A stretch of 64,000 bases of DNA from Neoechinorhynchus agilis (GCA_051530055.1 CM121341.1:5372784-5436783); one strand, 5' to 3'. Shown: positions 1 to 64,000, counted from the first letter of the stretch. Numbers and translations: made by a program. Notes: generated by a model from the sequence alone, not told the origin.

Positions 1-189
1 CTTTTAAGGAAATTTAAGTCTTCTTTAAAGTGTCATAAACCACTTTTACTCTTTTATTATACACTCAAACATTTGAGTTTTCCTTTAACACTCACTTTTC
101 GCTCTATACGTTTTCCATCGCTTCCTATACAATTTTCTTGCACATAAATCCTATTTTTAATTCGTTTGAGTACATTTTCTCTGAATTAA

Positions 190-1420
190 AGAATATTTAT
201 TGCGCTTTTTAGAAACAGAGCCGCGGTACGCTGGCAGCATTCCTTCGTTGTACTGTCGCCATCGATTATCTTCACTCGAGGCTCTTTTCCTGATCAAAAA
301 CACCCTCTTCATTGCAAAACTGCTGTATAAGCTGCGTACAGCACCTTTTTTAGACATAAGGAAAAGCTGGCAAAATTAGACGAGACGGTGAAAGCCTCTC
401 TCTCGGGAAAATTTTAAATACTCAGCTGTAGGACGAGACCTGGCGTCAAGCGTCCTTACCTGTATCGTCCGGCACTTTGGGTATCCGAAAAGCAGTTGAT
501 ATTTCTATGCCAGCCTCTTATGTGTAATCGTATGAAGCAAGCCGCAAAAAATAGTAAAATCCGTTCTTCGCGAGAATTACACTTTGGATGAAGATTTCGT
601 GAAAGCTCTTAATCTTTGGTGTGGAGATTCAGGCAGCGAGCAGGTACCCCTCAATGGTTGCAAACAATCTCTTTTTGGGACTCACCCCTGGTAGCGAGAA
701 TTCAATACTCTTTAATTTCAGATTCTCGTGGCCTGGTGAACCGAACTCGATTGGGGCATTCTCTACAAGAGAATCCGGTGCTTGGCTCAACGTTATCCCA
801 ATCGTTTCTGTGAGTACCCTCCGACGACACATTAAGGATTGCAGTGTCCCTGAGACTTGGGGTACCGATGTGTACATCCCGTCGCTACCATTGCGGAGCG
901 ACCGTGGAACCGTCGGGACGCCACGGTCCCGTCTGTCGGTAATCAGGCGGAAGGTACTCACGACACGCCGAAGTGAACGCAATTCTCTTAGTCGTGCCCC
1001 GAATACTGTGAATGCGTCCAACATCCTGGAACCGAGCAATCTTTGCTGACTCGATAGCCGCCGTGTGGCGAGGGGAAGAAAATGCGTTCTCCGGGACGCA
1101 ATTCGCAGCCATCAACATAAAATTCGCCACTATTTAACTGGAGGGGAGCAGCAACCGCCGCCGAGGAACGTAAAAGGGCAAAATACTTCGACTTGAGTCG
1201 AAATCATTATTTTGTTCCCTTTGGTGTCGAGACATTTGGGTCGTTTGGTACCGCGGCTTAGGACCTGGTCAATCGATTGTTCAAGAGACTGAGACGAATC
1301 ACTGGTGATCCGAGATCATGAGCATTCCTCCTACAAAACATAAGTCTGCCCTTACAACGGGGAGGGAACACTTCATCGGTCCTTTCGACCATTACACCCG
1401 GACCCATTAACGAAATATGT
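190..1420 (+). mobile_element. Decayed CRE-clade (RLE-type) non-LTR retrotransposon, 3' part (RT thumb, zinc knuckle, restriction-like endonuclease)
   Basis: Stitched + frames give LFLIKNTLFIAKLLYKLRTAP, ETWRQASLPVSSG.LGIRKA, ESGAWLNVIP, LRIAVSLRLGVPMC..RHAEVNAIL, LEPSNL and GAATAAEERKRAKY..FVPFGVETFGSFG..TGDPRS..LQNISLPLQRG. These are the C-terminal motifs of CRE elements. Several stops and frameshifts. Confidence 0.85.
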
Positions 1421-1658
1421 ATCTGGGTTTTGCGTATTTCTGAAATAAACTATTAATTTAATCGAAATCAATCGATATTTTTGTACAAAAACCGAATTTT
1501 TATTAACTTAAGCGGCGGTATTGAAAGGAAATAACGACGCTTGGGCACACAAGTGTTTAATAAAAATGTCAAAGTCAATAGGTCGATTATTGAAACACCC
1601 AAGGAATCTCTGGGCACTTTTTCGCCCTCAGAGTTACTTTTTCAAAAAAAGCATCACT

Positions 1659-2606
1659 TTAATCGGTGTTCTTTGACTTTTCACTTGAAAGGTCGTTCTG
1701 ATTGGAACTAAGAAGTGTATTGTCCTCAGCGGCGTTTGAATCTTCGTTTACTTTTGTAACATCGACATTGCACAATGCAGTTTCGTGGTCAAGTTCACCA
1801 AAAGGTTTTAGTAGCGAATCCTCATTAATCATTTTGAAGTGCTTAACAAAGACCGTAAATCGTCTACATAGACTGGTTTTAGCTTCGAATTCATCGAATT
1901 GTTGTCGATGGCAATGAAAAGCATGAGCAAAGAACCTGTATAGTCTTCTACACGTTGAACAGAGTCGATTGATTGATTTTTCGCTCACATTCGTTCGATT
2001 TGGGAAAGATTCTGGATCGGTGAGGAACAAGGAAGCACTATAAGACCAATGTTAGTCTATAAAGAACCCTCCGACGACGACTAATCGGTCATTGTATCCA
2101 GTGTATGGTGCATGTAATCAATAGCTGAGCAATTCTTGGGTTTATTATGTCCTGCACACATGTAAACACTGTTGGAGAAGTCAGCCATTGAACTACAACT
2201 CGAGGGAAGACATACGTCTTCTAAAATAACTACGAGTTCATCCAACTCCATACAAAACTGTTTCACGTTCTCGTATTTCCACGCTCCGTAAACATCGATT
2301 CCATTCAATGGATCTAAATCCGATTCATAGTTGTTCAAAGTACATGCGATGCCTGGCACATCCAATAACCATCCAATGTCATGCCGAGCGTGGTGAACTT
2401 GTTGTTGAATAAACAGCTCAACCCCGAAAGGCCCGTCCGCCTCATTGGCTGCCATCAATGGAAAGTTATTAAAGTTCTAAATATTGGAGAGAAAATTAAA
2501 ACAGCACTTTTGCTGTTACCTTTTTACTACAGCCTCTTGTGTTCCGGAACTTGGTCGGATCAACGCTAACACTTGACGTTGTACGATTCAGAATCGAAGT
2601 GTTCAT
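1659..2606 (-). CDS. MOB4: MOB4/phocein (STRIPAK subunit), 3 exons
   Basis: RNTRGCSKK|NFNNFP, WKYENVKQFCMELDEL, CAGHNKPKNCSAIDYMHHTLD and CRRLYRFFAHAFHCHRQQFDEFE match MOB4. First intron is GT-AG. Second intron is near 2038-2093 with an ambiguous boundary. Confidence 0.9.
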
Positions 2607-2714
2607 TCGGTCTAAAAGTGGGGTTTTTATTTGGAAAAACAGCGATAAAAAACAATCAGTTTTTGACGAATGTTCATCACACGAATAAAACTTCACCACC
2701 ACCACCATAAAGTA

Positions 2715-4200
2715 ATCACCGAGGGGAAATCCTTCGGGAAAATTCGATTCGGAGATGATCTCTGGGCTGATTTCTTGAAAATATCCGTTTTATCCAGGGA
2801 TTATTTGGTCGCCACGCGTCTCTAAATAGTCACCAATAAAAAATCCTTTGGGATGTTGTGATTTGGGGATGATCTCGGATAATAGAACTACCGACGAGGC
2901 ATTTCCGCGAAATATCTCTAGAGAAATCCGTTTTATCCGCTGGGTCGTCACACGTCTCTAAATAGTCACCAATAGAAAATCTTGGATGTTGTGATTTGTA
3001 GATAAAATAAACAGCTGATGAGGCTTTCCGCGAAATATCTCTAGAAAATATCCGTTTTATCCGGCTGGGGATTATTCGGTCATCACGCGTCTCTAAATAG
3101 TCACCAATAGAAAATCGTTCGGAATGTTGTGATTTGGAGATGATCTCGGATAATAGAACTACCGGCGAGGCATTTCCGCGAAATATCTCTAGAAAATATC
3201 CGTTTTATCCGGCTGGGGATTATTCGGTCACCACACGTCTCTAAATAGTCACCAATAGAAAATCGTTCGGAATGTTGTGATTTGGAGATGATCTCGGATA
3301 ATAGAACTACCGACGAGGCATTTCCGCGAAATATCTCTAGAAAATATCCGTTTTATCCGGCTGGGGATTATTCGGTCACCACACGTCTATAAATAGTCAC
3401 CAATAGAAAATCGTTCGGAATGTTGTGATTTGTAGATAAAATAAACAGCTGATGAGGCTTTTCCGCGAAATATCTCTAGAAAATATCCGTTTTATCCGGC
3501 TGGGGATTATTCGGTCACCACACGTCTCTAAATAGAAATAGAAAATCCTTCGGGATGTTGTGATTTGGGGATGATCTCGGATAATAAACCCGACGAGGTT
3601 CGCGAAATATCTCTGGAGAATTGTTTATCGCTTAGGTCATAGTCTCCTCCTTAAATAACCACCGAGGGGAAATCCTTCGGGATGATTCGATTTTCAGATG
3701 ATCTCCGATAAAACGGCAGATGAGACTTTATCTTTCTAGAAAATATCCGCTTTTTTCCTGGGATTATTTTGTCACCACACGTCTCTAAATCTGTAATTAA
3801 CAAACGAGGGAGAATCCTTCGAGATTATTCGATTTGGAGCCGATCTCGGATAAAACAGGCGGCTGATGAGATTTTATTTTTTGAAATATCTCAAGAAAAT
3901 ATGCATTTTTTCCCGGCTGTGGATTATTTAGTCTCCAAATCCTAAAATGATTACCGAGGGAAAATCCTTCGGGATGATTCAATTTTGAGATGATCTCGGA
4001 TAAAATAGACGACTGAAGAGACTTTATCTTTCGAAATATCCCAAAAAATACCCGTTTTATCCAACCAGAAGAAAATCCTCCGGGATGATTCAATTTTGAG
4101 ATGATCTTGGGTAAAATAGACGACTGAAGAGACTATCTTCCGAAATATTTCTAGAAAATATCCGTTTTATCCGGCTAAGGAATATTTGGTCACGACACCT
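2715..4200 (+). repeat. Tandem array of about 149-bp units with hammerhead-like core and cUUCGg hairpin (retrozyme-like)
   Basis: Anchor ctctaaatagtcaccaatag recurs at about 149-bp spacing. Units carry CTGA(T/A)GAG..CGAAATAT..TCTAGA..ATATC flanked by complementary GGATAAAA..ACG / CGTTTTATCC. Confidence 0.75.
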
Positions 4201-4435
4201 CTTCAAAACTGGATCAATTTCCGAGAAACTACCAACGTTCAATTTTTAAAACGAATAACGTAGAAAATGCCGATAAAACGAAATTTCTGATAGGCGTCTT
4301 CGGACGCATCGAAAGAATGCATAAAGGAAAATTGGCTCCATCGGTCAATTAAAACTAAAATTTGTCCAATAATTTTCGCAAATTCAGTCTGGCAGTGAAG
4401 TTCAGTTTTGATGATACCTTCCATAAAGTAACTGA

Positions 4436-5400
4436 GCCTCCTTTTTCGGTTTCCTTTTAACTGAAAAGAGAATTTGCGTTCATCCGAAATCGTCTTTTTT
4501 TGTCGATTGAGCATTTTTGTTTGAGTTTTGCGTTGGACACTTTTCAAATTTTTATTTAGAATTTTTCATTTTCATGGGAGTCGCCTTTTTCGGTTTCCTT
4601 TTAACTGAAAAGAGAATTTGCGTTCATCCGAAATCGTCTTTTTTTGTCGATTGAGCATTTTTGTTTCTTTTATTTTTAGTTGGACACTTTTCAAATTTTT
4701 ATTTAGAATTTTTCATTTTCATGGGAGTCGCCTTTTTCGGTTTCCTTTTAACTGAAAAGAGAATTTGCGTTCATCCGAAATCTCTTTTTTTGGTCGATTG
4801 AGCATTGTTGAGTTTTGCGTTGGACACTTTTCAAATTTTTATTTAGAATTTTTCATTTTCATGGGAGTCGCCTTTTCGGTTTCCTTTTAACTGAAAAGAG
4901 AATTTGCGTTCATCCGAAATCTTTTTTTGGATTGAGCATTTTTGTTTGAGTTTGTATTGGACACTTTTCAAATTTTTATTTAGAATTTTTCATTTTCATG
5001 GGAGTCGCCTTTTTCGGTTTCCTTTTAACTGAAAAGAGAATTTGCGTTCATCCGAAATCTTTTTTTGTCGATTGAGCATTTTTGTTTCTTTTATTTTTAG
5101 TTGGACACTTTTCAAATTTTTATTTAGAATTTTTCATTTTCATGGGAGTCGCCTTTTTCGGTTTCCTTTTAACTGAAAAGAGAATTTGCGTTCATCCGAA
5201 ATCGTCTTTTTTGGTCGATTGAGCATTTTTGTTTCTTTTATTTTTAGTTGGACACTTTTCAAATTTTTATTTAGAATTTTTCATTTTCATGGGAGTCGCC
5301 TTTTTCGGTTTCCTTTTGGCTGAAAAGAGAATTTGCGTTCATCCGAAATCGTGTTTTTTGGTCGATTGAGCATTTTTGTTTGAGTTTTGCATTGGACACT
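4436..5400. repeat. Tandem array of about 137-147-bp units, about 7 copies, ending 60 bp before the FEN1 ATG
   Basis: Repeated gggagtcgcctttttcggtttccttttaactgaaaagagaatttgcg. Confidence 0.95.
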
Positions 5401-5459
5401 TGAGATAGAGTTCAATTTTGAGCGTTGATTTCGTACCATTTCAAAAATGTTCGTTTTAG

Positions 5460-7759
5460 ATGGGTATTCATAGCCTTGCGAAATTGATAGCGGAACAATG
5501 CCCGAACGCGATAAAGGAGTTTGACATCAAGCATCTCTTCGGTATTTGTTTTAATTTTAATTGCAACCCGAAATTCTTGTCTTAGGTCGAAAGATCGCGA
5601 TTGATGCATCGATGTTCATTTACCAATTTTTGATAGCAGTTCGTCAGGACGGTCAGAATTTGATGAATGAGAAGGGCGAAGTGACGAGTCATCTGAACGG
5701 TTTGTTTTACCGGACGATTCGGATGCTTGAGAATGGAATAAAGCCTTTGTATGTGTTCGATGGTAAGCCGCCGGATCTTAAATCCCATGAATTGGACAAG
5801 CGAGCTCAAAGGAGGGATGAGGCTGAGCAGTTGAAACAGACGGCCATCGATGAAGGCGACAAGGAAGCAGTGGATAAATATACAAGAAGACTCGTTAAGG
5901 TCACTAGTGAGCATAATGAGGAATGTAAGACGCTTCTTAAATTAATGGGAGTTCCTTATGTGGATGCTCCTTGTGAAGCTGAGGCTCAATGTGCGAGTCT
6001 CGTTAAGGATGGAGTTGTATATGCGACCGGAACTGAAGATATGGACGCATTGACCTTTGGTTCGACCATTATGCTAAGAAATCTCAACTTTAGTGATTCA
6101 AAGTAAAATCGCTTTTGGTATTTACTTTGTGTTATGAAATCTTCTTAGAAAAGTGCCTATAAGAGAGTATAGTTTGGACAAAATTCTATCAGGAATGGAG
6201 CTGAACTCACAAGATGAGGTAAATTGTCTTGTTATTTGAAACAAATATTCATTGTGATTTAAGTTTATTGATTTGTGCATATTAATGGGATGTGATTATT
6301 GTGATACAATCAGAGGAATCGGCCCGAAACGATCGCTCGAACTTATAAAGAATCATAAATCGATCGAGAAGATCATTAACAAATTAGACCGAAAAAAGTA
6401 TACCATTCCAGAGAACTGGTGTTTTAAGGAGGCAAAAGAAATGTTTAAAAACCCTGAAGTTTATAAAGCAACTGATCTTGAGGTAAGGATTAAAGTTTTT
6501 AGAAAAAAAACGCTTAGCTTCAATGAACGTTCATTGCATTTTTTCAGCCGATTTTCAAATTTTTATCGGTAATAAAACAAAAAGATATCTCGAGTTTTAT
6601 ACCAACAAAAATTAAAAAAATCGCCTCCTTCGAAATATTCAACTTCTAAGAGTATTTTTGTTGAGAAATGTACCATTGTTGTGCAATTCATACAATCGTA
6701 CAGGTTCTTTGGTGATTTTCTTAGCTTACTTTTGGTATTGGTTTAACGAAACAACTTTAAAATGCTTCAAAGTTGGCAAATATATCTAAAATCCTCTTTA
6801 AGAACAAATTTGGACGTTGTTTTTAAACGAATGTTTTGATTTGAAATCCGATTTTGCAACTAAGAATATATTATCCGAATGAAAATTACATTGGAAAAGG
6901 ATACCTTATTTTCGTATAATTTATTTGCGATATTTCACGAGGGGTAATCGCGATAAGAGGGATGAGCTGACGGGCAGCTTTTCTCTCCGTTGCCCTCCTC
7001 TGATTCCTTTTCAGATAACAGAAGAAAAGCTTCCTGACGAAGACGCAAGGCGTGGAAAATTTGAAGCAAGAAATAAATAAAACACCCATTTTCCGTTCGA
7101 TAATAAATCTGGAGATTTTTCGAAAAAAATAACAATCATTTGGAAAATGTCGCAATTGACGAAATATCGGGAATAAATTAGTCACTTGTTATAAATACCA
7201 AAATAATTCGAGTCTAGCTCGTTGGAATTAAATAACATTTCTGAATCGCATAAATCTTTTCGACGGTATTTCTGATATTTTCCATTCATTGTCGTTGTTT
7301 TCAAAACTTTAATAATGTCCTAATTAACCAAATTTCAGCTACAAATTAGTCAATAAAAATCCAAAAGAGATATTATAAATACGAAAATCAAGGAAAAACC
7401 TTTTGCACTCCCGTACTTTAGATAAAGTGGACAGTTCCTGATGAGGAAGGACTAATAAAGTTCATGGTTGAAGACAAAGGATTTGGGTTTGTTTGAAATG
7501 TCTCTCATACTGTTTCTCTCTATATTACATCTAAATAGTCTCGACCGGATCCAGAAAGGATTAAAGAAGATTGAGAGTTCAAAGGAAAAAACAAGCCAAA
7601 CTCGAATCGATGGGTTTTTTGCTTCCGTCCCCCGTGAAATACCAAAAAGAAAGGTTATCATCACGCTTTATTTTATTTTGTTTAATTTTTAAAACGTAGG
7701 TTGAAGATAAAAAGGAGAGGAAATCGAACACAGGGAAAAAACGTAAATCACTCAAGTGA
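5460..7759 (+). CDS. FEN1: Flap endonuclease 1, 7 exons (5460-5541, 5586-6102, 6149-6218, 6264-6482, 7423-7487, 7539-7653, 7700-7759)
   Basis: [53 protein letters not shown] and PIP box QTRIDGFF. All six introns are GT-AG. Confidence 0.97.
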
Positions 7760-8390
7760 TAAATTGTGGTTTGATCGTGTTGATTGTCACAATAATCGAA
7801 CTGGTCTATTTTTCTTTTGCATATAATAATCGTGGAGTTTGTTTTTTGTAATGACCAGAAAGGCGAATTAACTATTGTATTCTATCGAACCCAAATTAAT
7901 CGATAATGAAGGCAAATTTGAAATAAAGACAGTGGTAGAATGAGACCAAAAATTAGCCGAAGCACTGAGGCTCGATCGATCTATAATTAATCCGTCTCGT
8001 TGAAATTGTGCCTTCCAGCCCCCCCGATGATGATCCGGAACTATTTTGAGAAAATTAACCGAACGGATTCTTCATTTCCATTCAGACTTTATTTGTTGCT
8101 CACAGCATGATGCTCCGGCGTGTCCCAAAGGGCACATTTCCACTTTATGAAGAAAGTTATGGCTTTACTCGTCAGTTTGCACATTGTCTGATTTGGAGTT
8201 CCACTAAGGAAAGAACTTTGTCAAACAGAGAATGTTTCTCATTTACACTAAAGACGTTTTGACAAATAACCTCACTGGTAAAGAACAATTCTAGACGTGC
8301 CCGAGCGATTTTCGTGTTCTGAATTTAAGTTCATTCAAAGAAGACCTTCTGAGAAGACACTTCATCTTGTTACTCATCTCTCTCAACTTG

Positions 8391-8633
8391 TTACTTTCGC
8401 ACGGCTAACCAAAAGGCGTAAAAGATGGAGCGACAAAAAAATGGTGGTGTTGAAGAATACGAATTGTCCGCATAATATGAGAATTGCCGTGAGATCTGAC
8501 AAAAAAAATAGAGCCACAATTTCCAGATCCTAAATGTCCAACAAAATTCGATCGGTTCTCCATCAACCATGAAACCTAAAGCACCTCCGTTCACGTCCAT
8601 TTGCAGATCAAACGAACAAAAAAAGACGTCCAC
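8391..8633 (-). pseudogene. Possible SPRY-domain fragment truncated by the adjacent satellite
   Basis: QMDVNGGALGFMVDGEPI resembles the LDMDxGTLxFxVDG strand of SPSB/FBXO45 SPRY domains. The similarity is short. Confidence 0.25.
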
Positions 8634-8649
8634 AACGCCACTTCTAATA

Positions 8650-11600
8650 CTCTGAAAATCCCCTTCTCCGGCCCCCAGAGATCTTCGGGTCCCGGTTGAA
8701 GTTCTCGTTAGTCTTCGTTTTTAGTACAAAAATCTCAATGTGTTCTTATATTTGAGATCTCTCCGACGAACTCCTTGAATCCACGGCGATGGATTTTAAT
8801 GGACTAGAAAGCACCAACCAGCTCGTTTTTCTGAAGATCCCCTTCTCCGGCCCCCAGATGATCTTCGGGTCCCGGTTGAAGTTCTCTTTAGTTTGTTCGT
8901 TTTTAGTACACAAATCTCAACGTGTTCTTATATTTGAGATCTCTCCGACGAACTCCATGAATCCACGGCGATGGATTTTAATGGACTAGAAAAGACGAAC
9001 TCGTTTTTCTGAAGATCCCCTTCTCCGGCCCCCAGATGATCTTCGGATCCCGGTTGAAGTTCTCGTTAGTCTTCGTTTTCAGTACACAAATCTCAATGTG
9101 TTCACCATGTTTGAGATCTCTCCGGCGAACTCCTTGAATCCACGGTGATGGATTTTAATGGACTTGAAAGCACCAACCAGCTCGTTTCTCTGAAGATCCC
9201 CTTCTCGCCCCCCAATGATCTTCGGGTCCCGGTTGAAGTTCTCGTTAGTCTTCGTTTTTAGTACAAATCTCAACGTGTTCTTATATTTGAGATCTCTCCG
9301 ACGAACTCCTTGAATCCACGGTGATGGATTTTAATGGACTAGAAAGCACCAACCAACTCGTTTTTCTGAAGATCCCCTTCTCCGGCCCCCCAATGATCTT
9401 CGGGTCCCGGTTGAAGTTCTCGTTAGTTTGTTCGTTTTTAGTACAAAAATCTCAATGTGTTCTTATATTTGAGATCTCTCGGCGAACTCCTTGAATCCAC
9501 GGTGATGGATTTTAATGAACTAGAAAGCACCAACCAACTCGTTTTTCTGAAGATCCCCTTCTCCGGCCCCCCAGATGATCTTCGGGTCCCGGTTGAAGTT
9601 CTCTTTAGTTTGTTCGTTTTTAGTACACAAATCTCAACGTGTTCTTATATTTGAGATCTCTCCGGCGAACTCCTTGAATCCACGGCGATGGATTTTAATG
9701 GACTAGAAAAGAACACCAACCAACTCGTTTTTCTGAAGATCCACTTCTCCGGCCCCCAATGATCTTCGGGTCTCGGTTGAAGTTCTCGTTAGTCTTCGTT
9801 TTTAGTACAAAAATCTCAATGTGTTCTTATATTTGAGATCTCTCCGACGAACTCCTTGAATCCACGGCGATGGATTTTAATGGACTAGAAAGCACCAACC
9901 AGCTCGTTTTTCTGAAGATCCCCTTCTCCGGCCCCCCAATGATCTTCGGGTCCCGGTTGAGAAGTTCTCGTTAGTCTTCGTTTTTAGTACACAAATCTCA
10001 ATGTGTTCTTGTATTTGAGATCTCTCCGACGAACTCCATGGATTCACGGCGATGGATTTTAATGGACTTGAAAGCACCATCCAACTCGTTTTTCTGAAGA
10101 TCCCCTTCTCGGGCCCCCCAATGATCTTCGGGTCCCGGTTGAAGTTCTCGTTAGTCTTCGTTTTTAGTACACAAATCACAATGTGTTCTTATATTTGAGA
10201 TCTCTCCGACGAACTCCATGAATCCACGGCGATGGATTTTAATGGACTAGAAAGCACCAACCAACTCGTTTTTCTGAAGATCCCCTTCTCCGGCCCCCCA
10301 GATGATCTTCGGGTCCCGGTTGAAGTTCTCGTTAGTCTTCGTTTTTAGTACACAAATCTCAATGTGTTCTTATGTTGAATCTCTCCGGCGAACTCCATGA
10401 ATTCACGGCGATGGATTTTAATGGACTTGAAAGCACCAACCAGCTCGTTTTTCTGAAAGTCCCCTTCTCCGGCCCCCAATGATCTTCGGGTCCCGGTTGG
10501 GATTCTCGTTAGTCTTCGTTTTTAGTACACAAATCTCAATGTGTTCTTATATTTGAGATCTCTCCGGCGAACTCCTTGAATCCACGGTGATGGATTTTAA
10601 TGGACTTGAAAGCACCAACCAGCTCGTTTTTCTGAAGATCCCCTTCTCCAGCCCCCCATTGATCTTCGGGTCCCGGTTGAAGTTCTCGTTAGTCTTCGTT
10701 TTTAGTACACAAATCTCAATGTGTTCTTGTATTTGAGATCTCTCCGGCGAACTCCTTGAATCCACGGCGATGGATTTTAATGGACTAGAAAGCACCAACC
10801 AACTCGTTTTTCTGAAGATCCATTTCTCCGGCCCCCCAATGATCTTCGGGTCCCGGTTGAAGTTCTCGTTAGTTTGTTCGTTTTTAGTACACAAATCTCA
10901 ATGTGTTCTTATATTTGAGATCTCTCCGGCGAACTCCTTGAATCCAAGGCGATGGATTTTAATGGACTAGAAAGCACCAACCAGCTCGTTTTTCTGAAGA
11001 TCCCCTTCTCCGGCCCCCAATGATCTTCGGGTCCCGGTTGAAGTTCTCGTTAGTCTTCGTTTTTAGTACACAAATCTCAATGTGTTCTTATATTTGAGAT
11101 CTCTCCGACGAACTCCTTGAATCCACGGCGATGGATTTTAATGGACTAGAAAAGAACACCAACCAACTCGTTTTTCTGAAGATCCCCTTCTCCGGCCCCC
11201 CCCAATGATCTTCGGGTCCCGGTTGAAGTTCTCGTTAGTTTGTTCGTTTTTAGTACACAAATCTCAATGTGTTCTTGTATTTGAGATCTCTCCGGCGAAC
11301 TCCTTGAATCCACGGCGATGGATTTTAATGGACTTGAAAGCACCAACCAGCTCGTTTTTCTGAAGATTTCCTTCTCCGGCCCCCCAATGATCTTCGGGTC
11401 CCGGTTGAAGTTCTCGTTAGTCTTCGTTTTTAGTACACAAATCTCAATGTGTTCTTATATTTGAGATCTCTCCGACGAACTCCTTGAATCCACGGTGATG
11501 GATTTTAATGGACTTGAAAGCACCAACCAGCTCGTTTTTCTGAAGATCCCCCTTCTCCGGCCCCCAATGATCTTCGGGTCCCGGTTGAAGTTCTCGTTAG

Positions 11601-13640
11601 TCTTCGTTTTTAGTACACAAATCTCAATGTGTTCTTATATTTGAGATCTCTCCGACGAACTCCTTGAATCCACGGCGATGGATTTTAATGGACTACTAGA
11701 AAGCACCAACCAATTCGTTTTTCTGAAGATCCCCTTCTCCGGCCCCCCAATGATCTTCGGGTCCCGGTTGAAGTTCTCGTTAGTCTTCGTTTTTAGTACA
11801 CAAATCTCAATGTGTTCTTGTATTTGAGATCTCTCCGGCGAACTCCTTGAATTCACGGCGATGGATTTTAATGGACTTGAAAGCACCAACCAACTCGTTT
11901 TTCTGAAGATCCACTTCTCCGGCCCCCCAATGATCTTCGGGTCCCGGTTGAAGTTCTCTTTAGTTTGTTCGTTTTTAGTACAAAAATCTCAATGTGTTCT
12001 TATATTTGAGATCTCTCCGACGAACTCCTTGAATCCACGGCGATGGATTTTAATGGACTAGAAAAGAACACCAACCAACTCGTTTTTCTGAAGATCCCCT
12101 TCTCCGGCCCCCCAATGATCTTCGGGTCCCGGTTGAAGTTCTCGTTAGTCTCTTCGTTTTTAGTACAGAAATCTCAACGTGTTCTTATATTTGAGATCTC
12201 TCCGGCGAACTCCTTGAATCCACGGCGATGGATTTTAATGGACTAGAAAGCACCATCCAACTCGTTTTTCTGAAGATCCACTTCTCCGGCCCCCCAATGA
12301 TCTTCGGGTCCCGGTTGAAGTTCTCGTTAGTCTTCGTTTTCAGTACACAAATCTCAATGTGTTCTTGTATTTGAGATCTCTCCGGCGAACTCCTTGAATT
12401 CACGGCGATGGATTTTAATGGACTTGAAGGCACCAACCAACCCGTTTTTCTGAAGATCCCCTTCTCCGCCCCCCCCCCAATGATCTTCGGGTCCCGGTTG
12501 AAGTTCTCGTTAGTCTTCGTTTTTAGTACACAAATCTCAATGTGTTCTTATATTTGAGATCTCTCCGGCGAACTCCTTGAATCCACGGCGATGGATTTTA
12601 ATGGACTTGAAGGCACCAACCAACCCGTTTTTCTGAAGATCCCCTTCTCCGGCCCCCCAATGATCTTCGGGTCCCGGTTGAAGTTCTCGTTAGTCTTCGT
12701 TTTTAGTACACAAATCTCAATGTGTTCTTATATTTGAGATCTCTCCGACGAACTCCATGGATCCACGGCGATGGATTTTAATGGACTTGAAAGCACCATC
12801 CAACTCGTTTTTCTGAAGATCCCCTTCTCCGGCCCCGCAATGATCTTCAAGTCCCGGTTGAAGTTCTCGTTAGTTTGTTCGTTTTTAGTACACAAATCTC
12901 AATGTGTTCTTATATTTGAGATCTCTCCGACGAACTCCATGGATTCACGGCGATGGATTTTAATGAACTAGAAAGCACCAACGAACCCGTTTTTCTGAAG
13001 ATCCCCTTCTCCGGCCCCCCAATGATCTTCGGGTCCCGGTTGAAGTTCTCGTTAGTTTGTTCGTTTTTAGTACACAAATCTCAATGTGTTCTTATATTTG
13101 AGATCTCTCCGACGAACTCCATGAATCCACGACGATGGATTTTAATGGACTAGAAAGCACCAACGAACTCGTTTTTCTGAAGATCCCCTTCTCCGGCCCC
13201 CAATGATCTTCGGGGCCCGGTTGAAGTTCTCGTTAGTTTGTTCGTTTTTAGTACACAAATCTCAATGTGTTCTTATATTTGAGATCTCTCCGACGAACTC
13301 CATGGATCCACGGTGATGGATTTTAATGGACTAGAAAGCACCAACCAACTCGTTTTCTGAAAGTCCCCTTCTCCGGCCCCCAGATGATCTTCGGGTCCCG
13401 GTTGAAGTTCTCGTTAGTCTTCGTTTTTAGTACACAAATCTCAACGTGTTCTTATATTTGAGATCTCTCCGACGAACTCCATGGATTCACGGCGATGGAT
13501 TTTGATGGACTAGAAAGCACCAACCAGCTCGTTTTTCTGAAGAATGCCTTCTCCGGCCCCCCAATGATCTTCGGGTCCCGGTTTAAGTTCTCGTTAGTTT
13601 GTTCGTTTTTAGTACACAGATCTCATTGTTCTCTCAATGT
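8650..13640. repeat. Satellite, 182-bp monomer, about 27 copies
   Basis: ORF-track starts recur at 182-bp spacing (11861/12043, 12771/12953). Variable poly-C tract. Internal inverted repeats gaagatc/gatcttc, atctcaa/ttgagat and aatcca/tggatt. Confidence 0.98.
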
Positions 13641-13841
13641 GTTCATATATTTGACATCTCTCCTTTTTTTGCAGAGTGCGGAAACCTCTGAGTGGTGTGC
13701 TGTACTCATGTGCTCACAAGAGCCATTATAGATAGGTAAAAACGTATTCAACACCACCGCACAACACTTTTGAAACATGTGAGTCAAAAGTGTTTTTTTT
13801 AATGGTTATAGTCCGAAACAGCTTCAGATTTAGTAGCCAAG

Positions 13842-14387
13842 GTGTCATCATCGTTTACTACTACTGTTAGTCGCCGTTCATTCCGTAGAATGCTGGCTCG
13901 GTGTCTTCGGTCTCAAAACTCAACTGAGGACACAGGCATCATTCCAAGAGTGCCAAATAGTGAAAACTGTTATCTGTGCAATAAGAATAAAGCCGATGCG
14001 AGTCTCGCTTGCTGTGGAACGCCTACTTGTACAGAATGCATGGAGAAAATGAGCGCTGTATTGAACATCGTAACAAAACACAGCGGACGATTCTCGTGTC
14101 CATGCCGAAAGTGTTCTACCCTCTGGTGCTCGTCCATGGCGTACAGATCAAGTTCGGCTGAAGTAACTCAATCCGTCACTGTTAGAAACAATCAGAATCG
14201 CTCAAGCGATCTACGACGTAGGAAGAGAGTTCAAAAGTCACCGTCGTCAGCCGTTTGCTACACTCCAAGCACCGCTTCACCTCAATACTCACCTTCGTGT
14301 ACTCCAGCGCATGATCCAAAAGTCGAACTGACAAATTTTATCGCCAGAATGAGGCTGGATTTCTCTAAGGATTCCTATACTCTGTGA
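13842..14387 (+). CDS. Intronless RING-like zinc-finger protein with S/P-rich tail
   Basis: CYLC..ACCGTPTCTEC..FSCPCRKC cysteine spacing, followed by YTPSTASPQYSPS. Confidence 0.55.
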   Translation: MSSSFTTTVSRRSFRRMLARCLRSQNSTEDTGIIPRVPNSENCYLCNKNKADASLACCGTPTCTECMEKMSAVLNIVTKHSGRFSCPCRKCSTLWCSSMAYRSSSAEVTQSVTVRNNQNRSSDLRRRKRVQKSPSSAVCYTPSTASPQYSPSCTPAHDPKVELTNFIARMRLDFSKDSYTL

Positions 14388-15227
14388 GAAGTATTTAAAC
14401 AAAACTGATGGATGGGATTTCTTCACGAGAGGAAGAGCAAAATGATAGTTTTTTTATTCCTAATCAAAAAGATATTTTGTTTGCTCGAGAATAAAACTTC
14501 ACACACACAAAAAGTAATGGCATTAAAAGTCTTAGATTTGTAGAAAATCCTGATTATATGCAGAATTTGAGCAATGCGAATTTATTTCGAATTTTGAATT
14601 GTAATGACATTCAATCCCGGATAAAAGATATGAAATATTTATCGGAGGGGGAAGTTTAGCCTCATCTCTGGAGGATTATCGTGGCCACAATTCAAACTTT
14701 ATAATTCCTTAGAATTTTCCATTTCTCTATGATCAATTTTTAACGAATCAAAAGTCAAGAACGCTTATATCAAAGTGTAATTTCCCGGCTAAAAACGAAA
14801 TTGGAATTCTTAGAGGGAACTTTGACGTCCTGATTCATAGCCCTCGCTATGTAAGTCATTTTCCGTTATTAATCGATTATCGATTCGAATTGGGGGGATA
14901 TCATTTCCTTAGTAGCAGTGAACTAATCATGGCGATGAAATGAAATCGACGACCGCAAACGGATGATAATGCCGAAGATGGTCAAAGTAAATTTAAAGTT
15001 GGGCAATTTTTTTAATGCTTCAATTATAAAATACTGATTATGAATTTTTGGTTAAGCACTCCAGGACAATGCCGGGTAAACTGGCTGGGATTTTAATATT
15101 ATTAAAAGTAGTTTTTATGGATAAAATTGACCTTTCTAAATACAATTCCAAACAAAAAATTGTTGATCAGAGCGCCGCACTTTTTTCCATTTTACGACGT
15201 GGTTTTTTCGATTTAAAGAAATTATTC

Positions 15228-15500
15228 GTTATAGTTTCAGTTTCAATTAGCGATGTTTGATTCAGAAATAGATTTATCTTGAAAAAATTTCGGCCTTTTC
15301 GTTAGCCTACTTCAGTCAATCTGCAATTTAAAAGAAGCATTTTCAAATAGTTTACCCGGTGGGACTCGCAGATTGGCAACAAAGCTGACTACAACAATGC
15401 TTCTTTTAAATTGTAGATTGACTGATGAAGGCCAACGAAAAGGCCGAAAATTTTCAATATAAATCTATTTTCCGAATCAAACATCGCTAATTGAAACTAT
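15228..15500. mobile_element. Fold-back element with about 115-bp inverted arms, each with a hammerhead-like motif
   Basis: 15231-15345 is the reverse complement of 15400-15500. The right arm has CTGATGA-A-GGCC-AACGAAAA-GGCC-GAAA at 15422-15449. Confidence 0.8.
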
Positions 15501-16154
15501 AAGTTAATTCCATTGTCTATATCGATAGATAGCAACTATTTTAGATTAGACTAATTATAATTGCCGAATTTATCGAGTATTCTTCCAATTGTGATGCTCA
15601 CTGTAACCGAAAATTCATAGAATAATTTTTGGTTTATGATATAAAAAAGGTTTTAGTAATCGACTTGAGTGTTCGATTCGAGTTTCACCTGAAGGTTATT
15701 ATCATGGCAAAAAACTCCACAGATCATATTGATTTAATGATTTTCTATAACGATTCAAAATAAAGCACCCGAGTTAATGCTCGGAATGAGCTCTCTTTTT
15801 TGAAAAAATATCGTCTGCTCAAATGAGTATCATATTGAAGCTTTTATTCTGAATAATCATTGATTCTAAACAACGAAACTCGGACTCCTAAACGAGTGGA
15901 TTGCAAAGCGTTTTTAGAGAAAAACTAACAGTTCAATTGTCGATATGACATTAAACTTGCGAAAAAAAACTAGAAAAATGATTAACCGGGTGAAGACTTC
16001 TTAAAAATAATTCTAGCAGTTAAATTGACCAGAAGACGTCAATAACGAACGCTGCAAATGCTGCCATCGGATATTTGTTTCAGGTAATTTCTCGCCAGAA
16101 AAACCCTCAAGGAATTGTAAGAAATCAGTCAAAAACATTTTTCCAGTAGAAATC

Positions 16155-16300
16155 TTTGAAGATTGAACTGTTCATATTGGTTTTTTATGGCGAAGAAATT
16201 AAAATGATTTTATTTTAAAATCTGATATTTCGGCCAAACAACCTTGATTTGAAAATAAAATCATTTTAATTTCTTCGCCGTAAAAAACCAATATTTTTTT
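16155..16300. mobile_element. Palindromic MITE-like family member (tgaagattgaactg..aaattaaaatgattttattttaaaatctga)
   Basis: Internal palindrome. Related copies at about 33548-33700, 49290-49370 and 57945-58180. Confidence 0.7.
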
Positions 16301-16379
16301 GTCTCCGTAGGAAAATGATAAATTTTCGAATGATAAAAAAGTATTTACAAACATTCATGCCACCGCCTTTCTGGATCAC

Positions 16380-16900
16380 TCAAAGTGTCGTCCGGGTGTA
16401 ATGGTCGAAAGGACGGATGCAGCGTTCCCTCCCCGTTATAGGGGCAGACTTATGTTTTGTAGGAGGAATGCTAATGATCTCGGATCGTCAGTGATTCGTC
16501 TCAATCTCTTGAACAATCGATTGACCAGGTCCTAAGCCGCGGTACCAAACGACCCAAATGTCTCGACACCAAAGGGAACAAAATAATGATTTCGACTCAA
16601 GTCGAAGTATTTTGTCTTTTGCGAAATGCTTCTGGTGTGTGATCTCTAATTACTTCGAACAAATCTGATCTGTGAACTGTGTTGAAAGCACTTTTAAAAT
16701 CACATCTCAAGATCAGGCACGGTTTTGAGTTTCCGGTGATGAACGTGGGGAGTTGAGTCGGACGAAGCAGTATTCCTACTTTTTTCGCGATCCTTTTATT
16801 TATGGAACGAATCCCATTTTCATTTTTTTTCCACAATTTCACACAGCGATGCGCCGAAAAATAGCTCAATTGCTTTCGGAATCAACTCTCCCCCTGCGAA
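16380..16900 (-). mobile_element. Internally deleted CRE-clade element, same family as 190-1420
   Basis: RT motif GIRSI..LRPTQL..LRCDFKSAFNTVHR is joined directly to the endonuclease tail (KYFDLSRNHYFVPFGVETFG). 16380-16615 is a near-identical inverse of 1182-1410. Confidence 0.85.
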
Positions 16901-17199
16901 TTGGTTGACTAGGCGTGCCAATGCATCCTCAAGGACTGAGCAGCGTCACGTACTGTGGGGCCAGAGCCCAACAAGCCCGTGAGCTGATCCGTTAGCCAAA
17001 GAGGAGATTGCCACCTTCAATTCTGATTTCGATGATAAAACATAAAGGATAGTACCGAAGGAGACGGAATTAACGAAAAACTGCCGACCGTCGTAACTCA
17101 GATGTTCGGAATCCGAAAGAAACACGACGACCGAGTACGTAATAGCGATTGTAGACGTTTAATGTTGAGAGTTCAAGATAAAATTATTGATTTTAATCG

Positions 17200-17768
17200 A
17201 TGAATACCAATCTTAAAGGTGATGCAGACATGCAAAATACTTTTAAGCTCCTTGACGCGCTTCAGGATACAATTGGACGGAGTCTTCTTTTGTCCAGTAA
17301 GTGCGTTTAATGTAGAATGTTTTTAAACGAAAAACTCCAGTCGATTTATTCAAATTATTCGCTGACGCAAACGGGACGATAGACAGCCGGAAATCTCAAG
17401 TGAGTGTTTAATTGCCTAGATTTGATTTCTTAGTGACCAACAGGGTTTGGTACAGAGGCTCCTTTCGTCCATTCAAGAAATTGATGATAATCTGTGTTCT
17501 CACTTTCAAAAACTCAGTCTTACAACTAAAGGTAGGCATTGAGAAAATTATGGTTGAATTAATCTTGTTAGCTGATCAACACGACGGCGCGATCAATCAA
17601 GTATCGATGGTCAACGACATCGTTAACAATTATTCTGATCACATTGTTGAACGAATGGAATGCATGGAAAATGATAACGAATTCACTGATGCCGCCGCAA
17701 AAATCAGTTCATTGAAAAGCCGCTTGGACTATGATCTTTTAAGCCGGTATTGTTCATCATCGCGTTAA
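17200..17768 (+). CDS. Small 4-exon protein, possibly Mediator subunit 30-like
   Basis: Three short GT-AG introns give a 146-aa ORF. LQDTIGRSLLLSIDLFKLF..LLSSIQEIDDNLCSHFQKLSL weakly resembles MED30. Confidence 0.45.
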
Positions 17769-17939
17769 GAGAGATAATTTAAAAAGATAGATTGTATTCG
17801 AATTCTTTACAATGTTCAACACAAAAATCACCAAATACGCAGTTTTTTAACACAAATAATTAGTCGGTTTCGATTGAACTGCTCGAATTAGACTTTCTTA
17901 ATATTCTAATTCGCATTTTAATTGTTTGCGTTGCATAAT

Positions 17940-19020
17940 GGAAAATTTATTCCATAAGAAAATCCTGAATCTTGAATCGATTTTTTAGTGCATTTCATTA
18001 ATGTATTTAGTAAAGAATTGGAAAATTATCTCATAAGAAAATCCTAAATCTTGAATCGATTTTTTAGTGAATTTCATTAATACGCACGCTGATTCGAGCA
18101 ATTGCAATTAAGAGCCTAGAAATATTCCGGGTACTTTTAGGCATTAGAAGCAAGGTTAATTAAATCATTTTTTGTGTTAATAAAAGAAACCGAGAGAGTT
18201 TGGGATACACGATAATGTGATAAAACGGATAATTTTTTTGATAATGAATACGAAAATTTATCTCATAAGAAAATCCTAAATCTTGAATCGATTTTTTAGT
18301 GAATTTCATTAATACGCACGCTGATTCGAGCAATTGCAATTAAGAGCCTAGAAATATTCCGGGTACTTTTAGGCATTAGAAGCAAGGTTAATTAAATCAT
18401 TTTTTGTGTGAATAAAGGAAACCGAGAGAGTTTGGGATACAGATAATGGATAAAAGGATATTTTTTGATAATGAATACGAAAATTTATCTTGTGGTTTTT
18501 GTTTTTGGTGTTGTTTGGTGTATTGGGTACTTTTAGGCATTAGAAGCAAGGTTAATTAAATCATTTTTTGTGTGAATAAAGGAAACCGAGAGAGTTTGGG
18601 ATACATGATAATGCGATAAAAAGGATCATTTTTTGATAATGAATACGAAAATTTATCTAATAAGAAAATCCTAAATCTTGAATCGATTTTTTAGTGAATT
18701 TCATTAATACGCACGCTGATTCGATGAATTATAATTAAGAGATTAGGAATATTTTGGGTACTTTTAGGCATTAGAAGCAAGGTTAATTAAATCATTTTTT
18801 GTGTGACTAAAGGAAACCGAGAGAGTTTGGGATACACGATAATGTGATAAAAAGGATCATTTTTTGATAATGAATACGAAAATTTATCTAATAAGAAAAT
18901 CCAACACCCGAACCGATTTTTCAGCACATTTCACTAATCTGCACGCTGATTGGCTGAAATATAATTAAGAGCCTAGAAATATTTTGGGTAGTTTTAGGCA
19001 TCAGAAACAAGCTGAACAAA
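17940..19020. repeat. Tandem array of about 229-bp units, about 4.5 copies
   Basis: Repeated gaaaatttatctcataagaaaatcctaaatcttgaatcg..gggtacttttaggcattagaagc. Confidence 0.92.
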
Positions 19021-19058
19021 ATCATTTTTGGTGCAACCAACTTATTTAAACTGCCACA

Positions 19059-19766
19059 ATGAAGCAATATTTTGCGAGCGAATGTTTACAGGATTTCAAG
19101 TATCTTCAATACGTGTTGGCGTCATTCCAATTATCGAGATGTTCGTTAAACATTCCACAAGTTCAACCTCTTCCGCAAGTGAGCAAGCGGATCCAAATGC
19201 GTTTACCAATCATTCCTCGTCCGGAGTACTTCGACAATCTGGTTAGATCCCAGATCGAAAGTGGTCAACTTTATCTCAAAGAAACAAATTTAAATATAAA
19301 AGAGGAAAAATGCAAGAGCAGAAATAATTCGGTCAATTTCGTAAGAGAGCCTTATAATTTACGATCAGGAGTAAAACGAAGAAGCGACTTGCTTGAATTC
19401 AAAGAAAATTCAAATTCAACTGCTAAAAGGAGAAAAATTCGAAAAAATAAAACTACAACGTTGTATGAATCAAGCAATATTTCGATTGCTCCTGCAACCA
19501 ACAAGACTAAAACGGAGCGATTGGATTTCAACCTTCTTGGTCCACTTCACCGAGAATGCAAATATAGATGTTCAAAATGCCCGAAATGCAGACGACCGGC
19601 TTTGGAAGAAATTAATTATCAACGGGGCCAATGCGGTTACAGATCGTGTGGATTTGAATATTGCAATTTATGCTGGCAAAAGTACCATCCCTGCCAGCCA
19701 TGCATTGATGGCTTCAATCAAGACGATTTTAAGAATTGTAAAAAGGGACGTCTTGGAAGATGCTAA
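19059..19766 (+). CDS. Emi1/Rca1 (FBXO5/FBXO43)-like APC/C inhibitor with C-terminal zinc-binding region
   Basis: CPKCRRPA..QRGQCGYRSCGFEYCNLCWQKYHPCQPC and a basic KKGRL tail match the Emi1 ZBR and RL tail. Confidence 0.7.
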   Translation: MKQYFASECLQDFKYLQYVLASFQLSRCSLNIPQVQPLPQVSKRIQMRLPIIPRPEYFDNLVRSQIESGQLYLKETNLNIKEEKCKSRNNSVNFVREPYNLRSGVKRRSDLLEFKENSNSTAKRRKIRKNKTTTLYESSNISIAPATNKTKTERLDFNLLGPLHRECKYRCSKCPKCRRPALEEINYQRGQCGYRSCGFEYCNLCWQKYHPCQPCIDGFNQDDFKNCKKGRLGRC

Positions 19767-20448
19767 ACAAAGATTTTTTTAAGACTTTTTTTGTACAAAT
19801 TTGGTTTATTACTACGTCGATTGGGTAAAATTTACGTATTTAATTTTCTTGCAGTCGATAGATTGAACAATTTTCTCATATCCTAATAGCCGCTCTCAAA
19901 TTTTCAAGCTATACGAATTAAAAAACTTGTAAAGTACAAAAAGGATGCGAACCGACTGTGAAATCACAATGAGTTCTTTAATTAGTTACAGATTATCTTC
20001 CATTATTGTTCTCTACGAATATTTTATAATAAAATAAATTAAGATAAAAGAGTCACGGAGGAATCTTGAGATGTGTTTTGACTCTATTAAGCAGTAAAAA
20101 AACACCATTTAGTTCAGTTTGGAATCGTTTATAGGCCTTCTCGATGTCGGTAATCGCTTCGAATTATCGTTTTAGATTTTTTTTGAAAAATAATACTCAC
20201 GATTTGCCGATTAGGACCTACGAATCGTGTACAATGCAAAAAACAACTTTATAAGGCAATTTATCAATCAGAGTAAATTGTTTAAATGAAAATAGGCAAT
20301 GTAGAAGATAACTGTCAACAAAATGGAGTGATTTTGCTACCTCTTGATTTATAAACACCACAACGAAACAGTTGTTTGCTGACCTAAAATTACGGTAAAA
20401 GGAAGTGAAACTTTCTCGAAGAAACATAATTAACTCAACGGTCACGAA

Positions 20449-21455
20449 ATGATTTGGCAATCATCATTTTCTTCTATGGTTGATTCGGTTCAAAGGACTA
20501 TCGAAGAACGTTCCTTTTGGCTAATGTATTTAATAATTCCGATCATTACGCTATTGGAGAACTCGTTTGAATCGATACTTGTGGAATACGTACGAATTTG
20601 GAGATGTTCATTTGAACTTTCAAGAACACCAATCACATTATTCACGATTTTACACAATGTAATCACTTCAATTTCGTATTTTACACTGCAAAACCGATCT
20701 CATGGAATCACTTTTCTTAAGTTAATTTGGAACTTATTGAAAGAAACAAAACCGACCATTGAAACAATTATGTATCTTCTACACGATAAGCTTCTTTTTA
20801 TACCAAGAAGTCCTGAAGATGCGGCTATCTTTTTAGTATGCTGTCAACTAAAGATCCTTGCAGTGTCCGTAATTATTAGAAATCTAAATTTGAACGTTGT
20901 TGTAGTTCATAACTGGCTTATCTTGATTGGCTTCTGTGATTGACGTACACAATCCAGAATCCATTTGATATTTTAACTCACATATTTGCAGGAATGGCAA
21001 TGTTCGAGATTTATTCAGCAGCCGTGAGTATTGATAGGACAATAGTTTTGATGGCGATAGCTTGCGATTGCATTCTCATAGATACGTTACAAATCTTCAT
21101 TGATAAGTTCACGTCCTACTCTAGTGGGATACGAGCTCGTATCATCGAATTCGTCGTTCATTCATTGATTGGCGTTGCAATCTTATTTATATCTTATGAC
21201 CTAGGTCTCGTCCGAGCCTTGGGATTTAGGTCTAGCTGTGAGTACGTCGTCTTTGTTCAAATCATGGGAGCTCCAATTATTTCCATTGCGTTTAATCCGA
21301 CCGCCAATGAAGTGATTAATGAACATTTCATACGGGCAATGTCTCTAATGTGTTCAGCAACGATTGCAATCATTTTCCCCGATGATCCTACCAATTTCAA
21401 ATCAAAATGGAATTTACTGTGTTATTCATATTCGGTGTCTTACGCTCTGGAATAA
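20449..21455 (+). CDS. Unknown multi-pass membrane protein, two ORFs joined by an intron near 20862-20957
   Basis: Two long hydrophobic ORFs in different frames. A GT-AG intron 20863-20957 joins them in frame. Confidence 0.55.
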
Positions 21456-21547
21456 AACAAGATTTTATCCATGTTTTGTGGCGTTGAACCATCAAACTTT
21501 TATTTGCCTTAAAATAGATTAATCAAATTCCTTTTTTTATGTATACA

Positions 21548-22150
21548 TCACGACAAAAACCATGGATCCCAATTCTTTAAAATTCTCTTCGGGAAAACAA
21601 ACATAATCGAAGGAAGCTTTTTTAGAATGTTAGTATAAAGAATGTGTTTGTTTAAATGACCATTTTTTGCCAAGTTAAAAAATCTAACTTTGAACATTAC
21701 CGAGCAGGAATTTTTGTTTGTCCTGAGGAGAGGTTGGGCGACCTTTTTATAAGTATCCATCAAAAATGAATCGGCAAATAATTGAAAAAACCCATTTTTA
21801 AAAGTTCTTAAGCATGATTGCATGTATTTTCGAGGTAGAGGAGATTAGGCGTTCGAAATAATTGTGAAAAAAGAGTTCACCTCTCAAAATCTGTACTATT
21901 GAATCGTGGACAATTTAGAAGTGAGTTGTGCATTTCGTCTTTCATCCGAGTCTTTTATTTTTCTTGCAACAGAGATTTGTCTCGAAGCTCCAGTTTTCGT
22001 TCTAGATAGTTTCGAATCCAGACTAACCAAATCTGTTATTTTTAACCTCATTTCTAGGACTTTAGATGGATTCGGGTGCAGTTGTGGTACATTGTAACCT
22101 TTATTAAAATGTAAGACTCTATAAAATGCGTAGCAAAAAAGCTGAATCAT
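21548..22150 (-). CDS. Possible unknown small protein, at least 2 exons
   Basis: Adjacent 84-aa and 91-aa ORFs separated by about 75 nt. No recognised family. Confidence 0.3.
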
Positions 22151-22214
22151 CTGTCGCCCTTATTTTAAAACAAGCTACACAATGTTTCACCAAAGTGTTA
22201 ACAACTAAAGAAAT

Positions 22215-25200
22215 ATGGAAGGTATTTTCTCACTGTGATGTTCAAAAAAGCTAAAAAAACAATGCAGGTAAATTTCCTGGGATGCTTTTTTCGTACAGAA
22301 TGTTCATAAGCATCTTATCATTGATTAATGTATCAATCATGTTTGCCGAGAAAAATGGGTTCTTCTATGCTATTCGATTTATGCGGTGCAATGGAAACGA
22401 AACTCCCGTTGAAACAAACTCTTCTAAGGTACGCCAACGAATCCGGCAATCTTTGAGAGAAAATCCTTCGGGATGATAAAATTAGAATTGTAGTGAAGAT
22501 ATTCGCCCGGTTAAAACGTATTTTATTGCTTCAAAATATTTTTTAGCTATAAAATACCTTTCAACCGAGCGAGTATATTTTTGAACATTGTGGTGTGAAT
22601 ATTCTCTATACGGCGAGTTTTTCCATCCTCGAGATTTATTTGCATGTTTACCAATAAATTTGGAGGAGGGAAAAACTCGCTGTATAGAGAAAATGAACCC
22701 CTCGAAGGAAAAACTCGATCGAATTGTGGTGAATATTCTCTATACGGCGAGTTTTTCCATCCTCGAGATTTATTTGCATGTTTACAAATAAATTTGGAGG
22801 GGGGAAAACTCGCTGTATAGAGAAAATGAACCCCTCGAAGGAAAAACTCGATCGAATTGTGGTGAATATTCTCTATACGGCGAGTTTTTCCATCCTCGAG
22901 ATTTATTTGCATGTTTACAAATAAATCTCGAGGGGGAAAAACTCGCCGTATAGAGAAAATGAACCCCTCGAAGGAAAAACTCGATCGAATTGTGGTGAAT
23001 ATTCTCTATACGGCGAGTTTTTCCATCCTCGAGATTTATTTGCATGTTTACAAATAAATCTCGAGGAGGAAAAAACTCGCTATGTAGAGAAAAAGAACCC
23101 CTCGAAGGAGAACCTCCATCGAATTGTTGCGAATATTCTCTATACGGCGAGTTTTTCCAACCTCGAGATTTATTTGCATGTTTACAAATAAATCTCGAGG
23201 AGGGAAAAACTCGCTGTATAGAGAAAATGAACCCCTCGAAGGAAAAACTCGATCGAATCGTGGTGAATATTCTCTATACGGCGAGTTTTTCCATCCTCGA
23301 GATTTATTTGCATGTTTACAAATAAATCTCGAGGAGGGAAAAACTCGCTGTATAGAGAAAATGAACTCCTCGAAGGAAAAACTCGATCGAATTGTGGTGA
23401 CTATTCTCTATACGGCGAGTTTTTCCATCCTCGAGATTTATTTGCATGTTTACAAATAAATTTGGAGGAGGTAAAAACTCGCTGTATAGAGAAAATGAAC
23501 CCCTCGAAGGAAAAACTCGATCGAATTGTGGTGAATATTCTCTATACGGCGAGTTTTCCCATCCTCGAGATTTATTTGCATGTTTACAAATAAATCTCGA
23601 GGAGGGAAAAACTCGCTGTATAGAGAAAATGAACCCCTCGAAGGAAAAACTCGATCTAACTGTGGTGAATATTCTCAGTCGGTTAGAAATCATTTTGTTG
23701 TGTGGAAACCTCGTTTTATCACGAACTCACATATTTATAAAAAATTGACGAGGCGAGATTTCCTCTCTTTTCGGAATATTTCGCAAACAATGATTTTTAA
23801 CTGGCGCCACACAAGTCAAAATTAACCATCCCGAAATGGATTTTCTCTCGATATGATTAGCAATTTAAATTGTCGAATCGACTGATCATTTAAGAGTTTT
23901 ACTTGTTACGACTGGTCCGATAATGTGAACTCAACACTCATTGGAATGGTGTTCATTGGATACGCTATTTCTCAAATATTTTCAGGATGGCTGACGAAGA
24001 AAATGGGCATTAAACTCGCAGTGATAACAGCACAAATCGTTGTCTTTATAACCACTGCAATAATCCCATTGGCTGCGCAAGTTTCCTGGATTTTTCTTGC
24101 GGTCGTGAGATTTATTACCGGATTCGCTAAAGTTAAGACTCTTCGGTGTTCGTGGTTACATTTGAACATTTTAAAGGGATTCATTTGGCCTTTCGTTTTG
24201 ATGACAGTTTCGTATTGGTCTCCGGAAACTGAAAGAGGTATTCATTTAGGAATAATGAGTTCGGGTTCGTTTTTTTTCAAATAACCGATAATTTAATTTG
24301 TAAATTCAAGGTATATGTGTTGGCCCTTTTATAGCGGTGATCTTATCTGGGCCGTTATGCGAATTAAAAACGCCAACATCTTCATCGTATGACTATTTAG
24401 TTCAGGGATGGTCAATTTATTATTACGTTTTGTGTAAGATTTTTTTAATGGTGATCAAAAATGTTAATTTTTTTCCATTAGCTCTAATGGGGCTCATTGT
24501 TATTGTGTTGGATATTGTATTTTATTCGAGCGATCCGGAAACTAATCGATTCATTTCTCTAAAAGAGAAAAACTACATCCGATCTCATAAAATCGGAAGA
24601 CCGACTCATGAAAATAAACAATTGGTATAAATATTAGTGGAAATCTTTTTGTAAATCGCTTTGATAAACATATTCTTTACTTCGGGATACCCAATCCTTT
24701 GACGGTTCTCTAATGTCTCAATTTTAGCGAGTGCCATACAAGCAAATCCTTTTTTCCCGGGCATTTTTTGGATTTAACGCTGGAATTGTTTTATCGGACG
24801 TTGGTCTTTTTGCGACATGGACAATCATCCCGGAGTATATCAGAGAAACGTTTGGATCAACAAATGCAACGGTTACACGGAAATCACACACCCACACACT
24901 TCGTTAATTTCGAAATATTTAGTCGTTGGCTTTATCGATACCTTATTTGATAAACCTAATTGCTACCATCGCGTCGGGATCTCTATCGACACATTTAATA
25001 AACAAAGGAATCTTGAGTAGGACTGCATCAACGAAGATATTCCATTCCACTGGTCAGTGTTCATCGTCTAACGCTTCCATTGAAGATTTTATTCGTAGGA
25101 TGCATTGTGGCGGCACTATGCCTATTTCCGATTCCATATCTAAATGTAAATCAAATAGCACTCGTCGGTCTATGCTTATCGCTCGGTTTCGGCTTTCAGT

Positions 25201-25632
25201 AAACATTTTCCTCCTAAATAATCCTTAGTTAAAATGATTTAAGTGGTATCATCATTGGAGCTGGATTTCAGCTGAATTGTAGCGACTTCGCTGGAGTTTT
25301 TGCAGGAGTCGTGTTCACTCTTGGTAATGTGCTATCGAACTCCGTTGGTGCCACACTTAGTTATCTTACTAACGTTATTAAAGGTGCAGCCGTAAGTATT
25401 TATAAGCGAATTTTTTTTAATCAAAAACATTGTTCGTCTAAAGGTAGCCGGGGAAAATGGATGGAGAAACGTATTATACGCATTTTCAGGGGCGTACTTT
25501 TTGAGTGCTTTGTTATTTTCAGTATTTGCAAGTGGACAATTACAGTCCTGGGCTTTTGTAAAGGATAACTACGTTGAACAAGAAGAAATCAGCTTAAATG
25601 AACAATTAAATAATGAAGTAAGCTATGAGTAA
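22215..25632 (+). CDS. SLC17 (sialin/VGLUT-like) MFS anion transporter, about 10 exons
   Basis: YDWS..LIGMVFIGYAISQIFSGWL, RFITGFAKGFIWP, WSPETERG, RVPYKQILFS, WRNVLY and FASGQLQSWA. All introns are GT-AG, and intron 2 holds the 134-bp satellite. Confidence 0.88.
22575..23680. repeat. Intronic satellite, 134-bp monomer containing a roughly 90-nt palindrome, about 8 copies
   Basis: ORF starts recur at 134-bp spacing. Arms ttctctatacggcgagtttttccatcctcgagatttatttg / caaataaatctcgaggagggaaaaactcgctgtatagagaa. Confidence 0.97.
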
Positions 25633-25677
25633 CCTTAACTGCAATAAAAAGAGAATTTCTCTGTTTATTTTTTGATA

Positions 25678-27973
25678 CTACCACGCGCTTTTAAGGCTGA
25701 GGCCGTCGAATGGTTCAAGAGATCCAATTGCAACATCATCTTCAGGATTTAGATGAATCGTTTGATTACAGAAAAACTTAAGAATCACCGAACTACTCAG
25801 CTTTTTGATTTGAACGTTTTCAATGGTCCACCTCATCGCGGATCCAATGTCGTCTGTTGAATTTCCACGAGTTCTTATAATACGAATCCAGCCTTTGACC
25901 GGACAGTCAGTATAGGTGAAAGTCAAGCCGGTAAGCAAATATCCGGATTGTGCAAACAAATTTTGGTATAGATCCAAAGGCAGAATCGCATTATCAGATA
26001 ATCCCCGTTCACCCGTAATTTCCATACTTGCAGCAATTGAACCATCGATGTAACCAATGCACATGGCAGTTGCGATCGAAATTTCGTATTGCTCTAAAAC
26101 ACCTTCGCCCGAATCTTCATACATTGTAATGTGAGGAGTTAGACTTTGGATACTAGCAAACACACCCTCCGTTGATTTTACCTTTGAACTTTTAAGATAT
26201 GGCTGACCTACGTTTATCCGAATTCTATAGCCACCCTCCTCAACACTGAGAAAATGACCAATATCGTACCTTATCGCGGGATCTTCTCCCACACGAACGC
26301 TAATCGATTCAAGAAACCACGTTTGATTCGTTTCGTTGTCTTCAGCTTCGATTTCAATTGCGGTCAATTTACCAATCGAAGCGGCAAAGTACTCGAATAA
26401 ATCCTCGCTACCGTACTCAAATGGACACAATTTATTATCAAGAGCTTCCAAGTAAGCTGAGAAAATAGAGTCCGGTTTTGTTCCGTAAAGAGTTACCTTC
26501 ACAGCTCCGTCAAACGAAGAACGTGGAAGGTATCCGGTTTTCGTTTTTAACGATCGCCTTAATATATCTCAAGAAACTTTGGGCTGAAACCCATCTAAAC
26601 TTATTGAATAATTTAAAGGCAAATCATGTAAATTGACTTTTAAGATTTAACTTCTTGGACACCACCTAATCGCTTATAGAAAATATTTCTTAGCTCACGA
26701 AATGCAGAATAAAAATACGCTAAAAAATAGCGAACATCGCAGGATTTCTACCTTTTTTTTAAAAGACCTCTAAGAACTTTTTAGACTCAAAAAGCATGCA
26801 ATTTATGTATATTTAACACGCTTTCTAATCGCTTATAGAAAATATTTCTTAGCTCACGAAATGCAGAATAAAAATACGCTAAAAAATAGCGAACATCGCA
26901 GGATTTCTACCTTTTTTTAAAAGACCTCTAAGAACTTTTTAGACTCAAAAAGCATGCAATTTATGTATATTTAACACGCTTTCTAATCGCTTATAGAAAA
27001 TATTTCTTAGCACACGAAATGCAGAATAAAAATACGCTAAAAAATAGCGAACATCGCAGGATTTCTACCTTTTTTTTAAAGGCCTCTAAGTTTAAAAATA
27101 GATTAAGGTGTTTCTTATAGAATACCGAACCTCCTCCTTAGCGATCCTTTGCATTTCCTTTGTGTCATATCCTGGGACCGTGTCCAATTCAAGCTCAATC
27201 GTAGTTTTCCGATCGCGATAGTGTTCATCTAACCACCGGAAAACTGGAAAATTGTAAATTCGGATATTATTGTCAGTTGGTGGTTTCGTTAATACATTAA
27301 TCCTATTTACGTACCAAGCCGGAGCTGACCGCTCAGCGCCTTGACTTATCCTCAATTTCACTAAATTACCGAATGCTTGTGTTCGACGAGCTGTAAAGAA
27401 CGATATTCTACCGCTTTCCAGTGGCAAGTATGTCCCTCGGAAGCATGTAAGCAAACTCGCATGGATCTCAAGTCCTTTATTGTCGATCAGGTAAGCATTG
27501 GCAGCCGCTTGAGTACCCGTATACTTCCCTTTGGCTGTTTCCACCATGATAATAAAATCATCCGGATTCGGTTCTTTAACTTCACTTTCAATAATTTCCG
27601 TAAAAGTCGCGCAGACTCCACGATTAGGTTGAATTAGACTGTCGACCCCTATAAAATACTTCTTTAACGTAGTTCGATTAAACACTTCGATGGAACGCAC
27701 GTGCCAACTCTTTGGAAAACTATCTTCACTTCCTAAGATTTCAAATTTAGACAATTGACCGATTTCTTTGTCTTTATGCACATATTTTGTTACGGATCCA
27801 GTGGAAAGTGGAGTTCTAAAGCTCTGAGATTTGCACATTGAAATGAATTCAGACCGTTTTCCTTCGGAGCCATGGAGAATCATGGACAATGGAGGAATTG
27901 GTGCAATCGGAGGACCCACGATTGTGACAATTTGAATTAAATACTCCACCTTTTCGTCGTAATCTATATCCAA
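25678..27973 (-). CDS. Four PLAT/LH2 domains (LOXHD1-like), probably the 3' part of the NME8-like gene
   Basis: Y.I.V.T..G, SWHVRSIEV, AWYVNRINV..FPVFRWLD and WFLESISV are PLAT signatures. No in-frame ATG precedes the first PLAT strand. Confidence 0.8.
26667..27092. repeat. Intronic tandem repeat, about 159 bp x 2.7
   Basis: taatcgcttatagaaaatatttc at 26667, 26826 and 26984. Confidence 0.95.
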
Positions 27974-28172
27974 CGGTTCAAAAAGCTCATCTTCAGCCGA
28001 TCTTGTAACGTCCTCCGTTGCATCTATTGCAAAGGCTTTTCACTTACTAAAGAACGGGCGAATGAACGAAAATTCACACTCTCTCTCTACTTTTAAAAAA
28101 TGAAAAGTTTGAAATTGGCTAATTTACGTGCCACTACTAATCTACTACTGTTAATCGAAAAGGGAACTAAAA

Positions 28173-30167
28173 TTAAAAACAAAAAGCCAGTTGCTTTAAA
28201 TCGGTTCCTCGATCGAATTCACGCAATGATTTAAATCCTCGCACCTTTCCAAAGATCTCCTTGATCATCACTTCAGCTTTCGATGCATCTTCTGAAGCGT
28301 GCAAAGCGTTTTCCACTTCGTCTTTTCCATAAATCGCTCTCAAAGAATTCGGGCTTGAAACCTTTGCGTCCGAGGGTTTAAATGGACCAACAATTTCTCT
28401 TAATGCGTCCACGGCAGTTTCCCTCTTCAACGCCATCACATAACAATCTCCGCTGGCTATGTAATTGACTAAACGTCTGAAATACGACTGGGCTTCATGC
28501 TGTTTATAGAGCTTGTAGATTGTTTTGGACTTTAGTTTCGTTTTCGTTTGCCCAAGGACCGAAAATTTGTTTCTTCGAACAATTTTTGTGATATCGCTCA
28601 ATAGTTCATCCGTATAGCCTGGTTTTAACATCGCCAAGGTTGTTTGAACTGGAAAGAAGATCCCAATCTCAAACCGAGCAGAACTGCGATTAAAAGAGCC
28701 ATGGATGCAATTGACGCCTGTTGCCCATGTATCATACTTTGCCCTCAATCTAGAAGGATTCTTTAATTTTTATGAAAAAGGAACGAAAACTTACGTGTTT
28801 TGCCTACCAGTGAGTTTCTCTTTTGACGCTGGACCGATTAGAGTCTTGAATTCGTTTATTGCATGCGTTTTTTGAAGAACCATTATAGTAGAAGTGGACA
28901 TTGTCATTTCACGAATCAGATTATCGAAATAATATCGATTTCGATGCATTTTATAGAGCCGAATCGCCTCATCTGTAGAGATGGCATACCTTTTCAAAAA
29001 TATTGTAACAAATCCTGCATTTTTGATGTCATTTATAATCTCTTTTTCGTATTTTGCGGCTGCAGTAGGTCGTATGATTGCCAGCGTCCGCTCTTGCCGT
29101 TCAAAGTCGTGGTATGGAATACCGTCGGAAATGTAGCTTCCTTTATAGTCTGGAAATAGAACCTTCATGATTTGGGCAGTATCAGCGTCGCCAAAACTCA
29201 CTTCAACGGCGTCATCCATCGCATTTTTCTCGAATTTCTCTTTAGAGGGATTTAATCTTTCCTTTTTTGAGATACGTGAATTAGAATCAGCAAACATTTC
29301 GCTCAATATAGTGTCCGTAAAAACTCCAGTCCGGCCGCTTGAGACAACTAAAACAATAGATTGTCCTTTCATCATGACCTTTCGCGCTTGAGCTCTATCC
29401 TCTATACTTCTTTGATCTTTACGTTTTATCGTAAAAAATGCTTGAGGAATCCACATTGTAGCCTCTTTCCATATGAATAACCTTTTAGCAATGAAATTCT
29501 TTAAGTCTGACGCTTTTTTAACATCCATACTAATATTTGGTTTTATGATTATTATCCTTGTTGTGAGCTCAACCGGACTCTCTACGATCCAATTATCATT
29601 GTCCAGGCGTTCTCCAATCGAAGACACAATGTTCTCTAGACTATCGCTTTTTGAGACATTGTACACAGTCTTTCCCATGAATATTGGAGCATCCCAAGTC
29701 GTTTCTTTGCCAATGTCATCATCCTGAACGATAGAACTTGATTTCCGAATCGCAAATGGTTCTCTCTTCTTTTCACAATCACTTAAACACTCAATCACGG
29801 TGTTCTCTATTTTGACAATGTCACAATCAACGACAATATCAATCACTTCAGAATCTACAAATATTTGAGTGACTGGGCAACACTTTCCCCGATACGGGAT
29901 TCCTTCAGTGACCTCGTCCTGTAAAACTGTAAAATACAAAACTGGACAGACATTCGACGAAAAACGCTTGATTATCCTTCGGGCGTTGCTAATGAGTGGA
30001 CGAGACGGCCCGGAAAACTCAGGATAAAACTCCACCATTTTTACACCCTTCACTGCAACCATTGCACTGAATTCAGCGTCCGTATGGATGTCCACTCGAA
30101 ACCGATCATCGGCAACCTGGTCCTTATTCTTCTTTGCCTCTTGATCTTTACTTTGAACTTCCTTCAT
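28173..30167 (-). CDS. NME8/TXNDC3-like: thioredoxin-like domain plus three NDK domains
   Basis: VEFYPEFSGPSRP (WCGPC site without Cys), TRIIIIKPN, ERTLAIIRP..NCIHGS and TTLAMLKPG..NALHASE. GT-AG intron at 28750-28794. Confidence 0.85.
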
Positions 30168-30214
30168 GCTTTCTTGCCCAATTTCACATGTACCGTGATT
30201 TTCTATTGGATGGC

Positions 30215-30228
30215 GTTGCTATAGCAAC
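30215..30228. promoter_or_regulatory. RFX X-box (GTTGCTATAGCAAC) with adjacent CCAAT box
   Basis: Perfect palindromic X-box 48 bp upstream of the ATG of a ciliary-type gene. CCAAT on the minus strand at 30205-30209. Confidence 0.75.
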
Positions 30229-30514
30229 CGCTTTTGGTATCGTCCCAACGTAAAAGTTTAAAGAAATGATGCACAATATCATCATTGATTTCGACTGATT
30301 TCTCAACCGTATGTTGTCGTTTCGATCGTAATCTTATTTTAGCAATTTCCGCGATTAAGAACAAATGTTTATTTTGGACCGAAATTTCGGAGTTTCACTC
30401 CTTCCTCAGGGTCCAAAAAATAATGGCAGAGTTAGAACAAAGTCAGTGAGCAACTCAGGCAAAAGTTCCGAGCATGGTACTTAATTGCCGTCGAGAGCCT
30501 CAGTCCTTGATTGC

Positions 30515-32630
30515 GTCTTAAAGATTTTGTAGAAAATCTTCTTTGTCTAATCTCACACCGCTCAAAAAAGAATGCTAAAACTTCTCTTTCTTGTTTACTA
30601 TTAATAATTCATTTCTAAAACGGCTTCTTAAAGATTTTGCAGAAAATCTTTTCTGTCAAATCTCATATCGCTCAAAAAAGAATGCTAAAACTTCTCTTTC
30701 TTGTTTACTATTAATAATTCATTTCTAAAAACGGCTTCTTAAAGATTTTGTAGAAAATCTTCTTTGTCTAATCTCACACCGCTCAAAAAAGAATGCTAAA
30801 ACTTCTCTTTCTTGTTTACTATTAATAATTCATTTCTAAAAACGGCTTCTTAAAGATTTTGTAGAAAATCTTCTTTGCCTAATCTCACACCGCTCAAAAA
30901 AGAATGCTAAAACTTCTCTTTCTTGTTTACTATTAATAATTCATTTCTAAAAACGGCTTCTTAAAGATTTTGTAGAAAATCTTCTTTGTCTAATCTCACA
31001 CCGCTCAAAAAAGAATGCTAAAACTTCTCTTTCTTGTTTACTATTAATAATTCATTTCTAAAAACGGCTTCTTAAAGATTTTGTAGAAAATCTTCTTTGT
31101 CTAATCTCACACCGCTCAAAAAAGAATGCTAAAACTTCTCTTTCTTGTTTACTTTTAATAATTCATTTCTAAAAACGGCTTTAATTTTTTTTTTTTCTAA
31201 AAGGCTCAAGATTTTGTAGAAAATCTTCTTTGCCTTATCTCACACCGCTCAAAAAAGAATGCTAAAACTTCTCTTTCTTGTTTACTATTAATAATTCATT
31301 TCTAAAAACGGCTTCTTAAAGATTTTGTAGAAAATCTTCTTTGTCTAATCTCACACCGCTCAAAAAAGAATGCTAAAACTTCTCTTTCTTGTTTACTTTT
31401 AATAATTCATTTCTAAAAACGGCTTCTTAAAGATTTTGTAGAAAATCTTCTTTGCCTTATCTCACACCGCTCAAAAAAGAATGCTAAAACTTCTCTTTCT
31501 TGTTTACTTTTAATAATTCATTTCTAAAAACGGCTTCTTAAAGATTTTGTAGAAAATCTTCTTTGTCTAATCTCACACCGCTCAAAAAAGAATGCTAAAA
31601 CTTCTCTTTCTTGTTTACTATTAATAATTCATTTCTAAAACGGCTTCTTAAAGATTTTGTAGAAAATCTTTTCTGTCAAATCTCATATCGCTCAAAAAAG
31701 AATGCTAAAACTTCTCTTTCTTGTTTACTATTAATAATTCATTTCTAAAAACGGCTTCTTAAAGATTTTGTAGAAAATCTTCTTTGCCTTATCTCACACC
31801 GCTCAAAAAAGAATGCTAAAACTTCTCTTTCTTGTTTACTATTAATAATTCATTTCTAAAAACGGCTTCTTAAAGATTTTGTAGAAAATCTTCTTTGTCT
31901 AATCTCACACCGCTCAAAAAAGAATGCTAAAACTTCTCTTTCTTGTTTACTATTAATAATTCATTTCTAAAACGGCTTCTTAAAGATTTTGTAGAAAATC
32001 TTTTTTGTCTAATCTCACACCGCTCAAAAAAGAATGCTAAAACTTCTCTTTCTTGTTTACTATTAATAATTCATTTCTAAAAACGGCTTCTTAAAGATTT
32101 TGTAGAAAATCTTCTTTGCCTTATCTCACACCGCTCAAAAAAGAATGCTAAAACTTCTCTTTCTTGTTTACTTTTAATAATTCATTTCTAAAAACGGCTT
32201 CTTAAAGATTTTGTAGAAAATCTTCTTTGCCTAATCTCACACCGCTCAAAAAAGAATGCTAAAATTCTCTTTCTTGTTTACTTTAATAATTCATTTCTAA
32301 ACGGCTCTTAAAGATTTTGAGAAAATCTTTTGTCAATCTCAACGCTCAAAAAAGAATGCTAAAACTTCTCTTTCTTGTTTACTTTAATAATTCATTTCTA
32401 AAAACGGCTCCTTAAAGATTTTGTAGAAAATCTTCTTTGCCTAATCTCACACCGCTCAAAAAAGAATGCTAAAACTTCTCTTTCTTGTTTACTTTTAATA
32501 ATTCATTTCTAAAAACGGCTCCTTAAAGATTTTGTAGAAAATCTTCTTTGCCTTATCTCACACCGCTCAAAAAAGAATGCTAAAACTTCTCTTTCTTGTT
32601 TACTATTAATAATTCATTTCTTAAACGGCG
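30515..32630. repeat. Satellite, 120-bp monomer, about 17.5 copies
   Basis: Repeated aagattttgtagaaaatctt..ctcacaccgctcaaaaaagaatgc. The last unit overlaps the ISOC stop codon. Confidence 0.98.
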
Positions 32631-33294
32631 GCAATAGAGTCTTAAAGAGAGATTGAGCTTCCTTAAATTGGGGATGCGCTGCATCTTTGAACAATTGAAA
32701 AATGGCCGATTCAAGTGTTGTTAAATATGCTCCAGCATCCCTGGCCCGTTTAAGACCATACTTTCGATCCTGCATTGACCTCGAAGAAATCGAATCAACG
32801 GGTAAATGGACGTCAAAATCCTCATCCAGAAAGTCAAGCACGGTCTGAAGAACGCAAACATGAGCCTCAATTCCGACCACAATTAGGGAACTTATTTTAG
32901 CATCGGCTAACATTTGTTTGACTTTAGGTTCCGCCATTGAAAACCTTGTCTTTTCTATTATCGGTACATTCTTATCGAGAATTTCTGTAAGTTCGGGAAT
33001 TGTATGTCCTAGTCCACGAGGGTATTGTTCAGTGACAATTACTGGCAGTTTCATTATCTTGGCACACTTAATGGCTCTTTGACAGTTCTCGATCATTGTA
33101 TCGACATTAGCGATATGGGCTTTAAATTTCTCCTGTACATCACATACTAGAACCGCAGTAGAGTCCATGTGAAGGAGCATGGACCGTTGAGCATTTGAAA
33201 TGCCTGGACGCAGAGTTCGGAACAAATTGGGAGTTATGGAGTTGACGAATGAGAACATTCTAGAATGCAAAGTGGTAAATCGTTGATACAACAA
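32614..33294 (-). CDS. ISOC2: Isochorismatase domain-containing protein (ISOC2-like), intronless
   Basis: VLVCDVQEKF, VTEQYPRGLGHTI, KTRFSM, GIEAHVCVLQTVLD, D..SSRS..DR and ESAIFQL. Confidence 0.88.
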   Translation of the reverse strand: MLYQRFTTLHSRMFSFVNSITPNLFRTLRPGISNAQRSMLLHMDSTAVLVCDVQEKFKAHIANVDTMIENCQRAIKCAKIMKLPVIVTEQYPRGLGHTIPELTEILDKNVPIIEKTRFSMAEPKVKQMLADAKISSLIVVGIEAHVCVLQTVLDFLDEDFDVHLPVDSISSRSMQDRKYGLKRARDAGAYLTTLESAIFQLFKDAAHPQFKEAQSLFKTLLPPFKK

Positions 33295-33547
33295 AGAATT
33301 CCGTGGCTTGTGAGAGTGAAGGAGGAGTCGTTTTTGGAGATGTCAGTTGCAAAGAGACAGATGCTTCTTGCTGTCTCGTCCCAAAAATATCATCATCGAG
33401 GCTACGATAAACGTTTTGTTCTAGTTATAAAACTTAAAGCACTATTTTAGTGGCGGCTCTCTTCGAAATTCACAATGTATCCAACCTGGACGTTTAAAAA
33501 TGGCATTTCTCAGGCTTAAAAGCTCCGTCTCATAAAGTCCTTCATCA

Positions 33548-33700
33548 CCTCAGATCTATTGTTTTCTGGTGTAGAGAAATTAAAATGATTTTATTTTTAA
33601 AATCTGATATTTCGGATTTTAAAAATAAAATCATTTTAACTTGTGTACACCAGAAAACAACCTATTTATGAACAATTCAATCTTCAAATCAGATCTATTA
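33548..33700. mobile_element. Palindromic MITE-like element, same family as 16155-16300
   Basis: ttgttttctggtgta..aaaatgattttatttttaaaatc / gattttaaaaataaaatcatttt..tacaccagaaaacaa. Confidence 0.7.
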
Positions 33701-34239
33701 AAAAACTATTCAAATATAACGGATTTACAAATTAGACCAAAAATAATAAAGCAGCATCTTGTCAATAAATGGACAAAAAGAAGAAATCCAAGGTTATTCT
33801 CTGAAGGATTAGCGGTCCAAGTGTTTCAAACACCAGTTTTCTTTAATTCTAGTCTTTAAAAAAGGTCGCCCCTAATGAGAAATAGTTAATTGGGATGCAT
33901 TGGCAATCAGAGCGAAGAATATCTTACAGGTAAAAAATCAATAAAAATAATTTTTGAATTTAGGAAAAAAGAAGTGCTAATGGATTCACGTTTCACATTT
34001 TTCTTGAAGACGAATTCGAAATGTCTCCAAATCGAATAATATGTAAATGTCTCGAGTTTTAAGTTTTACTGGCAAGCCGGTATTGTTGTCATCATTCAAT
34101 TGCCTAAATAAGCCGGACAAGAAAGGGATTGACTAAAATTGAATGTCTCCAGTGTTTAGAAAAACCCTCTCATATCTTTCAAACGCACAGTAACTCATAG
34201 TTGCTTATTAGTCTCTTTTTCTAAGGAAACGTGAGGTTT

Positions 34240-34625
34240 TTAGGACTGTTTAGCAAAGATTTTCTTGCGAATAGCTGCATCCTTTTTAGCACGAGCAAAG
34301 AGATGCTCACAGTTGGTGTATCCAGTACCGAGTCCGAATCCGGCACTCAATAAAACCGGCCATAATCGCCGTCTAAACACGAGAACACTCGCGATGGCAC
34401 CAACTGTGAAGCCGACACCTTTTCGTTGAAGAATTAGTTGGTTTCTTCAAATCACAACTTACCAGTTCGGAACGCTGTATCAGCTAAGCAAATATCCCAT
34501 TTACGACCGTAAACGTCTTCTGATCTCACAAGAGACACTGGATCGATTTTATCGATTTGGTCCAGACTACAATACGGTAAATTTTGTTCCGTTGAAACCG
34601 CAATTTGCTCGGTTGTGGCGGACAT
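34240..34625 (-). CDS. MICOS10: MICOS complex subunit MIC10, 2 exons (missed by the ORF track)
   Basis: SEDVYGRKWDICLADTAFRTG|VGFTVGAIASVLVFRRRLWPVLLSAGFGLGTGYTNCEH. GT-AG intron at 34419-34462. Confidence 0.93.
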
Positions 34626-34814
34626 TTTCTAAAGAACTCATCAGTAAGAAAAAACGTTTATAACCACAGAAAAAAGACGTCTAATTATGGAAAAACGTAA
34701 CAAAAACGCCGTCGCTCGCAACACTGAGCGATGCTTCAAAAGACTAAATTATCACGTCGTTCTTTCGTATGTTCCCAATTTCTTCTTTGTATTTCCTTTG
34801 CTGATCAGAAATAT

Positions 34815-35115
34815 AGATAATTATCAAATAATTGGTTCATTCTCAATGCGAATTAGAAGGTTGATTTCAATAAAACTCGAGTGTGGAAGGACTGACTTAT
34901 TTGATAATTTTCGGCCTTTTTCAGTCTGTTTTTAAACCAAAAAAAGGTTCTTTCATTTACACAACAACAAAACGTTGCAACAATCATTACCGTCCACGAA
35001 GAAGAGGCATCGCTCGCTGCGTTTCCTCTTTGGATCGCGAGACCAATGTTTTGACGCTGGAAGGCACCAGATCTTTGGCCGAAAATTACCAAATAAATCA
35101 ATTATTTGATAATTC
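34815..35115. mobile_element. Fold-back element with nested inverted repeats
   Basis: aattatcaaataattg / caattatttgataatt and gacttatttgataattttcggcc / ggccgaaaattaccaaataaatc. Confidence 0.6.
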
Positions 35116-35494
35116 ACAATAAAAAAAGTTAAAATGATGAACATCTTTACAAAAATAGATATTTCGTGAGACTTCTTTAGGGTTTTCTCCTTTATCTTGT
35201 CAAGACGAGTTAAAGCTTTGGGCAAAAAATGAGAAAATGGTGATCGGCGATGAAAACATCACCGCCTTCTTGCAATCAATGAGAAACTTGGAAATACAAA
35301 TCGATAGCCAGTGGATTTGTTTTATGATTCTTTCTGATCTGCGTAACATTTACGCGTAATCCTCCACGATGCTCTGATTGTGACGTCATACTCGCAAACT
35401 TTTCGACGGGATTTTTCCCTATTGCTCAGGTTCATGAGGCGAACGCTCTTTTTTGGTTCGTTGACTAAATCCAAAAAAACTGTCTTGAAAATTC

Positions 35495-36075
35495 GGTGAA
35501 CTTTGATCACTCGTTTGAACATTGAACTGTTCATATTCTTTTTTGTATGGCCGAAAGTTTGAAGGAATTTCGATTGATTTCCATTGTTTTCGGAGGAGGA
35601 GCAATCTTATGCCTTTATCGAGGTTCCTTGTTAGTTTTCTTAACTATTTAAACTTTGATCACTCGTTTGAACATTGAACTGTTCATGTTCTTTTTTTGTA
35701 TGGCCGAAAGTTTGAAGGAATTTCGATTGATTTCCATTGTTTTCGGCAAGGAACAATCTTGGGTACGCCTTCATCAAAGTTGTTTGTTAGTTTTCTTTAC
35801 TATTTAAACTTTGATCACTCGTTTGAACATTGAACTGTTCATGTTTTTTTGTATGGCCGAAAGTTTGAGGGAATTTCGATTGATTTCCATTGTTTTCGGC
35901 AACGAACAATCTTGTGTACGCCTTCATCAAAGTTGTTAGTTTTCTTTACTATTTAAACTTTGATCACTCGTTTGAACATTGAACTGTTGATGTTCTTTTT
36001 TGTATGGCCGAAAGTTTGAGGGAGTTTCGATTGATTTCCATTGTTTTCGGCAACGAACAATCTTGGGTACGCATT
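35495..36075. repeat. Tandem repeat, about 150-157 bp x 3.7
   Basis: aactttgatcactcgtttgaacattgaactgtt recurs four times. Confidence 0.93.
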
Positions 36076-36462
36076 TATGAATGTTCTGTGTAAGTAGATG
36101 AAAGGAAACTGTGTTTATTCCTTGTAAATTCCTTTACTTTTCCCACCATAAAACCATTATAATTCCGGAGTTCATATTCGTGATGGCACGAAAGGTGAAT
36201 TGGGCACCGTTTCGGAATTGTCTTCATTGCTAACAAAATGTAACAAAATACAATGAAGAATAAACGCTTTTAAGAGACGAATAACCATTTCACCACTTGT
36301 TTTTTACGTCTTCAACAAAACATTATTTACTTGGTGAGGACTTGTAAACAACACTTGTGAAAATCTATACGCTTAAAAGGTTTTTGATTAAAAAATCCGT
36401 TGATTTGGTCGCTGGGATGTTTGTTTTCTCCATAACAGTGAATGCATTCGGCCACCTCGTAG

Positions 36463-39400
36463 ATGTTACGAAAATTGATGGAATTTTCCGACGAGAACAC
36501 AGATGATCCAACTGATCACTTGGATCCTCTCCAAGTGCCGATCCTTCGATTATCGAACGCAACACCGTCTCCTCTTTGTCCAACGGGAGAATGGCGAGTC
36601 GTAAGCCGCGGACACAGCGCAAACTGTGTAATCATTAGTTCAACAATACCTGATTGGAGTTTGCAGGAAAAAGAAGAAATCGATCTGATGATACCGATTG
36701 CACCATTGAAACGTCCTCCTAAACCCGTCGGAATGCGGTGCTGGATTGATCCGGCCGTTATCCGCGACGATCCGGACGACGGAGCTTTTCTTGTTTCGAA
36801 GGAACTTCAAAAGCAATATGAACTTCTTCAGCCTAATCTGAGATTTGAACATACGTGTAATAAACCTCGAGACGACATTGCTAAACTTCTTCGAGTTATA
36901 CGACACAGGTCTCCAAATGAACGGATGCTTATTCATTACAGCGGATACGGAATTCTACCTCCTAAAGACAGTGGAGAACTACACTTTCTTAACGGCGAAA
37001 TGCGAGACTACGTTCCGGTTTCCATTACTGACATTCATCGATGGGTATCTAATGGCCCGGCGATTGTAGTCGTTGACGCCGATAACTCTGGAGCTATCAT
37101 AAAGGCCGAAGTTGCAAAAGGTATCAGCGATAGAAACGATCATGCAACCGGTAAAATACCATTGATCGTGCTCACTTCATGTGATATTGGCGAATCCGTA
37201 CCGAAGTCGGACAAAATTCCCTTAGATGTATTCACGTCCTGTCTTACAACTCCTCTAAGGACAATGGCACATCTTTATAGGTTGTCCAATCGAGCTACTC
37301 ATTTCACTTCATTCATTGAGAAGCAATTAAACAAACGAGCTGAAATTAAAGGAGACTGGTCAACGATCAACGATCGAAAATCGAAACTTGGAGAACTCAA
37401 TTGGGCGTACACTGCTGTTACGGATGCAATTGCTTGGTCACTCGTCGATCGACATTTATTCAAGTGCTTTTTTAGACAAAACAGCCTTGTTGCAAGTCTT
37501 TTTAGAAATTATCTACTTGCATGTAGACTTTTGCCGGAATTCGGCATGCATCCAAAATGCTATCCACCAATATTCGGACAAAGCACACAACATGTTCAGA
37601 ATCATCCTCTGTGGGACTCTTGGGATTGTACAATAGAAGCACGGATAGTTCATGAAAACTTCACGTCCGATTGCGCATCGCCGGGTATTCTTTTTTTTGA
37701 TCAACAATTAAAAGCTTTTGAGGTAAGCCTCAGGACAGAAGGTGCCATGTCAATTGATGTGTCCACGCCGTCTATTCCGATTTTACTCCAGGTGCTTTTA
37801 TCGCAAGGGATCGGCAGTGGGCTCGTGAAATCTTCTTCGAATCAGTCAGATTTATGTTCTATCAATGCATTTCCGAGAGAGATTCTTATGTGATTGCCTG
37901 ATCCTTTGCGCAAAGTCAGACCCGTCGACAGCGTGGAATCGAGCTTCTTGTCGAATACTTCTCTAAAGGACGCAGTGCAGTGATGGCTGCTTTATCCGTT
38001 GGAGTGTTTCCTTATGTCCTTCATCTTCTTCAAGTAGTAAAATCCGATCCACCAATACCTCTTTTAAGTCTCTGTGCAAAGATTTTATCGACCGATCAAA
38101 CGGCGCAGCTTGACCTTCTTAAAAACGACCGAAAGGGTCTTCGAAATTTAACTAATAAAATATCGGGCAATATATTGGGAGGAGAAGAAAAAGACTCATT
38201 GACACTTACATTGTTCTGCTTGGCTTGTGCTACATTTAAATGTCCAGAGACTCAGAATGCTGCTCTGAAAGCAGATTTGATGCCGGCTTACTGCGTGATA
38301 TTAAACGAACCTGACTCGAGTCCTAGTCTGATCCGCCATGCCGCTCTGGCTATTTTATCGCTAACGGAGTTGCCGGGAGCTCTTGACCTCTTCAACCGAA
38401 GCAACGGAGTAGATATTGTTATTTCTAGAATCAAACGGGATTATCCCGTCTGTGTTAGACTAGCACTTTTGGCATTAGCATGCCGATTTGCGCATACTCT
38501 CGAAGGAGCTAGTCTTTTTGTACAATACTTAAATGATCCTGCACCTTGTATACGAAGAATCGTCCTTGGAGGTCTTGTGATTTTTGGAATGACTCATTAT
38601 TTGCGGTCAAGCGAATATAAAGATCCACAAATAAGTGGACGAAGATCTAGCATGCTATCGTCGATGTCCACAGGTCAGGGAATTGCTTATGACCGAGTCT
38701 GGCAAGGAATATGTCAACTTACTGACGACACCGTTGAAGAAGTGGCTTCCGCCGCTGCTCAATATGCAGCCACTGGACATATAAATGGTGCTCTCGTATA
38801 CGGTCCAAATGAGGTTTTACAAGACGCGATGGCGGAAGTTGCAAACGCCGCTTGTTATCCTTATTGGAACGATAAAGATTATACCAGCGGGATTGGCGAT
38901 CAAAAGACGAATTTGCTTAAGGCTTACCATACTACCTTTTCTTGATTCTCAGAAAGTCCCACCAATTATTTTCTTTATTTCGCTCTGACCAAATCTACAA
39001 TCTATAGATAACATCTTTACAACAATTTTTTTACTGAGTTCTGGATCATTTACTTAACAAACGTCAACAAAATTTGACAGCACCAATAACGAAAAAACAA
39101 AAGCAGCAATAAACCCTACAGTCAATTTCTCTTTTTCTTTCTACGTTCAATCTTTTAGTTTTCATTATATCCCTCATTCCGCACCACCCGTTGAATAGCC
39201 ACACTCAAGCGTTGGATGAGGTAGTTCCTTTGTCTGTGATCTCCGCTGGCTTTTATGAGTAGTCGGCCTATCTCCGCCCAAAATTTCTTCGCCGTCATTC
39301 AATGTTTTTGAAACACTAAATGGAATCGAACTCATTAGCCAAAGATCTTCTTCCACTTATCAGCCCACAAAAGCAAATCTGTAGATTTTAATGCCAACCA

Positions 39401-40546
39401 CTCGCTTATCTTCACGCAGTACCAAATCGTGAGTACACTTTCGTGTACTTCGGTTGAGCAATTACAGCAATTCTCAAAAATCACTCAATGTGCTATGACA
39501 ACCAAGGATGAATGCCGACGAGCGCGGTTCCATTCAGTTAGACCATGGATTGCTTATTCCTGCACTCAAGGATCTTACGTTGAAGATTTAAAAGGAAACA
39601 TTCTTCTTTTAAGGGACGAGCCGTGCAATGATTTCTGCTTCCTCAACGAGTATATAGACGAAACGATTGGATTGCCTTTGTTTCTCAGCGTTGAATGTGC
39701 CGTAAAGGACCGATGTGATATGTTCGTTTACGCATTGAACGACAATGGGACTCTTGAACAATGCTCTGGGTTCAGTTTGATCGTGGAAGATTTAGGGGAA
39801 AACGCTGTTGTCGACTATGGACAGACTAACTGTCGATTGTTGGTTTCAACGAGCACATCATCCAAAAGACGGCGGTTTTTCTTGCAACCTTTGAAAACCA
39901 CCGTCTCATACTTTGTATGACATGATTAACGAGTGCCAATTGGTCACTCATACAAGTGACCGATCGGATCAAATCACGGTTAACACACTTATAGACCATA
40001 ATCTATACGCGATTGGCTCACTCCGAGGACGTATTCGTTTATATGATATCCGCCAACGTCAGTCTGGATCAGTTCGATCTTGGATTGCTTCGGATCGGAT
40101 TCCCGTTCGAGCACTCAAATGTTTCCGACAATGAACTCGAAGCCATTCATGCCGTGGACGATTTAGGTTCGGTGAGCATGTGTATGCGAAACGGGAGAAG
40201 TCTTCAAGTGAGTCCCTTCACAAAGCCGCCAGTGTGTCCTGCAGTGTTCCAATCGTCTTCAAAGTCTCTTCTTGGCTTTTCTAATAGATTAGAGATTGTG
40301 AGTTTGGAAGGACGAGCTGTTCGATTGGCTGCAACGGTTGAGACTAACTTAATTGGTGGCTTTGTTTCCGAAGCGTCAAAGAAATGGAGAGAAAAGTCAC
40401 CGTCGACTCTTATTGGTGGTCAGCAAAACCGATATCCGTCCGTAACTGGCCTCTATGCTCACCAAGTTCTTCCCATTGTCGGGATCGTGGCTGATGGTGG
40501 TTGCTTGTCTGTATATGGCAATATAGAGCGAATTGGAGTGTCTTGA
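36463..40546 (+). CDS. RPTOR: Reduced, divergent Raptor (RNC-HEAT-WD40) with hairpin inserts, an in-frame TAG and a 1-bp frameshift
   Basis: RMLIHYSGYG, DVFTSCLTTPL, GELNWAYTAVTDAIAW, FRQNSLVASLFRNYLLA, HPLWDSWD, PILLQVLLSQ, ALSVGVFPYVL, GFYE*SA, RFHSVRPW and GRIRLYDIR. Confidence 0.88.
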
Positions 40547-40724
40547 CAAATCGAAGTGTATATGCATGCGAGATGGAATCGGGATGATGATTGGAACATA
40601 CTTTTATATCCTATTATTTTATCACTCAAAAGCTAGCCTCTTAAGCCACTAACCCTTAGGGTTTCATTTTTTGTTTTAAAAAGAACACTTCACCGGAATA
40701 TCGTAAAGATTTTGTTTTTCCATT

Positions 40725-43170
40725 TCGCCAAAGTGTCTAATTTTTACAGAAACAAAATTTGATAAATCATGCGGCCAAAAAAATCAAGTAGAATTCGCAC
40801 AAGAATTTAGGTCTTAAAGATTTTGTTATCGAAAATGGACACCTGGGCGGAATGTTGTAATGATAAAGAAAAAGATCTTCATTTCCGAGAGTTTTAGCCG
40901 TGCAAAAAACTAACAAGCAATTCCCAAGAAAGCCGTAAAACAGCGGAAGCTCTCGCATATAAGGATTTTCTTTTTACCACTACAACATTTCGCACAATTG
41001 TCCATTTTTTTAAAAAATTAGACAAATCATGCGGCCAAAAAAATCAAGTAGAATTCGCACCTGAATTTAGGTCTTAAAGATTTTGTTATCGAAAATGGAC
41101 ACTTGGACGGAATGTTGTAATGATAAAGAAAAAGATCTTTATTTCTGAGAGTTTTAGCCGTGCAAAAAACTAACAAGCAATTCCCAAGAAAGCCGTAAAA
41201 CAGCGGAAGCTCTCGCATATAAGGATTTTCTTTTTACCACTACAACATTTCGCACAATTGTCCATTTTTTTAAAAAATTAGACAAATCATGCGGCCAAAA
41301 AAATCAAGTAGAATTCGCACCTGAATTTAGGTCTTAAAGATTTTGTTATCGAAAATGGACACTTGGACGGAATGTTGTAATGGAAAAAAAGATCTTTATT
41401 TCTGAGAGTTTTACCCGTGCTAAAACTGTAGAAGTTCTGAGAAGCCGTCGTAGTAGGAAGCTCTATAACATATGGATTTCACACACCACAACATTTCGCT
41501 TCAATTATTATTTTCCGTATTGATAAATCATTTTGACCAAAAAAATCAAGTAGAATTCGCACAAGAATTTAGGTCTTAAAGATTTTGTTATCGAAAATGG
41601 ACACTTGGACGGAATGTTGTAATGGAAAAAAAGATCTTTTTTCCGGGAGTTTTACCCGTGCTAAAAGCTAACAAGCAATTCCCAAGGAAGCCGTAAAACA
41701 GCGGAAGCTCTCGCATATAAAGATTTTCTTTATTACAACATTTCGAACAATTGTCCATTTTTTAAAACAAAATTTGATAAATCATGCGGCCAAAAAATCA
41801 AGTAGAATTCGCACAAGAATTTAGGTCTTAAAGATTTTGTTATCGAAAATGGACACTTGGACGGAATGTTGTAATGGAAAAAAAGATCTTTATTTTGAGA
41901 GTTTTACCCGTGCTAAAAACTAACAAGCAATTCCCAAGGAAGCCGTAAAACAGCGGAAGCTCTCGCATATAAAGATTTTCTTTTTATCATTACAACATTT
42001 CGCACAATTGTCCATTTTTTAAAACAAAATTTGATAAATCATGCGGCCAAAAAAATCAAGTAGAATTCGCACAAGAATTTAGGTCTTAAAGATTTTGTTA
42101 TCGAAAATGGACACTTGGACGGAATGTTGTAATGGAAAAAAAGATCTTTATTTCTGAGAGTTTTACCCGTGCTAAAAACTAACAAGCAATTCCCAAGGAA
42201 GCCGTAAAACAGCGGAAGCTCTCGCATATAAAGATTTCTTTATCATTACAACATTTCGCACAATTGTCCATTTTTTAAAAAAAATTGATAAATCATGCGG
42301 CCAAAAAAATCAAGTAGAATTCGCACAAGAATTTAGGTCTTAAAGATTTTGTTATCGAAAATGGACACTTGGACGGAATGTTGTAATGGAAAAAAAGATC
42401 TTATTTCTGAGAGTTTTACCCGTGCTAAAAACTAACAAGCAATTCCCAAGGAAGCCGTAAAACAGCGGAAGCTCTCGCATATAAAGATTTTCTTTTTATC
42501 ATTACAACATCCCGATCAATTGTCCATTTTTTAAAACAAAATTTGATAAATCATGCGGCCAAAAAAATCAAGTAGAATTCGCACAAGAATTTAGGTCTTA
42601 AAGATTTTGTTATCGAAAATGGACACTTGGGCGGAATGTTGTAATGAAAAAAAGATCTTTATTTCTGAGAGTTTTACCGTGCAAAACTAACAAGCATTCC
42701 AAGAAGCCGTAAAACAGCGGAAGCTCTCGCATATAAGATTTTCTTTTTACATACAACATTTCGCCAATTGTCCATTTTTTAAAAAATTGAAAATCATGCG
42801 GCAAAAAATCAAGTAGAATTCGCACGAATTTAGGTCTTAAAGATTTTGTTATCGAAAATGGACATTGGCGGAATGTTGTAATGAAAAAAAGATCTTTATT
42901 TCTGAGAGTTTTACCCGTGCTAAAAACTAACAAGCAATTCCCAAGGAAGCCGTAAAACAGCGGAAGCTCTCGCATATAAGGATTTTCTTTTTATCATTAC
43001 AACATCCCGATCAATTGTCCATTTTTTAAAACAAAATTTGATAAATCATGCGGCCAAAAAAATCAAGTAGAATTCGCACAAGAATTTAGGTCTTAAAGAT
43101 TTTGTTATCGAAAATGGACACTTGGACGGAATGTTGTAATGGAAAAAAAGATCTTTATATCCGAGAGTTT
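40725..43170. repeat. Satellite, about 258-260-bp monomer with a long internal hairpin, about 9.5 copies
   Basis: Repeated gataaatcatgcggccaaaaaaatcaagtagaattcgc. Internal arms aaaatggaca..atgttgtaatg / cattacaacat..tgtccatttt. Confidence 0.97.
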
Positions 43171-43334
43171 TAGCCTTGTGCTTTTTGAAAATCGAGCGCC
43201 GAAATACGTCCAAAATTAAGATATGACCACGATTTCGTGCCATTCCGAGTCGATACGCGACGTTGGCCTCGCGCCGAATTCGCGATAGAAAATTGAAAAA
43301 CGAAAAGGTGACAACAAATAAAATATATTTTATT

Positions 43335-43950
43335 GCTATATTTCGCGAGGTGCAGAAAGTCGAGATTCAAACTCTAGAAATGTTCGCTCTGGAGCAGCAT
43401 TTTAGGATGATGAATAATAAACGAAGGCTTCCTCTTTCTAAAAAAATTTATTAAGGGATGTTAAAAGCAGAGAGAGCGACGAGGCTATTTAAATGCTTAA
43501 AACCGTTGTAGTTTTAAAAAAACAAGAAAGTTCTTTTTCAAGAAAAAGATGTGACGTCACTAACCGTGCCGATCTGGGCTAAAAAGTAGGACACGAACGA
43601 ATTATTTTTCATTGTTTGATCACTTCGTTTATTGCCGATCATCGGATTTGTTGTTTGACTTTGTCCATTATTCAGTTAGCGTCATTGGTGATTTGCGATT
43701 CGTTTCGTTAATTGTTCGTATTGTGGAGAAAGTCGAGATTCAAACTCTAGAAATGTTCGCTCTGGAGCAGCATTTTAAGCTGATGAAAAATAAGCGAAGG
43801 CTTCCTCTTTCCGACTAAATTTACTCGGGGATGTTAAAAACAGAGAGAGAGCGACGAGGCTATTTAAATGCTTAAAACCGCAGTAGTTTTAAAAAAATAA
43901 GAAAGTTCTTTTTCAAGAAAAAGACGTGACGTCACCTACTGTGCCGATGT
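43335..43950. repeat. Direct duplication of about 230 bp
   Basis: agaaagtcgagattcaaactctagaaatg..gtgacgtcac at about 43335 and 43728. Confidence 0.85.
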
Positions 43951-44229
43951 AATTGGTTTGGCTTTATGCCTAAAAATAGGCCGGACAAGAAGGGACAAAT
44001 AAAAATTTATTGATGAAAACGAAACCGGCTTGTCAGTAAAGCTTAAAATAGGTTATTTTTGCGATTCGTCTGGTCATTTGTTCGTATTCTGCCAGTGGAA
44101 CTATATTTTCGGTGAGGAGCTCCTTTAATTTTTTCCCACAATTTCAATCGGCTATTCGACATGATCGGTCTTTTCATTTTTTCCTGTACGATAGTCTCCC
44201 TTTTTCCACGTCATTGATTAGTTAATGAA

Positions 44230-45049
44230 TTTCATCAACGTCTAACTTGACGTTTTCTTTATGGTACGAAATATCACTTTTAACGTTTCGCCACGATCAA
44301 AGGTTTGCGAATTAATCGATAATAAACCATCATATTTAAAGGATACGATAGCTAGCGATTGTAGGACGGACAGGCTCTGGAAAAAGCTCCATTCTGAACA
44401 TGATAGAAAGAATGGGTATCGTGGAAGGGATCGTTATTTTGGATGGAGTGGATACATCGCTGTTAAATTTAAGAGAACTGCGACGGAGAATATGTATAAT
44501 TCCTCAGGTGATCTTTTCAAACACCAAATTCGAGACAAGGTCGCTAATAATATTTTAGAAACCAATATTCATCAGTGGAACCTTAAGAGACAATCTTGAC
44601 ACTTTCAAAGAGGTCAGTGATGAATACATATGGACTATTCTTAAAAGCGTATGGATCTAAAAAACGAAGTTCGAATCCATTTCTCCGTGCTTAGGTACAA
44701 ATGGACGAAGTAATAAAGCGAATTGTTGGCGAAGAAGGATTGGACGGTTTTGTGCGTGGATCCGGTTTCGGGGAACGCTTCAGTTTCGGACAACTTCAAC
44801 TTCTCAGTATGGCTCGTGCAATCATTCGAAAAAGAAAACTTGTTATCATGGACGAAGCCACATCTAATCTGGAAGCTGAAACAGAAAAAATAATTCAAAG
44901 AGTTATTAGACACGAATTAGGTCATTGATGAAGGTCGAATCGTGGAAATCGGAAATCCTGTCGAATTAGCAATGAACAAAGCGTCGAGGTTCAGAATGTT
45001 AGTCATCGAGGACGGTCTTCGTCCAGAAAGACTGTATCAATCCTTCTGA
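44230..45049 (+). pseudogene. Inverted partial copy of ABCC NBD2 exons fused to the terminal exon
   Basis: LAIVGRTGSGKSS, IIPQ|KPIFISGTLRDNLD, FSFGQLQLLSMARA, VIMDEATS, then VIDEGRIVEIGNP..stop. The ECTVITIAH segment is missing. Confidence 0.8.
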
Positions 45050-45106
45050 AAGCTCAAACGCCATAAAAACTAAAGTACCACCGCTGTTCATTATTTTTCT
45101 TAAGCA

Positions 45107-48100
45107 TCACATTTTGTTCTTTAAAAGTAAGCAGTCCATGTTTATTAGAAGGATGAGATTAGCTTTCAGTTTTACGGAGACGTTACACACTTCATCCACA
45201 AAAAAATCACTGACCATAACATCGTCATAATCGATTATTGTTTTTATGTGATGAGCGATTGTTATGACGGTACATTCAGAGAATTCGTGTCTAATAACTC
45301 TTTGAATTATTTTTTCAGTTTCAGCTTCCAGATTAGATGTGGCTTCGTCCATGATAACAAGTTTTCTTTTTCGAATGATTGCACGAGCCATACTGAGAAG
45401 TTGAAGTTGTCCGAAACTGAAGTGTTCCTCGAAACCGGATCCACGCACAAAACCGTCCAATCCTTCTTCGCCAACAATTCGCTTTATTACTTCGTCCATT
45501 TGTACCTAAGCACGGAGAAATGGATTCGAACTTCGTTTTTTAGATCCATACGCTTTTAAGAATAGTCCATATGTATTCATCACTGACCTCTTTGAAAGTG
45601 TCAAGATTGTCTCTTAAGGTTCCACTGATGAATATTGGTTTCTAAAATATTATTAGCGACCTTGTCTCGAATTTGGTGTTTGAAAAGATCACCTGAGGAA
45701 TTATACATATTTTCCGTCGCAATTCTCTTAAATTTAACAGCGATGTATCCACTCCATCCAAAATAACGATCCCTTCCACGATACCCATTCTTTCTATCAT
45801 GTTCAGAATGGAGCTTTTTCCAGAGCCTGTCCGTCCTACAATCGCTAGCTATCGTATCCTTTAAATATGATGGTTTATTATCGATTAATTCGCAAACCTT
45901 TGATCGTGGCGAAACGTTAAAACTGATATTTCGTAGAACATATTCCTTATTTAAAGAATACTTGAACGAGACTTTTTCAACGTGCAAATCTCCGTCCGTC
46001 GGCTCCGAACCTCTACCAAAGTTTTTCTCATAAGAAAGCAGATCTTCGCCTAAAAAGATGACGATCTTGGGTTCCCGAGTCAAATGAAAACTCATATTGT
46101 GTGTGCGTGAGTTTGTGACCTTTTTTTACATTTGAATTGATAATGACTGATTTAATCAGTTCAAATATATATGATTGACTTTAACGATCCCCTCAAAATA
46201 ATAAATTTTAATGATCTATTTTTCACTCGTGTTACTTTAGCTAAATCAAAATTAAGAAACAATTCATAAGAACCATTTTGTAAAAAACGAGAATTCTATT
46301 TCCATTATTTTTATCATACCTTTCCGTTTCCATTCTCTCCAGTGATCACGACAAACTCATTCTTGGACACTGTCAGGTCGAAAATATATTTTTCGTCCTT
46401 AATGAATAGGACTTTAATAGCTAAAAAAAGACATATTAAGTATGTACATCATCCCACGCCGCACAGACGGCTTTCATCTCTAGATTGTATTTGATTTCCG
46501 ATTGAAGACGGTGAAATTTCTTTTCAATTGCTTCTTTGTATATTATTGGCTGTAGCACAATTAAACGTAATGTAATTTTTACTTTAAATGACTAACCTTG
46601 ATTCTTGAATCGAATGCTAGGAGCTTGTTAATACTCGCGAATGCATTTTGGGAATCATTCAACAGTCCACTATCAAGCTCGCGAATAGCCGAAATCAAAC
46701 TGAAGATTGACGCTGAACTCGGCAATCTCGAGTAAGCATTGTGAAAAACTATTATAACTATTAAAATCCCGAATCGGGATAATATGTTTCGACATGCTGG
46801 TATTGGCGATAGGATCATAGTAAGTAAAAGAATCAATCGAAGTTCCTTCCTGTAGATTAAAAAGCAATGTATGAAAAATTGTAATAAAATTAAGATTACC
46901 TTCGTAGCGATTCAATTATTTTAACCATAATATTATCCAGTGCAGTGCTCTTGAGTGTATCAATAGAGGATACAAAATTAGCTACTTCTTTTGTTCGAAT
47001 GTCGCTTTTATATCCAATTTTAAGGCTGAAATGATTTTTAAACATATTTTCTACTAAGGAAAGTGAACAAAAGAAATTTTTAAACAAAATCGCGATGCTC
47101 AAACATGATGTTTTTCACAATAAATATAATTGCACTGATAATAGGGAAGGAGGACAATTTAAAGAAACCTAGAACTTCTGAATTTCAGGACTCTTTCAGA
47201 TTATAAGTTCTGTGAGATTTAATATTATTGGATGAATCCAAAGCCGCAATTTCGAATTCACTGAAAATTTTTGTGAGCGATATTAAGCAGGTCCATCACA
47301 ATTTATCTAAGATTCCATCTAGTGGCTTAGTAGATGAGAAACTAAAAAAAGAACCACCTTCGATTTTAAGTGCAGTTGAAATTGAATAATTTTTTCATAA
47401 ATGCTTCGACCTTATTGAGTTCAACGATTATAGTGCACTAGTAATTTTACGCAACCACTCAGATGAGATGTTCAATGAGGTTTGTATTTATGATATTTAA
47501 TTCGAACTTCAATTAATAGAGAGTACTTACACAATATGGTTTACCAGTCGTCCAATCAGCGGTGAAAGTGATCCAATTAAGAAAATAAACGATACTGCAA
47601 TTAGACCGATAGAACCCATAATCGCATAGCATGTTCCAAGAGTTACGCCAATGATCAACGGTACAATGACTAGCAGCGCCGAAGAGTAGATTGATCTATC
47701 GATAACGTTGCTTTCATTGCTTATCATGTTGAATATTCGATTGTACGATTTTTGTTTGAAGTTGCTATTAAGTAACTATACGGTCCATTCTTAAATTATG
47801 AACGAAAAAACTAGGGTACCTTCAGAAAAACCCGATTCCAAGTGTACACACGTAAAGATATTCCCATTTTTTGAAGTTCGAAAGCCGCAAATAAGTATGA
47901 AAAGGCGTAGAAAAACCTTAGGCCAAAAATCGAGATGTTAAAGACGTTGGCCAACATTTTCGAGGTTTTCATCGCAACCAAGAGTTTCTTGACGAGGATT
48001 GCTTCGGTAACACTCATTGCTTTCTGAAGTTCAGGAAAGTTTTAAATGAAATGCACAATAAAAAAAATGAAGCACAAACCACAATGCACAATGATATTGA

Positions 48101-48190
48101 TAACAGGGTGTATTTCAGCCAATAACCTCTACAGTAAGACCATAGAATTCCATTTCTACTCTCGCTTGAAAGCGTCCTAAAGGAATTTCA
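45107..48190 (-). CDS. ABCC/MRP-type transporter, TMD2-NBD2 portion; terminal exon not in the same orientation
   Basis: RILNMISNESNVID, VSFKYSLNKEYVLRNISF, Walker A, MDEATSNLE and TVITIAHHIKTIIDYD. Multiple GT-AG introns. The 5' extent is uncertain. Confidence 0.7.
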
Positions 48191-48745
48191 TATTTCGTAT
48201 CTGTTTGTTTCTAACATACGTTCGTAATTTTTCGCATATGAATTCAGACGAGACTTTTCTAGTGACTTTTGGGATATCATCGCTAGACAAACCCGGTTTC
48301 CTGGCTTTCTTGACAAGATTGTTCACGTAGCTAAACGACGAGATTAGTTTGCACCAGTAACAATTCGGTTTCTAAAATCAAACCTGTACGTAAGTTTCGA
48401 TGCAAAACCCGAATGATCTTCAGGATTCGCTTCACGTAATCTCGATATCGGGAGCATTATTAACGCGCTCGTCTTGATCGTGTTCCTTTCAACTGATCCG
48501 CCTTCATAGCTCGACTTTTATACCTTGAGTATATTTTGTAGACAATCATCGATGAACTAAACTAAGTGAATATCGAAAACAAGCCCAAAAAGAGACGAAC
48601 AAAGTGTGATGGTTCAAAACATCTACCCTGTATTGGTAAAGCTCGGTTCAGACGTATGATTTCGGTGTAGTATCGGTTAAATCAAGTATTAAGGCGAATT
48701 GTTTTCATATAGTGGAAAAATTAACGAAATTCATTAGGTTCGATC

Positions 48746-49155
48746 GATATTTTTTATTATTCCATACACGGCCGAATGGGTACCCGCAGTCCACCGATTT
48801 CGGTCTGGGAAGCGCTGGTCTGCGCTCAATGCCCCCCAAGACCGTACGGTAAAAATGTTTGTAAGAATCCCTCTGGATTCTCAGATACCTATCACGGAGG
48901 CGATACTCATCAGCGAATTTCCTCCCTTCCGCGAGGTATTTCGTCCCCTTTAATTGTGGCGTCATCGGTGGCAACGGATTCGAAACCGTTGACCCTTAAC
49001 TGGGACTCGGAGCATTAGTCCACTTAATCCAGAGGGATTCTTACAAACTTATAACCGTGCGGTTTTGGGGCACTAAGCGTCGACCAGCGTTTCCCAGACC
49101 GAAATCGGTGGACCTTGTGTCCATTCGGCCGTGTATGGAATAATAAAAAATATCT
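48746..49155. mobile_element. MITE-like fold-back, about 135-bp TIRs with a 145-bp spacer
   Basis: 48746-48879 is the reverse complement of 49026-49155 (gatattttttattattccatacacggccgaatgg..). Confidence 0.85.
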
Positions 49156-49174
49156 ATAAAAAGACTACCGGCTG

Positions 49175-49237
49175 ATGTGGCGGTGGGGAAAAAATTATAT
49201 CAAAGAATGAGATATAATTTTTTTCCCACCGCCACAT
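49175..49237. repeat. Near-perfect 27-bp-arm hairpin
   Basis: atgtggcggtggggaaaaaattatatc / gatataatttttttcccaccgccacat. Confidence 0.85.
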
Positions 49238-49879
49238 ACTTATGGATTTTATCTTTAACTACCGACTGAGCTACATATAAAAATTCTTTATAAGGTTCGA
49301 TATTTCGACACAATCTTGTGCATAAAACAACCTTGATAAACGTGAAATATTGTGCCGAAATGTCGAACCTAATTAATTACTTTAATTTTTTGCGATATAA
49401 AAACATGAATAATTAATCATAGATGGAAAATAATACGGGATAACCTAGCTTATAATTTTGGTGAGCATAATCCCGGGCAAATAAGAATTCTTGTTTTGGT
49501 CAACACAATGGAAGGAAACAAGCCTAATTTTAGCTTAAAACTACCGGGCAACGATGGGTTAAAAATCAATGGGCAATACAGTGCTGTGGGTCCGAGCAGA
49601 TACATTTTTCCCGAACTTCGGGTATAGCGATCCCCCTAGCACCCGAGCCATAGAACACATAACCTAGAATGTTCCTTTCTAGATGACTAAAGAGGCGAAG
49701 TTACCTCGTCAAATGTTTCAAATAAATCGAGAATTTGATCGAGTTTTTCGTTCGATTGGTTCAGTTCATTTTCTCTACATACGGCTAGTTTTTCCCTCCT
49801 CGAGATTTACATGCAAATTTTCGAGGCCTCAACCTCCTTATCAAGCATCTAAAATCACATATAAAAGTTGAGTTCATTT

Positions 49880-50915
49880 GATCTCTGGACGCGGGACCAT
49901 CAATTTCCGAGGTGACTCTTCACCCTGCTGCTCCACGGAGGTTATTTGTCGGAAGGACAAGAGCGAAGTTGCTCTTGTTCTTTTTCATTGTCCTCTCCGC
50001 GTTGATGAGAAGAGTTTCCTTGATCAGAGCCTTCTTTGGAGCCCGTCACCATTTTCACCTTCGTTCCTCCGAAGTCGGTTGTGTGGTCGTTTTGCATGGC
50101 GAAGTTGAAAATGGCCGATGGCGCATCACTCCGTTTGAGTGCGTATTCATGCTTTCTTTTCCAAATACCCTGCTTCGTTTGTCCAATATAAAGACATTGC
50201 CACAGTTTTTGCAGGCTGCAGAGTAGACCACGCAATCGTTGTCCTTGAGTTTCTCCGACTTGAAAACGCTGTTCAAATTCACTCCTGCCTAGTGGTACGG
50301 TATGAGATTCACCGAGCTCGATTTCTTCGCAATGCGAGAGATAAGGTTTCTCATTATTGAAGAAATGTAATGAACTCGGATGAATCTCGTTTTCTTCTCG
50401 CTCGACTTGTCTTTTTTTGTCCTTCTGCATCTGTCAGTGCCTTCTTAATGACGTAGGTTGAGTACTAAAAGCTTCTTAGTTTCCGATCGATGATGCCTTT
50501 GCTCCTTTTTGTCGCATACTTGTTGCTCCCTATTTCTAGCGCTCTCGAGAATAGATTGCAAGCAGCGTTAAACTTAAATCTGCTGGGACCATGACTTTTC
50601 CAGTGAGTTGGGGACTCCACTCTATACCAGGTTCGTGGAATAACGAGGTGGTAATCGACGCTCCGTTTCGTTGTAAGTAGACGTCCAAGAAGCTGATCCG
50701 ACCATTTTTGTCTTTTGGGGGTGATTGTCCACATTATCGACGGGTTTATCGCGTTCAGCTGTTTCTCCAGCTTCATTTTGATAGGGCTCTCGTTTGTAAT
50801 CACGAACACGTCGTCGAAATACCTGAACCAAACCTTGATTTATGGGAACTTCACCAATAGCTCTTTTTCGTATGGTCCCGTGCACACGAGTCCAGGGATC
50901 AAATGAACTCTCCTT
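49880..50915 (-). mobile_element. Decayed Penelope-like element (RT C-terminus plus GIY-YIG endonuclease)
   Basis: WFRYFDDVFVIT..LNAINPSI, CVVYSAACKNC..YIGQTKQ and LIKETLLI. Frameshifted. Flanked by about 140-bp inverted repeats (49770-49908 / 50875-51010). Confidence 0.85.
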
Positions 50916-51077
50916 CTACATGTGATTTTAGATGCTTGATAAGAAGGTTGATGCCTCGAAAATTTGCATGTAAATCTCGAGGAGGGAAAACTCGCCGTAT
51001 AGAGAAAATAAATCTAGAATTTCATGTGCGGGAGTTTGCTCACCAAAATTTAACATAAATAATTCAATCTTCAAACA

Positions 51078-51195
51078 TATAAAGCGAATTGTTGGCGACG
51101 AAGGATTGGACGGTTTTGTGCATGGATCCGGTTTCGGGGAACGCTTCAGCTTCGGGCAACTTCAACTTCTCAGTATGGCTCGTGCAATCATTCGC
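51078..51195 (+). pseudogene. Third copy of an ABCC NBD2 exon fragment
   Basis: taaagcgaattgttggcg..atggctcgtgcaatcattcg, near-identical to 44715-44830. Confidence 0.85.
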
Positions 51196-51534
51196 TCAAA
51201 CAGAAACCATGGATAAAACCTAAATCATATGAAATACAATTGAGCCTTTATTTTTTATTTCCCATCCGTTTTTAACGTACTCCCTCAATCATTTTTATCA
51301 TTTGGCTGCTACCTATAAGCTGAAATTAGGGAATTTTAGTCCTGAATTCTAAGAGCTTCTAGCATGCCGAATTATCAATCTAATGTTTTTTGTTACTTAT
51401 TCCTGATGTGGATTTTAGGATAACGTGAACAATGTTAAAAGTCGACAAAATTCAGCTCATGATGTCTGTAAATGGTCAAAGATGCTCAATGGGACCGGAT
51501 TGTATGCATGCTCATTAAAAAAATGCATTCGTGT

Positions 51535-52950
51535 TCAACAAAGTTCATAGACACTCTTTTTGACGATGTTCAGTCCAAAATATTCATGAAGTTGGTCAGT
51601 CAGTTCTGTTTCGTGATCCGAGAGATTAATAACAAGTCCAGTTCCGTTGATTCGAGCAGCCCGTCCAACTCGATGCAAGTATGTGTCGTAATCAACCTGA
51701 TCGGGCTGCTCATTGAGAGTAGGAATATCGTAATTGATCACTACATTGGTGCCGCTTAGATTAATACCTCTGGACAAAATATTCGTCGTAATAAGAACTC
51801 TCCATAAACATTCTCGGAACTTGTTTAGAGCCGCCATTCTCTCTATAACCGAATTATTTCCAGTTAAAACCCCGACATCTTTAACACCTTGTTGCTCAAA
51901 GTCACATTTAATAAATTGAGCCGACTGACGAGTTCGACAAAATATTACGCATTTGGAAACGACAATTCGTTCAAAGATACAGCGCAATATTTTCAACTTT
52001 TCGTCGCGAGAAGCACACAATATTTCCAAATGCGTCGTCTCAGGATTCATCGACATTTTTCGGTCCAGTGCGAACACTTTTAATTCGTCTGGATATTTGA
52101 CATGCCATTTTACACGTTCAATCACATTTTCTGTGAACGTAGCTGATACAAATAGAAGGGAACATTGATCAGGTAAAGCTTCGATTACTCTAAAACAAAT
52201 CTCATAATGTCCTGGCATCGTTACCATCATGTCGACCTCATCTTTCACAAAGAACGACCTCTTTCCTCACAAGAGACCGTTTTTTGTCATTAAAACTAAA
52301 CATTTCACCATGTCCCATTCGATCAGTTCTTTGGACATTATTTCTTGAATCCGGCCGGAAGTACCAATCAGAATCTCCTTTGATCCGCGATTCTTAGGAG
52401 GCCATTTGTCTGACATCTCATAAACCGCAAGACCGATCAAATTCCTACCTACGCATTGCGCAACATCAGCTATTTGATGAGCCAGTTCAACCGTAGGAAC
52501 CAAGCATAATGCTTGGGATTTTTGTTGCGCTCGTTCGAGAATTCCGAAAATGGGTACCAAATAAGCAAGGGTTTTCCCTGCACCATTCCAAGCCTGAGCG
52601 AGAATGCGAAATGATTTCGGTGATCCAGTACGAATCTCGTTCCAAATCTGCGTTTGAATAGCTGTTGGTCGCCGTATTCCCATTTGCAATAGATTAAAAA
52701 CCACTTGCTCCGAAAACCCAAAACCACTGAGTCCATCATTCATTTCAATGTTCACGTTTTCAATAGTGGCACAATCGCCAACCAACGATGTGGTTTCTAA
52801 AGATTTAGTTAAATGGTCGATCGGCCAATCGCCGTCATCTGCCGGTAAGTGGTGAAGTTGAGGTAAAAACAATTGAGGTATTAGAAACCACGGATCCTCG
52901 TCGGTTTCTTCATATCGATCAGGATTCATGATCGGAATCATCTGAAGCAA
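51535..52950 (-). CDS. DDX19/DDX25 (Dbp5)-like DEAD-box helicase with one 48-nt hairpin insert
   Basis: GIRRPTAIQ, AWNGAGKT, PTVELAHQ, CLVL|DEVDMM, SAT, VIFCRTR, LITTNILSRGIN and YLHRVGR. Confidence 0.88.
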
Positions 52951-53429
52951 CGTGACTTATGGTTATGCGATCAGATCTCGCAGAATCGAAAGTTGAGACC
53001 AATGACGATGTTTAAAGACTTTTTATATGGCGGGAAAAATTGATTTTAGAGGCACAATCTTGTGCCTTCTTTATCAAGGTTGTTTCCCAAGTTCGAAAAA
53101 TGCAGAATATCTTTAAAACAAATTCAAATTTCAAGCTATATAAAAACACTAATACCAATCTACAAAAAAGACGAACGTTCAGTTAATTTGTTAACACTCA
53201 AATGCATGGAGACGCAGATCGATAGCGTCCATTACTAACAAACTGAAGATGACCCCGACGATATTCGAAACGTCTTTAATAAATAATCATTTACCGCGGG
53301 CGTAGACCTAAACAATAATTCCAATAAAGGACGGAAAAAATTCGAAAGAGAATGTTTCCTCTTTCGAACTACTTCCTAATAATAAAAGAATCTTTAATCG
53401 GGATTATGTTAAGATATATTTCGCGAGGT

Positions 53430-53934
53430 ACGTAATTCTATGAACCTTGCTTGGAAGAAGACGAAAAAAAACATTTAAATTGCCATTAAATCAATGACAT
53501 GGCTAACGCTTCCTGGAACGCTTAATGAATCTCTTAAGTTGATTTCCACGCCGAAATCCTTTTTAATAATGCTCAAGCAAAAAATACGGTTAGAAACACC
53601 AGTAACGCTGAGACGATTGGTCGTAAGTATTTGGGAGATATGTTCATTCATAGGGGGTTCCAGATCGAAGCCGTAAAGGAAGAAGAGCGGATACGGAAAT
53701 CAGAAGAAGAGCAGAGACAGACCATGCTTAAGTTTGAAAGCACGAGAATGACTGTTGAAATGTTCAATGAGTGGAATGAAATCGTCAAAAAGTGCGGAGA
53801 TCGCAAGAAGATTGACGGTTATCGAGGAGGAAGATATTGACATTAAGGAAGGCGAAGATCTCATATTCGATGAAGATGGTGATCTTGATGTAGACGAATC
53901 TTTATTTGTTGATGATATCGACGCTTTTGAATGA
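53430..53934 (+). CDS. RWDD1/Gir2-like protein; 5' boundary uncertain
   Basis: YLGDMFI, EEERIRKSEEEQR..TRMTVEMFNEW and acidic tail DVDESLF..DAFE resemble RWDD1. Confidence 0.55.
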
Positions 53935-54513
53935 TTAACTTGATTTGTAATAGTGCGAATCGCTGCTTGATTTTTCCAGGCGCATGTCTCAATTATAATT
54001 TTAATTTGACATTTGTACGACCTACAGATATAATTGATTTATTTGCCTCGCTTTCGCCGTTTTACGGCTTCAACTGGGCAATCTAAAATGTGAGATGGGG
54101 AACACAAACAGGTCACAACATCCACATCGACTCCACTACCTCATCCTCAGTTCATTTCCAATTCGAACCCATCGCCTCTCCCGAAATCAACAGCGCCTCC
54201 GCTATCGCTAAATCCACCGGGTCTCAGGTTCCCGGATAAAACATATTTAATTGAAATATAGTACATTTATTTTGCCGTTCACATGTAAAAAATACTGTGC
54301 AAGTATTCTGTACGAGCTAGAACTACAGTCGAACTTCTTTTTATTCAAATTTTGTACTCAATGCCTTTCGACAGCATGCGAGGTACGCAAAGAGCGTGTC
54401 CAGGAGCCTGAATATCGCCGAAACTGAAATCGGTCGCTTGCTGGACGCGTTTCTTCGAAGCTCGCAGACGCAGCAGTTCGCCTTTTATCATCAATGGACA
54501 GTCTCGCCCTTGC

Positions 54514-55200
54514 ATTGCTTCGGATCGGATTCCCGTTCGAGCACTCAAATGTTTCGACAATGAACTCGAAGCCATTCATGCCGTGGACGATTTAGGTTCG
54601 GTGAGCATGTGTATGCGAAACGGGAGAAGTCTTCAAGTGAGTCCCTTCACAAAGCCGCCAGTGTGTCCTGCAGTGTTCCAATCGTCTTCAAAGTCTCTTC
54701 TTGGCTTTTCTAATAGATTAGAGATTGTGAGTTTGGAAGGACGAGCTGTTCGATTGGCTGCAACGGTTGAGACTAACTTAATTGGTGGCTTTGTTTCCGA
54801 AGCGTCAAAGAAATGGAGAGAAAAGTCACCGTCGACTCTTATTGGTGGTCAGCAAAACCGATATCCGTCCGTAACTGGCCTCTATGCTCACCAAGTTCTT
54901 CCCATTGTCGGGATCGTGGCTGATGGTGGTTGCTTGTCTGTATATGGCAATATAGAGCGAATTGGAGTGTCTTGACAAATCGAAGTGTATATGCATGCGA
55001 GATGGAATCGGGATGATGATTGGAACATACTTTTATATCCTATTATTTTATCACTCAAAAGCTAGCCTCTTAAGCCACTAACCCTTAGGGTTTCATTTTT
55101 TGTTTTAAAAAGAACACTTCACCGGAATATCGTAAAGATTTTGTTTTTCCATTTCGCCAAAGTGTCTAATTTTTACAGAAACAAAATTTGATAAATCATG
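54514..55200 (+). pseudogene. Segmental duplicate of the RPTOR 3' end and flank (copy of 40084-40770), running into the 258-bp satellite
   Basis: Near-identical to 40084 onward. It lacks the extra C found at 40125-40126. Confidence 0.95.
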
Positions 55201-57545
55201 CGGCCAAAAAAATCAAGTAGAATTCGCACAAGAATTTAGGTCTTAAAGATTTTGTTATCGAAAATGGACACCTGGGCGGAATGTTGTAATGAAAGAAAAA
55301 GATCTTCATTTCCGAGAGTTTTACCCGTGCTAAAAACTAACAAGCAATTCCCAAGGAAGCCTTAAGACAGCGGAAGCTCTCGCATATAAAGATTTTCGTT
55401 TTATCATTACAACATCCCGCCAATTGTCCATTTTTTAAAACAAAGTTTGATAAATCATGCGGCCAAAAAAATCAAGTAGAATTCGCACAAGAATTTAGGT
55501 CTTAAAGATTTTGTTATCGAAAATGGACATTTGGGCGGAATGTTGTAATGGAAAAAAGATCTTTATTTCTGAGAGTTTTAGCCGTGCAAAAAACTAACAA
55601 GCGATTCCCAAGAAAGCCGTAAAACAGCGGAAGCTCTCGCATATAAGGATTTTCTTTTTACCACTACAACATTTCGCACAATTGTCCATTTTTTTAAAAA
55701 ATTAGACAAATCATGCGGCCAAAAAAATCAAGTAGAATTCGCACCTGAATTTAGGCCTTAAAGATTTTGTTATCGAAAATGGACATTTGGGCGGAATGTT
55801 GTAATGATAAAGAAAAATATCTTTATTTCTGAGAGTTTTAGCCGTGCAAAAAACTAACAAGCAATTCCCAAGGAAGCCTTAAGACAGCGGAAGCTCTCGC
55901 ATATAAAGATTTTCGTTTTATCATTACAACATCCCGCCAATTGTCCATTTTTTTAAAACAAAGTTTGATAAATCATGCGGCAAAAAAATCAAGTAGAATT
56001 CGCACAAGAATTTAGGTCTTAAAGATTTTGTTATTGAAAATGGACACCTGGGCGGAATGTTGTAATGATAAAGAAAAAGATCTTTATTTCTGAGAGTTTT
56101 ACCCGTGCTAAAAACTAACAAGCAATTCCCAAGGAAGCCTTAAGACAGCGGAAGCTCTCGCATATAAAGATTTTCTTTTTATCATTACAACATCCCGATC
56201 AATTGTCCATTTTTTAAAACAAAATTTGATAAATCATGCGGCCAAAAAAATCAAGTAGAATTCGCACAAGAATTTAGGTCTTAAAGATTTTGTTATCGAA
56301 AATGGAAACCTGGGCGGAATGTTGTAATGATAAAGAAAAAATCTTCATTTCCGAGAGTTTTACCCGTGCTAAAAACTAACAAGCAATTCCCAAGGAAGCC
56401 TTAAGACAGCGGAAGCTCTCGCATATAAAGATTTTCGTTTTATCATTACAACATCCCGATCAATTGTTCATTTTTTAAAACAAAATTTGATAAATCATGC
56501 GGCCAAAAAAATCAAGTAGAATTCGCACAAGAATTTAGGTCTTAAAGATTTTGTTATCGAAAATGGACATTTGAGCGGAATGTTGTAATGATAAAGAAAA
56601 AGATCTTTATTTATGAGAGTATTACCCGTGCTAAAAACTAACAAGCAATTCCCAAGAAAGCCGTAAAACAGCGGAAGCTCTCGCATATAAGGATTTTCTT
56701 TTTATCATTACAACATCCCGATCAATTGTCCATTTTTTAAAACAAAATTTGATAAATCATGCGGCCAAAAAAATCAAGTAGAATTCGCACAAGAATTTAG
56801 GTCTTAAAGATTTTGTTATCGAAAATGGACATTTGGGCGGAATGTTGTAATGGAAAAAAAGATCTTTATTTCTAAGAGTTTTACCCGTGCTAAAAACTAA
56901 CAAGCAATTCCCAAGGAAGCCTTAAGACAGCGGAAGCTCTCGCATATAAAGATTTTCTTTTTATCATTACAACATCCCGATCAATTGTCCATTTTTTAAA
57001 ACAAAATTTGATAAATCATGCGGCCAAAAAATCAAGTAGAATTCGCACAAGAATTTAGGTCTTAAAGATTTTGTTATCGAAAATGGACATTTGGGCGGAA
57101 TGTTGTAATGATAAAGAAAAAGATCTTTATTTCCGAGAGTTTTAGCCGTAGAACGGCAAAAGCTTTAGAATAAAGATTTTTCCTCATCTATGCCATTCCA
57201 CACAAGTGTACGTTTTCGATAACAAAAACTTGAACACCTAAAGTCTTGCTAAATTCTACCTGATTTTCCAGCCGTATGATTAATTTTTTATTATCGAAAA
57301 TGGACACTTGAGCGTGCTGATGCAAGGATAAAAAGAAAATCCTCATTTTCGAGAGTTTTCGCAGTCTTACTGCTACCTTGGGAATTGCTTGTTTGTTTTT
57401 AGCCGTAAGACGCGAAAGCTCTCGGAAATGAAGATTTTCTTTTTATCCTTACAACATCCATCCAAAATGTCCATTTTCGATAAAAAAAACTTGATCAAAT
57501 ATTCGGCTGCAAAAACAAGTAGAATTTCCCAAGACTTTAGGTTTT
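55185..57545. repeat. Second 258-bp satellite array (about 7.5 copies) followed by diverged inverted units
   Basis: Same monomer as 40725-43170. 57150-57290 is a diverged reverse complement of the monomer start. Confidence 0.95.
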
Positions 57546-57944
57546 CATAGTACGACGCACGGCAACTAATGTATGAAAATTCAATAAGCTTCTACAGTCT
57601 CTTAGTTGTTCGCTTAGCATTTTGTTGATTTAAATTATCGTCCATTCCAAACAATGGCATTTTCTTCTTAAAATTCCTCAAAAATATTAGTATTCCATCA
57701 AAACTAAGAGGGAATGAGCAAAAGAATTTTAATTGTACCTCACGAACTATGCTAAAATTATACGTGCTCTCACCGGAGGTAGTGGAGTCCCTAGTCAAGT
57801 CTTTCAAAATAAACGTTTCATGCTCTGAAGCTTACTGAATTTACTTCTAGGGATGTTGATCGAGAGAGCGCCCTAAAAATCGTATGGATCGCCTATGTGT
57901 TGATTTCTCATTCGAAAGCTACGATTTATAGACGCAGTGATCAT

Positions 57945-58180
57945 TTTGTTTGAAGATTGAACTGTTTATATTGGTTGTTTTATATGGCGTAGAGAAATCA
58001 AAATGATTTTGAGTTTAAAACTGCCGATTGGTATCGAAGGCGCACAATCTTGTAAGGCCTTTTGATCAAGATTGTTAAAGCGAATAAAACACTTGCAAAC
58101 AACCTTGATAAAACGAAGGTTTTAAAGATTGTGTGCCATCGAAACCAATCGAAGATTTTAAAATAAAATCATTTTATATC
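57945..58180. mobile_element. Palindromic MITE-like element, same family as 16155-16300
   Basis: tttgaagattgaactgtttatattgg..aaatcaaaatgatttt..cacaatcttg..aagattgtg..taaaataaaatcatttta. Confidence 0.65.
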
Positions 58181-58221
58181 TTGTATTAATATCTTCAGGG
58201 AAAAGATTCTTTTGGTAGTTA

Positions 58222-58362
58222 TCCTCGCCCGGGTTTAAATTCACAGATTAGATTAATTTACATATTTTAGATGTTGTTAAACCTTGTGGAAATGTCAGAA
58301 TTATCCGAGCCATGAAATATCAGGGAAATAAATCTATGAATTTAAATCCGAATGGGGATAAC
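58222..58362. repeat. Small fold-back
   Basis: gttatcctcgcccgggtttaaattcacagatt / aatctatgaatttaaatccgaatggggataac. Confidence 0.65.
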
Positions 58363-58789
58363 AAACGAAAAAAAACATTTCAATTTCTTCGCCAAAAACA
58401 ACCAGTGATCATTTTCCCGGATATTGTTCTATTGAAGATATTTCTCGTCCGAAATACGATTAATAAGACATTTTCAACCGGGAAAATGATCACTACATAA
58501 TCGATTCCATCAATGATTGCATATTTCAACCATTACAGTTTTATTAATTGTCTTTCTTCGTTGTAGCGGTCTCTTAAAGTAAACTTTAAAGTCTATCGCT
58601 TCATTCATTGCTAAATCGATCTTCTGGCTCGATTATGACCCTTTTTTAGATCAGGAAAATGAATTCGCACTTTTTTGGAGATATCGTACGGATATTCCAG
58701 TTTATTGATCAATTATAAAGGATTTATTGAGCTTGTCCATTTATTTCGGGAAAACGATTCATGCTGTAGATGTTTACCAACGTTTTCCT

Positions 58790-60570
58790 GCCCCTACAAA
58801 TTCATAAAAAATCTTTAAAAAAATCAAATAAGACTGAATAATCAGACCAAAAGTATTTAAATGTGAAAACTTCTATTGAAGGCGGAGGTATTATTATTTT
58901 TTCCTTAAATTTGCACTTAAAAAATCTTTAAAAAAAATCAAATGAGACTATGAATAATCAGACCAAAAGTATTTAAATGTGACAACTTTTGTTGAACGCG
59001 GAGGTATTATTATTTTTCCTTAAATTTGCACTTAAAAAATCTTTAAAAAAATCAAATAAGACTATGAATAATCAGACCAAAAGCATTTAAATGTGACAAC
59101 TTTTGTTGAACGCGGAGGTATTATTATTTTTCCTTAAATTTGCACTTAAAAAATCTTTAAAAAATCAAATAAGACTATGAATAATCAGACCAAAAGTATT
59201 TAAATGTGACAACTTTTGTTGAACGCGGAGGTATTATTATTTTTCCTTAAATTTGCACTTAAAAAATCTTTAAAAAAATCAAATAAGACTATGAATAATC
59301 AGACCAAAAGTATTTAAATGTGACAACTTTTGTTGAACGCGGAGGTATTATTATTTTTCCTTAAATTTGCACTTAAAAAATCTTTAAAAAATCAAATAAG
59401 ACTATGAATAATCAGACCAAAAGTATTTAAATGTGACAACTTTTGTTGAACGCGGAGGTATTATTATTTTTCCTTAAATTTGCACTTAAAAATCTTAAAA
59501 AATCAAATAAGACTGAATAATCGACAAAAATTTAAATTGAAACTTTAAAAAATTTCACTTAAAAAATCTTTAAAAAAATCAAATAAGACTATGAATAATC
59601 AGACCAAAAGTATTTAAATGTGACAACTTTTGTTGAACGCGGAGGTATTATTATTTTTCCTTAAATTTGCACTTAAAAAATCTTTAAAAAAATCAAATAA
59701 GACTATGAATAATCAGACCAAAAGTATTTAAATGTGACAACTTTTGTTGAACGCGGAGGTATTATTATTTTTCCTTAAATTTGCACTTAAAAAATCTTTA
59801 AAAAAATCAAATAAGACTATGAATAATCAGACCAAAAGTATTTAAATGTGACAACTTTTGTTGAACGCGGAGGTATTATTATTTTTCCTTAAATTTGCAC
59901 TTAAAAAATCTTTAAAAAAATCAAATAAGACTGAATAATCAGACCAAAAGCATTTAAATGTGACAACTTTTGTTGAACGCGGAGGTATTATTAATTTTTT
60001 CCTTAAATTTGCACTTAAAAATTCATAAAAAATCAAATAAGACTATGAATAATCAGACCAAAAGTATTTAACTGTGACAACTTTTGTTGAACGCGGAGGT
60101 ATTATTATTTTTCCTTAAATTTGCACTTAAAAAATCTTTAAAAAAATCAAATAAGACTGAATAATCAGACCAAAAGTATTTAAATGTGAAAACTTCTATT
60201 GAAGGCGGTATTATTATTTTTCCTTAAATTTGCACTTAAAAATTCATAAAAAATCTTTAAAAAAATCAAATAAGACTATGAATAATCAGACCAAAAGTAT
60301 TTAAATGTGACAACTTTTGTTGAACGCGGAGGTATTATTATTTTTCCTTAAATTTGCATTTAAAAAATCTTTAAAAAAATCAAATGAGACTATGAATAAT
60401 CAGACCAAAAGCATTTAAATGTGAAAACTTTTGTTGAACGCGGAGGTATTATTAATTTTTTCTTTAAATTTGCACTTACAAATTCATAAAAAATGAAGTA
60501 AGACCATGAATAATCAGATTAAAAGTATTTAACTGTGACAACTTTTGTTGTTCGCAGAGGTATTATTAAT
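58790..60570. repeat. Satellite, about 118-bp monomer, about 15 copies
   Basis: Repeated gactatgaataatcagaccaaaagtatttaaatgtgacaacttttgttgaacgcggagg. Confidence 0.97.
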
Positions 60571-60725
60571 TTTTTAACACTTACTATGAAGAATCGAACG
60601 CTGAGAACGAGAATTTTTTTTTGGTATTGGTTATCATTTTTATTCTTAGACCTTATTATTGGCTCGTTTATCGATGCAATTTCAGATTTAATTCAAGTTC
60701 AATATTAACCAGCCTATCAAATCAC

Positions 60726-63612
60726 ATGACTGCGTCTTACCTCAGCGCGGGAGTAGCCTGCCGCCTGAATCCGGACGAGTTGGTTTCCCTTCTCCGAACG
60801 GACGTTAAACGTGGACTAAGTGAGAATGAAGCGCAGAATCGTCTTAGAAGATTCGGCCACAATCAATGTTTATCGGGAAAGCACGAAAGCGTTTTTCACA
60901 AATACGTTTCTCAATTCCAGCAACCGATGATCCTTTTATTGATATTTTCTGCTTTAATATCGTTTGTTCTTCGGCAATACGACGACGCAGCGAGTATTAC
61001 ACTTGCCGTCCTTATCGTGGTTACAGTCGCGTTCATACAAGAGTACCGATCGGAACGAGCAATAGAAGCACTTAATAATCTTCTTCCGCCAGTTACTACT
61101 GTACTCCGGGACGGTCTAGTAAGAGTACTGGACGCAGATCTCATAGTTCCTGGGGATATAATTGTTCTAGAGCAAGGGGACCGTGTTCCTGCTGACGGAC
61201 GCCTTATTGATTCCGTTGACCTTCTTGTCGATGAGTCAATGTTTACTGGGGAAAGTGAAACGGTCTCAAAGAGGGCTGAGTTTGTTGAAGATCGCCGATC
61301 TAAACTTGAAGGAATCCATGAGCGCCTGAATGTTGTCTATATGGGTTCAATGATTGCTCATGGACGAGCCAGAGTGATTGTAGTCTCCACCGGCGAACAT
61401 TCAGAGTTTGGTTGTGTACTTAGAATGATGGACGAACAACGAGTACCGGACACTCCTATTAAAACACAAATGGACCGGCTCGCAAAGCAACTTACAACAG
61501 CTTCTTTGATCATCATTGCCATCATATCCGCCTATGGGGTATTTGTGCAGAAAAAGCATGCTCTAGAGATGCTGCAGGTGGGTGTTTCACTCGCAGTGGC
61601 AGCCATTCCGGAAGGACTTCCTATCGTAGTTACCGTAACTCTTGCACTTGGTGTCTGTCGACTCGCTAAACATAATGCAGTTGTTAAGAAACTTGCAGCC
61701 GTTGAGACGATTGGGAGTGTAAGTACCATTTGTGCCGACAAGACCGGAACGCTGACTATGAACACTATGGAATTGAGCGTTACATTGATCAAATCGGCTA
61801 GTAATGGTGCCAAATGGCGAACCACCAATGATCCCAGTGAAGCGGTGGAACTTGTAAAGGCCGGAGTACTTTGTAGTAATGCCTATTTTGGTCCGGATGG
61901 TAAACCGAGAGGTCAACCAACTGAATGCGCTTTTCTTGCTATCGCAATGAAAATCAATGGACTTGTAGGAAACATAGAAAATAGCTTTAAACGACTTGAA
62001 GAGTGGCCCTTTAGTGCGGAAACTCGGTGGATGGCCGTTCGTGTAATGAGCAGTTTTTCTTGGGTTTTTCATTCTCTTTCATTTTATGTTGTTGTTTTTA
62101 AGGTTGCTTAAAGGTGAACTGCTCGTGTAATTGACTTGGTGGGCAAAGAAATCGTGATAGCAAAAGGGGCACCAGAGGATATTCTTGGTGGTCATTGTTC
62201 ATCGTCGATAAAACAATCGGACGAGGAGGCAGTAGCAGCATTCCTGGCAGGACCAGCGCGGGGCCTTCGTACATTGGCACTCGCGATGGGTCCATCGATC
62301 CACAATCTTGAACTGATAGGAGTAGTAGGAATTCAAGATCCACTAAGACCCAGTGCTCAGAGAGCATTTACGTGCCATTCGAACCTTCGCATAATCACAG
62401 GAGATGCCCGTGAGACCGCTGTTGCTATTGGAAGTCAGCTAGGAATTGTTGACGAGGAAAGTGCACGAGTCCTCGCTATATCAGGCGATGATGCTGTAAA
62501 GCAAGGACAGCTAGCTATTGAACCTGCTCGTGTGTTCTACCGAACAAGTCCCAAACAAAAGTTAGCTATTATTAAAAGCCTTCAACGATGTGGTCATGTA
62601 GTTGCAATGATTGGCGATGGCGTAAGTTAGGTGTGTTCATTGGGTTGGAGTTTTTTTTCGTTTTAAATGGAAACATCCTGACTCAAATGATGCAGTTGCT
62701 CTCAGAGCAGCCAATGTGGGTATCTCAATGGGTTCAGCGGCGTCGGACGTAAGCCGTGAAGCCGCTGATCTTGTACTCGTTAATGACGACTGTGGGGCGA
62801 TTGCTCATGCCATAATTCATGGACAAGCAATTTATCGAAATATCGAGAACTTTATTTGTTTCCAACTAAGCACTAGCGTGTCCGCTCTATCACTAATCGC
62901 GTTGACTACCTTCTTTTCTTCGCATTCGTCAAGTCCTCCTTTGAATGCCATGCAGATCTTATGGATAAACATTCTAATGGACGGACCACCGGCTCAGAGT
63001 CTAGGAGTCGAACCACCAATTGATACTGGAAATATGAGAGAAAAAGGACAACGTAGTAGCGTGTTCCTTGGTTCCCGTTTGATGAAAGACGTCTTCATGA
63101 AGGCGTTCATCATTGTATTCGGTACTTTGAGTGTTTAAGCGAGTTTTTTGGGAATGGGACATCTTTATTCTCATATGACTCGGTATCGTAACGAACTTCT
63201 CAACGGACGACAACCAACGACAGCAACATTTACAGCGTTTGTTCTTTTTGATATGTTCAATGCGCTCAGTTGTAGGTCCAGGGATACACCCGTCGTATTT
63301 GGACCAGGGTCCTTAGGCCTTTTACGAAATCGACCGTTCGTTTATGCGGTAAGTCTTTGTCTTGCTGGTCAAGCGCTAGTCATCTATTGGCATCCTCTGC
63401 AATATATATTCCAAACCGAACCACTCCCTCTCAAAAGACTACTCATGCTCGTACTTCTTTCTTCGAGTGTATTCGTAGTTTCAGAATTCAAAAAATGGAT
63501 TCGAATCTGGAGAAATTCCGGACATCAGTGTCTTTTTGATTCTGTCTTTACAAGAATCCGGTGCTTTCTCTCAACAAGGCTCACAAATCAAAAGGTGCGA
63601 GCATTTGTTTGA
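60726..63612 (+). CDS. ATP2C1: Secretory-pathway Ca2+/Mn2+ P-type ATPase (SPCA/PMR1) with three hairpin inserts
   Basis: QEYRSE, PGDII, VPADGRL, TGESE, AIPEGLP, CADKTGTLT, KGAPE, DPLRP, ITGD, GDG|ND, LNAMQILWINILMDGPPAQSLGVEP and FDMFNALSCRS. Confidence 0.93.
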
Positions 63613-64000
63613 ATGAATTTGGTCTCATAATAATTCGCGAGTTTCGTGTCACATAGACGCATCAATTTGCCTTCAATCGAAGGATCTTCTCTTGATGATT
63701 AAACAGAATATGAAGGAAAAACTTTATCTTGACCAGTAGAAAAAAACGTTTACGCTTAATCTTAATGCTATTTCTCGTTTGCACGAGTGAAAATCATCGC
63801 ATTTTTGTAACTGCAGTACTAGATTTCGAAACTTTCTGTTTTTACGGTTGAAAATTCAAACCTTCTTCGGTTTTTGTGATCCATAAATATATCAATTCCG
63901 ATCACGATGTGATATTTTGCCCGGTTTCCAATCAAACTAAACAAGGGACTTGAGTACTTGAAATGAGCCTAAGCAAAGACCCGACCTCACAAACTCTCAT

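What the first reader, a model, noticed from the sequence alone, without database searches (positions are those of the whole stretch)
37806..63185. Candidate second intron class: non-GT-AG fold-back inserts with A...YA ends in conserved genes
Seen in sequence: at least seven junctions in RPTOR, DDX19 and SPCA need removal of a 43-107 nt segment to restore frame or a conserved motif, and each segment base-pairs end to end. Best boundaries (exon|insert|exon): 37806-37912 CA|AGG..GCA|A; 39255-39337 T|ATG..TTA|GC; 39866-39908 AA|AAG..TCA|T; 52243-52290(-) TTA|ATG..AAA|GAT; 62046-62129 GTA|ATG..GTA|ATT; 62625-62685 GTA|AGT..TCA|AAT; 63138-63185 TA|AGC..GTA|T. Shared pattern: the exon usually ends in A, the insert starts with A, a 7-17 bp stem begins within 0-3 nt of the 5' end and ends 2-4 nt before a terminal YA, often with 2-9 nt direct repeats. 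The inserts are not similar to each other in sequence and lack the U12 RTATCCTT donor. Known analogues: structured non-conventional introns of euglenids, MITE-derived non-canonical introns of the larvacean Fritillaria borealis, IR/DR introners of Amoebophrya, and TA-bounded IESs of Paramecium. Inference: this animal removes a structure-defined insert class by modified spliceosomal, non-spliceosomal or DNA-level excision. The end pattern differs from those I recall for the analogues.
Basis: partly seen in the sequence, partly recalled or inferred. Interest (0 to 1): 0.92.

Follow-up and report, generated by a model that had tools for sequence, protein, structure and literature searches.

The report
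Hairpin non-GT-AG introns, confirmed in RNA
In the thorny-headed worm Neoechinorhynchus agilis, short hairpin-forming inserts without the usual GT...AG intron ends split essential genes, and public RNA data show that three of them are cut out of the message exactly, a kind of intron so far described in animals only for one group of tunicates.

Summary
The window is Neoechinorhynchus agilis (Acanthocephala), chromosome CM121341.1. De novo RNA contigs from three runs span the whole SPCA (calcium-pump) mRNA. No placement allowed by the boundary repeats gives GT-AG, GC-AG or AT-AC. Whole-genome reads at 14-17x keep all three inserts and show no joined form. Removal is therefore at the RNA level, not the DNA level.

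The spliced mRNA encodes an uninterrupted 897-aa pump with GDGVNDA restored. Each insert is closed end to end by a helix (z -3.0 to -4.6). The cuts lie 0-3 nt outside the helix foot.

The other four junctions have no RNA check:
- The DDX19 and RPTOR 43-nt inserts are well supported by sequence.
- 39255-39337 is not supported.

The signatures of Fritillaria, Euglena and U12 introns are not met. The enzyme is unknown.

This scan had already noted the same insert class in many other windows of this genome, always without transcript evidence; the RNA proof is new here. I found no paper describing it.

The parts
62039..62131 (+). SPCA intron A. 84 nt are removed from the RNA. The register is ambiguous over a 9-nt direct repeat (62039-62122 up to 62048-62131). 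The terminal helix pairs 62046-62056 with 62116-62126.
   Evidence: the joint 62038>62123 is seen in the contigs of 3 RNA runs and in 0 of about 14 WGS reads; z -3.0; duplex -18.9 kcal/mol, 0/4000 random windows as strong. It carries in-frame stops.
62624..62686 (+). SPCA intron B. 61 nt are removed (62624-62684, +0..2). It splits the invariant GDGV|NDA motif. The terminal helix pairs 62625-62631 with 62677-62683. Possible ends are AA..TC, AG..CA or GT..AA.
   Evidence: the joint is seen in 3 RNA runs and in 0 of about 17 WGS reads; z -3.2. GDGVNDA is restored in the spliced ORF.
63136..63185 (+). SPCA intron C. 48 nt are removed (63136-63183, +0..2). It is flanked by TA and carries an in-frame TAA. 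Possible ends are TA..GG, AA..GT or AG..TA.
   Evidence: the joint is seen in 3 RNA runs and in 0 of about 14 WGS reads; z -4.6; p 0.005.
60686..63905 (+). SPCA (ATP2C-like Ca/Mn P-type ATPase) mRNA as seen in the RNA contigs. It has four exon blocks, ATG at 60726 and an 897-aa ORF after the three removals. The unspliced reading stops after residue 461.
   Evidence: table 8.
52243..52291 (-). DDX19-like DEAD-box helicase insert D. It is a 48-nt, near-perfect hairpin carrying a stop, placed between ...LVL and DEVD. The register is ambiguous by 1 nt (AA..AA or AT..AA). No RNA check.
   Evidence: Pfam DEAD positions 1-123 end at the insert and 124-164 start just after it; z -3.9; a 36-nt GT-AG alternative exists and would add MTKN.
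39865..39908 (+). RPTOR insert E. It is a 43-nt hairpin bridging frame 0 to frame 1 in the C-terminal (WD-repeat) part. The register is ambiguous by 1 nt. No RNA check.
   Evidence: z -3.6; p 0.002; frame 1 at 39913-40089 matches raptor HMM 1036-1096; the public model instead reads through the hairpin and uses GT-AG 39915-39994, which removes part of that homologous stretch and reads the rest in the wrong frame.
37800..37913 (+). RPTOR insert G, revised. 113 nt are removed (37800-37912 or 37801-37913; AT..CA or TC..AA). A helix of about 17 bp pairs 37802-37818 with 37893-37910. No RNA check.
   Evidence: homologues and the HMM (436|435 overlap) need a single SQ; z -2.3, and the cuts lie 1-3 nt outside the helix. 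Alternatives are GG..AG 37807-37919 (same protein) and GT-AG 37792-37919 (deletes the invariant VLLSQ).
39255..39337 (+). It is not supported as a member of the class.
   Evidence: stops in all three frames over 38943-39428; z -0.65; p 0.11; no raptor homology nearby.
34419..34462 (-). Control: an ordinary 44-nt GTAAGT...AG intron in the neighbouring DUF543 gene. Its ends are unpaired.
   Evidence: it is the only GT-AG model that fits the annotated product length; 12 nt at the 5' end and 7 nt at the 3' end are unpaired, z -1.2; p 0.24.

Best explanation
Shown: these are true introns removed at the RNA level. In three SPCA cases the pre-mRNA loses exactly the hairpin insert plus one copy of a short boundary repeat. 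That restores an 897-aa reading frame, while the genomic DNA keeps the insert.

Shown: the boundaries cannot be GT-AG, GC-AG or AT-AC. In every case a terminal helix places the two cut sites within 0-3 nt of its foot. An A stands at both boundaries, giving the register N|A-A-G/T ... Y|A, or equivalently A|A-G/T ... Y-A|.

Inferred origin: independent insertions of small foldback (MITE-like) DNA with short target duplications (TA, AA, A, CGCAA, or a 9-mer). Removal recreates the pre-insertion sequence.

Inferred machinery, my best guess: the worm's major spliceosome, with relaxed demands on terminal dinucleotides. The helix does the job of bringing the 5' and 3' sites together, as in the only animal precedent, Fritillaria, where U2-type splicing was shown to be required. 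Ordinary GTAAGT...AG introns and TTTCAG acceptors coexist in the same window, so the standard machinery is intact.
For: Three independent RNA runs each give one full-length SPCA contig that skips 84, 61 and 48 nt. The same runs have zero depth on the non-transcribed stretch 60560-60674, so they carry no visible genomic DNA. WGS run X8 covers the inserts at 13.6-17.4x with no joint and no dip in depth. The stems (<=17 bp) and boundary repeats (<=9 nt) are shorter than the assembler's 31-mers, so the joints must be in the reads.

Non-canonical ends. Reading frame and motifs. Helices: with the canonical 44-nt intron as a contrast.

Coexisting canonical signals: GTAAGT..AG; a TTTCAG acceptor used at 60685|60686.

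[quoted passage not shown] PMC11282704 describes their TIR/TSD (MITE) origin.

The k-mer shares in the RNA runs (0.87-0.89 for SPCA) match the 0.906 expected for fully spliced mRNA.
Against: Nothing here shows a lariat, a branch point or dependence on snRNAs. Both splice sites sit at or inside a stable helix, and in the 43-48-nt introns almost every base is paired, which leaves little room for U1/U6 pairing or an accessible branch site. The three verified introns share no possible dinucleotide pair other than A..A or A..Y as first and last base. The Fritillaria signature (AG/AC or AG/AT, YAY triplets) is not met.

A MITE origin is not demonstrated. No second copy of any insert was found (the window only), and the boundary repeats vary from 1 to 9 nt.

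Only one gene has direct RNA evidence.
Confidence: 0.5

Rival explanations
1. The removal is structure-guided and non-spliceosomal. An endonuclease recognises the foot of the terminal helix and cuts both strands there, and an RNA ligase (for example RtcB) joins the exons. This is what is suspected for the nonconventional introns of euglenids and some diplonemids.
For: The cut sites lie 0-3 nt from the helix foot on both sides in all five well-defined cases. No conserved terminal dinucleotide exists. The tiny introns are almost fully paired. The ends show a pyrimidine|A tendency and short direct repeats, as described for euglenid nonconventional introns (PMC11282704). For diplonemid noncanonical introns with paired ends, U1 is thought not to be involved (PMC12621601).
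Against: No such pathway is known for any animal mRNA intron. The genetically defined Euglena code (PMC12501133) is not met at any allowed register. There is no bulge-helix-bulge geometry and no IRE1-type twin loops. The one animal precedent is spliceosomal (PMC13326754).
Confidence: 0.35
2. The inserts are excised at the DNA level, like IES elements, in the nuclei that make the mRNA. The mRNA would then be copied from insert-free DNA.
For: Two of the three verified inserts are TA-bounded, as Paramecium IESs are. The reporting threshold (3 reads or 10%) would miss a small excised fraction.
Against:: WGS reads show no joined form at any of the three sites, about 45 spanning read depths in all. 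Depth inside the inserts equals that of the flanks, while the RNA is spliced in every contig. The published DNA came from whole worms, somatic and germline tissue together (PMC12690905).
Confidence: 0.04
3. The joints are an artefact, or the mRNA comes from another locus. Reverse transcriptase may jump across the hairpins between the direct repeats, the assembler may skip them, or an insert-free paralogue or retrocopy may be the transcribed gene.
For: Reverse transcriptase is known to skip structured segments between short repeats (general knowledge, not tested here). All three joints have 2-9 nt repeats.
Against: All three inserts are absent from the only contig in each of three runs, at depth 43-109, with no unspliced contig. 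Repeats of 2 nt are too short to drive near-complete jumping. Stems and repeats are shorter than k = 31. No insert-free DNA exists in the WGS reads. The contigs match this locus with 0-2 differences, at least one of which is an allele also seen in the DNA reads. Frames downstream of each insert are conserved for hundreds of codons, which requires removal in vivo.
Confidence: 0.03
4. For the four junctions without RNA data, nearby canonical GT-AG sites are used instead, as in the public gene models, or the gene parts are separate or decayed.
For: GT-AG alternatives exist: 37792-37919 (RPTOR 1), 39915-39994 (RPTOR 3, the public model) and 52242-52277 (DDX19). RPTOR may really be split into two ORFs.
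Against: Each alternative damages conserved sequence. The first deletes the invariant VLLSQ. The second misreads the stretch that matches the raptor HMM. The third adds four residues inside the DEAD motif II strand, where the Pfam profile is contiguous. The identical architecture is proven non-canonical in SPCA, 10-25 kb away.
Confidence: 0.15

Closest known systems
Non-canonical (AG/AC, AG/AT) MITE-derived introns of the larvacean tunicate Fritillaria borealis (Henriet et al. 2019; Soo et al. 2026, PMC13326754; review PMC11282704)
   Same: Both are in an animal. Both are short introns lacking GT-AG, with inverted-repeat ends and a short duplicated motif at both boundaries, so that removal restores the target site. 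They sit at lineage-specific positions inside conserved exons, are efficiently removed from RNA, and break standard gene prediction. In one register, most worm introns also start with AG.
   Different: The worm introns end in YA (or Y), not AC/AT, and the YAY triplets are absent. They coexist with ordinary GT-AG introns rather than replacing 95% of them. The phylum is different (Acanthocephala, a spiralian). The tunicate introns are shown to need the U2 spliceosome and duplicated U2AF; nothing is known of the worm's machinery.
Nonconventional introns of euglenids (Euglena gracilis/agilis; PMC12501133, PMC11282704) and paired-end noncanonical introns of hemistasiid diplonemids (PMC12621601)
   Same: In both, the ends base-pair and bring the splice sites together. 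Terminal dinucleotides are variable, short direct repeats lie at the junctions, there is a pyrimidine|purine tendency at both cuts, lengths vary, and conventional introns are present alongside.
   Different: The Euglena code (CDG at +4..+6 paired with CHG, 5-6 nt before a purine-starting exon) is not present. In the worm the helix starts 0-3 nt from the cut rather than at +4/-6. The other organisms are protists, not animals. Circular excision products are known there and untested here.
IR/DR 'introner' non-canonical introns of Amoebophrya and the introner elements of algae and dinoflagellates (PMC7789003, PMC11282704)
   Same: They are transposon-like intervening sequences with inverted repeats and 3-5 nt direct repeats that are removed from RNA despite odd ends.
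   Different: Those occur as multi-copy families with conserved TIR motifs. The worm inserts in this window are all unrelated, and no second copy was found. Amoebophrya appears to lack U1; the worm's snRNAs were not examined.
TA-bounded internal eliminated sequences (IES) of Paramecium
   Same: They are short, TA-bounded, interrupt coding sequence at any phase, and are removed precisely.
   Different: IESs are removed from DNA. Here the DNA keeps the inserts and only the RNA lacks them. Not all of the worm inserts are TA-bounded.

Membership tests
Canonical U2-type introns | GT-AG (or GC-AG) terminal dinucleotides | tested here: not met
   none of the 10+3+3 registers allowed by the RNA joints of SPCA introns A, B and C is GT-AG or GC-AG. 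A and B can start with GT only if they end in TC, GT or AA.
U12-type (minor) introns | AT-AC or GT-AG termini with the /RTATCCTT donor and a TCCTTAAC-like branch site | tested here: not met
   no AT..AC register exists. The 5' ends read (AATGAG, AAGTTA, AAGCGA) do not match the donor.
Fritillaria-type non-canonical introns | AG/AC or AG/AT termini with a YAY triplet before the 5' site and as the last three intron bases (PMC13326754) | tested here: not met
   A cannot start with AG. B and C give AG..CA and AG..TA. No YAY triplet lies in any boundary repeat.
Fritillaria-type non-canonical introns | Inverted-repeat ends plus a short duplicated target motif (MITE-like architecture) | tested here: met
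   Searches show terminal helices. Searches show boundary repeats of 1-9 nt.
Fritillaria-type non-canonical introns | Removal depends on the U2-type spliceosome | not testable with these tools
   This needs inhibitor, knock-down or lariat data.
Euglenid nonconventional introns | Splicing code 5'-N3-CDG ... CH'G-N5-6 | R-exon (PMC12501133) | tested here: not met
   I read this. Only intron A at register +9 has CAG at +4..+6, but its CTG then lies 10 nt from the end and the exon starts with T. B and C have no CDG at +4..+6 in any register.
Euglenid nonconventional introns | Intron ends base-pair and bring the splice sites together | tested here: met
Euglenid nonconventional introns | Excised as full-length circular RNA, after the conventional introns | not testable with these tools
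   No reads of excised introns were available, because read laying is capped at one call.
Paramecium-type IES / programmed DNA elimination | The insert is absent from (somatic) genomic DNA | tested here: not met
   the WGS run X8 shows depth inside the inserts of 13.6-17.4x, equal to the flanks, and 0 reads with the joined form.
tRNA-type (bulge-helix-bulge) or IRE1-type mRNA introns | Two 3-nt bulges separated by a 4-bp helix, or twin 7-nt loops carrying the cut sites | tested here: not met
   folds show a single helix closing the intron, with the cuts at its foot. The flanks are direct repeats, so there is no exon-exon outer helix.
Introner / MITE families | Many near-identical copies in the genome | tested here: inconclusive
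One search found no second copy of any insert in the 64-kb window.

The most novel reading that the evidence does not exclude
An animal has a second mRNA intron-removal pathway that is independent of the spliceosome. It would read only RNA shape, a helix that closes the intron, and would cut at the helix foot and religate. This would be the metazoan counterpart of the still-unexplained euglenid and diplonemid nonconventional splicing, and it would let foldback DNA insertions into exons survive as instant introns.
Probability: 0.33. Interest if true: 0.96.

Novelty: new variant of a known kind. Interest (0 to 1): 0.88.

Why it matters
1. It adds a second, unrelated animal lineage, and the first protostome, in which introns without GT-AG ends are removed efficiently. 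Recent papers still name Fritillaria as the only animal exception (PMC12621601). Convergence can now be tested. Is the spliceosome re-tuned again, for example by U2AF duplication or snRNA modification? Or is a structure-reading enzyme at work?

2. It offers a clean system for an old open question: how new introns arise. Here foldback insertions into coding exons appear to be tolerated at once, because the hairpin itself marks them for removal.

3. It has a practical consequence. Gene predictors that insist on GT-AG break these genes. RPTOR is deposited as three 'hypothetical proteins', and one model uses a false GT-AG intron. The low BUSCO completeness (47%) and the large 'gene losses' reported for this species (PMC12690905, PMC12256650) may be partly inflated. 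They should be re-evaluated with junction-agnostic RNA mapping.

4. The public RNA-seq of 74 worms already holds the data for a genome-wide catalogue.

Tried and rejected
- RNA evidence for RPTOR and DDX19 through proteins called on RNA assemblies did not work. Searches returned only the NCBI genome model (466 aa), so no transcript-derived proteins of this species are in the collections. Read laying is limited to one call, and I spent it on SPCA.
- A search for other copies of the inserts in the window found only chance 9-16-mers. Look-ups by sequence in the scan's notes were blank.
- An Rfam scan of the window for snRNAs or known structured RNAs gave no match.
- The first hairpin-plus-ORF scan of the window was swamped by the 22.6-23.7 kb tandem repeat and timed out. 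A stricter minus-strand scan gave one new candidate, in the MOB gene. The candidate 20889-21010 was dropped because only its upstream half has weak Pfam support.
- The 'uninterrupted terminal stem' statistic was too crude, because the stems have single mismatches. I replaced it with arm-to-arm duplex energy.
- The Euglena code, the Fritillaria YAY/AG-AY signature, U12 termini, BHB/IRE1 geometry and a uniform 2-nt RNase III-type overhang were all checked against the allowed registers. None fits all verified introns.
- The 11-nt leader as a nearby cis exon: the 11-mer occurs at 58091-58101, but no GT follows it, so this stays unresolved.

Full report
**Identity of the window.** The RPTOR N-terminal ORF is 98% identical over its full length to NCBI 'hypothetical protein ACOME3_001170 [Neoechinorhynchus agilis]'. 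That protein is encoded on GCA_051530055.1, chromosome CM121341.1, 5,399,246-5,420,676. This confirms the organism name that earlier notes of this scan gave. Those notes describe the same kind of hairpin-ended non-GT-AG insert in more than a dozen other windows of this genome. Every one of them says no transcript could be checked.

**The decisive result.** I laid three RNA runs (X10-X12, kept as de novo Logan contigs) and one whole-genome shotgun run (X8, raw reads) on window 60560-64000.
- Each RNA run gives one long contig (3038, 2881 and 3111 nt; word depth 109, 61 and 43). Each contig matches the SPCA locus from 60686 to 63754-63983 with 0-2 differences.
- Each contig skips exactly three segments: 62039-62122 (84 nt), 62624-62684 (61 nt) and 63136-63183 (48 nt).
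- Boundary repeats of 9, 2 and 2 nt make the cuts ambiguous by that many places.
- The 16 possible registers give the ends listed. None is GT-AG, GC-AG or AT-AC.
- The WGS reads cover the inserts at 13.6-17.4x, the same as the flanks, and no read shows a joined form.
- The RNA runs have zero depth on the untranscribed stretch 60560-60674, so they hold no visible genomic DNA.
- Stems (17 bp or less) and repeats (9 nt or less) are shorter than the assembler's 31-mers, so the joints cannot be graph artefacts.
- The k-mer shares of SPCA in four RNA runs (0.87-0.89) match the 0.906 expected for a fully spliced message.
- The spliced sequence encodes an uninterrupted 897-aa pump with DKTGTLT and a restored GDGVNDA. 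The unspliced reading stops after residue 461.

The inserts are therefore in the DNA, absent from the mature RNA, and non-canonical.

**Structure.**
- All three verified introns fold end to end (z -3.0, -3.2, -4.6 against dinucleotide shuffles). So do the DDX19 insert (z -3.9) and the RPTOR 43-nt insert (z -3.6).
- The pairing energy between the first and last 20 nt is -14.5 to -18.9 kcal/mol, against -5.8 +/- 2.8 for equally long random windows of the same genes' exons. That gives p <= 0.013 each, and 0/4000 for intron A.
- The ordinary 44-nt GTAAGT...AG intron of the neighbouring DUF543 gene has free ends.
- Relative to the helix foot, the number of unpaired intron bases on the two sides sums to 1-3 in all five cases. 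The cuts therefore sit directly at the base of the helix.
- In all six good cases an A occurs at both boundaries. The junction can be written N|AAG/AAT ... Y|A or, shifted by one, A|AG/AT ...
- The inserts share no other sequence and have no second copy in the window.

**The four junctions without RNA data.**
- *DDX19, 52243-52290(-).* The insert carries a stop. The Pfam DEAD profile runs 1-123 up to the insert and 124-164 right after it, so exact removal is the parsimonious reading. A 36-nt GT-AG intron inside the hairpin remains possible; it would add MTKN before DEVD.
- *RPTOR, 39866-39908.* Removal moves frame 0 to frame 1. A raptor HMM built from 45 homologues matches frame 1 at 39913-40089 (positions 1036-1096, E 1e-5). 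The public model instead reads through the hairpin and uses a GT-AG intron at 39915-39994, which removes part of that homologous stretch and reads the rest in the wrong frame.
- *RPTOR junction 1.* Homologues read LLSQ-x-HR-x-RAL without gaps. Both tblastn and the HMM overlap by the two residues SQ. So 113 nt, not 107, must go. Removal of 37800-37912 (or +1) also puts the cuts 1-3 nt outside the 17-bp helix, like the verified introns. A GG..AG version (37807-37919) gives the same protein. The GT-AG version (37792-37919) deletes the invariant VLLSQ.
- *39255-39337.* This is not supported. The surrounding 38943-39428 has stops in every frame, there is no homology, and the end pairing is at chance level.

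**How it most likely works.** RNA-level, precise excision is shown. Everything about the enzyme is inference.

I rate a relaxed major spliceosome, helped by the helix, at about 0.5.
- It is the mechanism demonstrated for the only animal precedent (PMC13326754).
- Ordinary introns and acceptors are in use in the same window.
- The loops are T-rich.

I rate a structure-reading endonuclease plus ligase at about 0.35.
- No terminal dinucleotide is shared.
- Both sites are buried at the foot of a stable helix.
- The 43-48-nt introns are almost fully paired.
- The geometry recalls the euglenid and diplonemid introns, for which U1 involvement is doubted (PMC12621601).

DNA-level excision (about 0.04) and artefact or paralogue explanations (about 0.03) are disfavoured.

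The variable boundary repeats (A, AA, TA, CGCAA and a 9-mer) and the unrelated sequences suggest independent insertions of foldback DNA whose removal restores the target site. A MITE family origin is not demonstrated.

**Comparison with known systems.** I tested the defining signatures rather than recalling them.
- The Euglena code N3-CDG...CHG-N5-6|R (PMC12501133) is absent at every allowed register.
- The Fritillaria AG/AC-AG/AT termini and YAY triplets (PMC13326754) are absent.
- U12 termini and donor are absent.
- There is no bulge-helix-bulge or IRE1 twin-loop geometry.
- IES-type DNA loss is contradicted.

The shared features are paired ends, short duplicated boundary motifs, lineage-specific positions in conserved exons, and efficient removal. 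This places the worm introns functionally beside Fritillaria and Euglena, but not in either family.

**Novelty.**
- The genome and transcriptome paper of this species never uses the word intron. A second paper on its gene losses does not either.
- 'Acanthocephala' plus 'non-canonical introns' returns no paper. Related searches found nothing relevant.
- A December 2025 paper still names Fritillaria as the animal exception.

I rate this a new variant of a known kind: hairpin-ended, probably transposon-derived non-canonical introns, now in a spiralian parasite, with their own end rule and an unknown enzyme.

**Limits.**
- Direct RNA proof covers one gene and three introns.
- The runs are labelled 'RNA?' by the tool. 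Their contig limits, their zero intergenic depth and the published 74-library RNA-seq study argue that they are RNA.
- Contigs hide rare unspliced forms.
- The WGS test would miss an excised DNA fraction below about 10-13%.

Noticed in passing
window 60680-60726 (and 58091-58101): All three SPCA RNA contigs stop matching the genome at 60686, directly after a TTTCAG acceptor and 40 nt before the ATG at 60726. They carry 5-11 extra 5' letters (ACTTGCAAACA in X10). This is transcript-level support for a leader joined at that acceptor, possibly the spliced-leader trans-splicing that other windows of this scan only guessed at. The same 11-mer lies at 58091-58101, but AC follows it, not GT, so a cis 5' exon is neither shown nor excluded.
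   Followed up: partly
window 38943-39494: RPTOR seems to be in two ORFs. The N-terminal part (raptor HMM 83-746) ends at a stop at 38943. About 480 nt with stops in all frames follow. The C-terminal WD part restarts near the ATG at 39495, behind a TTACAG. The k-mer share of four RNA runs over 36400-40600 (0.90-0.92) leaves no room for a 480-nt intron. The gene may therefore be split (fission or operon-like pair); this is untested. NCBI annotates three separate hypothetical proteins (466, 320 and 323 aa).
   Followed up: partly
window 2041-2093 (-): A further candidate of the same class. A 53-nt end-paired insert (AATGACC...GGTCTTA) splits a MOB/phocein gene between Pfam Mob1_phocein positions 85 and 92. 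No boundary repeat, z only -1.5, no RNA check.
   Followed up: partly
window 40105-40142 (+): RPTOR needs one more frame change (frame 1 to frame 2) near 40090-40134. A 37-nt segment closed by TTCGAG/CTCGAA (ends GT..AA or TT..AG) would provide it. An assembly indel is the alternative. No RNA check.
   Followed up: partly
window 62650: There is a length polymorphism in the T-run of the loop of verified intron B (+TT in 8 of 17 WGS reads). The loop appears free to vary; I saw no variant in the stems.
   Followed up: no
window 36463-37893 (NCBI model ACOME3_001170): The deposited 466-aa model is 10 residues shorter than the open 476-codon frame, so it contains a predicted 30-nt intron inside an ORF that is open anyway. 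This is probably another prediction artefact.
   Followed up: no
window 22600-23650, 30500-32550, 60000-60500: Several tandem-repeat arrays (periods of about 134, 111 and 130 nt) with strong internal inverted repeats. They dominated my hairpin scan. They lie outside the genes studied.
   Followed up: no
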